Positions 1-64,000 of a stretch of DNA of 64,000 nt are shown here, in pieces. Each line of letters begins with the position of its first letter. The stretch's first letter is position 1. The translations under genes and the position numbers were made by a program. The DNA is from Blepharisma stoltei ATCC 30299 (taxonomy: Eukaryota; Protista; Ciliophora). Location: NCBI GenBank assembly GCA_965603825.1, contig CBFDEM010000009.1, forward strand, positions 124,001 to 188,000, given 5' to 3'. Under the pieces are notes generated by a model that worked only from the letters and a program-made list of their open reading frames with translations, did not search any database and was not told the origin of the DNA.

Positions 1-177
1 CCATATCAATCTTAAGAATACAAAAATTCATATAAACTGCTTAAACTATTATTTGATGATAAGAAATTACCACATCCAAATTAAATTTTAATCAGTTTAC
101 TTTAATTATTCTTAATTTTTGATTTTTCTAAAATAAATTTTTTAAAAAAAGGGAACAGAATGTGAAATTTCACAATA

Positions 178-1839
178 TTAACTAAAGTTATGAGGCGGAT
201 TTAAATCGAACTGTGGAGAACTTGTAAGATATTTTAAAGTTTCATCTTTAAATGTAAATAATAAGCTAAACTCATGCGGGGTAATGGCCAAAATCGAAGT
301 TTGTGCAGAAGCTGATATAACAGAATATTTAGCAGGAGTTCTATCTCCTGCAAGCACTCTTTGTCCGAAATAGCTACCTCTAGGCAGCTGAAAATCTTTC
401 ATGCTCATCTTGTATGAAATTTTATTTTTTGATTCACTATATTGTGCTATTTTAGCAGGATAAGTGATCTTGACTCTTCCTTGGTAAACTATAAACATTC
501 CTTTAGGAATGCTGTTAGCTTCAAGCACAGGCTCTTCTAATCCGTATGAGACTTTATTCAAAGTATTGGCCAAAAGTGCTAAATCAATTGAAGGGATATG
601 CTCAAACGGGCCTAAGCCACATAAAAAGGTCAAAATTTTGCTACCAACATCAATATTAGCTCGGACTGACTTCATATAGTCTTCAGCTGTAATTTTAATT
701 AAATGGCATTTTTCCCCTGAAAAGCATGATGCTGTTCTCTTATCATTTGCATTGTTGATATTTCCTCTAACTATTGCATATTCGCCAATAACTTCTCCAT
801 CATATCTTGAATTTACAATATAAGGCATTTCTCCAAGCCTTATTGGTTCTTGCTGCACAGCTATTGATCCTCTTAAAACAACATATAAGCACCTTCCTAC
901 ATCTCCTTCTTTGAAAATCATTTGTCCTTTATTATAAAATTCATAATTAGCTACTCTCAGCATTTGTTTAACAATATCTGCTTTGTATTGAATAAAAAAT
1001 TTTAAATGCCTTGTTAAATCATACATTGTGTCGACATCTCGATCAAAGCCAGGCTTTTGTAATTCTTCTACCAAAAAATCTACGCATTGAAGGCTTAAGG
1101 AGTATGTGTCTGGGATTGGAGAATAAGCATAGTGACGCCTTGGAGAATAAGAAGATTTGACTTGATTTTTGCTAGATTTTTTGTGAGATTGGTTTACTGG
1201 CCTGTCTTTATATAATAATCCAGCTGAAAGAAGAATTTCAGAGGTGCTTTTCCTACTCCCAAGAGATTCCAAAAATTTATAAGTTTCGAGTAAATTGGGC
1301 TCATGCTTATTTTGTGGGCTGGGAATTTTGTCAATGTTGTTACATGATTCTATAGAGTTATATATAAAACTGTTATGAGTATGCCCGGTGTTATTTTTAT
1401 TAGGAGTTTTCATCCCTCTGCTGGCTAATTCCAGTGAAATTTTTCCTGTAGGGGACTGGCTTGATGAATGAACTGCATCATTAATATTTTTTCCTTGATT
1501 TATATTAATATTTCTATGCGATGATGAGTTTCTGGCTTTCGATAAATTCAAGCGTGGCTTGATTTTTGATGATAAAATATCTGGCAAAGATGAGTCCTGG
1601 GTTAAAACTTTGTTCTCTTTTGGTGTGTCTCGGTCTAATTCGGCTATTTTGACAAGCATTTTTTCATTATTCTTTAAGTGATTTGTACTGATGATGTGAT
1701 CTCTGAATCCCAGCTTATTTTTAGGGGATGCCAATAAATTTGAAAATGAGGCTAGGGGACTATAAGACCATTCTCTCTCTTCAATATTTTTAAGTTCATT
1801 TCACGGCTTTATATTGACAGCACTGGAAGTTTTTTTCAT
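178..1839 (-). CDS. Cyclic-nucleotide-binding domain protein (two C-terminal cNMP domains, long low-complexity N-terminus), ~553 aa
   Basis: The ORF extends upstream to ATG 1839 (MKKTSSAVNIKPWNEL...) when TGA=Trp. Domain 1 has IFKEGDVG..LYVVLRGSI and GEYAI...KRTASC; domain 2 has MFIVYQGRV and YFGQRVL. Confidence 0.85.
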
Positions 1840-1912
1840 TTTATTATAATGAATTCTTTCATTTACTTGAATTTAAAATTTTGATCAAGCTGATTTTAAT
1901 ACTTATATTAAA

Positions 1913-4900
1913 TTATTGATGCTTATGCGCTTTAATAAGATTTTTAATATCTTCTAGTGCTCTTAATCTAGAGCTCACAGCTTGCCCTCGATCATCTGTC
2001 AATATAGAACTTTTTGTAACTTTCTGCTGCTTTTCAACTAACTCTTTAATATAGTTTTCAGCTTCAGCAATATAATTTTTATAGCTTTCTCTTTCCTCTT
2101 TAAGCTTTTCCACCTTGCCCACATACTTTTCTTTCAAATCTTCGGACTTTTTTAGCTCTTTCATTATTTCTTGTTCTCTATTTATTAAAACTGCATTCTG
2201 CTCTTTTAGTTTAATTAATTCCTGCTCTATCACATCGATCTGGTTTTCCACAATAGTGAGCTCATTAACCTGCTCATCTCTGCACATATTCAATTCTTGC
2301 ACAGCCGAGTCTCTTTCTCTAATTAACTCCATCATTCTTTCATCTGTCATTTTTGAACCTCTATTTAACTTGTCTTGGAGTTCTTGTCTTTCTTTTTTTA
2401 ATTTTTTTATTTTTTTGGTTAATTTTTTGATTTCGTATGATGAAGCGTTCCCTGAAGAAATTGGTGACTGAGTTTGAAGTCTTTCTATTTTTTGTTCCTG
2501 TCTAGATATCCTTTGTAGTGCTTCTTCATACTTATTGTTTTGGTTATTAATCTCATTTTCTAAAGACTTTTTATTTTCATGCAAGTCTCTATTTTCTTTG
2601 GTTAATTTTTTGTTTTCAATTAGAAGCTCTTTTATTTGACTGTTGAGATCATCTGCTTTTATTCTCAGCTTTAGAATTTCGTCTTGCTCAAATTTAGATG
2701 ACCTCTTCATGTCTTCAATTTCTTTTTCTTTTACATCCACTTCATATTTTTTGTCTTCTAAATCGCATTTAAACGCATAGCTTTCTTGATTTTGTTTTTC
2801 AATTTGATCTCTTAAAGCTTCAATTTCATATTGCAGCATATCATTATTTCTTGATAAATTTCTGACCTGCTCTTGCAAGTTTTCATTATTCCTAAACAAA
2901 TTTTGCAGTTGTTCTTGCAAGTCTTCGTTATTTTTTATCATTTCATTTAATTCTTCAGCTAGCTTGCTATTGTCTTCAATCAGCCTGTTTTTATCAGCTT
3001 CGAATTCTTTTTTAAACCTAATTAATTCCCCAATATCTTCTTGGAGTTCTGAATTCTTTTTAGCTGATTGGTTTAGCATCACTTCAGTTTCGTTGCCAGT
3101 CTTAAGAAATTCTTTGATTTTCATCTCAAGAATTTCATTTCTTCTAGTGACTTCATTTAATTTGTCTTCAAGTTCTTGACTATTTCTTGCAAGCTCAAAA
3201 TTTTCACTTTTTAGCTTGGCTTCATCATAATTTCTCATCTTTCTTGACTCTATTCCTTCATTGATTTCATTTTGCAGAAGCTGAATTGTTTTTTCGAATT
3301 CAAGGATTGTGCGGGAGTTTTGCTGGAGTTTTTCTTGGGCTTCTCTAAGTTCAATATTATTAAAAGAGTTATCGCGTCTATACGGAGAAGTTTCTCTATA
3401 TGTAGGTTGATTTTTATTAATGAATTCTCTTGAAGACAATAAATCAAGTAATTGCCTTTCTTTTTGATCTCTACATAAATCTTACATTGCAGCTTGTAGC
3501 TGGCTTATTTGGATTCTATGGCCATCTCTTTCATGACTCATCTGTTTTTCTAATTCATTTATTTGTGTTTCTAGTAATTCTTCTCTTGAGTTTTTCATTT
3601 GAGATTCTAATAGTCTTCTTGAATTTTCGTCTTTAACTTGTTGGAGTCTTAGAACATACTCTTGAATTCTTGCAGACATTTCTGCAACTTTTGCATATCC
3701 TTCGTTCAGTCTCTGATTTTGCTCAGTGATTATTTTTTCTTGGTCCCTATTAATTTCTTGTAGGTAGTCTATATCTTTGCGGCATCGGGTAATTTGTTCT
3801 TCTCTGTCTCGTAGTTGAAAATTAATTTCTTCAATTTTTTTAAGGTGGTTTTGTGAATCAGTTATCAAAAAATCTTCATTTTCGTTTCGACTTCTTTCAG
3901 TTAAACACTCTCTTCTAGGTGGAGAAGGGAAAAGCTCCTTTTTTGCTATTGGAGATACATTTGCAAGAGATTGAGTTATATCTTTTTCTGATTTTTGTCT
4001 GATTTCTAGCTCCTTACTATTGCTTTTTTTCTTTTTATTTTTATCACCTTTTGGTGGTTTGGCTAGAAATTTGATTTTCATTTCTTCAAGCTCATTTGTA
4101 AGTAGTTGACATTCATGGACATATCTAGACGCAATCAATTTGGTGTCCTTCATCAATTCATCATGAATTTGGTGTATTATGCCCTGCTTTTCATTTATCC
4201 ATTCAAGTGTGCAATCTTTTTGGCCATTTTGAATTTTTTTGACATCGTCTCTGATTCGATTAACTTCTAATATATAAGGATTATTAGTATCCTCCGCTTC
4301 CGTTTTGATTCTCAAGGCAAATTTTAAAGCAGCTGAAGTATGTTTAGCTAATGATGGAGCTGAAGTAACACAAATGCAAAAAATCACATTGCTTTCCATA
4401 TGAGCTTTTAGGCATCCAGTAAGTTTGCACTCTTTTCAGATCCCTTCATGCCTTGTCAAGACTTTAGAAACAATATTAAATGTCCTGGCTATGCTTTTCT
4501 TTTCTTCCAAAGACGTTGAGTTTGCGTTAATAACATTTTGATCGCTTGATGCGTTTTCAGATCCTGCTAAATCAGCAAATGCAATTTCAGAGACTTCATT
4601 CGAATTTTCATAAATTTTTAAAAATACAACAAAATGTGATCTTGTTTTCAGTTTTGAATCAGCTTTTACTAAGCCTTTCCTCATCTGTAAAGCATGCCTT
4701 AAGTGTGTAAACAAGTCATTAATCCTATTTATTTTGTGCTCCGTCAAGCCATCAATCTTTGGACTCTCCTCTCCTGAAATTTCTAGTCCTCTACTCCCAC
4801 AAATCATTAAGTCACTTATGATATCTTGATAAATTTGAATAACACTCATTTTTAATTCAAAATTTCTCCCATGGCTTCTTTCTTTTTCTATTCAGTTAAG

Positions 4901-5221
4901 CAATTTTTCTGCACTTCTTGATAAAATTCCTCGATTTTTACCTTCGCCTCCTCGAAGAGTGTAACTCTTTCCAGACCTGAATACGTTTTACTGTGTAGTG
5001 CCAAATGCTAGAAAGCAGCCATTTAATCCTTGGGTAGCGCCTTTGACTAAATAATCGACTTCTTTTGTGTAGATTTCTGATTGTTTTGAGGACTCTGGGT
5101 AAACAGCATCGAAATTAAAAGATTGATCTTTTATGGTGATAGTGCTTGAACGAGATCTAATCTGAGAGTCAGCTGAAAGAGGTGGAGATATCCTGCATAT
5201 TACTCTTAAAGATTTAGCCAT
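1913..5221 (-). CDS. Divergent kinesin: N-terminal motor plus long coiled-coil tail, ~1092 aa, two 15-nt introns (4977-4991, 3471-3485), two TGA-Trp codons
   Basis: Four ORF-track pieces join in frame. Removing intron 4977-4991 restores the P-loop GTTQSGKSYT. Other motifs: LRVICRI, FNFDAVY, KTRSH, FADLAGSE, WKECKLT, LKFA. Heptad-rich tail. Confidence 0.88.
3471..3485 (-). other. 15-nt spliceosomal intron GTAAGATTTATGTAG
   Basis: Removal deletes a TAA and joins two coiled-coil ORFs in frame. Confidence 0.88.
4977..4991 (-). other. 15-nt spliceosomal intron GTAAAACGTATTCAG
   Basis: Removal restores the kinesin P-loop. Confidence 0.93.
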
Positions 5222-5351
5222 TTTAAATTATTTATGTTTGAGATGATCAGGTCTATTTAAAATAAGCAATAATTATGATCTTCTTATGGCAAATAAAATT
5301 ATTGAAACAACTCTAATTAATTTTATTCAATTTAAACAAAAATTTTGTAAG

Positions 5352-6155
5352 ATGGACACCTATACCCCAAATTTAACTGGAACAGTTAAAATCACAGCTG
5401 ACAACAGAGATAGAAGAGAGGAGTTCAAAGATCAAATGAACGAGCTAGGAAATGACTATGAAGACATGCTCCGAGCTCGAGAAGAAACTAAAAAGCAGCT
5501 AGAAGCCAAATTCCAAGATGTCTATCGCAAAATTCAATCAACTCGTGACTATGTCAACGCAGAAGAAAAACGCGCAAACGACATGCTCAAAGCTTTTAAA
5601 TCAAAATTTGAATTCCAATTAAAGGAGCTAAGAGACTTCACCAACTCAAAACTAGACGAAGAAAGAGCTTTGAGAAAAGAAATGGAAACTCGAAACAGAG
5701 ACAGATTAAATAAAATCCAAGAAACGATTAACAATGAAAAAGAAGAACGAAAAAATTATTTGGAAAACTTGATTAACCCAGTTAGAGAGCAATATGATAG
5801 CTTACTAATGTTCTACGAAAGAGAAAAAACTGAAAGAATTGAAGGAGAAAAGCAGATTCTAGAAAAGCTTGACGATTTAATATTCAAAATGACTTGCAGA
5901 CTTGATGACGAAGTCACTGATAAACTGATGGAGCTTGGAAAGATTAGAGATCAAACACGAAAAGAAATGAGGACACAAGACAAAAATTTGGAAAAAAATC
6001 AGCAGCTTGCTTTTGATTTTATGAAGGATATGAGATCTGGAATTGAAGCTGAAGTGACGTCTAGGCTTTCTCACCAAGATGAGATTGGAGACAACATCAG
6101 TAATTTTGTCAAAACTTTCCAAGATACCTTGAAAGTCTTATCTTTGGAGTCTTAA
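5352..6155 (+). CDS. SF-assemblin/beta-giardin family striated-fibre coiled-coil protein
   Basis: ~267 aa segmented coiled coil with E-R-x-E-R repeats and C-terminus SRLSHQDEIGDNISNFVKTFQDTLKVL resembling SF-assemblins. ATG 5352 preferred over the upstream AT-rich in-frame ATG. Confidence 0.7.
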   Translation: MDTYTPNLTGTVKITADNRDRREEFKDQMNELGNDYEDMLRAREETKKQLEAKFQDVYRKIQSTRDYVNAEEKRANDMLKAFKSKFEFQLKELRDFTNSKLDEERALRKEMETRNRDRLNKIQETINNEKEERKNYLENLINPVREQYDSLLMFYEREKTERIEGEKQILEKLDDLIFKMTCRLDDEVTDKLMELGKIRDQTRKEMRTQDKNLEKNQQLAFDFMKDMRSGIEAEVTSRLSHQDEIGDNISNFVKTFQDTLKVLSLES

Positions 6156-6296
6156 ACTTTATTTGCTCATTAAGCTTACTAATTGGATATTTTTATAAAG
6201 ATGTTTTGAATTCAAAGTTTGATTTAGGTTATATGCATATTTTAATTGTGGTTTCCTTAATAATGTATTTATAATAGAAAGCAATGATTCAGGATT

Positions 6297-7343
6297 TTAA
6301 GCGATCCATCTTATTCTTTTCCCATCTTTTCACTCTCCTTTTTTAGTTTTTTTGCCAAGAGCTCGAATTTCGCCTATGCCGTGCTGTTTGCCGTTTTTTC
6401 AGGTTCCTTCATAAACTTTATTATTAGGTCAAGTAAATACACCTTTGCCTTCTTTTTTGTCATTTACATATTCTCCTTCATACTTTCTTCCATCAGGTCA
6501 TAAGAATATTCCAGTCCCAGACATCATATTATTTAGCCATCGTCCTTCATAAGATCTATCATCAGCTCAATTATATTTCCCATACCCAGTAATTTGGTTG
6601 TCAAGAAAATCTCCATCAAACATAGACCCATCTGCTCAAATGAACTTTCCTTTTCCATTCTTTTTCCCATTCACAAAATTTCCTGAAAATCTAGCTCCAT
6701 CTGGCCAGTTTTCGACCCCAAATCCATTTTGTTTCCCATTTTTCCACTCTCCTTCATAACTGCATTGTGTTTCTATCGTAAACAGTTTCCCGAGCCCTTG
6801 AATTGTATCCTCAAAAACGTCTCCAACATAATAGTCTCCATTTGCAAATACCTGCAAGCAATGTCCATGCATTTTCCCATCTTTTCAAATTCCTTTACTA
6901 TAGCTTCCATCAGATAGATATCTTTCTCCTCTCCCACAAGGAGTTCCAGATTTATTTCATTCACCAACATAGATGCTGTGGTCTTGAAGTTTAACTGGCC
7001 CTCTATTTATAACTCCAATTGCTTTATCCTTATATGTGAAATTGACGAGGTTTTTCAGAGTTTCTGCAGCGCTTTGTGAGATTATTTTAGGGACTTCGTT
7101 TAATTCTTCGAAATTGAATTTAATTTCAAGTTCTTCTTCGGCTTCTTTGGAAGCCTTTTTTTGGAATAATGATCGAGATAGGTAGCCTCTAAATGCTGCT
7201 TGAGATTGAAGCAGAAAAGGATTTGAGTAGAGTTTTTCATTTAAATAAGGATTGGATAATTCTTGTTTTTGGGCAACGATGGCATTGTCAATTTCAATTG
7301 AACCTATTTCGTTTTGCTTCTGATTGCAATGACATGCACCCAT
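6297..7343 (-). CDS. MORN-repeat protein with IQ-like motif and N-terminal acylation signal (MGACHC), 348 aa
   Basis: One continuous frame when TGA=Trp. Repeated YxGEWxNGxxxGxG units, LQSQAAFRGYLSR motif, ends GEWKDGKRIRWIA*. Confidence 0.9.
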
Positions 7344-8053
7344 ATTTAAACAAAATAGGGATATTAGGCATAGCAGTACTATTTGGAGAATAGTGATTTA
7401 TTGCTCTGAAAAAAATGATAATACTTATTTGCTATTCAATTCATTTTATTTCTGATACACTCTTAATCAAATAGCACAGCATTGATCACAGATCAAAAAT
7501 CATTTTTTCTCTTATTATGCTTGGTTTGACTATTTTATTATCACTTCTTAATATGCGAGCATATATTTTTGTGAAAAGAGTATGTCAGGATTTATAATTT
7601 AGAAATGATTAATAATCTACTTTTTTATTAAATGCAATTATTAATAATTATTAAATTCAAATAAAATCAACAATCAAAAATCCTTATTAAAAAACGTTTT
7701 CAACATTTTTTTAGCTTTCAGGAAGATGAGCTTTTTTATAAGTCTCAAATTTTTCTTTGCTCATATATATCTGGTTTTTGTAATACTTAAGATCCCATAT
7801 TAGCTCTTCTCAATTTATTCCTCAAATAGCTGTTTTAAGCATGCTTTTCAATTATTTGCTATTAGATATATTTTTATTTGTTTGCTAATGGTAGCATGCT
7901 TTATAAGATAATGTCTCTATCAATTTTTAATTTTTAAAAACTCATCCAATATGAATTCATTCTATAATAATTATCATGCCATCAGAAAGTTAGTTAAATA
8001 CTTATTTGTTCATACTTCTTAAATAGAAGAATATTAATCTATCAACTAAGCAT

Positions 8054-8356
8054 TTATCTTCTTTGGAGTGGGATCGATGGACCATTCGGTCTAGACTGCT
8101 GATAGAATACTGGGCCATTGTTTTGATGTGCTGGCATCCTTATAGGAATTGTTCGTGCTGACGATCCAGGATTGTTAAGTGGAATCGTTTTAGTTCCTTG
8201 TGAGGACTGTTGTTTTTTCATTTCAAGTTCTGGCTCATAGCTATAATACCCAGAGTACTCTATTATTGTCTGCGCTGCTTGTTCGAAATTTTTCTGAATA
8301 TTAATTAGATCATACAAATATTGTTCCAACAGATCCTGTTGCTGGTCCCTTTCCAT
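8054..8356 (-). CDS. Hypothetical protein, 100 aa, Pro/Gln-rich C-terminus
   Basis: ATG after an AT-rich leader, TAA stop, coding-like composition between AT-rich flanks. Confidence 0.6.
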   Translation of the reverse strand: MERDQQQDLLEQYLYDLINIQKNFEQAAQTIIEYSGYYSYEPELEMKKQQSSQGTKTIPLNNPGSSARTIPIRMPAHQNNGPVFYQQSRPNGPSIPLQRR

Positions 8357-8407
8357 TCTATAATTAATTATCAGGCCCTATTTTCTATTTGATTTTATTT
8401 AAAATTA

Positions 8408-9277
8408 TTATTGCTGCTTGCACTCTGGCTTATCAGCTCCAGAAGCGTCAATTTTTGCTGCATGTGCATGCCCTTCTTCATCATCACTTTTGTCTTCTTC
8501 ATGCCTCACATTGAGGTAAAACAAAGCAGCGTTTGGTATGATTTCATCTCTTATTTCCATCCCCAGTTCATAGTCTTCTCCAAGAGGATCGTTCATGAAT
8601 CCTTCTTCGTCGCTTTCTTCCTCATCAATTTCTTCATCTCCGTCATGAGACTTGAAAAACATGAAAAAGCTTGGGTTGTCTACGACTTTGGTGACGTTGT
8701 TAACTTTGCCTTTTTTCCCTTTTTTCTTGGTTTTTTTGATTTTTTGTGTAAGGTTTTTGTCGTTTTTCCAGTGGATTTCAGTCCCAACTGTTTTTATTGG
8801 CTCATCACCATTGACAGTGAAATCTTTTGTGAGGATTGTGTTTTCCATGAACTCGTTTGGAGTGAACTCAAATTCGAGCTTGAAGTTCTCTGATTTGTGG
8901 TCTTCAAAACAGCGAATATCGACTAAATGCTGGAGAAGAGGATCGTCTTGTTCATATAAGAAGGTCGATGTCATTGGGTTAGACCGTAAAGCTTTCAGCC
9001 AGAACCCTGCAATTTGTTTGGTGTGCTGGGATCTTTGGACGTAGAGAGGCGCATAAAGGGAGTCGTATTTGTTTTCTAAAGCACGCAACTCGTCGAGATA
9101 TGCAAGGTAAAGAGAATCTCTTTGTTTTTGCAAATCTAAGACTGGCTGGAGCCTTTGTTTTTCTTCTTCAGGAAGAGCTGATATGGCTTCTTGAGCTTTG
9201 CGTTCTTGTTCGTGGATTTCTGTGGCGTAATCCTCTTCTTTCGCTTCCTCGGTGGCTGCGGTGGTCTGAGGATCCAT
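8408..9277 (-). CDS. NAP1: Nucleosome assembly protein (NAP1 family) with C-terminal CKQQ
   Basis: LENKYDSLYAPLY, GFWLKAL, FKLEFEFTPNEF, GTEIHWK, SFFMFF, EIIPNAALFY, acidic tail. Confidence 0.93.
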   Translation of the reverse strand: MDPQTTAATEEAKEEDYATEIHEQERKAQEAISALPEEEKQRLQPVLDLQKQRDSLYLAYLDELRALENKYDSLYAPLYVQRSQHTKQIAGFWLKALRSNPMTSTFLYEQDDPLLQHLVDIRCFEDHKSENFKLEFEFTPNEFMENTILTKDFTVNGDEPIKTVGTEIHWKNDKNLTQKIKKTKKKGKKGKVNNVTKVVDNPSFFMFFKSHDGDEEIDEEESDEEGFMNDPLGEDYELGMEIRDEIIPNAALFYLNVRHEEDKSDDEEGHAHAAKIDASGADKPECKQQ

Positions 9278-9566
9278 AGATTTATTAACAAATATGGCAT
9301 AGAAAAATGCATAAGTTCATTATTGACATTAATCGTAGTTAAGATTAAAACAGAAATTTATTTTTATGGAAGGCCCCAAAATAATTACAAAAATGATTTT
9401 TTAAAAAGAATTTAATTTATTCTTTAGCCTAGGATTGGGCAGAAAATTTATTAATTGCAAATACTGGGAGAACACACAATTATTTGCTAAATTTACTTTT
9501 TCTTTATTTATCCATTTAAATTTTGATTGCAAGTTAGCTATTGTTTTTTCAGCCAATAATAAGAAA

Positions 9567-10250
9567 ATGCTATTTCGAATGCTTTTAGCTGAAGCAATTG
9601 GGACATTTGTCCTAACATTCACAGTAGGTGTGAGTACAAGTGAGCCTTTTACAGTCGGCGGTGCTCTTTGGGCAGCAATGGTTGCAACTGCATTTGTATC
9701 AGGTGCTCATTTTAATCCAGCTATCACCCTTTCAATCATCACAAGAAAATACATCAACAATACTCTCAGCCAGCCAGAATTGGTAAAATTCCTCCTCTAC
9801 ATGGTTGTTCAATATTTCTCTGCTTTTATCGCGTCTCTATGCGCTTGGGGTATAGTTCGATATCCTGTCTACTTTGATATTTCTTCAGATTATGATGGAT
9901 CTCAAGGTTTCTTTGCTGAATTAATTTACACTACAATTCTTTGTGCGAATGTCTTGATGATTGGCTCGGTAAACGATGCAATTGTTGTATCTGGAGGTAT
10001 CATTGCCCTTACATTGACTACTGGAAATTGGGCAATTGGAAGAATCACTGGCGGCTGTTTTAATCCTGCTGTTGGGCTTGGAATTAATTTGGCTTATTTA
10101 TTACAGCATGATGATCATTTCGGGATCACTTGGCTTTATATTATCGCACCTTACTTAGGTGGCATTGTAGGAGGAGTTTTTGCATCGATATTTTTGAATG
10201 AAGTTGCCGTTCAGCAAAAGAGTGTGATTGATAAGAGTCAAATAGAATAA
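9567..10250 (+). CDS. Aquaporin / MIP family channel, 227 aa
   Basis: AEAIGTF, SGAHFNPAIT and GGCFNPAVG (two NPA boxes), WLYIIAPYLGG, six hydrophobic helices. Confidence 0.93.
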   Translation: MLFRMLLAEAIGTFVLTFTVGVSTSEPFTVGGALWAAMVATAFVSGAHFNPAITLSIITRKYINNTLSQPELVKFLLYMVVQYFSAFIASLCAWGIVRYPVYFDISSDYDGSQGFFAELIYTTILCANVLMIGSVNDAIVVSGGIIALTLTTGNWAIGRITGGCFNPAVGLGINLAYLLQHDDHFGITWLYIIAPYLGGIVGGVFASIFLNEVAVQQKSVIDKSQIE

Positions 10251-10508
10251 TCTTAAAAAATAATTAGAAACTAGAAAATAGTTAAGATTTAGTAATAAAA
10301 TAAGCCATTTTAGGTTAATGTAAAAGTGTGAACCATGTTTAATATTCGATTTATAATTTACATATTGATGATGAGATCAAGAAGAACGATACGATTTTCA
10401 TGAGCATTTTGCACGATCTGATATATTTTATACATATATAATATATAAGACAAAGGAGATAGCTAGAGATTATATTAAATTTACCAAAAATTTATTATAT
10501 TCAGACTA

Positions 10509-11384
10509 CTAAAAAACAAACTCATGCTAAGTATATCTTACTTGCAAAATCGCTGATAAGAGTTCGTCATAATTTCTTGATTTTTTCTATATAATTTTTA
10601 CAAAATTCTCATCAATCCTATCAATTGCAGCCAGGAATCCTGCTTCAATTATTTTATTTATACAAAACTGGCTTTGCTTATTCTGTGAGTCCTGCTTATA
10701 TTTTACCAATATCAAATACAAAATATTAATCAATGTTTCCATAACTTTTTCTTCTGTATTTGCAATCGCCAAAATTTTGACCAATTCTTCTTCCCCTTTC
10801 AATTTAAAAAATATTCTCTGTGCTTTTTCCCTGCATTTATAGATCATTCCACAAGTCCTCATCGCAGGCTCTCTCAATTCTTTTATTCCTAGCAATGGAA
10901 TGAGTAGTTCAAAGATTTTTTGGTTAAGTAAATCATGGATAACTCCTTCTGAAAAAAATCCTACACACCGGCTTAGGAGCAACAAAGAATTTTCTTGTAG
11001 CGCTTCTTCGGTCCCAAGTTTTAAATTTTGTATTAAAATTTCTAGAATGCCTCGGATATAAAAGTGGATTTTATTGCATTCAAACTTTGATGCTTCTGCA
11101 AGATATGCAATTGAAAGGCCACCGATTGTAGAAGGAACTGTTTGATTGTGTTTTAGTTTAACTGCGTCAATGTCTGTGGGCTCTTTACTGTATATCATTT
11201 TGATTAAGTCTCGTCATTTTCTTTTCTTGTAAAGTTGGGTGACCCGAAATGTCAAAAATGATTGCTCCTTGAGAGGTGGATCATCAATAGAGTTTTCTTG
11301 TACAATTGATTGTAAAGGAGTTAACCTTGGAGGGAAGTCTGAGTTCTAATTAGAAGTTACTGCTCTGCTTTCACAGCAGCCCAT
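10509..11384 (-). CDS. Helical (ARM-like) protein with N-terminal MGCC acylation motif; four predicted 15-nt introns (11346-11360, 10692-10706, 10587-10601, 10527-10541)
   Basis: MGCCESRA joins the 10587-11198 ORF via an intron and one TGA. The 3' exon structure is inferred from intron consensus only, so the end coordinate is less certain. Confidence 0.6.
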
Positions 11385-11709
11385 ATTTAATTAATTAAAT
11401 ATTTAAATATCTTCTTTATTAATAAGATAACAACACTGATTATGCTATTATTCGAAATAAACTTTTTAAAGCTGAATTTAATTAAATCTTCATTTAAAAG
11501 CAATTTAAATTATTTATTAGTTTCACTTTGAATTTTAAAATAATAGATTTATCTTAAGTGCTTAATTATTGAAAAACACCAGTTTGGTGCATATTACGGC
11601 TGACTTGATAATGGCATTTATACATCTTATTCTACATAGCTTTAAGAAAACTATTATTAAATTCTTGGACAATAAATGAGATTCAAATCAAAATAAGGCT
11701 AAATTCAAT

Positions 11710-12174
11710 CTATTTTCCAGGCTGATTGCACGAACTATTAATTGGAGGTAATTTGATAAATTCTTGTTGGTCATTGCTGCTAATCTCTGCCTTCGTTATC
11801 ATGCTCTTTTCCTTGTTCATATCCTCTTTCAGCAATAAATACGTCAACTAAGTGGCTATTACTTTCAAATAATTTTTTTCTTTTCTTTTATTACAGTAAG
11901 TCTTTATCGCTGAATGAATTCTTTTATGGGCAGAAAGCTGACTTCCTTGTCGGAATGCAAGGCCGCATCCTTTTTCCCTGCAAATATAAGGCTTCTCTCC
12001 AGTATGGATGTAGACATGCTCTCTCAAGTTTTGCTTTGAAGAAAGAATTTTGTTGCAAAATGAACATTTATAATTTATCAGAATTTCAGAAGGCTCTCCA
12101 GATCTGGTGCCTTCTTCCAGGATTTTGCACATTTCTGTTGTGTCAGAAAAAGAATAAGTTTGATGGTCATCCAT
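11710..12174 (-). CDS. C2H2 zinc-finger protein (two fingers, TGEKP linker), 149 aa, intron 11848-11862
   Basis: CSFC...HVYIHTGEKPYICREKGC...HKRIH. The apparent stop lies inside GTAATAGCCACTTAG; the spliced frame continues LTYLL...KLPPINSSCNQPGK*. Confidence 0.85.
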
Positions 12175-12609
12175 ATTATTGATCTAATTGATAAAAATGT
12201 CATCATTTAATATAATCCATTGATAATAAATAAATGTATTATGAAAATCTGGCAAACTATTAATATGAACATTTTTTTAAATAAGGAGAAGTAGACTTTT
12301 AATCTTCATGATAAAAATAGGCTTTGGGTGTATCAGCAATTTGTGATAATTCATTCAATTATTTGATGGGATCAGATAATTAAAATTTCACAGAATAAGA
12401 ATAATATGATGGGTGCTGGGAAAATGATGGGCATGAATAAGCACAAAATTTTTTTAGGCTAAATTAAAATTTAGATTAATTTATATTTTATTATTTGGAA
12501 TAGAGCTCGCAATTGAAAAAATTGTATTATAAATATTTTTTAATATATATTTTTACAATAATAATTTATTAAGAAAAACATTAATAAATGAGATCTTTAA
12601 GATATTAAT

Positions 12610-14097
12610 TTAGCTATCTGCTACTGGTGGTAAATAAGGGTAGAATACCGTTTGAGTATTCTTATCAGGGTCGTTTACAACCACTATTGGCTTTACTTCT
12701 TGATAATGCTCATCAACACTCTCAATGAAGCTAGGAACTTCAGGAGGTCTTTGAACATCTCCTCCTACATAGATAATCAGTTTTTGCTGATTGTCCTTAT
12801 TTTCTTTTGCCTTTTTAGCTTTTCTTCTTTTCAAAATGCAGCAGCAAATTACAGTTCCAGCAGCTCCTATAGCTATGACTCCTCCTATAGGAAGCCCAAT
12901 TTTAAGTCCAAGCAAGTCATCATCATCAGATGATGTTGAACCTCCACTATGGTGTCTTCTATGATGAGATACTTTTAATTGAGCCAACCCAATTTGAGCT
13001 GCATTATAGTCAGTCTGCATGCTGAAAGTTGTATAGTACTCTCTTAAGAAGACAGTCCCTAAAACCCAAATAGGTGCTGAAGTCGATGATTGTCCAAGCA
13101 AAAGAACGCACGACCCAGTAGTTGAGTTTTGGGTGAAATAAGCTTCAGGAGGGATGCTATAGCTTGAGGAAGAACCCAATTTAAATGTGATATTTGGATA
13201 ATTACTGAAGTCTGAGCAGGGACAGAGGACTTGGTCTCCTTCTATACAGCCATAATTAAGTCTGAAAATTTCACTTATGGCGTGATAATCAGTCTCTGGA
13301 GCAAAAATAAGAGAAGTTCCTATATCAAACAACACTTCGCCGCCAAACGAAATAGGTAGAGAGGCAACCTCAACGGACGAAAGATAAACTGACCAGATGT
13401 TTTGGTCACCCAAGAGAGGGAAATAAGTAAATGTTCCACTTTCGTAAAACTCTTCATCGACTCCGCCAAGAACTAGCGCAGAGTTTGGAGAGTCATCGTC
13501 TTCATCGTTGTTCAAATACAACGAAAACAAAGGCTGCTCTATCAGACCTTGGTTGTATAAATTTTGTATCAAGTTGCTGGAGGAGGTGTTGTTGAAGCCG
13601 AGACCTAGGACTCCATCCCAGTTCGCACCCTGATAGGCTAAATCTGAGACAACGAGTGCAAAAGTCTGACCAGTTACAGTGAGCTCTTGAATTTCAACAT
13701 TATCTGTGCTTAAAAGGGCTTCAGCACCACTGAATTGAGGCTACATAATGATTACGTCAATGTGGATTGGGTTTAATTTATCAGAAAACGTCGTCGACTG
13801 TGAAGGATAGAAGACATTTAAAGGCTTATTGCAATTCAAGCATGCATGATCAACAACCCAAATATCCTATATTAAATTTACAGAGCTGGCTGTATCAAGA
13901 AGGAGCTCAAAAATCTGGCCAGGGGTCCCAATCGATACTTGGACAGTATAGGCAATCTGAGTAAACTTTACATTTTGGTAGTTAGAAACAGCCACTACTG
14001 TGTCGTTCTGCTCAGATCCTAGCTGTTTTTCTATACTGCGGATGGGCAAGTAGAGCTTCGAAAGCACAGAAATGAATAGGAGAAGTATTATTTTCAT
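12610..14097 (-). CDS. Pepsin-family (A1) aspartic protease with signal peptide and C-terminal transmembrane anchor, ~480 aa; introns 13957-13971, 13867-13881, 13741-13755
   Basis: SIGTPGQ.F.LLLDTASSDIWV, DGVLGLGF, FSLYL, LVLGG, FDIGTSLI, WVLGTVFLREYYTTF, IGLA, then hydrophobic IGLPIGGVIAIGAAGTVICCCIL followed by KRRK. Confidence 0.9.
13867..13881 (-). other. 15-nt spliceosomal intron GTAAATTTAATATAG
   Basis: Removal restores the aspartic protease motif DTASSDIWV. Confidence 0.93.
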
Positions 14098-14784
14098 TAT
14101 ATTTATATTAATTTAATTCAACAGCTGATGTCAAATATGTGATCTATTACATAATGACAAGAATAGAGAAATGAATTGAAATTTAAGAATTGAAAACGAA
14201 TCAGGAGCTGGAATTTCTTCACCAGAACCAATTTTAAAATGGATATTTCAGACTAAAAAGGAAGTCGCCTTGAATATTTTAATTTAATAGAGTAGATTAA
14301 TAGCTTCTGCATAGGATGATGTTAGGAAAAACTGGATAGCCGATATCAGTATTTAGCAAGTAATATTCATATGCATTTACGAATTAAACGCATTCCATAA
14401 TTATTTTTGCGGCATGATCGTGCATTTAGACGAGCAGGACTAAATTATAACTATTAAGCTAAAAGTTAATTTTATGATTTATTTTTTGCTGGCCGAATGA
14501 AAGTGAGTAAGAAGCAATATTCATTTTTAAAAAGCTAAATTTAAGTCAGTGAATAATCAGAAATCTGTAAATAAGGCATTAAATTTTGTATGCAAAAGAA
14601 AATAAAATTCAACATAATAAATAAAATACATGCGAGCTATGCAATAAAATTTTATTTTTTAACAGAAGAACATCCACTAGAGGTATAGAATTAGATAGAA
14701 TACTAAACATATAGATCAAAAGTAGCAAATTGACTAACAGTATTTAAAATTATTTTGTATTTAGTCTAATTATGACAATTAAAA

Positions 14785-15780
14785 ATGCATCACATTGAAA
14801 GCAAAGTTATGCAGGAGCTAAAGCAGCTTTCCCATTCACAAATTATAAGCATAACAAAAGAATTCATTAATAAAAAGCAAGGAAGCGAAGGCTTTTATAA
14901 AGCTCTAATTGAGCGGTGTACACACTTATGAAACCAAGAAAATGCATCATCTGTTGCAGAAGCAGTCAAAGCATTTTCAGGATATGCATCAATGAAGCCA
15001 TATTTCAAAGAAGTTCTGGCTCAAACACAGCCTTTTATTGAATCTGGGTTATACACTCTATCATTTAATGATCTTTCTCAAGTATCATATGTTTTAAGAT
15101 CTCACAACATTGGAAATTGGTCATTTTATAGGAAAATAAATGGACAAATGCTCAAATCTATCCCGAATGAGATCTCACAGCAGGATATTGCAAAGCTCAC
15201 AAATTGGCTTGCTGAGCCCTTGAAAAAGATACCATATGAAGAAAGTATATACAAAGAATTAGGACCCAAAATCCAATTTTCAAATGATTTGATAAAGATC
15301 CTCCAAGGCTTTATTTTGGCAGAAAAAATTGATTTTCATATGCTTTCAAAAATCTCATCGCTTTTACAAGAAAACATTGAGAAGTTATCAAGTGAGGATG
15401 CAGAAATGGCTCTTCATTTATTTTCAAGATGCAAACTTTCAGACAAAAAACTATATGAAGCTCTTGAATTTTCTATTGCGAATAGAGGAACATTCGGTAA
15501 TTGGATCCATGCAATTCAAGACCTCAGATCATTAGCATTTTGTCCTAAAATACTTTTCAAGAAATGCTTGGATAATCTTAATGATGCACAAACTTTATTT
15601 GAGCTTTTGGTTTTAGAGCAGTCCTTAAGACAATTTAATCAAGAAATTCCGGATGGATTTTGGCACCATCGAAGGGTTTTATTTTTCCAATCTCCTTTGA
15701 AAGCTTCTATAAAGAATATATATTTGAGATACCTATTACTCAGAAATACTGAAAACGAGATCATAATTAACGAATTTTAA
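14785..15780 (+). CDS. Hypothetical alpha-helical repeat protein (possibly organellar RNA-binding type); true 5' end may lie further upstream via short introns
   Basis: The ORF extends upstream from 14992 through one TGA to ATG 14785. Leu-rich helical pattern; family not recognised. Confidence 0.55.
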
Positions 15781-15791
15781 TATAAAATAGA

Positions 15792-16457
15792 CTATATCTC
15801 AATGAATACTCCTGACAAAGAGCTATAAAGATCTTCAGCAGATATCATGAACAGCTTTTCCAGCTGGTTTTTGATATTTTTACTCCTGTTACTTATAGTA
15901 GCAAGTGATGAGCATATAGCTTGCCTTGCATAAATCCCTTCATCTTCCTCATAATTTTCCTTTTTCAGTTGAAAAACATTTAAATGATCTATTTTTTGAT
16001 GTGAAGAAAGCACCCTAAAATCTATAATGCAACCTTCTAAATTTTTGGATATTTCTTTAAATTTATTTGCTGCGTCTCATAAACTATTAAGATTGTCTTT
16101 TAGCCGGACTGATATTGAAGTCCCTGAAGATTCATTCTCGTTACGAATGCTATGAGATAAGGTATCACTTTCACTGCAGAAGCTATAAACATTATTTTCA
16201 TTGAATCAGCTTGTGAGTACTTCAAATGAGATAATTTCTAACTGAAAATTACTTTCAGATTCAATCCAAGAGTAAAAATCTTTACAGAGGACTTCAAGTT
16301 CTAGATATGTGAAACCGATATCAGAAGATCGAAATAACAAATAAAATTCTGATTGCAACAATTGGCTGTCCCTGCCATACTCTTCTATGAAAAATTGCAA
16401 ATAGTAAGACTCCTTATTAAATAGGAGGTTTGCAATTTGGAGTGTTACTTCTTCCAT
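15792..16457 (-). CDS. Hypothetical protein, 221 aa
   Basis: ORF-track pieces 16206-16457 and 15792-16013 are one frame bridged by two TGA codons. Confidence 0.7.
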
Positions 16458-16699
16458 TTATATTAATAATTCATTAACGATGCTTAAGTTGGACCCTTCC
16501 TACTTCTTAAAATTGATATAAACAAAGTTAAAATAAAATAATTTAGATAATTGCTGATTTTGCTTTAATTTATTATTTTTGGCTGATATGTGCATTTTCA
16601 AGAGATTAACAAGGATTTCTCTATGGTTTATAGTATACAGCCAAACTGATATTTTTTACTATTATAATATTTTATAACAGTTACTATTTCAAAATTTTA

Positions 16700-17194
16700 A
16701 TGTCACTTAGCCAAAATCACATGCGTAGCTACAGCGGTTCATTTAGGCCAGGAAATGGATTTGAAGAAAATGCTTCAGCAAAAACTCAAATGATGAATAC
16801 TCAAGGCTCTATGGCTTCTCTTATGGGCCAAACTGCTTCAGGCTCAGCATCATTAAAAGGGAAACTTTTAGGGCTAGAAGAAATGATAAGATCAATAACA
16901 GAAGAAATGAACTTCCATAAGAAAGAAGTCCAAATCTTAAGATCTGAAAAAGACACTCTTGAAAATGTGCTCAACATGAAGATTAATGATGTGAGGAAAA
17001 GCTTGATGAGCGAAATCAACAGGGTTGAGGAAGAAATGAAAAGGCACTTTTCTCACCAAAAGGCTGAAAATAGCAGACTCCAGCAGCAAATCACGCAGCT
17101 TAAAGGAGAAAAAACTGCTCTGCAACAGCAATTATTAGCACTGCAGAGAAGGATAAAAGAATTGGAAAGTCAAATAGGAAGCGAGGAATCGTAA
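16700..17194 (+). CDS. Small coiled-coil protein, 164 aa
   Basis: Clean ORF with strong heptads (ENSRLQQQITQLKGEKTALQQQLLALQRRIKELE). Confidence 0.8.
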   Translation: MSLSQNHMRSYSGSFRPGNGFEENASAKTQMMNTQGSMASLMGQTASGSASLKGKLLGLEEMIRSITEEMNFHKKEVQILRSEKDTLENVLNMKINDVRKSLMSEINRVEEEMKRHFSHQKAENSRLQQQITQLKGEKTALQQQLLALQRRIKELESQIGSEES

Positions 17195-17348
17195 TTTGAG
17201 AAAATAATAGAAAATTCATAACAATAGAGATGATAATTAGGTTTAAACAATAAAACTTAATGCATGGCTATAAAATAATAAAACGCTATCTGTTAGGATA
17301 TGAAAAATCGATATTTTAGCAGAATGGTATATATATAAAAGACAGCTA

Positions 17349-19790
17349 ATGGCTAAATACTTAAGAATAGATATACCTACTATATCTGATATAAATATGG
17401 AAAAAGCAAGTCTGCTTTTGAGTGGTGGAAATCTATCAATTGCTGATATTTCCAAGATCCATTCTGGATTACAAATTGTTTTGGATACTGAAACATTGCA
17501 ATCTCTCAGTGAAGACTTTCCAACTGACACATCTCCTCTTAATCTAACCCATGAACTCACTAAGCTAGATGCAGTTGTAGGTCTAAACGCTCTTTTAAGA
17601 CTTAAAGACAAAGCCCACTCTTCTCTTGTCTCTCAGTTTGCAGAGAGAATAAACCATCCTGGTTTACTTAGCCTCGAAGGACTAGAATTTACAGCTATTG
17701 AGAGTAAACACTTTTTCCAGAAGAAAAATCTTGATGCGGCCCGAATTGCGCTTTTATTTGATAGCATAAGAATAACTCTTCCACTTTTAGACGCTGGGCT
17801 TGCTTTTTCTTTTGAAGTGCAGAATCTTGATGGGTCAATTTTCCAAGATCCTTTGTATTCGGGAGTCTCCAATGGAGTTAAGACTTCGCTGGTGAATCTC
17901 GAGTCTTTGCTATTGGACTCAAAGATGGCTAAGAAGAATCAGCCAAATGAAGCTTTTATTGATGCTGCTCAATTGATTGGGACTCTAAGAGCACTGATTG
18001 AAGACGAATCAAAAACAATTGAAAGAGAAATCAATAATGATGTATTTGAAATTGGAAAATCAACCATTAATAGGTCCAGAGCTCCATTAATTAAGGCTGC
18101 CTCAGCGCTATCAAGTCTTGTGATTCAGCTTTTTTATAATTCAGAAGAAAGAAAAGGAACAATTTCAGAGACAAGATTCCAAACTTCTTCTAACCTTGAA
18201 GAAATCATTGAATTATTAAGGAGACTTGTCCCTGACTTGCAAAACAACGCATACGCTGAAATAATGCAAAACTTTAGTGCCTTAGAAGCTCTTGAAAAGA
18301 AAATCAATGAAGGCGCTTCTAAACCTCGCCCTATATTACTTGGAAAAGGCAATAAAATATTATATACTCACCTAAAGGAAACCCAGTCAAATGCTTTAGC
18401 CCTCTCAAACTTTCTCGACGATCTTTTCCAAGCAAGAAATAATGAAACAAGAGTCCCAAAGCTTGCAAAAGGAATGAAAGATTACGGTCCAGACCAAATG
18501 GCTATCAGAGAAAAAGTATTCAACACAATAAGAAACGTATTTAAAAAACATATGGCAGGTGAACTTGATACCCCCGTCATGGAACTAAGAGAAACGCTAA
18601 CAGGAAAATATGGTGATGAAAGCAGCAAATTGATTTATAATTTGGCTGACCAAGGTGGAGAACAATTATCGCTGAGATATGACCTTACTGTTCCTCTTGC
18701 AAGATATGTAGCCATGAATAGACTAAATAAATGGAAAAGATTCCAAATAGGCAAAGTCTACAGAAGAGATCAGCCACAGATGAAAAGAGGAAGATTCCGA
18801 GAATTTTATCAATGCGATTTTGATTTAATCGGCACTGGACCTACCATGATGCAAGATGCAGAAGTCCTTAAAATTGTCTCTGAAATTTTAGTTGAGCTAA
18901 ATATTGGCTTTGTGCTGAAGGTAAGTCACAGAAAATTGTTGGACTCACTATTAGATGTATCAGGATGCCCTGTCAATAAAAGAATCACTATTTCTTCTTC
19001 AATTGATAAGCTTGATAAAGAAGAATGGGAAAAGGTCAGACAAGAAATGATAGCTGATAAAGGTCTATCACCTGAATGTGCAGATAAAATTGGAGAATTT
19101 GTGAACATCAAAGGATCACCTAGAGAGGTTCTGCAGCTTCTTAAGGCACATGACGCGTTTAAAACACATGAATTAGCAACATCTACAATTGCTGAATTAG
19201 AGAAGCTTGCTGAATTTTTAGAATGCTTGGAAATCACACCACATATAGTGTATGATTTAAGCTTGGCTAGAGGACTTGATTATTATACAGGGCTAGTGTA
19301 TGAAGCAGTGCTTACTGATACTACACAAGGTGTAGGATCTATTGCAGGCGGAGGCAGATATGATGAACTTATCATGAAGCTCAATAACTCCAAGAATCCA
19401 GTTCCAGCTGTAGGAGTCGCCCTCGGGATTGAAAGAATTTTTACGATCATTGAAGATAGATTCAAGAAAGCTAATCTTATGTATCCAAAAACATCAGTTC
19501 TCGTCGCTCAAGCTGGAAACTCTGACAAATACAACTTAATGAACGAAAGAATCAAAATCTGCAATCTGCTATGGAAGAATGGAATCCCTTCAGAAACAAG
19601 CTATAAAGAAAAATCTGATCCTAAAGGCCAGGCTGGATACGCAAGTGAAGCAGGAATTTCTTGGATCGTTTGGATCGGAGAAACTGAGCTCGATGAAGGA
19701 AAAGTTAAAGTGAAGAGTTTGGAGCAGCACAATGAAGAATATGTTGAAATTGGTGTGCTTTCAGACTATATCGTGGCCCATTCTAGTTAA
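17349..19790 (+). CDS. HARS: Histidyl-tRNA synthetase with ~370 aa N-terminal extension resembling a degenerate histidine/phenylalanine ammonia-lyase fold
   Basis: KGMKDY, LRYDLTVPLAR, VYRRDQPQMKRGRFREFYQCDFD, LARGLDYYTG, GGGRYDEL, GIERIF, anticodon-binding domain. Confidence 0.95.
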   Translation: MAKYLRIDIPTISDINMEKASLLLSGGNLSIADISKIHSGLQIVLDTETLQSLSEDFPTDTSPLNLTHELTKLDAVVGLNALLRLKDKAHSSLVSQFAERINHPGLLSLEGLEFTAIESKHFFQKKNLDAARIALLFDSIRITLPLLDAGLAFSFEVQNLDGSIFQDPLYSGVSNGVKTSLVNLESLLLDSKMAKKNQPNEAFIDAAQLIGTLRALIEDESKTIEREINNDVFEIGKSTINRSRAPLIKAASALSSLVIQLFYNSEERKGTISETRFQTSSNLEEIIELLRRLVPDLQNNAYAEIMQNFSALEALEKKINEGASKPRPILLGKGNKILYTHLKETQSNALALSNFLDDLFQARNNETRVPKLAKGMKDYGPDQMAIREKVFNTIRNVFKKHMAGELDTPVMELRETLTGKYGDESSKLIYNLADQGGEQLSLRYDLTVPLARYVAMNRLNKWKRFQIGKVYRRDQPQMKRGRFREFYQCDFDLIGTGPTMMQDAEVLKIVSEILVELNIGFVLKVSHRKLLDSLLDVSGCPVNKRITISSSIDKLDKEEWEKVRQEMIADKGLSPECADKIGEFVNIKGSPREVLQLLKAHDAFKTHELATSTIAELEKLAEFLECLEITPHIVYDLSLARGLDYYTGLVYEAVLTDTTQGVGSIAGGGRYDELIMKLNNSKNPVPAVGVALGIERIFTIIEDRFKKANLMYPKTSVLVAQAGNSDKYNLMNERIKICNLLWKNGIPSETSYKEKSDPKGQAGYASEAGISWIVWIGETELDEGKVKVKSLEQHNEEYVEIGVLSDYIVAHSS

Positions 19791-19838
19791 AGGTAACTTT
19801 AGAATTGGATAATAATTTATGCATTAAGAAGATCAATT

Positions 19839-20459
19839 TTAATTATCAAGAAACTCTGACAGTCTTGATATAGTAATATTTTTTTCCTGAAAAATCTTTC
19901 TAGCTTTTTCAGCAGTTTCAGGTGCCACAGCTCTTGTTGCTTCAGAAATCACATGAACTTCAAAACCATAGTTTGCAGCATCAATAGCTGTATAGCCGAC
20001 ACAATAATCAAAAGCAAGCCCAGTGATATACACTTTTTCAATCCCTTTTGCCCACAATTCATCTAATAAAGTTGTTCTGTCTTGTACACACCCAAAAGCA
20101 GAGTAAGAGTCATATTGAGGGTTTTGGCCCTTTCTGATAATTATATCAGTGTCTTTTATATTTAGACCAGGGTGGAATTCAGCTCCAGGAGTATTTTGAA
20201 CACAATGTACAGGCCACATCATCTGGAGAATTCCTGTTTCTTCAATAAGCTTTTCTTTAAACAACTCAGAGCCTGGGTTATTTACTTGAAAGGAAATATG
20301 ATTTTCTGGATGTCAGTCTTGACTTAAAAATACATGTGAAAATTTATCAGATTCTTTCAAAGCATTGAGCAGTGAGATGATTTCGTTTGCGTTAGAAACT
20401 TCCAAAGACCCCCTTTCGCAAAAGTCATTCTGGACGTCAATAATCAATAAAGCAGACAT
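19839..20459 (-). CDS. PNC1: Nicotinamidase/pyrazinamidase (isochorismatase family), 206 aa
   Basis: MSALLIIDVQNDF, SQD(TGA=W)HPENH, WPVHCVQNTPGA, KG...DSYSAF, GLAFDYCV. Confidence 0.93.
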
Positions 20460-20483
20460 ATTATTATAGAAAATGCATTAATT

Positions 20484-21104
20484 CTAACAGTTGCAAGAGT
20501 TTTCTTTGAAGCTTGTCTCTTTATCTTTGCTTTTGTTCAGCTTGATGGCGCTGTGCCTGATATTTTTAATCCCAATTTTCTGGATTGCAATTTCTGCTGC
20601 CTTTTCAAAGATTGCATCAATGGAAGATTTGTCCCTTATCGATGCTTCAAAAAAAGGTATGTTTCCATTTGCTTTGCATCAGTTTTTAACTATATCCATC
20701 GGGACTGTTCTGCCATTATGCTTATCACCTTTGTTTCCAACTAAAACAAAAGGAAACTCTGAAGGATTGCTAATGCCCATTTGTGTCTTGAAATCTTCGA
20801 TCCAATATGAGAGGTTTTCAAAAGATCGGTTCAAAGTTATGTCATATACAAGAATGCAAATATCAGTGTTTCTATAAAAGCCAAAAGACAAACTTTGATA
20901 CCTCTCTTGCCCTGAAGTGTCTCAAATCCTCAGATTCACTAATTTTCCATTTGCATTCACTTCTTTATTAACAAAATCTGGTACTATAGTAGGACTAAAA
21001 TCAGAATTTTCTCGATTTATGAAATGCTTTATCAGACTTGTTTTTCCAACCTTAGCATCTCCCAATAAAATGACTTTTAAATACCGTTTCTTTTCAATTA
21101 TCAT
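20484..21104 (-). CDS. Rab GTPase, Rab7-like divergent paralog, 206 aa, C-terminal CNC
   Basis: LKVILLGDAKVGKTSL, I(TGA=W)DTSGQERYQSL, FYR, FPFVLVGNKGD, CxC prenylation end. Confidence 0.9.
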
Positions 21105-21162
21105 TATGAAGAATCATTTTCCTTTATAAGCTAGTGATGCAATTGAAAGTAGTAAAATTAAA

Positions 21163-21408
21163 ATGGATCAGGAAAGCAATTTCAGCGATGAAAACTCTGA
21201 TGATGGAATTCTTTCAATTGCTGCAGATAACTCTTCAACTGGAACTATCTCAAGAGCACCCACATGCCACCAAGTTGTTTATAATAAGTATGAATCTGTC
21301 GGAACACTAGTGGAAATTTGACCTCATCCACAATTACATATGAGTATTGCAAGTGAGCAAGCTGAAGAAGCTTATCGAGCTCATGGGTGTATTTGCACAG
21401 TTTTCTAA
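21163..21408 (+). CDS. Small acidic protein with C-terminal CaaX (…GCICTVF), 81 aa; absent from the ORF track
   Basis: ATG after an A-rich leader, one internal TGA-Trp, TAA directly after CICTVF, coding-like GC content. Confidence 0.65.
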
Positions 21409-21918
21409 AGCTTAATATAATTATTCCATTGGTAGGGTAAAATTGAGTCTTGGGTCTAGAATTGGGTCAATTTAGAATTAGAGCGTTTAGTTTGGCACAT
21501 TTTGAATTTGAAGAGTTTTTTAATTCTGAAGACTTTGGCTAGATCAATTAGATCAAAAATTAAGGCATAGTTTTTCTTAATGCAAATTGCGCTTATTTGA
21601 AGTCTAATTGGTCAATGAATTTCATAAAAATCTAAATTAATATTAAATTTTAAGCTAAGTATTTCAAATAAATTAACAACAGAATTATTTTGAAAATAGG
21701 AAAAATATCATTATAAAAATGAATAAAATTGCCAAAAAAAAGATTTGTGAGCTGATCAAAATGTGAGTTATAAAAATTTTATAAAATATGTCTTTTAACC
21801 AGTGTAAAAAGATCGATTTCTCCTTTCAAAGCAAAAATAAGTTTCTTAAATTCTATTAGTTTCTTTTCATAAGATAATCTGTGATAAAATAAAAAATCTT
21901 CGGCTATAAAAAATTTCC

Positions 21919-22773
21919 ATGTACACAGCAAGCTCTAAAACTCCAAAGCCTCTCCCTCCACAGTTCAATTTTATACAACACAGAAAATCATCCAGTGTTG
22001 AAAGTAACACAGATGAAGAAAGCCTATCTGATGAGCCTCCATTGCTTAAAACCAAGTCAGAAGCTAACAAATACGCCCATTCATTTTTACCTCCAATAAG
22101 CACAGGAGAGCTCAGAAAAAGCCCAACTTTGCAAATCGAGATCCCTCCTCATTCAGCTAAAGTTCGCATAAAGCCTTTATTTGGCTCTCCTGCAAATGAA
22201 AATGAAAAGGTCACAAAAAGTAAAATCACGTTAATTGACGATTTTGGGCTACTGAATCAAGAAGAATTGGACTCTGACTCACAAACAAGTCTTCTTTACA
22301 GAAATAAAGCAGCACATGTAACTATTTCTGATTTTTGGGGCAAAAAAACGACACAAACTGTGCTGCACTCCCCTAATCTAAAAGATGCGGTTAGATATAT
22401 GAAACACAAAAGATTTGTGGATGATATAACAATAAAATCATCTATAGCTGCGTCAGCCACTCCCAGACAGATGGATGAGCATGTAACTTTGAGACTTATG
22501 TCAAGCACATCGAAAGGGATACTCACACCAACTCTTACCCCTTTTTCTGCAAAAACACCATCGTTCGTAATTAAAAGTAATCATGATCTTAAAAGGTCAA
22601 AGGAATTAAGGACTTTAAACAAAATTATGAAAGGCTGTGATGAATTGCACATGGATAACATGAAAGCTATCCAAAGTCTTTCAATTGATCGAAGAAAAAG
22701 TTATCCTACACATCGTAAGCTTACTGCTGAAGATAAAAAGCGGATCAAGTATAATAAAAAACTATTATCATAG
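21919..22773 (+). CDS. Hypothetical Ser/Thr/Lys-rich protein, 284 aa
   Basis: Uninterrupted ORF; no domain recognised. Confidence 0.75.
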   Translation: MYTASSKTPKPLPPQFNFIQHRKSSSVESNTDEESLSDEPPLLKTKSEANKYAHSFLPPISTGELRKSPTLQIEIPPHSAKVRIKPLFGSPANENEKVTKSKITLIDDFGLLNQEELDSDSQTSLLYRNKAAHVTISDFWGKKTTQTVLHSPNLKDAVRYMKHKRFVDDITIKSSIAASATPRQMDEHVTLRLMSSTSKGILTPTLTPFSAKTPSFVIKSNHDLKRSKELRTLNKIMKGCDELHMDNMKAIQSLSIDRRKSYPTHRKLTAEDKKRIKYNKKLLS

Positions 22774-22803
22774 TATATACATAATCATAAGTAATGCTTT
22801 ATA

Positions 22804-24015
22804 TTAATAGGATGCTTTTGTATAGAGAGTGAGCAATAAAGGAAGGCCTATAATCATCCCTGACCAAACAAAGTACATCCCAAACAGTGTTTTGTTTATA
22901 AATCGTTGGAAAATGATTAAAGGCACTTGGAAAATCATCAGCACCAACAAATAAGGCTTTACATTTCTGCATATCAAGGCAAGCACCATCTCGTGGCACA
23001 CAGCTGAGAACGCAAAGGTAAAGAACTTCGAGGTCTGTTCACTGAGCTTGTGTCTAAATCTACATTCTTGGTATATATGTTTATGTAAAAATAAATGTAC
23101 TGGTCTGTTTCATTTTCTATTAAACTCTTCATAAGTGCTTGCATTCCACCAATCTGAATAAAATTCTCTATCTCCAAAAAGAGCGAGTTCTCCAAATAAA
23201 TTCAAAATTTGTTCAAAGAGGATGAGGAAAATCATAAAATAAAAAATCAAAACAGGAACAATAAGTCTGCTTATCATTTCTCCAATAGAGAGTTCTGATG
23301 ATCTCTTAACCACTGGAAGAATATGATCTGTTGCTATCATGTATTGCATTGCTAGTTGGACTCCTACTAAAATTACTTTTTGAATAAAATAAGAAGTCCT
23401 AAACGCAGGAATTTGTGGATAACTTGGCTGATAGACTATAGCAGGTGTTATCATAAATTTCCAGAAATTTTTGACAGTGATATTTGTTGGATACACATGT
23501 GAAGCTGTTTTATCAGCTAAATACGCCTCTCTTAAGTCTCTATTAACCATGGTATATGAGTGCATTTTCATAAAATGTGTGAGTGTAAGCATGCAAGCAA
23601 AAAGAGTTTGAGAAAACCCTCACCCTCGGGTAACGACCAAATAAAATGTAGCTATGAACATCAAAGTTTGAGTAAAATGCTGGAAAATGCTCGCCATTAT
23701 GGTTGGAAATCCTCTTAAAATCATTAGTTGCAAAAGAAATGCCAGCCAGCAATAGAGAGAAAAGGCTGGCCATATCAAAATTACGAATTCGAAATCTACC
23801 AGCATCGCCCGAAAGAAAGAATCTTCTACGAAAACTCCAGAAGAAGTGAATTTTGCAAAGGCTGAAATGCCAATATAGCCGCTACTGATTAGGGTGAACA
23901 TTATGTAAAACCCTCTCATGTCAGACTTATAGAAGCCTGCATTGTGGTCTACGATGTCGAAATAAGAAGGCTGCACCTTGGTATAGCAGAGGGCTCGAGT
24001 TTTTTCATTACTCAT
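22804..24015 (-). CDS. MBOAT acyltransferase, DGAT1/sterol O-acyltransferase type, 403 aa
   Basis: Single frame across two TGAs. MKMHSY, YQPSYP, FGDREFYSDWWN, K(TGA=W)NRPVH, SAVCHE (catalytic His). Confidence 0.92.
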
Positions 24016-24451
24016 TTTTTATAATTATGAATTATGCAACTCATATTATACTGGAGTAATTTATTCACTTGCTATATATAGCCTTTTTGAATGCAAAAAT
24101 GCATTAAAGAAATTAAAATATAATTTTACTTTGCATTTTGATTACCTAGTAAAAATCTTAACGAATTCTTGATTATCAGAAAAATATTTTGACAAGAAAA
24201 GTAATAATCAAAGTACTTTAGGATATTTATTAGAATATACGACGAGAATGAATATCTTTCCATTTGAAAGAAGAGTTTCATACTTAAAAAAATCTATCTC
24301 ATCAATTTAATTACTTGCATTAAAATTTTGTATTCGAAATCTAAAATGCTTAATATTCAATATATTTTTGAATAGCGGATTTTTCCCATAAAATAAAAAG
24401 TATAAATTTTGTCTTTAAGCAAATTTCATTCGCTTTTAATCTAAATTTTAA

Positions 24452-25195
24452 TTAGTCTCTCTCTCCTTCCCCACTTGTCCATAAGGTGATGTTATCCCTA
24501 AGTAACTGCAAAATTAAAGTTGAGTCTTTATAGCTTTCCTCAGAAATGTTGTCCAATTCTGGAACTGCTTCATCAAATGCTGATTTTGCCATATCGCAAG
24601 CTTTCTCTTTCTCTTGCTTTATTTCATAATAAAATACTGAGAAGTTAAGAGCTAAGCCTAATCTTGTAGGATGAGTTGGAGGAAGCTCATTTTTGGCGAT
24701 TTCAAAAGCTTGCAAGTAAGATTCCTCAGCTTTACTTCCTGAGGCGTTTTTGGCAGCCCCCTGAGCGAATTCTGACATGTAGCGATAGTAGTCTCCTTTC
24801 ATTTTAGCATAGAAGACCCTTGCTTCTGAATTGGCAGCCCTTGGAATAAGGTCAGTATCAATGACGTTCAAGATGTCATCGCAATGTCTTCTCAATTCAG
24901 TCTCAACCTCACCTCTATATTGGTCAGCTGCCTGCTTGTGGGCTGCGTTTCCTCTGCGCTCTTCTTTTTGCTCAATCGAGTTCAGGACTCTCCATGAGGT
25001 TCTGCGAGCTCCGACCACGTTCTTATAGGCCACTGAAAGGATGTTTCTCTCTTCCACTGACAAGTCTTGGCCTGTCTTTTTTACGAAGGCTTTGACATAG
25101 CCAACCATCTCTTCATAGCGCTCAGATTGCTCGGCGAGGCGAGCAAGATAGATGAGTTCGTCTCTTTCGAGGGCTTCTGGTCGATCAATATTCAT
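24452..25195 (-). CDS. Canonical 14-3-3 protein
   Basis: [71 protein letters not shown]. Confidence 0.98.
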
Positions 25196-25661
25196 TATGA
25201 AATTTATTCGCTAGGGGGAAATATGCAGATTGATAAACGGATTTTAGCTTAGGCGGATAGTGAGAAATTATTCTTAATAAAGAGAGCGGATAGAATTTCT
25301 TGTAAATTCTCTGCTCCATTTATAAAGGGCTTCTAACTTATTTTAAGATTATTATGTGAAGAAACCGCCAGAAAATGAATAAAACGGAACAATATGATAA
25401 TTATATTCTAAATAAAGCTTTCTTAGGATTATATTAAGCATATGTTATATAATTGTTTGAGATAATAATGCCTTCTTAATTAAAATAGAAGAATCTATAA
25501 ATATTTATTTATGAAAAAATTGTTTATAAATACAATAAGAAAGTCGAAACTTAAATTTATTATTATATTTCTATTAAATATGCACTATTTCTATTTTTCT
25601 TACTCTATCTAAATGCTATGCTCATTATGAAGCTGACGATTAAAAATTTTATAAATATCTT

Positions 25662-26177
25662 ATGGCATCTGAAAATAGTCCAATAACGTTTGTAACTAAA
25701 GAAGGTGACAGGGTTCAGTCAATATCGAAATTTAAAAACCTGAGCATACTAGTAAAGAATGTTATAGAAGATTGTGAGCAAGGCGAAGACATTCCAATAG
25801 CTCAGGTTTCAACTAATATGCTTAATCGAATTCTTGAATACGCGCAGCATCATGATTTTATCCCCCCAGAGCCTTTAGAAAAGCCATTAAAAACAAGCAA
25901 AATTGAGGAAATTCTTTCTGATCCTTGGGATGTTGAGTTTTTGAAAAGCTTTGACGATGATGGATTGGCTGATTTGATGTTCGCGCTTAATTACTTAGAT
26001 GTTGCTTGCCTAATGGAAATCTGCTTTGCTTATATTGCAACAAAGTTTAGAGGTAAAGATCCAAATCAAATCAGGGCTGAATATGGGATTGAGGAAGAAT
26101 TTACCAGGGAGGAAGATGAAAAAATTAAAAGAGAAAACCCATGGACTCAAGATGAAGCAATTGATAGGGTAAGCTAG
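25662..26177 (+). CDS. Skp1 family protein
   Basis: N-terminal POZ-like segment, ILEYAQHH, WDVEFL, LMFALNYLDV, IATKFRGK...IRAEYGIEEEFTREEDEKIKRENPW. Confidence 0.9.
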   Translation: MASENSPITFVTKEGDRVQSISKFKNLSILVKNVIEDCEQGEDIPIAQVSTNMLNRILEYAQHHDFIPPEPLEKPLKTSKIEEILSDPWDVEFLKSFDDDGLADLMFALNYLDVACLMEICFAYIATKFRGKDPNQIRAEYGIEEEFTREEDEKIKRENPWTQDEAIDRVS

Positions 26178-26201
26178 AATAAGAAATTATAGTAAAATTG
26201 G

Positions 26202-26924
26202 TTATATTGTTTCTTCAGAATTAAAACTATTATAAGTGTCTTTGAGTATTTTCAGGGTAGATGCTGTATCTGAGTATATAAGACCTAAAGGGCGTGAAAT
26301 TTCTTCTTCTGCACTTATTATTGTTTGATTAAGAACTTCAAGTGCAGCAGCTCTATTCCCTTCAATTTCATAATAAAAAGATGCTAAGTTGAGTGCCATG
26401 CCTAGTTTCTGTGAATGAGTAGGGCATAAGCTATTTGCAAGATTAGACCACTCAGTATAATTTTCTTTAGCTTTTATCAGAAATGATTCTTTTCTGTCGC
26501 CATTTTCAACTTCAATTAAATCTCGATATCTATGAGCTTTTAACATCTTATACGTTAGGCACCTAGGATCTTCATTATTTATAAACTCCAATAACCAACT
26601 AATCAAGGTTATTTGATCTTCACACCAAAATATAATTTCTTCTTTAATATTCTGCTTATAGCTAGTAAGAATATCTAAATTCTCTTTGTTTTCTGATTTT
26701 TTCAAAACTGAGTCTATTATTCGTATAGAAGTTTTTCTTTGATTGATAAGGCACATATACGGAAGCGATAAAAGATTAATTTCTTCAATAGTTAATTCTC
26801 CTGCTTTTCTTGCTAAGGCTTTAATAAATTCTACCGTATCTTCATATCGTTCACAATGCTCTGAAATTCTTGCAAGTTTAACAAGACTGTCTCTATCGAA
26901 AGTATCAGGATTTCTAATTGACAT
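26202..26924 (-). CDS. Highly divergent 14-3-3-like protein, 240 aa
   Basis: LARISEHCERYED, LTIEEINLLS, LCPTHSQKLGMALNLASFYYEI. ATG 26924 aligns with the start of the canonical 14-3-3. Confidence 0.85.
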   Translation of the reverse strand: MSIRNPDTFDRDSLVKLARISEHCERYEDTVEFIKALARKAGELTIEEINLLSLPYMCLINQRKTSIRIIDSVLKKSENKENLDILTSYKQNIKEEIIFWCEDQITLISWLLEFINNEDPRCLTYKMLKAHRYRDLIEVENGDRKESFLIKAKENYTEWSNLANSLCPTHSQKLGMALNLASFYYEIEGNRAAALEVLNQTIISAEEEISRPLGLIYSDTASTLKILKDTYNSFNSEETI

Positions 26925-26944
26925 GATAAAATATAAATTATAAA

Positions 26945-27589
26945 ATGGATATGCAAACTCGTGCTGGTGCAAAGGCTGGAGGAGGAGGAATTGCTACCCA
27001 AGCTATGCTGAATGCTGAAAGAAGGGAACGCCAACGGCGTCTTGCTATAGAAACGATGGATATCACAAAAGATCCGTATTTTATGAAAAATCATATAGGT
27101 ACCTATGAATGCAGACTGTGTTTAACTCTTCATACCAACGAAGGCTCGTATTTAGCACATACACAAGGAAAGAAGCATCAAACAAACTTGCAAAGGAAGA
27201 AGATGAAGGATGGAAAAGATGTCACTGTATTTCCACAGCAAAAGCCTAGAGTATTTCCAAAGCGAATTATTAAAATTGGGAGGCCTGGATACCGCGTAAC
27301 AAAGCAAAAAGATCCAGTCACTGGGCAGAAATCGTTAGTTTTTGAAGTAGATTATCCTGAAATTGATCCAAATATTCGCCCGAGACATAGAATAATGTCA
27401 TGCTATGAGCAGACAAGAGAGCCTGTTGATGATCGGTATCAATATGTCTTGTTCGCTGCTGACCCCTATGAAATTATTGCATTTAAAGTCCCAAATATGA
27501 AGGTTGACTCTGCTGAAGGAAAATACTACTGTAATTGGGATGAAATAAAAAAAGTCTATGTAGTCATGCTTTCCTTTAAAAATTCTTAA
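26945..27589 (+). CDS. SF3A2: Splicing factor 3A subunit 2 (SF3a66/Prp11)
   Basis: DITKDPYFMKNHIGTYECRLCLTLHTNEGSYLAHTQGKKHQTNL, KIGRPGYRVTKQ, PRHRIMS, FAADPYEIIAFK. Confidence 0.97.
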   Translation: MDMQTRAGAKAGGGGIATQAMLNAERRERQRRLAIETMDITKDPYFMKNHIGTYECRLCLTLHTNEGSYLAHTQGKKHQTNLQRKKMKDGKDVTVFPQQKPRVFPKRIIKIGRPGYRVTKQKDPVTGQKSLVFEVDYPEIDPNIRPRHRIMSCYEQTREPVDDRYQYVLFAADPYEIIAFKVPNMKVDSAEGKYYCNWDEIKKVYVVMLSFKNS

Positions 27590-27621
27590 TTTAAAAATTC
27601 CTCATATTTTTTAATTGCCTG

Positions 27622-28821
27622 ATGCTATCAAAATCAACTATTAGCATCAAAAGGTCTGTAAGCTCGATTATTAATGGCAACTGGAATCTAACATCTGAGC
27701 AGTTAGCTATTCAAGAGACAGCTTTAAGATTCAGCAAAAGTGAAATCGCTCCGTATGCTAATGAGTGGGATGAAAAAGGCTATTTTCCTAGAGATGTGAT
27801 TAAAAAATCAGCAGACCTTGGGTTTGGAGGCTTATATTGTAGACATGAATTTGGAGGGATCGGCTGCAATCGTTTAGAAGCCTCACTAGTTTTTGAAGCT
27901 CTTGCAACTGGGTGTGTAGGCACTACAGCTTATATGACAGTCCATAATATGTGTGCATGGGTTATTGATCATTTCGGAAGTGTGGCCCAAAAGAAAAAGT
28001 GACTTCCTGAGCTATTTCAGTTCGAAAAATTCGCAAGTTATTGCTTAACAGAACCGCAAAGTGGCTCAGATGCTGCCTCTTTGCAAACAGTGGCGAAAGT
28101 GGAGGGGGATTATTTTATTCTAAATGGAAGCAAGATGTTCATTACAGGAGGTGATGCAAGCGATCTATATTTGGTTATGTGTAGAACAGGACCTAAAGAA
28201 ATATCATGTATTGCAGTTGAGTCACCAACTCAAGGACTTAGTTTTGGTAGACGAGAATTAAAATTAGGGTGAAATTCCCATCCTACACAGCTTGTATCTT
28301 TTGACAACGTCAAAGTGCCGAAAGAAAACCTAATTGGAGGGATGGGAACGGGCTTTAAAATCGCTATGCAAGCTTTAGATGGTGGAAGAATCAATATTTC
28401 AAGCTGCGCCTTAGGAGGAGCTTGGTTTGCGTTAGCAAAAGCTCAAGAATACATGCAAGAGAGAATGCAGTTTGGAAAGAAATTAGTTGATCATCAGTAC
28501 CTAAGATTCAAGATGGCTGAAGCATTAACAAAGTTAACAGGGTCAAGAATCATGGTAAGACACGCAGCTGAGTTGCTTGATAATCACAATCCTGCAAGAA
28601 TCACAATGGGGCCGATGGCTAAATTGTTTTCGACTGACAATTGTTTTGATGTCGCCAATATGGCATTGCAGATGCATGGAGGATATGGAGTTATGAGAAG
28701 CTATGGAGTAGAAAGAGCTTTTAGGGACTTAAGAATTTTACAAATAGTTGAAGGGACAAACGAAATTATGAGGCTAGTTATTGCAAGGGAGATGTTTAAA
28801 GACCAAGATAATCAAAGCTAA
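27622..28821 (+). CDS. ACAD8: Isobutyryl-CoA dehydrogenase-like acyl-CoA dehydrogenase, 399 aa
   Basis: One frame through TGA 28000 (KKWLP) and TGA 28270 (KLGWNSHPT). [49 protein letters not shown]. Confidence 0.93.
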
Positions 28822-28875
28822 TTTATCTTTAAGCACAAATAATTGCTACCCATTAAAATTTGACAGTTATATAAA

Positions 28876-29520
28876 ATGAGTAATAAAAAACTGTATTTTG
28901 TTCTTCGGCATGGAGAAAGAGGAGACAGACATGCAACGACCAGGGAATTTCCAGTAAATTTTGATCCAACACTAACAGAAAAAGGACTAATTCAAGCACA
29001 GCAATCTGCCCAAAAAATATATAGTCTGATACCGTCTGGTAAAACTGTTCATTTGGTAAGCTCTCCAACTCTAAGATGCATTGAGACAGCTGCTGCTATA
29101 GCTTCTCTCTTTAATATCCCAATCCACATAGAAGAAGGCTTTGGGGCATTAGTCGCTGGCTTGGGAAATTCTCCTTTTGATGGGCTGACACACAATTTAT
29201 GAGGAATTGAAGAAGTTGAAAAGTTTTGCGGTGCCAAAATTATCATGAATAACCATTTGGCAAGGCCAACCTTCCCAGAGCCTGATGAAATATACAAAAG
29301 GAGAATCCAATATGTATGGGATACATATACTGAAATCCTACAAGAAGATGTCTTAATTATAGTCAGTCACATGATAGTTGTGCAAAGCCTGACTTCAATC
29401 TTATTGAATACAGATTTTTTAGTCAGCGAAGAAGGATATTGCAGGCTGACAATTGCTGAAGAAACTGACGAAGGAGTTAATGTTTTGCAGACTGCAGATT
29501 ATTCTCATGCAACACAATAA
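28876..29520 (+). CDS. Histidine phosphatase superfamily (phosphoglycerate mutase-like) protein, 214 aa
   Basis: VLRHGER, DPTLTEKG, SSPTLRCIETA, LIIVSH; one internal TGA at 29200. Confidence 0.88.
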
Positions 29521-29529
29521 GACAGTTAA

Positions 29530-30027
29530 TTAAATATGAAGAAATGATAAGTAAGACTTTGAAAATAAAGATTCAGCTGGAGTTTTAGGTTCTCGCCTGA
29601 ATTTTATTCGATTCCCTGGGTTTGTAGCGGATTTTGGAGTAGAGCCAATGCTTCGAATATCATTTTCAGACAATCTATCTTCAATATCAATTTTTAAATC
29701 TTTTTTTGCATTAGAGCTATCAGGAATTTCTTTTTTAGCAGGTATGCATTTTTGGAATCTCATCGCTAGTCGTTCGTTTCTTTCAGCAAGTGAGTTTTTC
29801 CAGTCATGTGTCTCGGACAACAAATATTGCAATTTGCTGCTTTTGCTTTTTGAATCTTTAAATGAATGTGTAAGATTTTCTAGGATCTCTTCTTGTCTTT
29901 CAACAATAATTTTTAGCTCTTCAACGTCGCATTTTATTTTTTTGGGTATTTCTTCTTTTAGGGTTTTCAATTTTCTGTTTTCGCCGACTTTCTTCTCATT
30001 GCCCATATCTGTTTGCTTACTCTCCAT
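29530..30027 (-). CDS. Hypothetical coiled-coil/low-complexity protein; 5' end uncertain
   Basis: 165-aa ORF. The frame stays open upstream through a TGA to ~30135 without another ATG. Confidence 0.6.
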   Translation of the reverse strand: MESKQTDMGNEKKVGENRKLKTLKEEIPKKIKCDVEELKIIVERQEEILENLTHSFKDSKSKSSKLQYLLSETHDWKNSLAERNERLAMRFQKCIPAKKEIPDSSNAKKDLKIDIEDRLSENDIRSIGSTPKSATNPGNRIKFRREPKTPAESLFSKSYLSFLHI

Positions 30028-30505
30028 CTTTGGAGCTCAATAATAAACTATTTTATTCTCACTAGTTTGAAATTTTGAGCTTGCATATGAATGGTGACTC
30101 AGTAAGCGAGTATTTACTTTAATTCTATAATAATTTTACAGATATATAAAAGAATGCTTAATTTTTCTTATGAAATGATACATTAAGGCTATACATTATG
30201 TTTGAGAAAAATTATTATAATCACTAATATGCATCAAATAATTATTATTTTAGTGTAATAAGCTTCGTTTATATACAGGCTTTCATAGTTGCATATAAGA
30301 ATTTTCTGTAATTTTTGGTTGTTTGAAAGACAATAAATTAGCATATCTTATAAATTTAAAGCTATGTAGTTGAGCTACTACTTAAAATTGTAAAAAAGAT
30401 AAATTCAAATGCAATAAGCATATTTAAAGAGAAAGTGCTTACTTTTAATTTATTCACCATTTGATTAATATTTAAATCACCTCATTCCTGGACTTAAAAT
30501 AATAA

Positions 30506-33500
30506 ATGCTAATAAGGTCTTTTATTCTAATAGCTTTCGTGAGCTCTTTAAATCTTCGCAAAAACTTAGGGAGTCTTTATTTAACAGAAGGTGAGCCATA
30601 TGATCTTCTTTTATCAGACTACTTTTCTGGAGACAACTTATCGTTTTCAATAGCAGACACCAACATGACTAATAACTCTGCAAAAATAGAAAATCAATGC
30701 GATTTTCATCATTTATCTACGACTCCCTATGAAAAGCTAGAGAAATCTTGGCCCTCTTGGAATGCTCAGCCTTTTATAATGTGGCAAGATATCAAGGTTC
30801 AAGTTATTGTGGGATTCAACCAAAATTATTTAGCTGCTTATAAATTTTCGGCGTTAACAGAAGAATCAAAGCTTATTTGAAGTACAACTCTAAGTACAGA
30901 GCACAAAAATTCTCAAATTCAAGCAATTGCGCCACTGAGAGCTAATTATGGCGTCAATTATCTGGCTGTATTAATAAAACAGCAAGAAAGCAATGGTTTA
31001 TGAAGAAATGATATATATATGATTAAAGTGCAGGATGGCTATATTTTCCACGACCCTGAAAAATTAAATTTAAATGAAATTGCCTACGCTTCAAAAATTG
31101 TAATGGGGCATGGAAATATGCATAAGTATTTTCCCATCTATTGCGAATTTCATAAAATTTCAAGCATTCCTAATGTTTTAAATATTTATGAAATAAGTAA
31201 TTTTCATGAACCTATTTTAGTGCAATCTATTTCAAATTATGAGAAAATAGCATCTATGAGCAGTTCTCTTTCTATAAGAAGTATCTTAACAGCTACTCAG
31301 CATATGTACATTTTAGATTCAAATTATGGTGTTATTTCTTTTTATATAACCTGGCCATTAGAAACTTTTGAAGAAGAATTAAACATAAATTTAAGTTATT
31401 TCGGAGAACTCTATTCAATGGAATTTACAGATTTATGAAAAATGATAATAAAGGCTAGCTCAGGAATCGTAGTAATTGAAAGATTTGGAGGAAAGCTAGG
31501 AATAAGAAGATTTTGGAAAAATCAAGAAAAAGGCATGTGAATCCAGGGATATGAATGCCATAACTACTATTTCCTTCAATCATCAAGTGGAATATTGTCG
31601 ATATTTTCCATATCTAAAGAAAATCAATTCGAAGCTACTTATAAAATTAATTTGAAGAGTTTAGATAATCATGGTGATAGAAATATCCCACGCATATTTT
31701 GTGATAGAGAAAAAAACTCATATTACTTCCAAAGATTTGGAGAAGAGGGACTTAAAGCTTATAGTATTAATTTAAAAGAATGAAAGCTAAGAATTTTAGG
31801 AGACTTATTTTATGTGAAGGTTACAGCAAAAGACGATGACAGCCACGAAATATCAGATATTTTAAACGTCATTTCAATTCCAAAAAATTCTGATAAGATT
31901 TTTGCACTAGAAAAGGGGCGACTAAAAGTGCCTGAGCCGATAGATTTACAAATATATGAAAAAAACTCAATAATATTATTCTCTCCCTCCACTTATTTTT
32001 CAGGACCAAACCTTACATGTGAGTTTATTTTCCCATATTCTGAAAAATTCAAATATGAAATTTCTAATCTAACCAGAATAGAATTAGGGAAAAGCATAAC
32101 CTCTCCTGATGGTCTTCGAAATTTTCTAGTTGCTGAATTAATATTTTATTATTTTTATGATAATAAAGTTGAGTTAGAAGATATCAACTATTTCAGAACT
32201 ACTCTAAGTATAACAAACCCAATAAGAATGTTGGAAAGTGGTGGAAATTATGTGATTTATTCAAATCCAAGTGAAAATATATTTCTTATATCAACCCTTT
32301 TATCTGAAGGTCGAACGCTGAATTTATTAGAAGAAATGGAATCAGAGATTGATTGCATGCTTTTTGATTTCCATAATAACTGATTACTATGTGGAAATAG
32401 CGAAAAAATTAATATTTATAGTTGGAGTGGGCTTTGAAAAAATATATTTTCTTTAACTGAGATTATGGATCAAATTAATTTTAAGTTAGAAATTGCTGAT
32501 GCTTTTCTTAGCAATAATAATGGCTTTATTAATATACTTGACAGAAATTTTGGAGCATTTGTTATCAATATGTTTGAGAGGCAAATTAAATTCGCATTAA
32601 GAACGAAAGGAATATTTAAAATTTTGATACTAGAAGAAAGAAAAATGGGACTTATTTATGAAGACAAAGCTGAAATTTATAATTCTCTTTTTCAACTTGA
32701 AAAAACTATATTGTTTAAAGCAGTGGGGCCACTTACAAATGCTTTTGTAGAACATTCCATTATTTTTATACAAATAGGCACAATTTTTTATGTATACAAT
32801 CCAAGTCTATTGTGACATGATGCATTAGTCTATTCATTTGAAATCCAAAACCCAGGGATCATTTCTTGTGGACGAAATAGTTGAAATGAGTTATTGATTG
32901 CCAATTATAATCCAGAAGCAAAACTTATTGAAATATACAAGAGCCCATTTCCAAGTAAAAATGTTTTTCCTCCTGCTTATGAAATTAGCATAATTGCTGA
33001 TGACATTGATACTTTACAAAGCTCAAGCTATAATGAAAGTTTTTCAGTAATTGCATATAATGCTCATGACAAAATGGAAGCCAATTTTTCATTATTGTTG
33101 CACGTTGATGGGAACTTCCCATGAATAGAAAATGACAAATTAGTTCTTCATGAAAATCTACCTTATACTAATAGATTTGAGGTAGATTTAAGCGACTCAT
33201 TTTATGGACAATATTTGAATATGAGTTTGAATATCAATGGAATTAATATTCATAATCAAACATCAGAAATTTTACCAGCTTTCGTACCGAAAAGAGTAGA
33301 AGTTGTAGGAGAATATGAAGCAAAAAATAACTGAATGAAAGACCATATTATTCTTCCCCACACAGAAATAGCTTTGATAGCCAGTAATAATGGTTTTCTT
33401 TTTGTGAACTCAACAAGCTTTAACAATGAAGAAAAATTTTTGAATATTTCTGAGCATACTAACCTCAAAAGTTTGACTTGCTCTTTAGTCGAATCCTTTC

Positions 33501-34735
33501 CGCATACAATTAAAAATTTGGCATTAATAGTTACATCTTGCACTTATCAGACTGCAAGTGATCATCTTTTTGTTAAAACAGTGAGAGAATTTGCTCTCAA
33601 AAATGCACTTATTTTGTGGGAAATCGATTTTATTAGCTTAAAAATTACAAATTATAGCTTATTAAATATTGCTGCGGGACCATGATACTTTAAAATTGCC
33701 CCACTTGCTGAACTTGACTTTGAGCTAATGGTTGTCATGGGTGATAATAAGGTATTTGATTATAATGATATTTTACGATTTAGAGGGAAATGAATTGAAA
33801 ATCTCATAACCATTCAGCTTTTAGAAACTATAAATTTCTTTTCATTAGATATTCCATCGTTTTCGCCTGTGTCACTTGACTACAAGGTAAAAAATTCTCA
33901 AACTTCTTACTGATATCTAGCAGACAAAAAATATGGAATTAGAGTTTTAGAAACTAATAATAACCAAAGAAGCCGTTTGGTAGGAGAGCTTCCATATCTA
34001 AATATTCATAGCAATTTCATAGCATTTGGTATTTGTGGAGATATTTTATATCTTTCTTCATTTATGTCAGCAATATTGTCTTATAAGATAAAAGACTACA
34101 TTTATTTTGAAAAAGACTCTGATTATAATATTTTGAAATGATCAGAAGGTGCCTATATTGGAGCACATAGTCCTATTATATGTTCAATGGATAATCGATA
34201 TTTTGTAGCCCACACATTCGATTCAAAATCCTTATTTCTAACTATTTTTGATACAAAATCTCAAAGCAATTCGAATCTCTACCCTAACTTTTATCTCTCT
34301 CTTCCTTATCTCGCTCCAGAGATACTAAAGACAAGGTTTATCACTGAAAATGAAATTTCTGCAATTTTTTATTCTAGTTTTACATATAGAAGACTCAAGA
34401 TAAATCAAAATTCTATAATATTTCCTAATATGAACATAAATGAGTATAATGAAATGATAAGTGAATGGGGAACTGAGAATTTTAGCATTACAATTACTGC
34501 AGAAAATATGAACAATGTTGTTAATTCTTCGACCATTTATTTTACACGTGAGATAGATTCAGAGACTTTAGCTCAAAGCAATTTTACCGATTGGCTGGTA
34601 AGATTTTTAATTCTTATTGCAATTCTAGCTGTTTTCGCAGCAAGCGTAAACTTTGCTAAAAGAATTGGGTCAAAGCATAAAATAGTTCAAGCATACTTTG
34701 ATGAAAAAGCATTGAGTGGCATAAATAAGAATTAA
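30506..34735 (+). CDS. Array gene A1: intact type-I membrane protein, 1409 aa
   Basis: All ORF-track fragments share one frame and are separated only by TGA. Signal peptide MLIRSFILIAFVSS, TM FLILIAILAVFAASV, short basic tail. Confidence 0.9.
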
Positions 34736-35072
34736 TATTATTTTATAATAAATAATGATGACGCAAATTATTTTAGATTTAAATTCTTAATTATCTACAT
34801 CAAGATTTTTGAAGCTAGGTTTAGATTTACCAGCTTATTTTATTTAATTCATATTTTTTCACCAGATTGTATTAGTAATTATGCAAATTTTAGTTTCCTG
34901 TAAGCCTAAAGCAGAATACAATGCATTTGGATAAATTATGTAGCAATGTATTTGAATCATCTGTAAATATTACTAAATATTTTTCTAGGATCTAGAAAAT
35001 TCATAGAAAACAATTTCGTTTCCATTGCTCTGTCTTTCGAAATCATTAAACTTTAACTATTGAAATAATTAA

Positions 35073-35877
35073 ATGCTGGTGAACTATTTATTTCTCTTTC
35101 CCGCTGTACTTCAATTATGATACAAAGGGAACTCGGATCAATTTACTTAACGGATGGAGAATCTTATGAGCTCTACTTATCAGACTATTTCAGTGGAAAC
35201 AATCTATCTTTTGCAAACTCAGATTCCAATATGACAACTGGTTCAGCAATTCTTGAAAATAAATGCGAATTTTATGCTATCATTCCTCCCATACCAAAAT
35301 TCAAGCTGAAATGAAACCTGAGCCCATTAATCTCTCAAACCTTTAATATCCTGAAGGCCATTTCCTGAATCATATGAAATCATAATATGGTATAATCTTA
35401 AATATATTGCTTTTTATAACTTTTCTTCAGAGCGAGGAGAAATGAAATGCTTTGGAATGGATTTATTGACACAGGGCAAAATGGAGAATATTCTCAAATA
35501 GAAGATATAAAAATTTATTCAACTGGTTATAGTCAAATTTCTTATGCTTTAATATGAATAAAGCAGCAGGAAATACACTTTTATGGAGAAACGATTTTTA
35601 TTATATGAATTTATTAAATTTATCAGCTCTAGAAAACCCAAAATGAGTGAGCTTCAGTGAAGCTACTTATGCCTCTAATATAATCCTAGCTCATGGGGCC
35701 ATTACCAACATAATTTCTATATATCTTGAATTCTCATCCTCACCTAGTGCAATTTATATATATAATATAACAAACACCAAAGAGCCTATCCTTAATCAAG
35801 TAATATCAGAGTATTATGGAATCTTAATAAGCAAACTTTCAGTTACTGGTATGTACATGGATTCAATGTATTTGTAC
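35073..35877 (+). pseudogene. Pseudo-B1: 5' ~800 bp of a B gene with frameshifts, truncated by deletion
   Basis: Homologous to 36599 onward. 1-nt deletion near 35108 (gtacttcaatt vs gtactttcaatt) plus further indels; homology ends at 35877. Confidence 0.9.
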
Positions 35878-35908
35878 CAATTTTTAATATTTTGAATTTT
35901 TGGTTAAG

Positions 35909-36246
35909 TCAAGATAAATCAAAATTCTTTAATATTCCCAAATATGAACAAAATTGAATATTATGAGATGATAAGCAAATGGGGAACTAAGAATTTCAGC
36001 ATTACAGTTACTGCAGAAAATATGAACAATGCTGTTAATTCTTCGACCATTTACTTTACACGCGAGATAAATTCAGAGACTTTAGCTCAAAGCAATTTAT
36101 TAGATTTTGCCTATTGGCTAGTAAGATTTTTAGTTCTTATTGCAATTCTTGATATTTTCGCAGCAAGCGTAAACTTTGCTAAAAGAATTGGGTCAAAGCA
36201 TAAAATAGTTCAAGCATATTTTGATGAAAAAGCATTGAAGACATAA
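35909..36246 (+). pseudogene. 3' relic of an A gene (membrane-proximal region, TM and tail) joined to pseudo-B1
   Basis: Matches A1 from ~34395 (tcaagataaatcaaaattct) through the stop and the following A-B spacer. Confidence 0.9.
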
Positions 36247-36507
36247 AACAAGAATTAATATTATTTTATAGTAAATATTGATGACACAAATTATTTTAGA
36301 TGTAAATTCTTAATTATTTGCATCAAGATTTTTGAGGCTAGGTTTTAGATTCAACAACTTATTTTATTTAATTCATATTTTTTCACCAGATTGTAGTAGT
36401 AATTATGCAAATCTTAGTTTCTTGTAAGCTTGAAGCAGGACACAATGCATTTGGATCAATTATACCGCAATGTATTTGAGTCATCTGCAAAAAACACTAG
36501 GAAATAT

Positions 36508-36526
36508 TTTTCTAGCATCTAGAAAA
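36508..36526. promoter_or_regulatory. Conserved dyad TTTTCTAG-N3-CTAGAAAA ~75-90 bp upstream of B-gene ATGs
   Basis: Also present at ~34981, ~53798 and ~63345; function not demonstrated. Confidence 0.4.
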
Positions 36527-36598
36527 TTCATGGAAAATAATTTCGTTTCATTGGACTTTATATCGAAATCATTAGACTTTAACTATTGAAATAATTAA

Positions 36599-39500
36599 AT
36601 GCTGGTGAGATATTTATTTCTCTTTCCCGCTGTGCTTTCAATTATGATACAAAGGGAACTCGGATCAATTTACTTAACGGAAGGAGAATCTTATGAGCTA
36701 TACTTATCAGACTATTTCAGTGGAAACAATTTATCTTTTGCAATCTCAGATTCCAATATGACAACTGGTTCAGCAGCACTTAAAAATAAATGCGAATTTG
36801 AGATGCTAGAATTTGTCCCATACCAAAATTCAAGCTGAAATGAAACCTGAACCCATTCATCCCTCAAGCCTTTAATATCCTGAAGCCCAATTCTTGGACC
36901 ATATGAAATCATAATATGGTATAATCTTAAATATATAGCTTTTTATAACTTTTCTTCGGAGCGAGGAGAAATTGAAATGCTTTGGAATGGATTTATTGAC
37001 GCAGGGCAAAATGGAGAATATTCTCAAATAGAAGATATTAAAGTTTATTCAACTGGCTATGGTCAAATCTCTTACGCTTTAATATGAGTAAAACAGCAGG
37101 AAAATACACTTGTATGGAGAAACGATTTTTATTATATGGATTTATTAAATTTATCAGCTCTAGAAAACCCAAAACGAGTGATCTTTAGTGAAGCTACTTA
37201 TGCCTCTAATATAATCCTAGCTTATGGGGAGATTAGCAACATAATTTCTATTTATCTTGAATTCTCATCCTCACCTAGTGCAATTTATTTATATAATATA
37301 ACAAACGTTGAAGAGCCTATCCTTAATCAAGTAATATCAAATTATTATGGAATCTTAATAAGCAAACTCTCAGTTGCTAGTATGTATATGAATTCAATTT
37401 ATTTGTACGTTCTTGATACAAATTTTGGACTTATTAAGTATAGTATGTCTAGTGTTCGGGATAGATTTTTTAAAGAAAATGAATGAACTTATTATGGTTA
37501 TGTTGGGACTCTCAGTTCTATGTGAGAATTTTTTTTTGAATCCATAGGAATTATTTCAAGCTCAGGAGTATTGTTTTTCAAAAGTCCGCTACAACAATCA
37601 TTATTAGGTTTTCTGGGAGGGAAAGAAATGAATTGGGAGAATGGTTGCCTTCAAATTATTGAAGATTATTACTTCGTGCAGTCTAGTAATGGAATTTTAT
37701 CAGTTGCTTTAAGCTGAGCAGATCCGCTTCAAATATTATATAATATTGATATAAGTGATCTAGTTGGAGAAAGTTTTCAAGCTACTGGGCAATGAAGATT
37801 TTTTATAAATGAGGGCATATTTTATTTGAGGTTTGATACTGATGGCTTAAGGATTTATAAAACATACTTAGAAGAATGAAGCATTAAATTCTGGGGAAAT
37901 TCAACTTACTATGTCCAAATCACTGCAAAATCTCAAAATGATGGCATAATTTCCAGTACTTTATATGTCAACTCAATTACTCAAAATTCACAAGAAATTT
38001 TCCAAATCGACATGTATCGACCAGCTTCCATTTCTACTATCGAATTGATAGCTGACGAACAAAATGGAACCTATTTTTCTATAGTTTTGAATGATTATTT
38101 TTCGGGTCCAAATCTTGAATTCACAATAATTGATCTTCCTGACTTAAATACTTCAAGTTTCGAAATCATTACTATGAACAAACTGAAACTATATCAAAAT
38201 GTTTCTCTGTCAAGCAACATTACAAATTATTTAATTTCTGGAGCAAATATCGTATCTTTTTATGATAATAAAGTTATAGTTGATACAAGTTATGGCTCTA
38301 TACCTATAAATGCTACCAATCCTATAAAATTTTTATGAAGCAAAAGCTACGTCATATATTCTAAGCCAAACCAAAATTCATTTTTAATTATAAGTTCTTT
38401 TTACCCTGATGAAATCATTCAGAAAATTCCATCAGAAATAGATTGTATTTTCTTTTTAATTGATGATAGCTATCTTATATGTGCAGATTCGCATAAAATT
38501 GATGTATATTGCAATAATGATACCTATTACTATGACCCATTGGCTACTTTAACTGGTGAGCAATTCGAAAAAGGCTCTTCATGAAATATAACAGATCTAG
38601 CAATATCTTTCTCAGCTTATTCTACTCTCTACATTTATATAATAGATAATGATTTCGGTGCAGTTATTGTAGACTTAAATAGTATAGTTAAAGCAACTGA
38701 ACCTTTTAATTATTATGGAAAACTATCAGGTGCTAAAAATGTTATAAATACAGGAAGTGAAATTTGTTTTGTTTTTGAAAATTTTATTGAGATATATGGG
38801 TATTCTTTAGAATATTGGAAAACAATTTTGACAAATATGTATGAGCCTATTGTTGGAACATATGGGAAGTCAAATATGATTTATTTGATAACGAGTAATG
38901 CTTTATATATCTTTGATAGCGACCAACCATCACATAATTCTTTATTTTATACACTAACTATTAGCAATCCAAGCCTGCTATCATTTGGGCTATTTAACTG
39001 AGGAGATATGAGAATTGCTAATTTCAATCCTGATAAGCACTATGTTGAAATCTATACAAGCTCTTGCCCTAATAAAGAATTCTACGAGGGATGCTCATTT
39101 TATTATGGATTTTATATGAACATTGGCAACTCTGAGTACTTAAGAGACTTTTCTTTGCAAACAAGCATTTCAATAGCTGCATTTAATAAAGAAAATTTAT
39201 TAAAAGAAACTTTCCCTATAAATTTGGTAATTAATGGGAATTTCCCTTGTTATCAAAAAGAAGAAAATTGAGAAAATAATAAGAATATCCCATATAACGA
39301 GAGATACGAATTAGATTTAAGTAAATTTTTTGAGGGGCAAAATATTTTGATGACTTTGTATGTTAATGGAAATTACTCTTTCAATGAAACAGTAGAAAAC
39401 TGGCCTGCAATTATTCCTCAGCGAACTGAATTACTGGGAAGATACGATTTGAATAAACATTATGGTAAAACTAATCATATTATTATACCCAATACAGAGA

Positions 39501-40879
39501 TCGCTGTAATATTGTCTTTTTCTGAATTATTCATAATCGATGCTACTATGCTGACGAATAAAGTTATGGTTTTGAACTTAACTGAGATTTCAAATATTAC
39601 AGATTTGATATGTAATTTTATGGATGTTTTCCCTCACACACAAAATAATCTCGCTTTATTAATAACTTCATGTGCTTATAGAATTCCAGAAGCAATTAAA
39701 TATAAAAGCACAACCACTTATATTTCAGAATTTGTTTATGCTATTATTCTATGAGAATTAGATTATGTAAATTTTGAAATAATAAAATATAGGCTCCTTA
39801 ATGCATATAGTGATCATAATTATCTAAAAGCTGCCCCTCTTGATGCTCAAAGTTTTGAGATTTTAGCATTTTATATTGACAATTCAGCTCCAAATTATAT
39901 AAATAACATTTACAGATATAGTGGAAGATGAGAGATTAATGATATTAGCATTAGTCAATGTGAAGTCATAAATTATTTTTCTTTGGGTTTAAATTCATTC
40001 TATGCTCTTCTAGCTGAATTCATTGTGAAAGACTCTGAAACTGCTTATTGATATATAATTGACGACCAATATGGAATAAGAATTATACAAACTAGTAAAA
40101 ATTCAACAAGTATCTTAGTAGGTGGACTTCATGTCGAACTCAATTATTATTTTGTAAATTTTGGATTATGAGGAGATACACTTTATATAGCATGTGGAAA
40201 ATGAATGAAATCATTTAAATTAAGATCTTACACGAGTCTAGAAGAAGATTTGAATTATGGTGCTTACGAGTCACCAGAATCTGATTATTTATTTTTGCTA
40301 AATAATGTTGTTTCTTCAAAAGATAATAGATATATTGCATGCCCTGTTTGAAGGAGCGATCTAGGGTTATTGATTAGAATATGAGACACAAAAGCAAAGA
40401 ATTCATCTAATATAATATCAGAAATCTACGCCTCAGAAATAAATACTCTTTTATATCCAGTCAGTATGCAGTTTATTGGCAATTCAATACTTACATTCTA
40501 TATTAGCCATGAGAATGAATATAGAAGTTATAAAATTAATGAAAATTATTTGATTTTCCCTAAAATGAGCAAAGAAGAGTACTCAGAAATGACTAATTTG
40601 TGGGGAACAAAGTCGTTTTATTTGTATATTATTGCAGAAAATTCCAATGGAAAGGTTTCCTCAAAGTATCTTTATTTTAATAGAGAGGTCAGAGGAAAGA
40701 AAAGTGATAATTATTGATGGATTTGGGTTTTAGTTTCTATAGCAATTGTTGCTTGCATCATTGTAGGAGGGCTTTATATTAGAAAACTGTTGAAAGCCCA
40801 TAGACGTCGATCTTTAGAGTTAATTCTTATGAGAGAAATTCATAATAAAGAGGGTTTACAAGACACAGAGTTAAATTAA
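36599..40879 (+). CDS. Array gene B2: intact type-I membrane protein, 1426 aa
   Basis: One frame with only TGA interruptions. Signal MLVRYLFLFPAVLS, TM WWIWVLVSIAIVACIIVGGLYI, tail RKLLKAHRRRSLELILMREIHNKEGLQDTELN. Confidence 0.9.
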
Positions 40880-41266
40880 TTCTTTTTAAAGCCATTAAGC
40901 AATTATAATTTTAGTAGTAATATAGCTAGATAATGCTCGACTGGTTCAGGGAGTTCGATCTTTTACTTGTAATTTATAAGCCAATTTCTGGCTATTTGTA
41001 GATTTAAAGAAAAAACCTATTTTTATCGAAGAAGATTCGAGCCTATATATTTTCAAAAAGCCTACTCTTCTATTGCACAAATATTGCATATTCAAGTATC
41101 TTATAGATTTATTTCTATACCTAAAATTTAAAAATATATTTTAATGGTATCTTCGAAACTTATTCTTAGATGTGCATTATGCCAGGTAGATATCGGATCT
41201 ATGTTTTATGAAGTTTATACTAATTTAGATTACAAAAGTGATTATTTTTTTTTGATAGTTAATTTT

Positions 41267-41547
41267 ATTAAATAGGAATTTTCTCTAATATAATTAAATG
41301 GAGTGTTGGTACATCCTCTATGCCTCCAGCTTGTTACCCTTGAGCAGGCGATGGAGTTCTCTGAAGAATTTTTGATCAAAGGCCAGACTGCATGGATGAG
41401 CCATGCTGGAGCTCTAGTCTGTGCCGTTTTGAAACAACAGAGGCCACAATGAAGCAGAGTATGAGAGAGTCATTGCAGCAAGAGGCAAGCTCAAATCCAA
41501 GAAGGGAGGAGAAGAAACCCAGAGCAGCGCTGAATCCATGGAAATAG
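41267..41547. other. GC-rich foreign insertion (~280 bp) in the B-A spacer
   Basis: Absent from the homologous spacers near 30165 and 58590; much more GC-rich than its flanks; boundaries approximate. Confidence 0.75.
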
Positions 41548-41872
41548 TTAAGACTATACATTAATATTTGATAAAAAGTATAATAATCACTTATATGCAT
41601 CAAATAATTGTTATTTTAGTGTACAAAGCCTCGTTTATATACAAGTTTTCATAATTGCATATGAGAGCTTTCTGTAATTTTTGGTTGTTTGCAAGACAAT
41701 AAATTAGCATACTCATAAATTTAAAGCTATGTAGTTGAGCTATTAGTTAAAATTGTAAAAAATATAAATTCCATTGAAATAAGCATATTTAAATAAAAAA
41801 GAATTTTCTTTTAAATTATTCACCATTTGATTAGCATTTAAATCACCTCATTCATCGACTTTAATTTAATAA

Positions 41873-44800
41873 ATGCTAATAAGCTCTTTTATTCTCGTAG
41901 CATTCGTGAGCTCGTTAAATCTACGCAAAGAATTAGGGAATCTTTATTTAACAGAAGGTGAGCCATATGATCTTCTTTTATCAGACTACTTTTCTGGAGA
42001 CAACTTATCGTTTTCCATAGCAGACACCAACATGACTAATAACTCTGCAAGAATAGAAAATCAATGCGATTTTAATCATTTATCTACGATTCCATATGAA
42101 AAGCTAGAGAAATCTTGGCTCTCTTGGGATGCTCAGCCTGTTGTAATGTGGCAAGATATAAAGTTACAAGTCATTGTGGGATTCAATCAAAATTATTTAG
42201 CTGCTTATAAATTTTCGGCGTTAACAGAAGAATCAAAGCTTATTTGAAGTACAACTCTAAGTACAGAGCACAAAAATTCTCAAATTCAAGCAATTGCGAC
42301 ACTGAAAGCTAGTCATGGTGATTATCATCTGGCTGTGTTAATAAAGCAGCAAGAAAGCAATGATTTATGAAGAAATGATATATATATGATTAAAGTGCAG
42401 GATGGCTATATTTTCCACGACCCTGAAAAATTAAATTTAAATGAAATTACCTACGCTTCAAAAATAGTAATGGGAAATGGAAGTTCGTATAAGTATTTTC
42501 CCATCTATTGCGAATTTCATAAAACCTCAAGCATTCCTAATGTTTTGTATATTTATGAAATAAGTAATTTTCATGAACCAATTTTAGTGCAAGCTATTTC
42601 AAATTATGAAAAAATAGTATTTATGAGTAATTCTCTTTCTATAAGAAGTATTTTAACAGCTGCTCAATATATATACATTTTAGATTCAAATTATGGTGTA
42701 ATTTCTTTTTATAAAACCTGACCGTTAGAAATTTTTGAAGAAGAATTAAACATAAATTTAAGTTATTTCGGAGAACTCTATTCAATGGAATTTACAGATT
42801 TTGGAAAAATGATAATAAAAGCTAGCTCAGGAATCATAGTAATTGAAAGAGTGGTTAGAAAGCTAGGATTAAGAAGATTTTTGAAAAATCAAGAAAAAGA
42901 CTTATGAATCCAAGGATATGAATGCCAAAACTACTATTTCCTTCAATCAGCTAGTGAAATGTTGTCGATATTTTCCATATCTAAAGAAAATCAAGTCGAA
43001 ATCACTTATAAAATTAATTTGAAGAGTTTAGATATTCATGGTGATAGAAATATCCCACACATACTTTGTGATATAGAAAAAAATTCATATTGCTTCCAAA
43101 GATTTGAAGAAGAGGGACTTAAAGCTTATAGAATTAATTTAAAAGAATGAAAACTAAGAATTGTAGGAGACTTATTTTATGTGAAGGTTACAGCAAAAGA
43201 CGATGAGAGCCATGAAATATCAGATATTTTAAACGTCATTTCAATTCCAAAAAACTCAGATAGGATTTTGGCACTAGAAGAGGGACGAATAAAAGTGCCT
43301 GAGCCTATAGATCTATGAATAAGTGAAAAAACCTCAATGCTATATTTCTTTCCTGCCACTTATTTTTCAGGACCAAACCTTAAATATGAGTTTATTTTCC
43401 CGTATTCAGAAAAATTCAAATATGAAATTTCTAATATAACCAGGTTAGAATTAGAAGAAAGCAGAACCTCTCCTGATGGTCTTCGAAAATTTTTAGTTTC
43501 TGAATCAATATTTTATTATTTTTATGATAATAAAATTGAGTTAGAAAAAATCGACTATTTCAGAATCACTTTAAATATAACAAGCCCAATAAGAATGTTG
43601 GAAAATAGTGGATACTATGTGGTTTATTCAAATCCAAGTGAAAATATATTTCTTATATCAACCCTTTTATCTGATGGTCGAACGCTGAATTTAGTCGAAG
43701 AAATGGAATCAGAGATTGATTGCATGCTTCTTGATTTCTATAATAGCTGATTACTATGTGGAAATAGCGAAACAATTAACATTTATAGTTGGAGTGGGTT
43801 TTGAAAAAAATTATTTTCTTTAACTGAGATTATGGACCAAATCAATTTTAAGTTAGAAATAGCTGATGCTTTTCTTAGCAAGGATAATGGGTTTATTTAT
43901 ATACTTGACAGAAATTTTGGAGCTTTAGTTATCAGTATGTTTGAGAGGCAAATTAAATTCGCATTAAGAACGAAAGGAATATTTAAAATTTTGATACTAG
44001 AAGAAAGAAAAATGGGGCTTATTTATGAAGACAAAGCTGAAATTTATAATTATCTTTTTCAACTCGAAAAAACTATATTTTTTAAAGCAGAGGGACCACT
44101 TACAAATGCTTTTGTGTATCAATCCATTATTTTTATACAAATAGGCGCAATTTTTTATATATATTATCCAAGTCAATTGTCACATGATGCATTGGCTTAT
44201 TCATTTGAAATCCAAAGCCCAGGAATCATTTCTTATGGACGAAATAGTTGGTATGAGTTATTGATAACCAACTATAATCCAGATGCAAAACTTATTGAAA
44301 TATACAAGAGCCCATTTCCAAGTAAAGATGTTTTCCCTCCTGTTTATAAAATTAGCATAATTGCTGATGACATTGATAGTTTACAGAGCTCATGCTATAA
44401 TGAAAGTTTTTCAGTGATTGCATATAATGCTTATGACAAAATGGAAGCCAATTTTTCATTATTGTTGCAAATTGATGGGAACTTCCCATGAATAGAAAAT
44501 GACAAATTAGTTATTCATGAAAATTTACCTTATAATAGTAGATTTGAGGTAGATTTAAGCGACTCATTTCATGGGCAATATTTAAATATGAGTTTGAATA
44601 TCAATGGAATTAATATTAATGATCAAACATCAGAAATTTTACCAGCATTTATACCGAAAAGAGTAGAAGTTGTAGGAGAACATCAAACAAAAAATAATTG
44701 AATGAAAGACCATATTATTCTTCCCCGCACAGAAATAGCTTTGATAGCCAGTAATAATGGTTTTCTTTTTATGAACTCAACAGGCTTTAACAACGAAGGA

Positions 44801-45790
44801 AAATTTTTGAATGTTTCTGAACATACTAATCTCAAAAGCTTGACTTGTTCCTTAGTTGAATCCTTTCCACATGAAATTAAAAATTTGGCATTAATAGTTA
44901 CATCTTGCACTTATCGGACTGCAAGTGATCAACTTTTTGTGAAAACAGTGAGAGAATTTGCTCTCAAAAATGCACTCATTTTGTGGGAAATCGATTTTAT
45001 TAGCTTAAAAATTACAAATTATATCTTATTCAGCATTGCTGCAGAGCCATGATGCTTGAAAATTGCTCCACTTACTGAACTTGACTTTGAGCTAATGGTT
45101 GTCATGGGTGATAATAACATATTTGATTATAATGATGTTTTAAGATTTAGAGGAAAATGAATTGAAAATCTTATAACCATTCAGCTTTTAGAAACTATAA
45201 ATTTCCTTTCATTAGATGTTCCATCGTTTTCCCCTGTGTCACTTGATTACAAGGTAAAAAATTCTCAAACTTCTTACTGATATCTAGCAGACAAAAAATA
45301 TGGAATTAGGGTTTTAGAAACTAGTAATAGCCAAAGAAGTTATTTGGTAGGAGAGCTTCCATATCTAAATGTTCATAACTATTTCATAGCATTTGGTCTT
45401 TGTGGAGATATTTTATATGTTTCTTCATCTATGTCAGCAATAGTGTCTTATAAGATAAAAGACTATATTTATTTTGAAAAAGACTCTGATTATAATATTT
45501 TGAAAGGATCAGAAAGTGTCTATATTGGAGCACATAGTCCTATTATATGTTCAATGGATAATCGATATTTTGCAGTCCACACATTCAATTCAGAATGCTT
45601 ATTTCTAACAATTTTTGATACAAAATCTCAAAGCAATTCGAATCTCTACCCTAACTTTTATCTCTCTCTCCCTAATCTCGCTCCGATGATGGTAAAAGCA
45701 AGATTTATCAATGAAAATGAAATTTCTGCAATTTTTTATTCTAGTTTTACATATAAAAGACTCAAGGTAAACCAAAATTCTTTAATATAA
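41873..45790 (+). CDS. Array gene A2: 1305-aa ORF ending at a premature TAA before the TM helix (soluble ectodomain or young pseudogene); relic continues to 46099
   Basis: Frame intact to TAA 45788 (TTT/TTC in other copies); second TAA at 46052 in the tail relic. Confidence 0.75.
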
Positions 45791-46315
45791 ACAAATATAA
45801 ACAAAATTGAGTATGATGAGATGATAAGCAAATGGGGAACTAAGAATTTCAGCATTACAATTACTGCAGAAAATATGAACAATGCTGTTAATTCTTCGAC
45901 CATTTATTTTACACGTGAGATAGATTCAGTGAATTCAGTTCAAAGCAATTTATTAGATTTTACCTATTGACTGATAAGATTTTTAATTCTTATTTCCATT
46001 TTAGCTGTTTTCGCAGCAAGCGTAAACTTTGCTAAAAGAATCGGGTCAAAGTAAAAAATAATTCAAGCATATTTTGATGAAAAAGCATTGAAGACATAAA
46101 ATAAGAATTAATATTATTTTATAATAAATAATAATGACGCAAAATATTTTAGACTTAAATTCTTTATTATCTACATCACGATTTTTGAGGCTAGGTTTAG
46201 GTTTAACAGCTTATTTTATTTAATAGATTTTTCACCAGATTGTCATAGTAACTATGAAAATCTTAGTTTCCTGTAAGCTTGAAGCAGGACACAATGCATT
46301 TGGAAATTCCCAATT

Positions 46316-48791
46316 AGAAAATTTTATCAGAAATAGATTGTATTTTCTTTTTAATTGATTATAGCTATCTTATATGCTCAAATTCGCATCAAATAGACGT
46401 ATATTACAATAATAATACCTATTACTATGCTCATATGGCTACTTTAACTGGTGAGCAATTTGAAAAAGGTTCTTCATGAAATATAACAGATTTAGCAATA
46501 TCTTTCTCAACTTATTCTATGCTCTACATTTATATAATAGATAATGATTTGGGTACAGTTATTGTAGACTTAAAAAGTATAATTGAAACAACTGAACCTT
46601 TTAATTATTATGGAAAAGTATCAGGTGCTAAAAATGTTATAAACACAGGAAGTGAAATTTGTTTTGTTTTTGAAAATTTTATTGAGATATATGGGTATTC
46701 TTTAGAATATTGGAAAACAATTTTGACAAATATATATGAGCCTATTGTTGGAACATATGGAAAGTCAAATATGATTTATTTGATAACTAGTAGTGCTTTA
46801 TATATCTTTGATAGCGGCCAGCCATCACATAATTCTTTATTTTATACGCTGCCTATTAGCAATCAAAGCTTATTATCGTTTGGGTTATTTAACTGAGGAG
46901 ATATGAGAATTGCTAATTTCAATCCTGATAAGCACTATGTTGAAATCTATACAAGCTCTTGCCCTAATAAAGAATTCGACGTGGGATGCTCATTTTATTA
47001 TCAATTTTATATGAACATTAGCAACTCTGAGTACTTAAGAGACTTTTCTTTGCAAACAAGCATTTCAATAGCTGCATTTAATAAAGAAAATTTATTAAAA
47101 GAAACTTTCCCTATAAATTTGATAATTAATGGAAATTTCCCTTGTTATAAAGAAGAAAATTGAGAAAATCATAAAAATATTCCATATAACGAGAGATACG
47201 AATTAGATTTAAGTAAATTTTTTGAGGGGCAAAATATTGTGATGGCTTTGTCTGTTAATGGAAATTACTCTTTCAATGAAACAGTAGATAACTGGCCTGC
47301 AATTATTCCTCAGCGAACTGAATTACTGAGAAGATACGATTTGAATAAACATTATGGTAAAACTAATCATATTATTATACCCAATACAGAGATCGCTGTA
47401 ATCTTGTCTTTTTCTGAATTATTCATAATCGATGCTACTATGTTGACGAATAAAGTTATGGTTTTGAACTTAACTGAGATTTCAAATATTACAGATTTGA
47501 TATGTAATTTTATGGATGTTTTCCCTCACACACAAAATAATCTCGCTTTATTAATAACATCATGCATTTATAGAATTCCAGAAGCAATTGAATATAAAAA
47601 TACAACTACCTATATTTCTGAAATTGCTTATGCTATTATTCTATGAGAGTTAGACTATGTAAATTTTGAAGTAATTAAATATAGGCCCCTTAATACATAT
47701 AGTGATCATAATTATCTAAAAGTTGCCCCTCTTGATGCTCACAGTTTTGAGATTTTGGCATTTTATATTGACAATTCAGCTCAAAATTATATAAATAGCA
47801 TTTACAGATATAATGGAAGATGAGAGATTAATGATATTAGCATTAGCCAATGTGAGGTCATAAATTATTTTTCTTTGGGTTTAAATTCATTCTATGCTCT
47901 TCTAGCTGAATTCATTGTGAAAGACTCTGAAACTGTTTATTGGTATATAATTGACAACCAATATGGAATAAGAATTATACAAACTAGTAAAAACTCTACA
48001 AGTATCTTAGTAGGTGGACTTTATATCGAACTCAATTATTACTTTGTAAATTTTGGATTATGAGGAGATACACTTTATATAGCATGTGGAGAATGAATGA
48101 AATCATTTAAATTAAGATCTTACACGAGTTTAGAAGAAGATTCTAATTATGGTGCTTACGAATTTCAAGAATCTGATTATTTATTTTTGCTAAATAATAT
48201 TGTTTCTTCAAAAGATAATAGATACATTGCATGCCCTGTTTGAAGAAACGATCTAGGGTTATTAATTAGAATATGAGACGCAAAAGCAAAGAATTCATCT
48301 AATATTATATCAGAAATCTACGCCTCAGAAATATATACTCTTTTATATCCAGTCAGCATGCAGTTTATTGGAAATTCAATACTTAAATTTTCGGAGTCCC
48401 GCTAAGATGCTATATTAGCTATGGGAATGAATATAGAAGTTATAAAATTAATGAAAATTATTTGATTTTCCCTAAAATGAGCAAAGAAGAGTACTCAGAA
48501 ATGACTAATTTGTGGGGAACAAAGTCGTTTTATTTGTATGCTATTGCAGAAAATGCCAATGGAGAGGTTGCCTCAAAGTATCTTTATTTTAATAGAGAGG
48601 TCAGAGGAAAGAAAAGTGATAATTATTGATGGATTTGGGTTTTGGTTTCTATAACAATTGTCGCTTGCATCATTGGAGGGGGGCTTTATATTAGGAAACT
48701 GTTGAAAGCCCATAGACGTCGATCTTTAGAGTTAATTCTTATGAGAGAAATTCATAATAAAGAGGGTTTACAAGACACAGAGTTAAATTAA
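46316..48791 (+). pseudogene. Pseudo-B3: lacks the proximal promoter and first ~1.8 kb; 20-nt frameshifting insertion at 48390-48409
   Basis: The spacer breaks at ~46303 and resumes at the equivalent of B2 ~38420. The insertion ttcggagtcccgctaagatg is absent from B2/B4. Confidence 0.9.
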
Positions 48792-49307
48792 TTCTTTTTA
48801 AAGCCATTAAGCAATTATAATCTTAGTAGTAATATAGCTAGATAATGCTCGGCTGGTTAAGAGAGTTCGATCTTTCACTTGAAAGTTATAAGCTAACTTC
48901 TAGCTGTAGTGTATATTTGCCATCGGTGAGTTGGATTGTAACCCAAAAGCTTCAAATCCTATTAAGAATATTTAAAAGCATCGGACAAAGCACAGAGACA
49001 TAAATGCTCAAAAAATATTTATCAAAGTTACCATAACAGAGTTAGAGCAGCTTTTATTTTTGCATAATTATTTTTAGTATGATAAACTTCGTTTATATAC
49101 AGGTTTCATAATTGCATATGAGACCTTTCTGTAATTTTTGGTTGTTTGCAAGACAATAAATTAGCATATCCATAAGCTACTCGTTAAAATTGTAAAAAAA
49201 TAAACTCCAATGTTCTGAGCACATTTAAAGAAAAAGAGTTTTCTTTTAAATTATTCACCATTTGATTAACATTTAAATCACCTCATTCATCGACTTTAAT
49301 TTAATAA

Positions 49308-52300
49308 ATGCTAATAAGGTCCTTTATTCTCATAGCTTTCGTGAGCTCGTTAAATCTACGCAAAGAATTAGGAAGTCTTTATTTAACAGAAGGTGAGGAA
49401 TATGAACTTCCTTTATCAGACTACTTTTCTGGAGACAACTTATCGTTTTCAATAGCAGATATCAACATGACTAATAACTCTGCAAGAATAGAAAATCAAT
49501 GCGATTTTCATCATTTATCTACAACTCCCTATGAAAAGCAAGAGAAATCTTGGCCCTCTTGGGATGCTCAGCCTATTGTAATGTGGCAAGATAAAAAGGT
49601 TCAAGCTATTGTGGGATTCAACCAAAATTATTTAGCTATTTATAAATTTTCGGTGTTAACAGAAGAAACAAAGCTTATTTGAAGTACAACTCTAAGTACA
49701 GAGCACAAAAATTCTCAAATTCAAGCAATTGCGCAACTGAGAGCTAGTCATGGTGACTATTGTCTGGCTGTATTAATAAAGCAGCAAGAAAGCAATGGTT
49801 TATGGAGAAATGATATATATATGATTAAAATGCAGGATAACAATATTTTCCACGACCCTGAAAAATTAAATTTAAATGAAATTACCTACGCTTCAAAAAT
49901 TGTAATGGGAAATGGAAGTTCGTATAAGTATTTTCCCATCTATTGCGAATTTCATAAAAACTCAAGCATTCCTAATGTTTTGTATATTTATGGAATAAGC
50001 AATTTTCAAGAGCCAATTTTAGTGCAAGCTATTTCAAATTATGAGAAAATAGCATCTATGAGTAGCCCTCTTTCTATAAGAAGTATCTTAAAAGCTGCTC
50101 AACATATGCACATTTTAGATTCAAATTATGGTGTAATTTCTTTTTATAAAACCTGACCGTTAGAAATTTTTGAAGAAGAATTAAACATAAATTTAAGTTA
50201 TTTCGGAGAACTTTATTCAATGGAATTTACAGATTTTGGAAAAATGATAGTAAAAGCTAGCTCAGGAATCATACTAATTGAAAGAGCGGGTGGAACGCTA
50301 GGGTTAAGAAGATTTTGGAAAAATCCAGAAAAAGACATATGAATCCAGGGATATGAACTTCAAAACTACTATTTCCTTCAATCGACTAGTGGAATATTGT
50401 CGATATTTTCCATATCTAAAGAAAATCAAGTCGAAGTTACTTATAAAATTAATTTGAAGAGCTTAGATAATCATGGTGATAGAAATATCCCACACATACT
50501 TTGTGATAGAGAAAAAAATTCATATTACTTCCAAAGATTTGAAGAAGAGGGACTTAAAGCTTATAGAATTAATTTAAAAGAATGAAAACTAAGAATTGTA
50601 GGAGACTTATTTTATGTAAAGGTTACAGCAAAAGACTATGATAGCCAAGAAATATCAGATATTTTAAACGTCATTTCAATTCCAAAAAATTCTGATAAGA
50701 TTTTTGCACTAGAAGAAGGGCGGCTAAAAGTGCCTGAGCCTATAGATCTATGAATAAGTGAAAAAAACTCAATGATATCATTCTCTCCTTCCACTTATTT
50801 TTCAGGACCAAACCTTACATATGAGTTTATTTTCCCGTTATCAGAAAAATTCAAATATGAAATTTCTAATCTAACCAGGCTAGAACTAGAAGAAAACATA
50901 ACCTCTCCTGATGGTCTTCGAAATTTTCTAGTTTCTGAATCAATATTTTATTATTTTTATGATAATAAAATTGACTTAGAAGGAATCAACTATTTCAGAA
51001 TCACTTTAAATATAACAAACCCAATAAAAATGTTGGAAAATGGTGGATATTATGCGGTTTATTCAAGTCCAAGTGAAAATATATTTCTTATATCAACCCT
51101 TTTGCCTGATACTCGAACGATGAAATTATTAGAAGAAATGGAATCAGAGATTGATTGCATGCTTTTTTATTTCTATAATAACTGATTACTATGTGGAAAT
51201 AGCGAAACAATTAATATTTATAATTGGAGTGGGTTTTGAAAAAAAGTATTTTCTTTAACTGAAATTATGGATCAAATTAATTTTAAGCTAGAAATAGTCG
51301 ATGCTTTCCTTAACAAGGATAATGGTTTTATTGATATACTTGACAGAAATTTTGGAGTATTTGCTATCAATATGTCTGAGAAGCAAATCTCAATTAAATT
51401 CGCATTAAAAACGAAAGGAATATTTAAAATTTTGATACTAGAAGAAAGAAAAATGGGGTTTATTTACAAAGACAAATTTGAAATTTATAATTACCTTTTT
51501 CAACTTGAAAAAACTATATTTTTTAAAGCAGTGGGGCCACTTACAAATGCTTTTGTGCATCGTTCCATTATTTTTATACAAATAGGCGCAATTTTTTATG
51601 TATACAATCCAAGTCTATTGTCACATGATGCATTAGTCTATTCATTTGAAATCCAGGACCCAGGGATCATTTCTTGTGGATGATATCGTTGAAATGAGTT
51701 ATTGATTACCAATTATAATCCAGATGCAAAACTTATTGAAATATACAAGAGCTCATTTCCAAGTAAGAAAGTTTTTCCTCCTGTTTATGAAATTAACATA
51801 ATTGCTGATGATATTGATAGTTTACAAAGCTCATGGTATCAAGAAAATTTTTCAGTGATTGCATATAATGCTCATGACAAAATGGAAGCCAATTTTTCAT
51901 TATTGTTGCACGTTGATGGGAACTTCCCATGAATAGAAAATGACAAATTAGTTATTCATGAAAATCTACCTTATAATAATAGGTTTGAGGTAGATTTAGG
52001 CGACTCATTTCATGGACAATATTTAAATATGAGCTTAAATATCAATGGAATTAATATTAATGATCAAACATCAGAAATTTTACCAGCATTCATACCGAAA
52101 AGAGTAGAAGTTGTAGGAGAGCATCAAGCAAAAAATAATTGAATGAAAGACCAAATTATTATTCCCCGCACAGAAATAGCTTTGATAGTCAGTGAAAATG
52201 GTTTTCTTTTTGTGAACTCAACAGGTTTTAACGATGAAAAAAAACTTTTGAATATTTCTGAACATACTAATCTCAAAAAGTTGACTTGCTCTTTGGTCGA

Positions 52301-53540
52301 ATCCTTTCCACATACAATTACAAATTTGTCTTTAATAGTTACATCTTGCACTTATCGAGCTTCAAGTGATCATCTTTTCGTAGAAACAGTGAAAGAATTT
52401 GCTCTCGAAAATGCACTTATTTTGTGGGAAATCGATTTTATTGGCTTAAAAATTACTAATTATAGCTTATTCAGTATTGCTGCAGGACCATGATGCTTGA
52501 AAATTGCTCCACTTACTGAACTTGACTTTGAACTAATGGTTGCCATGGGTGATAATGTCATTTCTGATTATAATGATGTTTTAAGATTTAGAGGAAAATG
52601 AATTGAAAATCTTATAAGCATTCAGCTTTTAGAAACTATAAATTTCCTTTCATTAGATGTTCCATCGTTTTCCCCTGTGTCACTTGATTACAAGGTAAAA
52701 AATTCTCAAACTTCTTACTGATATCTAGCAGACAAAAAATATGGAATTAGGGTTTTAGAAACTAGTAATAACCAAAAAAGCCATTTGGTAGGAGAGCTTC
52801 CATATCTACACCATCATAATTATTTTATATCATTTGGTATTTGTGGAAATATTTTATATGTTTCTTCATCTTTGTCAGCAATAGTGTCTTATAAGATAAA
52901 AGACTATATTTATTTTGAAAAAGACTCTGATTATAATGTTTTGAAAGGATCAGAAGGTATCTATATTGGAGCACATAGTCCTATTATATGTTCAATGGAT
53001 AATCGATATTTTGCAGTCCACACATTCAATTCAAAATCCTTATTTCTAACTATTTTTGATACAAAATCTCAAAGCAATTCGAATCTCTACCCTAACTTTT
53101 ATCTCTCTCTCCCTAATTTCGCTCCGGCGGTGCTAAAAACAAGATTTATTACTGAAAATGAAATTTCTGCAATTTTTTATTCTAGTTTTACATATAAAAG
53201 ACTCAAGGTAAACCAAAATTCTTTAATATTTCCAAGTATGTACAAAATGGAGTATAATGAAATGATAAGCAAATGGGGAACTGAGAATTTCAGCATTACA
53301 ATTTCTGCAGAAAATATGAACAATGCTGTTAATTCTTCCATAATTTATTTTACACGTGAGATAGATTCAGGGACTTTAGCTCAAAGCAATTTATTAGATT
53401 TTACCTATTGACTGATAAAATTTTTAATTCTTATTGCAATTCTAGCTGTTTTCGCAGCAAGCGTAAACTTTGCTAAAAGAATTGGGTCAAAGCATAAAAT
53501 AGTTCAAGCATATTTTGATGAAAAAGCATTGAAGGCATAA
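49308..53540 (+). CDS. Array gene A3: intact type-I membrane protein, 1410 aa
   Basis: All fragments are in one frame with TGA-only breaks; ends AYFDEKALKA*. Confidence 0.88.
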
Positions 53541-53889
53541 AATAAGAATTAATATTATTTTATAATAAATAATGATGACGCAAATTATTTTAGACTTAAA
53601 TTCTTAATTAACTGCATCAATATTTTTGGGCCTAAGTTTAGATTCAACAGCTTATTTTATTTAATTCATATTTTTCGCAAAATTGCAGTAGAAATTATGC
53701 AAATCTTAGTTTCCTGTAAGCTTAAAGCAGAGCACAATGCATTTGGATAAATTATGTAGCAATGTATTTGAATCATCTGTAAAAAATCATTAAACACTTT
53801 TCTAGCATCTAGAAAATTCATGGAAAACAATTTCGTTTCCATTGCGCTGTATTTCGAAATCATTAATCTTTAACTATTGAAATAATTAA

Positions 53890-56800
53890 ATGCTGGTGAG
53901 GTATTTATTTCTCTTTCCCACTGTACTTTCAATTATGATACAAAGGGAACTCGGATCAATTTACTTAACGGAAGGAGAATCTTATGAGCTATACTTATTA
54001 GACTATTTCAGTGGAAACAATCTATCTTTTGCAATCTCAGATTCCAATATGACAACTGGCTCAGCAATGCTTGAAAATAAATGCGAATTTGAGATGCTAG
54101 CATTCCTCCCATTTCAAAATTCAAGCTGAAATGAAACCTGAACCCATTCATCTCTCCAGCCTTTAATATCCTGAAAGCCGATTTTTGAATCATATGAAAT
54201 CATAATATGGTATAATCTTAAATATGTAGTTTTTTATAACTTCTTTTCAGAGAGAGGAGAAATTGAAATGCTTTGAAATGGATTTATTGACTCAGAGTAT
54301 CTAAGTCCTCAAATAGAAGATATTAAAATTTATTCAAGTGACCATGGCCAAATCTCTTACGCTCTAATATGAGTAAAGCAGCAGGAAAATGCTCTTATAT
54401 GGAGAAACGATTTTTATTATATGAATTTATCAAATTTATCAGCTCTAGTAAATCCAAAATGAGTAAACATCAGTGAAGCTACTTATGCCTCTAATATAAT
54501 CTTAACTCATGGGGCCATTAGCAGCATAACTTCTATTTATCTTGAATTCTCATCCTCACCTAGTGCAATTTATGTATATAATATAACAAACATTGAAGAG
54601 CCTATCCTTACTCAAGTAATATCAAAATATTATGGAATCTCAATAAACAAACTTTCAGTTGCTAGTATGTACATGGATTCTATCTATTTGTACGTTCTTG
54701 ATGCAAATTTTGGAGTTATTGGGTATAGTATGTTTAACTATCGGGGTAGATTTTTTACAGAATATGCATGAAATTATTATGGCTATGTTGGGACTCTCAG
54801 TTCTATGTGAAAATCTTATAATGACTGCCTGGGAGTAATTTCAAGCTCAGGAATATTGTTTGTCAAAAATTCGCTGCAGCAATTATCATTCAGTTTTCTG
54901 GGAGGGGAAGGAATGAATTGGGAGAATGGTTGCCTTCAAATTATTGAAGATTATTACTTCGTGCAGTCTATTAATGGAGTTTTATCAGTTGCTTTAAGCA
55001 GAGCACAGCCGCTTCAAATATTATATAATATTGATATAAGAAATCTAATTGGAGAAAGATTTGAAGCAACTGGACAATGGGGATTTTTTATAAATGAGGA
55101 TATATTTTATTTGAGGTTTGATATGGATGGCTTAAGGATTTATAAAGCATACTTAGAAGAATGAAGAATTAAAATTTGGGGAAATTCAACTTACCATATC
55201 CAAATCACTGCAAAAGATCAAAATGATGACATAATTTCCAATAATTTATATGTCAACTCAATTCCTCAAAAATCACAAGAAATTTTGCAAATTGACATGT
55301 ATCGGCCAACTTCCATTTCTCCTATCGAATTGATAGCTGACGGACAAAATGGAACCTCATTTTCTATAGTTTTGAATGATTATTTTTCGGGTCCAAATCT
55401 TGAATTCACAATAGTTGATCTTCCCGACTTAAATACTGCTAGTTTCGAAATCATTAGTATGAACAAACTGAAATTATATCAAAATGTTTCTCTGTCAAGC
55501 AACATTACAAATTTTGTAATTTCTGGAGAAAATATCGTATCTTTTTATGATGATAAAGTTATTATAGTTGATCGAAATGATGACGATATAATTATAGATG
55601 TTACCAATCCAATAAAATTTTTATGAAGCAGAGACTACATCATATATTCTAAACCAAATCAGAATTCGTTTTTAATTAGCACATATCTTTCTTTTGAAGG
55701 AAAAATTCAGGACATTCCATCTGAAATAGATTGTATTTTCTTTTTAATTACTAATTGGAATCTTATATGCGCAGATTCGCATCAAATTGACATATATTAC
55801 AATAATGATACCTATTACTATGCTCCATTGGTTACTTTAACTGGTGAGCAATTTGAAAAAGGCTCTTCTTGAAATATAACAGATCTAACGGTATCTTTCT
55901 CAACCCCATCTATACTTTACATTTATATAATAGATAATGATTTAGGTGCAGTTATTATAGACTTAAAAAGTATAATTGAAACAACTGAACCTTATAATTA
56001 TTATGGAAAAGTATCAGGTGCTAAAAATGCTATAAATACAGGAAGTGAAATTTGTTTTGTTTTTGAAAATTTCATTGAGATATATGGATATTCTTTAGAA
56101 TATTCGAAAACAATTTTGACAAATATATATGAGCCTATTGTTGGAACATATGGAGAGTCAAATATGATTTATTTGATAACTAGTAGTGCTTTATATATCT
56201 TTGATAGCGGCCAGCCCTCACATAATTCTTTATTTTATACATTGCCTATTAGCAATCCAAGCCTGCTATCATTTGGGTTATTTAACTGAGGAGATATGAG
56301 AATTGCTAATTTCAATCCTGATAAGCACTATGTTGAAATCTATACAAGCCCATGCCCTAATAAAGAATTCAATGAGGGATGCTCATTTTATTATGAATTT
56401 TATATGCACATTGGCAACTCTGATTACTTAAAAGACTTTTCTTTGCAAACAAGCATTTCAATAGCTGCATTTAATAAAGAAAATTTATTAAAAGAAACTT
56501 TCCCTATAAATTTGATAATTAACGGAAATTTCCCTTGGTATAAAGAAGAAAATTGAGAAAATAATAAAAATATTCCATATAATGAGAGATACGAATTAGA
56601 TTTAAGTAAATTTTTTGAGGGGCAAAATATTTTGATGGCTTTGTCTGTTAATGGAAATTACTCTTTCAATGAAACAGTAGATAACTGGCCTGCAGTCATT
56701 CCTCAGCGAACTGAATTACTGGGAAGATACGATTTGAATAAACATTATGGTAAGACTAATCATATTATTATACCCAATACAGAGATCGCTGTAATATTGT

Positions 56801-58164
56801 CTTTTTCTGAATTATTCATAATCGATGCTACTGGGTTGACGAATAAAGCTTTGGTTTTGAACTTAACTGAGATTTCAAATATTACAGATTTGATATGCAA
56901 CTTTATGGAAGTTTTCCCTCACACACAAAATAATCTCGCTTTATTAATAACATCATGCATTTATAGAATTCCAGAAATAATTGAATATAAAAGCACAACC
57001 ACCTATATTTCGGAATTTGCTTATGGTATTGCTCTATGAGAGTTAGATTATATAAATTTTGAAATAATTAAATACAAACTCCTTAATACATATAGCGATC
57101 ACAATTATCTAAAAGTTGCCCCTCTTGATGCTCAAAGTTTCGAGATTTTGGCTTTTTATATTGACGATACAACTCAAAATTATATAAATAACATTTAAAG
57201 ATTTAATGGAAGATGAGAGATTAATGATATTAGCATTAGTCAATGTGAAGTCATAAATTATTTTTCTTTGGGTTTAAATTCATTCTATGCTCTTCTCGCT
57301 GAATTCATTGTGAAAGACTCTGAAACTGTTTATTGATATATAATAGACAACCAATATGGAATAAGAATTATACAAACTACTAAAAGCTCTCCAAGTATCT
57401 TAGTAGGTGGACTTTATATCGAACTCCAATATTACTTTGTAAATTTTGGCTTATGAGGAGATGCACTTTATATAGCATCTGGAGGATGAATGAAATCATT
57501 TAAATTAAGATCTTACACTAGATTAGAAGAAGATTTGAATTATGGTGCTTACGAGTTGCCAGGATTTAATTATTTATTTGTGCTAAATAATGCTGTTTCT
57601 TCAAAAGATAATAGATACATTGCATGCCCTGTTTGAAGGAGCGATCTAGGGTTATTAATTAGAATATGAGACACAAATGCAAAGAATTCATCTAATATTA
57701 TATCAGAAATCTATGCCTCACAATTGTATACTCTTATATATCCAGTCAGCATGCAGTTTATTGGAAATTCAATACTTACACTCTATATTAGTTATGGAAA
57801 TGAATATTGAAGTTATAAAATTAATGAAAATTATTTGATATTCCCTAAAATGAGCAAAGAAGAGTACTCAGAAATGACTAATTTGTGGGGAACAAACTCG
57901 TTTTATTTGTATATTATTGCAGAAAATGCCAATGGAGAGGTTGCCTCTAAGTATCTTTATTTTAATAGAGAGGTCAGAGGAAAGAAAAGTGATAATTATT
58001 GATGGATTTGGGTTTTAGTTTCTATAGCAATTGTTGCTTGCATCATTGGAGGGGGGCTTTATATTAGGAAACTGTTGAAAGCCCATAGACGTCGATCTTT
58101 AGAGTTAATTCTTATGAGAGAAATTCATAATAAAGAGGGTTTACAAGACACAGAGCTAAATTAA
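53890..58164 (+). pseudogene. Array gene B4: full-length frame with a single nonsense codon (TAA 57196-57198; TAC in B2/B3); would give a 1102-aa TM-less product
   Basis: No frameshifts seen; downstream TM and tail preserved. Confidence 0.75.
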
Positions 58165-58935
58165 TTGCTTTGCAAAGCCATTAAGCAAATTTAATCTTAG
58201 TAGTAATATAGCTAGATAATGTTTGGCTGATTCAGGCAGTTTCTTTTCACTTGTATTTGTAGATTTAAAGAAAAAACCCTATTTTTATTGAAGAAGATTC
58301 GAGCTTATATATTTTCAAAGAGCCTACTCTTCTATTACACAAATATTGCATATTCAAGTATCTTATAGATTTATTTTTATACTAAAATTTAAAAACATAT
58401 TTTAATGGTATAAGGCTTCTGAACCGACTGTTTCTTAAAGTATTTATAAGAAACCTGACCAAGTATAGCCTTTCAAACTTATTCTTAGATGTGCATTATG
58501 CCAGGTAGATATCGGATCTATGTTTATGAAATTTATACTAATTTAGATTTACAAAAGTGATTATTTTTACTTTATAGTTAATTTTCTTATAAAATGATAC
58601 ATTAAAAGGCATTAAGGCTATATTTTAATGCTTGAGAAAAATTATAATAATCACTTAAATGCATCAATAATTATTATTTTAGTGTAATAAGCCTCGTTTA
58701 TATACAAGTTTTCATAATTGCGTATGAGAGTTTTCTGTAATTTTTGGTTGTTCGCAAGACAATAAATTAGCATACTCATAAATTTAAAGCTATATAGTTG
58801 AGCTACTAGTTAAAATTGTAAAAAAAATAAATTCCATTGAAATAAGCATATTTAAATAAAAAAGAATTTTCTTTTAAATTATTCACCATTTGATTAGCAT
58901 TTAAATCACCTCATTCATCGACTTTAATTTAATAA

Positions 58936-61900
58936 ATGCTAATAAGCTCTTTTATTCTCGTAGCATTCGTGAGCTCGTTAAATCTACGCAAAGAATTAGG
59001 GAGTCTTTATTTAACAGAAGGTGAGCCATATGATCTTCTTTTATCAGACTACTTTTCTGGAGACAACTTATCGTTTTCAATAGCAGACACCAACATGACT
59101 AATAATTCTGCAAGAATAGAAAATCAATGCAATTTTCATCATTTATCTACGATTCCATATGAAAAGCTAGAGAAATCTTTGCCCTCTTGGGATACTCAGC
59201 CTGCTGTAATGTGGCAAGATATACAGGTTCAAGTTATTGTGGGATTCAACCATAATTATTTAGCTGTTTATAAATTTTCGGTGTTAAAGAAGAAACAAAG
59301 CTTATTTGAAGTACAACTCTAAGTACAGAGCACAAAAATTCTCAAATTCAAGCAATTGCGCAACTGAGAGGTAGCCGTGGTGACAATTATCTGGCTGTAT
59401 TAATAAAACAGCAAGAAAGCAATGGTTTATGAAGAAATGATATGTATATGATTAAAATTCAGGATAACTATATTTTCCACGACCCTGAAAAATTAAATTT
59501 AAATGAAATTACCTACGCTTCAAAAATTGTAATGGGGCATGGAAGTATGCATAAGTATTTTCCCATCTATTGCGAATTTCATAAAAATTCAAGTATTCCT
59601 AATGTTTTGTATATTTATGAAATAAGTAATTTTCATGAACCTATTTTAGTGCAAGCTATTTCAAATTATGAGAAAATAGTATTATGAGCAGCTCTCTTTC
59701 TATAAGAAGTATCTTAACAGCAACTCAATATATATATATTTTAGATTCAAATTATGGTGTTATTTCTTTTTATAAAACCTGCCCATTAGAAATTTTTGAA
59801 GAAGAATTAAACATAAATTTAAGTTATTTCGGAGAGCTTTATTCAATGGAGTTTACAGATTTTTGAAAAATGATAATAAAAGCTAGCTCAGGAATCATAC
59901 TAATTGAAAGAACGGGTGGAACGCTAGGGTTAAGAAGATTTTTGAAAAATCCAGAAAAAGACATATGAATCCAGGGATATGAATTTCAAAACTACTATTT
60001 CCTTCAATCGGCTAGTGGAATATTGTCGATATTGTCCATATCTAAAGAAAATCAAGTCGAAGTCACTTATAAAATTAATTTGAAGAGTTTCGATAATAAA
60101 ATCCCACACATATTATGTGATAGAGAAAAAAATTCATATTACTTCCAAAGATTTGAAGAAGAGGGACTTAGAGCTTATAGAATTAATTTAAAAGAATGAA
60201 AACTAAAAATAGCTGGAGGCTTATTTTATGTAAAGGTTACAGCGAAAGACAATGATAGTTAAGAAATATCAGATATTTTAAACGTCATTTCAATTCCAAA
60301 AAATTCTGATAGGATTTTGGCACTAGAAGAAGGGCGAATAAAAGTGCCTGAGCCTATAGATTTACAAATAAATGAAAAAAACTCAATGATATTATTCTCT
60401 CCCTCCATTTATTTTTCAGGACCAAACCTTACATATGAGTTTATTTTCCCATATTCAGAAAAATTCAAATATGAGATTCTAATCTAACCAGGCTAGAATT
60501 AGAAGAAAGCAGAACCTCTCCTGATGGTCTTCGAAATTTTCTAGTTGCTGAATCAATACTTTATTATTTTTATGATAATAAAATTGAATTAGAGGGAAAG
60601 TATGATTTCAGAGTCACTTTAAATATAACAAGCCCAATAAGAATGTTGGAAAATAGTGGATACTATGTGGTTTATTCAAGTCCAAGTGATAATATATTTC
60701 TTATATCAACCCTTTTATCTGATGCTCGAACGCTGAATTTATTAGATGAAATGGAATCAGAGATTGATTGCATGTTTTTTGATTTCTATAATAATTGATT
60801 ATTTATATTTGGAGTGGGTTTTGAAAAAAAGTATTTTCTTTAACTGAAATTATGGATCAAATTAATTTTAAGTTAGAAATAGCTGATGCTTTTCTTAGCA
60901 AGGATAATGGCTTTATTTATATACTTGACAGAAATTTTGGAGCATTTGCTATCAGTATTTTTAAGATGAATAACTTAATTAAATTCGCATTAAAAACGAA
61001 AGGAATATTAAAATTTTGATACTAGAAGAAAGAAAAATGGGGCTTATTTACAAAGACAAAGCTGAAGTTTATAATTATCTTTTTCAACTCGAAAAAACTA
61101 TATTTTTTAAAACAGTGGGACCACTTACAAATGCTTTTGTGTATCAATCCATTATTTTTATACAGATAGGTACAGTTTTTTATGTATACAATCCTAGTCT
61201 ATTGTCACATGATGCATTGGTCTATTCATTTGAAATCCAAAGCCCAGGAATCATTTCTTGTGGATGATATCGTTGAAATGAGTTATTGATTACCAATTAT
61301 AATCCAGATGCAAAACTTATTGAAATATACAAGAACTCATTTCCAAGTAAAAAGGTTTTCCCTCCTGTTTATGAAATTAACATAATTGCTGATGATATTG
61401 ATAGTTTACAGAGCTTATGCTATAATGAAAGTTTTTCAGTGATTGCATATAATGCCCATGACAAAATGGAAGCCAATTTTTCATTATTGTTGCACGTTGA
61501 TGGGAACTTCCCATGAATAGAAAATGACAAATTAGTTCTTCATGAAAATCTACCTTATACTAATAGATTTGAGGTAGATTTAAGCGACTCATTTCATGGA
61601 CAATATTTAAATATGAGTTTGAATATCAATGAAATTAATATTCATGATCAAACATCAGAAATTTTACCAGCTTTCGTACCGAAAAGAGTAGAAGTTGTAG
61701 GAGAATATGAAGCAAAAAATAACTGAATGAAAGACCATATTATTCTTCCCCACACAGAAATAGCTTTGATAGTCAGTGAAAATGGTTTTCTTTTTGTGAA
61801 CTCAAAAGGTTTTAACGATGAAGAAAAATTTTTGAATATTTCTGAACATACTAATCTCAAAAACTTGGCTTGCTCTTTAGTCGAATCCTTTCCACATACA

Positions 61901-63089
61901 ATTAAAAATTTGGCATTAATAGTTACATCTTGCACTTATCGAGCTCCAAGTGATCATCTTTTTGTGAAAACAGTGAGAGAATTTGCTCTCAAAAATGCAC
62001 TTATTTTGTGGGAAATCGATTTTATTAGCTTAAAAATTACTAATTATAGCGTATTCAGTATTGCTGTAGGACCATGATGCTTGAAAATTGCTCCGCTTAC
62101 TGAGATAATGGTTGCAATGGGTGATAATAGCATATTTGATTATAATGATGTTTTAAGATTTAGAGGAAAATGAATTGAAAATCTCATAACTATTGAGCTT
62201 TTAGAAACTATAAATTTTCTTTCATTAGATATTCCATCGCTTTCCCCTGTGTCACTTGATTACAAAGTAAAAAATTCTCAAACTTCTTACTGATATCTAG
62301 CAGACAAAAATTATGGAATTAGGGTTTTAGAAACGAATAATAACCAAAAAAGCCGTTTGGTAGGAGAGCTTCCAATCTACATCATCATAACTATTTCATA
62401 CCATTTGGTCTTTGTGGAGATATTTTATATGTTTCTTCATCTATGTCAGCAATAGTGTCTTATAAGATAAAAGAATACATTTATTTTGAAAAAGACTCTG
62501 ATTATAATGTTTTGAAAGGATCAGAAGGTATCTATATTGGAGCACATAGTCCTATTATATGTTCAATGGATAATCGATATTTTTCAGTGCACACATTCAA
62601 TTCAGATACAAAATCTCAAATCAATTCGAATCTCTACCCTAACTTTTATCTCTCTCTCTCACTAATCTCGCTCCGAAAATGCTAAAAGCAAGATTTATCA
62701 CCGAAAATGAAATTTCTGCAATTTTTTATTCTAGTTTTACATATAAAAGACTCAAGATAAATCAAAATTCTTTAATATTTCCAAATATGAACAGAATTGA
62801 GTATAATGAAATGATAAATGAATGGGGAACTGAGAATTTCAGCATTACAATTTCTGCAGAAAATATGAACAATGCTGTTAATTCTTCGATCATTTATTTT
62901 ACACGCGAGATAAATGCAGAGACTTTGGCTCAAAGCAATTTATTAGATTTTACCTATTGACTGGCAAGATTTTTAATTCTTATTGCAATTTTAGCTTTTT
63001 TCACAGCAAGCGTAAACTTTGCTAAAAGAATTGGGTCAAAGCATAAAATAGTTCAAACATATTTTGATGAAAAAGCATTGAAGGCATAA
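58936..63089 (+). pseudogene. Pseudo-A4: full-length relic with multiple frameshifts, deletions and a stop
   Basis: Indels near 59287, 59680, 60476, 60803, 61008, 62103, 62374, 62606, 62660; TAA at ~60260. Confidence 0.92.
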
Positions 63090-63436
63090 AATAAGAATTA
63101 ATATTATTTTATAATAAATAATGATGACTCAAATTATTTTAGACTTAAATTCTTAATTATCTGCATCAAGATTTTTGAGGCTACGTTTTAGATTCAGCAG
63201 CTTATTTTATTTAATTACTATTTTTTCACCAAATTGTAGTAGTAATTGAAAATCTTAGTTCCTGTAAGCCTAAAGCAGGACACAATACATTTGGATAAAT
63301 AATATAGCAATGTATTTGAGTCATCTGTAAAAAATCACTAAATATTTTCTAGCATCTAGAAAATTCATAGAAAACAATTTCATTTCGATTGAATTGTCTT
63401 TCGAAATCATTAAACTTTAACTATTAAAATAATTAA

Positions 63437-64000
63437 ATGCTGGTGAGGTATTTATTTCTCTTTCCTGCTGTACTTTCAATCATGATACAAAGGGAACTCG
63501 GATCAATTTACTTAACGGAAGGAGAATCTTATGAGCTATACTTATCAGACTATTTCAGTGGAAACAATCTATCTTTTGCAATCTCCGATTCTAATATGAC
63601 AGCTGGTTCAGCAATACTTGAAAATAAATGCGAATTTGAGATTCTAGCATTCCTCCCATTTCAAAATTCGAGCTGAAATGAAACCTGAGCCCATTCATCT
63701 CTCAAGCCTTTAATATCCTGAAGGCCAATTCCTGAATCATATGAAATCATAATATGGTATAATCTTAAATATATTGTTTTTTATAACTTTTCTTCTGAAC
63801 GAGGAGAAATTGAAATGTTTTGAAATGGATTTATTGACACAGGGGAAAATATAGAATATTCTCAAATAGAAGATATAAAAATTTATTCAAGTAACTATGG
63901 TCAAATCTCTTACGCTTTAATATGAGCTAAGCAGCAGGAAAATACACTTATATGGAGAAACAATTTTTATTATATGAATTTATTAAATTTATCAGCTCTA
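63437..64000 (+). CDS. Array gene B5, 5' part (runs off the window; intact so far)
   Basis: Open frame with TGA=Trp to the window end; same signal peptide as B2. Confidence 0.8.

Follow-up and report, generated by a model that had tools for sequence, protein, structure and literature searches.

A general trait of the genome of the ciliate Blepharisma stoltei is that genes for transmembrane proteins are duplicated in clusters that contain eroding pseudogenes, and the named clusters, OG0000085, OG0000014, OG0000018/52, and OG0000019, encode multi-TM proteins (ANF_receptor, PAS, LamG/malectin) that are mostly <40% identical (PMC9942806 SI). The linked surface-protein genes tgrB1 and tgrC1 of Dictyostelium have been duplicated as a unit, leaving many partial duplicates at the locus, and each genome examined holds one divergent intact pair with a shared promoter (PMC12745789). 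Tetrahymena MTA/MTB and Paramecium mtA have a furin-like Cys-rich repeat with 14 conserved Cys (PMC7786109). MTA and MTB are linked paralogs of ~1,400–1,500 aa with large glycosylated ectodomains; the genes lie head-to-head in an array of pairs that is resolved by programmed deletion, and the products have seven β-sandwich domains and five C-terminal TM helices. Alr1 and Alr2 of Hydractinia combine tandem Ig-fold ectodomains with allelic hypervariability and homophilic binding. A further architectural reference is ROS1/Sevenless, a single-pass protein with three β-propellers placed between β-sandwich domains (PMC11743138).

The window analyzed here, a stretch of 64,000 nucleotides, belongs to the somatic genome of B. 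stoltei, in which UGA encodes Trp. From position 30506 to its end, table 11 yields 73 stop-to-stop frames of at least 60 aa; as the earlier note had proposed, reading the plus strand with TGA as Trp turns these short frames into ORFs of 1,100–1,430 codons, with which the NCBI gene calls agree in length. Other genetic codes were rejected because the long frames open only with TGA as Trp. The ORFs form a cassette of 9–10 kb, an A gene followed by a B gene, which occurs five times head-to-tail with all genes on the plus strand (Table 1). A sixth, partial A-B unit, which holds the gene A0, is located 132 kb away (G000:C9:22334-17488). The cassette copies are 90–94% identical in DNA, and cassette-scale repeats of 4.7–9.2 kb at ~90% identity include the spacers. 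Gene order, co-orientation, lack of introns, leader, single TM helix, and short tails are as that note described them, and all of the motifs that it quoted for A and B (GNFP, HIIxPxTEIA, LALxxTSCxY, DNRY) are present as written. Its description of A and B as ancient paralogs likewise agrees with the 32% residue identity observed across their full length.

Table 1. Genes, pseudogenes, and intervening segments of the array, in window positions
Feature	Position	Strand	Description
A1, intact	30506..34735	+	1,409 aa type I membrane protein; leader, three propeller modules, TM near 1363-1383, 25-aa tail
A-to-B spacer	34736..35072	.	~337 nt; recurs in each cassette, ~10% divergence
psiB1	35073..35877	+	5' 805 nt of B gene; four frameshifting deletions
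Junction filler, psiB1/psiA'	35878..35908	.	site of ~8-kb deletion fusing psiB1 to end of next A
psiA'	35909..36246	+	last ~340 nt of A gene (TM and tail)
B2, intact	36599..40879	+	1,426 aa; TM near 1374-1394, 31-aa tail
A2, broken	41873..46099	+	TAA at codon 1306 (45788-45790) and codon 1394
psiB3	46316..48791	+	lost first 1,822 nt; 20-nt insertion near 3' end
A3, intact	49308..53540	+	1,410 aa
B4, broken	53890..58164	+	TAC>TAA at codon 1103 (57196-57198)
psiA4, full-length pseudogene	58936..63089	+	six 1-nt deletions, 28-nt deletion, 2-nt insertion, in-frame deletions
B5, 5' part in window	63437..64000	+	gene intact, 1,425 aa

With the distant unit counted, seven of 12 array genes are broken, and three A genes (A1, A3, and the distant A0) and two B genes (B2 and B5) are intact; B5 ends at window position 67714, 3,714 nt past the window edge. 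A2 and B4, which the earlier note had listed as intact, both contain in-frame TAA codons. The A2 open frame of 1,305 aa stops ahead of the TM helix, and the B4 product of 1,102 aa ends inside the third propeller. Introns at these stops were rejected, as the alignments contain no 15/16-nt insertion there. Homopolymer sequencing error in psiA4 was also rejected: most of the 1-nt deletions fall outside long runs, and larger deletions are present too. Nowhere are the A and B genes of one cassette, or any two adjacent genes, both intact. This absence has a probability of 0.2 by chance, is not significant, and was rejected as a selected pattern; its one implication is that intact cis-pairs are dispensable.

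With moderate confidence, we attribute the array to birth-and-death evolution of a duplicated cassette that encodes surface receptor or adhesion glycoproteins from a Blepharisma-lineage family. A segment repeated together with its spacers, pseudogenes, dispersed copies, and relaxed selection, the features of such an array, are all found. An ancient tandem duplication would have placed A and B side by side; much later, the whole 9–10-kb segment would have been duplicated in the germline within a short period, with approximately five duplications in tandem and one to a distant site. Since then, the surplus copies would have been eroding through deletions, frameshifts, and nonsense mutations, and the three A and two B genes that remain are under weak purifying selection. 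In another ciliate with TGA as Trp, a decayed copy likewise adjoins an intact homolog. The copy trees are nearly star-like, and there is little sign of extensive gene conversion, as long identical tracts between copies are few and short (≤216 nt). Because homologous IESs are common to several units, the duplications are germline events, and tandem duplication of two genes as one segment suffices to explain the alternating A/B order. Similar to the OG clusters of B. stoltei, the array combines tandem membrane genes, decayed copies, and dispersed offshoots. The main differences are that the A/B proteins are single-pass and triple-propeller, that the unit is a two-gene one, and that the copies are recent (~90% DNA identity); the family is not among the orthogroups described in PMC9942806 SI. 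The duplicated, eroding membrane-gene cluster was already known for B. stoltei; the novelty lies in the protein family, which comprises ~18 long genes plus remnants and has a three-propeller ectodomain.

Relative to the neutral expectation, N:S is 0.56 for A (p 4e-9) and 0.69 for B (p 2e-4), with no domain above neutral, and NG86 values of 0.33–0.58 compare with simulated neutral values of 0.65–0.76. Selection on the array genes is weakly purifying overall. The most permissive patches are approximately neutral, with N:S of 0.90–0.96 and none above, in a comparison of few sequences that are paralogs rather than alleles; propeller 1 of B, at 0.94, is near neutral. Amino acid changes cluster at residues ~560–610 of propeller 2, in the same patch in A (p 0.011) and in B (p<0.001). 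This shared variable patch, together with the retention of both gene types, speaks against a reading of the array as decay alone.

By hydropathy, the array proteins have an N-terminal hydrophobic leader, a single C-terminal TM helix, which is also seen in the model, and tails of 21–31 aa; each protein carries 16–27 N-glycosylation sequons, and Cys amounts to at most 2–3 per 100 aa. The AlphaFold models, of moderate confidence (pLDDT 65 and 74), contain three β-propellers followed by the TM helix and the short tail, and each propeller is probably set into an Ig/cadherin-like sandwich with split-Ig topology. The A3 model covers residues 14–930, with propellers at ~65–423 and 513–818, and the propeller fold matches reach Z 27.9 and 17.1. 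By leader, sequon-bearing ectodomain, single TM helix, and short tail, these are type I membrane glycoproteins, and the propeller models agree with the previous description of them as single-pass, surface-type proteins with a receptor-like ectodomain, which is supported. The tail is short and basic, and the family proteins have no catalytic domain. The proteins would most likely reside on the cell surface, or else in the endocytic or secretory lumen, where the propeller faces may bind large external ligands; they would act as adhesion or capture receptors and not as signaling enzymes.

The ectodomain is mostly β-propeller rather than the Ig fold of Alr1/Alr2. Three propellers in a single-pass protein recall ROS1/Sevenless, which appears low in the Foldseek lists (TM-score 0.14–0.15, 8–9% identity). 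In contrast to ROS1/Sevenless, the A/B proteins have no kinase, no YWTD motifs were seen, and three sandwiches stand in place of nine FNIII domains; the likeness is an architectural analogy, not homology. Integrin α also combines a propeller, a β-sandwich stalk, one TM helix, and a short tail, and propeller 3 aligns with it at Z ~25. However, dozens of unrelated WD40 propellers match equally well, integrin α has one propeller rather than three, and no integrin Pfam match was found.

Pfam gave no match for six full-length members and was also run on protein pieces, and no PDB sequence matched the family. A 116-position profile, run as an HMM search against 1.84 billion representatives, returned nine matches, seven of them from the B. 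stoltei genome. Word-based protein searches, of such low sensitivity that even B was missed, returned no relatives beyond Blepharisma-like ciliates. The best ESM Atlas feature match (0.81) leads only to Ig/cadherin and propeller folds, the ESM Atlas shape search stayed under a TM of 0.35, and the search of the JGI metagenomes gave nothing for the family. The later searches took as queries A3, A2, A0, the B3 piece, and paralogs from outside the window, and genes containing TGA were searched in pieces or by database protein id. The literature search found no description of the family and no three-propeller ectodomain described in ciliates. A duplicated housekeeping family of the lumen, EMC1-like or a sortilin-like cargo receptor, is very unlikely. 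Such a family is suggested by the UniRef auto-name of an A-like protein encoded on contig 52, "ER membrane protein complex subunit 1", by the propellers with a C-terminal TM helix, and by a conserved hydrophobic-acidic tail motif that could be a sorting signal. The searches did not produce the match to a known housekeeping family that would have counted against the earlier note, and EMC1 and the Vps10 domain are absent among the fold matches listed, which does not exclude EMC1. Three propellers, fast divergence, and relatives found solely in Blepharisma-like ciliates also argue against it.

The earlier note proposed the array as a candidate recognition locus. In such a model, patterned on tgrB1/tgrC1, allele-matched A and B would serve as ligand and receptor in a polymorphic self/non-self, mating-pair, or prey/pathogen system, and variation would be stored in the decayed copies; we regard this model as improbable. 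The receptor-like anatomy, the partial duplicates also known from the tgr locus (PMC12745789), the propeller 2 patch of clustered changes, and the near-neutral propeller 1 of B are consistent with it. Blepharisma also has a pair-formation barrier whose factor is unidentified (PMC9866912) and a gamone 1 receptor that is only putative (PMC10892320). However, unlike the Dictyostelium genomes, the array lacks an intact adjacent pair and a divergent promoter, its genes being co-oriented head-to-tail; no region evolves above neutral; identical tracts are few; and the frequent use of TGA for Trp is an indirect hint of weak expression. The resemblance to MTA/MTB is limited to linked paralogs of similar size with glycosylated ectodomains in a ciliate pair array, as the furin-like repeat, the five TM helices, the head-to-head order, and the programmed deletion of gene pairs are all missing from A/B, which have one TM helix, three propellers, and low Cys content. 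Nothing yet shows that the array is a self/non-self or mating locus. It has the look of routine duplication and decay, and the evidence so far makes it no better a candidate than the many other surface-gene arrays of the genome.

A Tetrahymena-style locus, in which complete germline pairs are cut down during development to a chosen gene set, is highly improbable. The presence, in the somatic genome of a ciliate, of a gene-pair array that contains deletions invites this comparison, as do the junctions of the two deletions (35877–35909 and 46304–46316), which carry filler DNA and both have germline-limited pieces. The filler at the first is flanked by two TA-bound elements of 321 and 327 bp without family coding DNA. 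The germline-inclusive MAC+IES record, however, is collinear with the somatic array except for 23 short noncoding pieces (55–569 bp, mapped from 34034 to ~62400, none with family coding sequence), and already carries the same stops and frameshifts. This MAC-scaffolded record captures eliminated pieces poorly once they exceed the length of a read (PMC9942856), so that very long ones could be missed.

Thirteen further family genes, some of them broken, occur elsewhere in the genome as singletons and doublets; the paralogs on C24, C28, C55, and C56 were only partly read, and the frameshifted upstream paralog on C1, with an X placed at the break, entered a local tree only. The claim of an invariant A+B duplicating unit holds within the array subfamily (six of six units) and fails for the family, which includes singletons and a same-type tandem with 94% identity. 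Elsewhere in the genome, where the reading of the earlier note called for linked orthologs, contig 52 carries a doublet in which an A-like gene precedes a B-like one, and five family members are unlinked singletons. The contig-52 genes are just 32–34% identical to the array genes, and an unrelated 327-aa gene lies between them. The upstream contig-52 gene falls with A in the tree (support 97/97), and a clade of both contig-52 genes is rejected (p-AU 0.031); B groups with the downstream gene with a support of only 43, and the test does not reject an A+B clade (p-AU 0.055). The doublet mildly suggests that A-B linkage is ancient, and this repeated order, which chance linkage would not need, argues mildly against decay alone.

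These same relationships bear on a reading in which A and B each supply a subunit of one cis-heterodimeric surface receptor with integrin-like logic and have stayed linked since the ancient duplication. Any intact A would then pair with any intact B, and the loss of single genes would be tolerated. We consider this unlikely, if less so than the other alternatives; it is compatible with the birth-and-death history and would add a function to it. The tree position of A, the rejected contig-52 clade, and the survival of both types favor it, as does a tail motif, LMxE(I/L/M), common to B and the downstream contig-52 gene and absent from A. The motif also occurs in a third subfamily and is therefore ancestral, and the weak placement of B, the retained A+B clade, the intervening gene, and the five singletons count against the reading. 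It is improbable that A and B are, beyond this, anciently linked halves of a heteromeric triple-propeller receptor whose copies vary in the propeller 2 patch to change specificity, a candidate for the pair-formation factor or the gamone 1 receptor. Public conjugation RNA-seq and reads of a second mating type exist, with which the family could be cheaply ruled in or out for these roles.

Long reading frames in the array open only when TGA is read as tryptophan among the genetic codes compared, and retranslation with this code yields A and B frames that alternate in order, are co-oriented and intronless, and carry the motifs quoted in an earlier note, all as claimed there. Full-length identity between A and B is 32%, and copies of the same type are 82–87% identical in protein and 90–94% in DNA. 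Since the repeated segment takes in the spacers, the array comprises five tandem copies of a 9–10 kb A-B cassette. The array is real and is best explained, with fair probability, by a two-gene A-B cassette that would have been duplicated segmentally and whose copies would subsequently have decayed. The earlier note held that the duplicating unit is always A plus B; this stands for the array but not for the family, in which a doublet with 94% identical members (contig 55) indicates that single genes duplicate too. A further cassette, A0/B0, lies inverted within a second tandem array, whose genes have an N-terminal DQNEIESKYLW-like motif in common by eye.

Locations of A/B family members and other features (C9, contig of the window)
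Feature	Location	Remarks
Cassettes A1-B1, A'-B2, A2-B3, A3-B4, A4-B5	window 30506-64000, + strand	tandem; B5 runs on beyond the window
Sixth cassette	C9:22334-17488	inverted; intact A0, 430-nt B stub (B0)
Array hosting A0/B0	C9:3717-26568	~10 genes of roughly 290 aa
Reverse-transcriptase-like ORF	C9:12452-13798	within array hosting A0/B0; by eye
14-3-3-like genes	window 24452-26993, - strand	two close together, one canonical, one divergent; by eye
Deletion junction	window 35875-35909	germline-limited pieces, 321 and 327 bp
Deletion junction	window 46304-46316	germline-limited piece, 119 bp
GC-rich insert, B2-A2 spacer	window 41260-41550	~270 nt
81-bp element, B4-A4 spacer	window 58579	TA-bound
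B4 3' end	window 58000-58277	98.9% identical to B5 3' end; 216-nt identical run
Singleton genes	contigs 13, 24, 28, 34, 54	
Doublets	contigs 1, 52, 55, 56	
Contig-1 doublet, upstream gene	C1:478203-482193	frameshift near 480115
Contig-28 paralogue	C28:106513-110979	1,501 codons
Homologue and upstream decayed copy in another ciliate	SRR24908292 Logan contig, 6077-12505	homologue intact, 1,453 aa
Propeller 1	A3, about 65-423	structural alignment, Z 17.1
Propeller 2	A3, about 513-818	structural alignment
Propeller 3	contig-52 B-like protein, 956-1331	structural alignment, Z 27.9, rmsd 3.1

Every intact gene encodes the leader, single TM helix and short tail previously described, the leader being hydrophobic and the tail basic and 21–31 residues long, together with 16–21 N-glycosylation sequons. 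The B tails are nearly invariant among copies. Two overlapping AlphaFold2 models, each from a 10-row alignment, cover A3 residues 14–930 (pLDDT 65) and residues 430–1436 of the contig-52 B-like protein (pLDDT 74), and both are all-beta except for the TM helix. Seven-bladed propellers of generic type make up the structural matches, and integrin alpha heads tie with others in this set. A YF-x-G-x-N-L-type motif lies ahead of each propeller (near 40, 498 and 900), and a profile comparison aligns module 1 with module 2 (E 6e-5). Strands flank each propeller on both sides in the models, which, together with ESM Atlas feature leads to He_PIG and cadherin-like domains (score 0.81; leads only), suggests that each propeller is set within a split Ig-like sandwich, a topology read from strand order. 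The closest architectural analogue is the ROS1/Sevenless ectodomain, from which A and B differ in having neither a kinase nor sequence similarity.

No match to the family was found in Pfam or among PDB sequences. Searching 1.84 billion representatives with a short HMM profile returned nine matches and a range covering Blepharisma-like ciliates: seven from the B. stoltei genome, an MMETSP transcript (71% identity to the contig-34 gene) and a Logan contig from another TGA=Trp ciliate. The intact homologue on the latter is closest to the contig-13 gene and has a decayed copy fragment directly upstream. The family is an undescribed, apparently lineage-restricted one of triple-propeller membrane proteins. 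The B. stoltei genome holds 13 members beyond the six cassettes. One contig-56 gene matches the family profile only from position 349 onward, and the upstream contig-1 gene lacks a TM helix, with a stop immediately ahead of its expected position, as in A2; either decay or an anchorless form may account for this.

A2 and B4, both previously listed as intact, are interrupted in the assembly sequence. In A2, codons 1306 and 1394 are in-frame TAA, and the former, which falls within a short multi-base change, ends the product before the TM helix; B4 has a TAC>TAA change at codon 1103. The NCBI gene calls stop at the same positions. Introns do not explain these stops, as alignments show no intron-sized insertion at either site. 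In total, 7 of 12 genes are broken (A2, B4, psiB1, psiA', psiB3, psiA4 and the B0 stub), and no two of the intact genes (A0, A1, A3, B2, B5) share a cassette. This one-per-cassette pattern is expected by chance with p=0.2 and so is not a signal in itself; even so, it shows that intact cis-pairs are not being kept. Germline-limited pieces and short stretches of filler DNA are present at both large deletion junctions, which makes IES/MITE sites possible starting points of the deletions. The near-identity of the B4 and B5 3' ends possibly reflects recent gene conversion.

For the germline-inclusive MAC+IES record (GCA_914767885.1), collinearity with the window holds from 34034 to about 62400 except at 23 germline-limited pieces. 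These measure 55–569 bp, include many related inverted-repeat elements and contain no family coding DNA. B3 and B4 carry an IES at an identical site (90% identical), and one IES is common to three A-B spacers; these shared elements show that the duplications were germline events. The record, which is scaffolded on the somatic assembly, gives no sign of Tetrahymena-style programmed pair selection. The B2-A2 spacer has a GC-rich insert missing from other spacers. The leading 52 nt of this insert match an 81-bp element whose copy in the B4-A4 spacer is germline-limited, whereas the copies in the B2-A2 spacer and after B5 persist in the somatic genome; one sequence thus undergoes excision at one site and retention at two others.

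The strongest point for the earlier reading of A and B as linked partners is contig 52, where an A-like gene lies upstream of a co-oriented B-like gene and an unrelated gene of 327 aa separates the two. A is sister to the upstream gene (support 97/97), and a clade of the two contig-52 genes is rejected (p-AU 0.031). A clade of A and B falls at the borderline (p-AU 0.055), and B groups with the downstream gene with support of 43 in trees with long branches. The A-then-B order therefore probably predates a split now at only 32–34% identity. No synteny with the array was found in the limited flanks compared. Old tandem neighbours often remain linked without interacting, and a cis-heterodimer of A and B, although plausible, is rather unlikely.

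Selection was compared between paralogues of one nearly homozygous strain, not alleles: NG86 dN/dS is 0.33–0.58 versus 0.65–0.76 for simulated neutral change, and N:S of lineage-private changes relative to neutral expectation is 0.56 for A and 0.69 for B, both significantly lower. Broken A2 and A4 have ratios similar to intact copies, so that either loss was recent or weak constraint applied throughout. Relaxation is greatest in B4. Amino-acid changes cluster near residues 560–610 in A and B alike, where N:S is about neutral (0.90, 0.96) and model confidence lowest, so loose constraint explains the cluster as well as diversification does. No domain exceeds neutrality in these comparisons of paralogues. 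MTA/MTB pairs are arranged head-to-head and their products have a furin-like repeat and five TM helices, none of which applies to the A/B genes. The tgrB1/tgrC1 genes, of which each genome has one intact divergent pair alongside many partial duplicates, resemble the array in decay of copies, but the array lacks such a pair. A recognition role is possible but unsupported and quite improbable. Segmental duplication with decay has a parallel in the B. stoltei genome paper, which describes clustered membrane-protein gene duplications and eroding pseudogenes in other orthogroups (PMC9942806).

TGA usage may track expression level, to judge from codon counts: nine housekeeping-type genes in the window avoid TGA (TGA:TGG 4:24), whereas in A/B genes it predominates (51:28; p 5e-6). 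TGA is absent from the contig-28 paralogue (0 TGA and 18 TGG in the part read); its 70% identical contig-54 sister has 13 TGA and 9 TGG.
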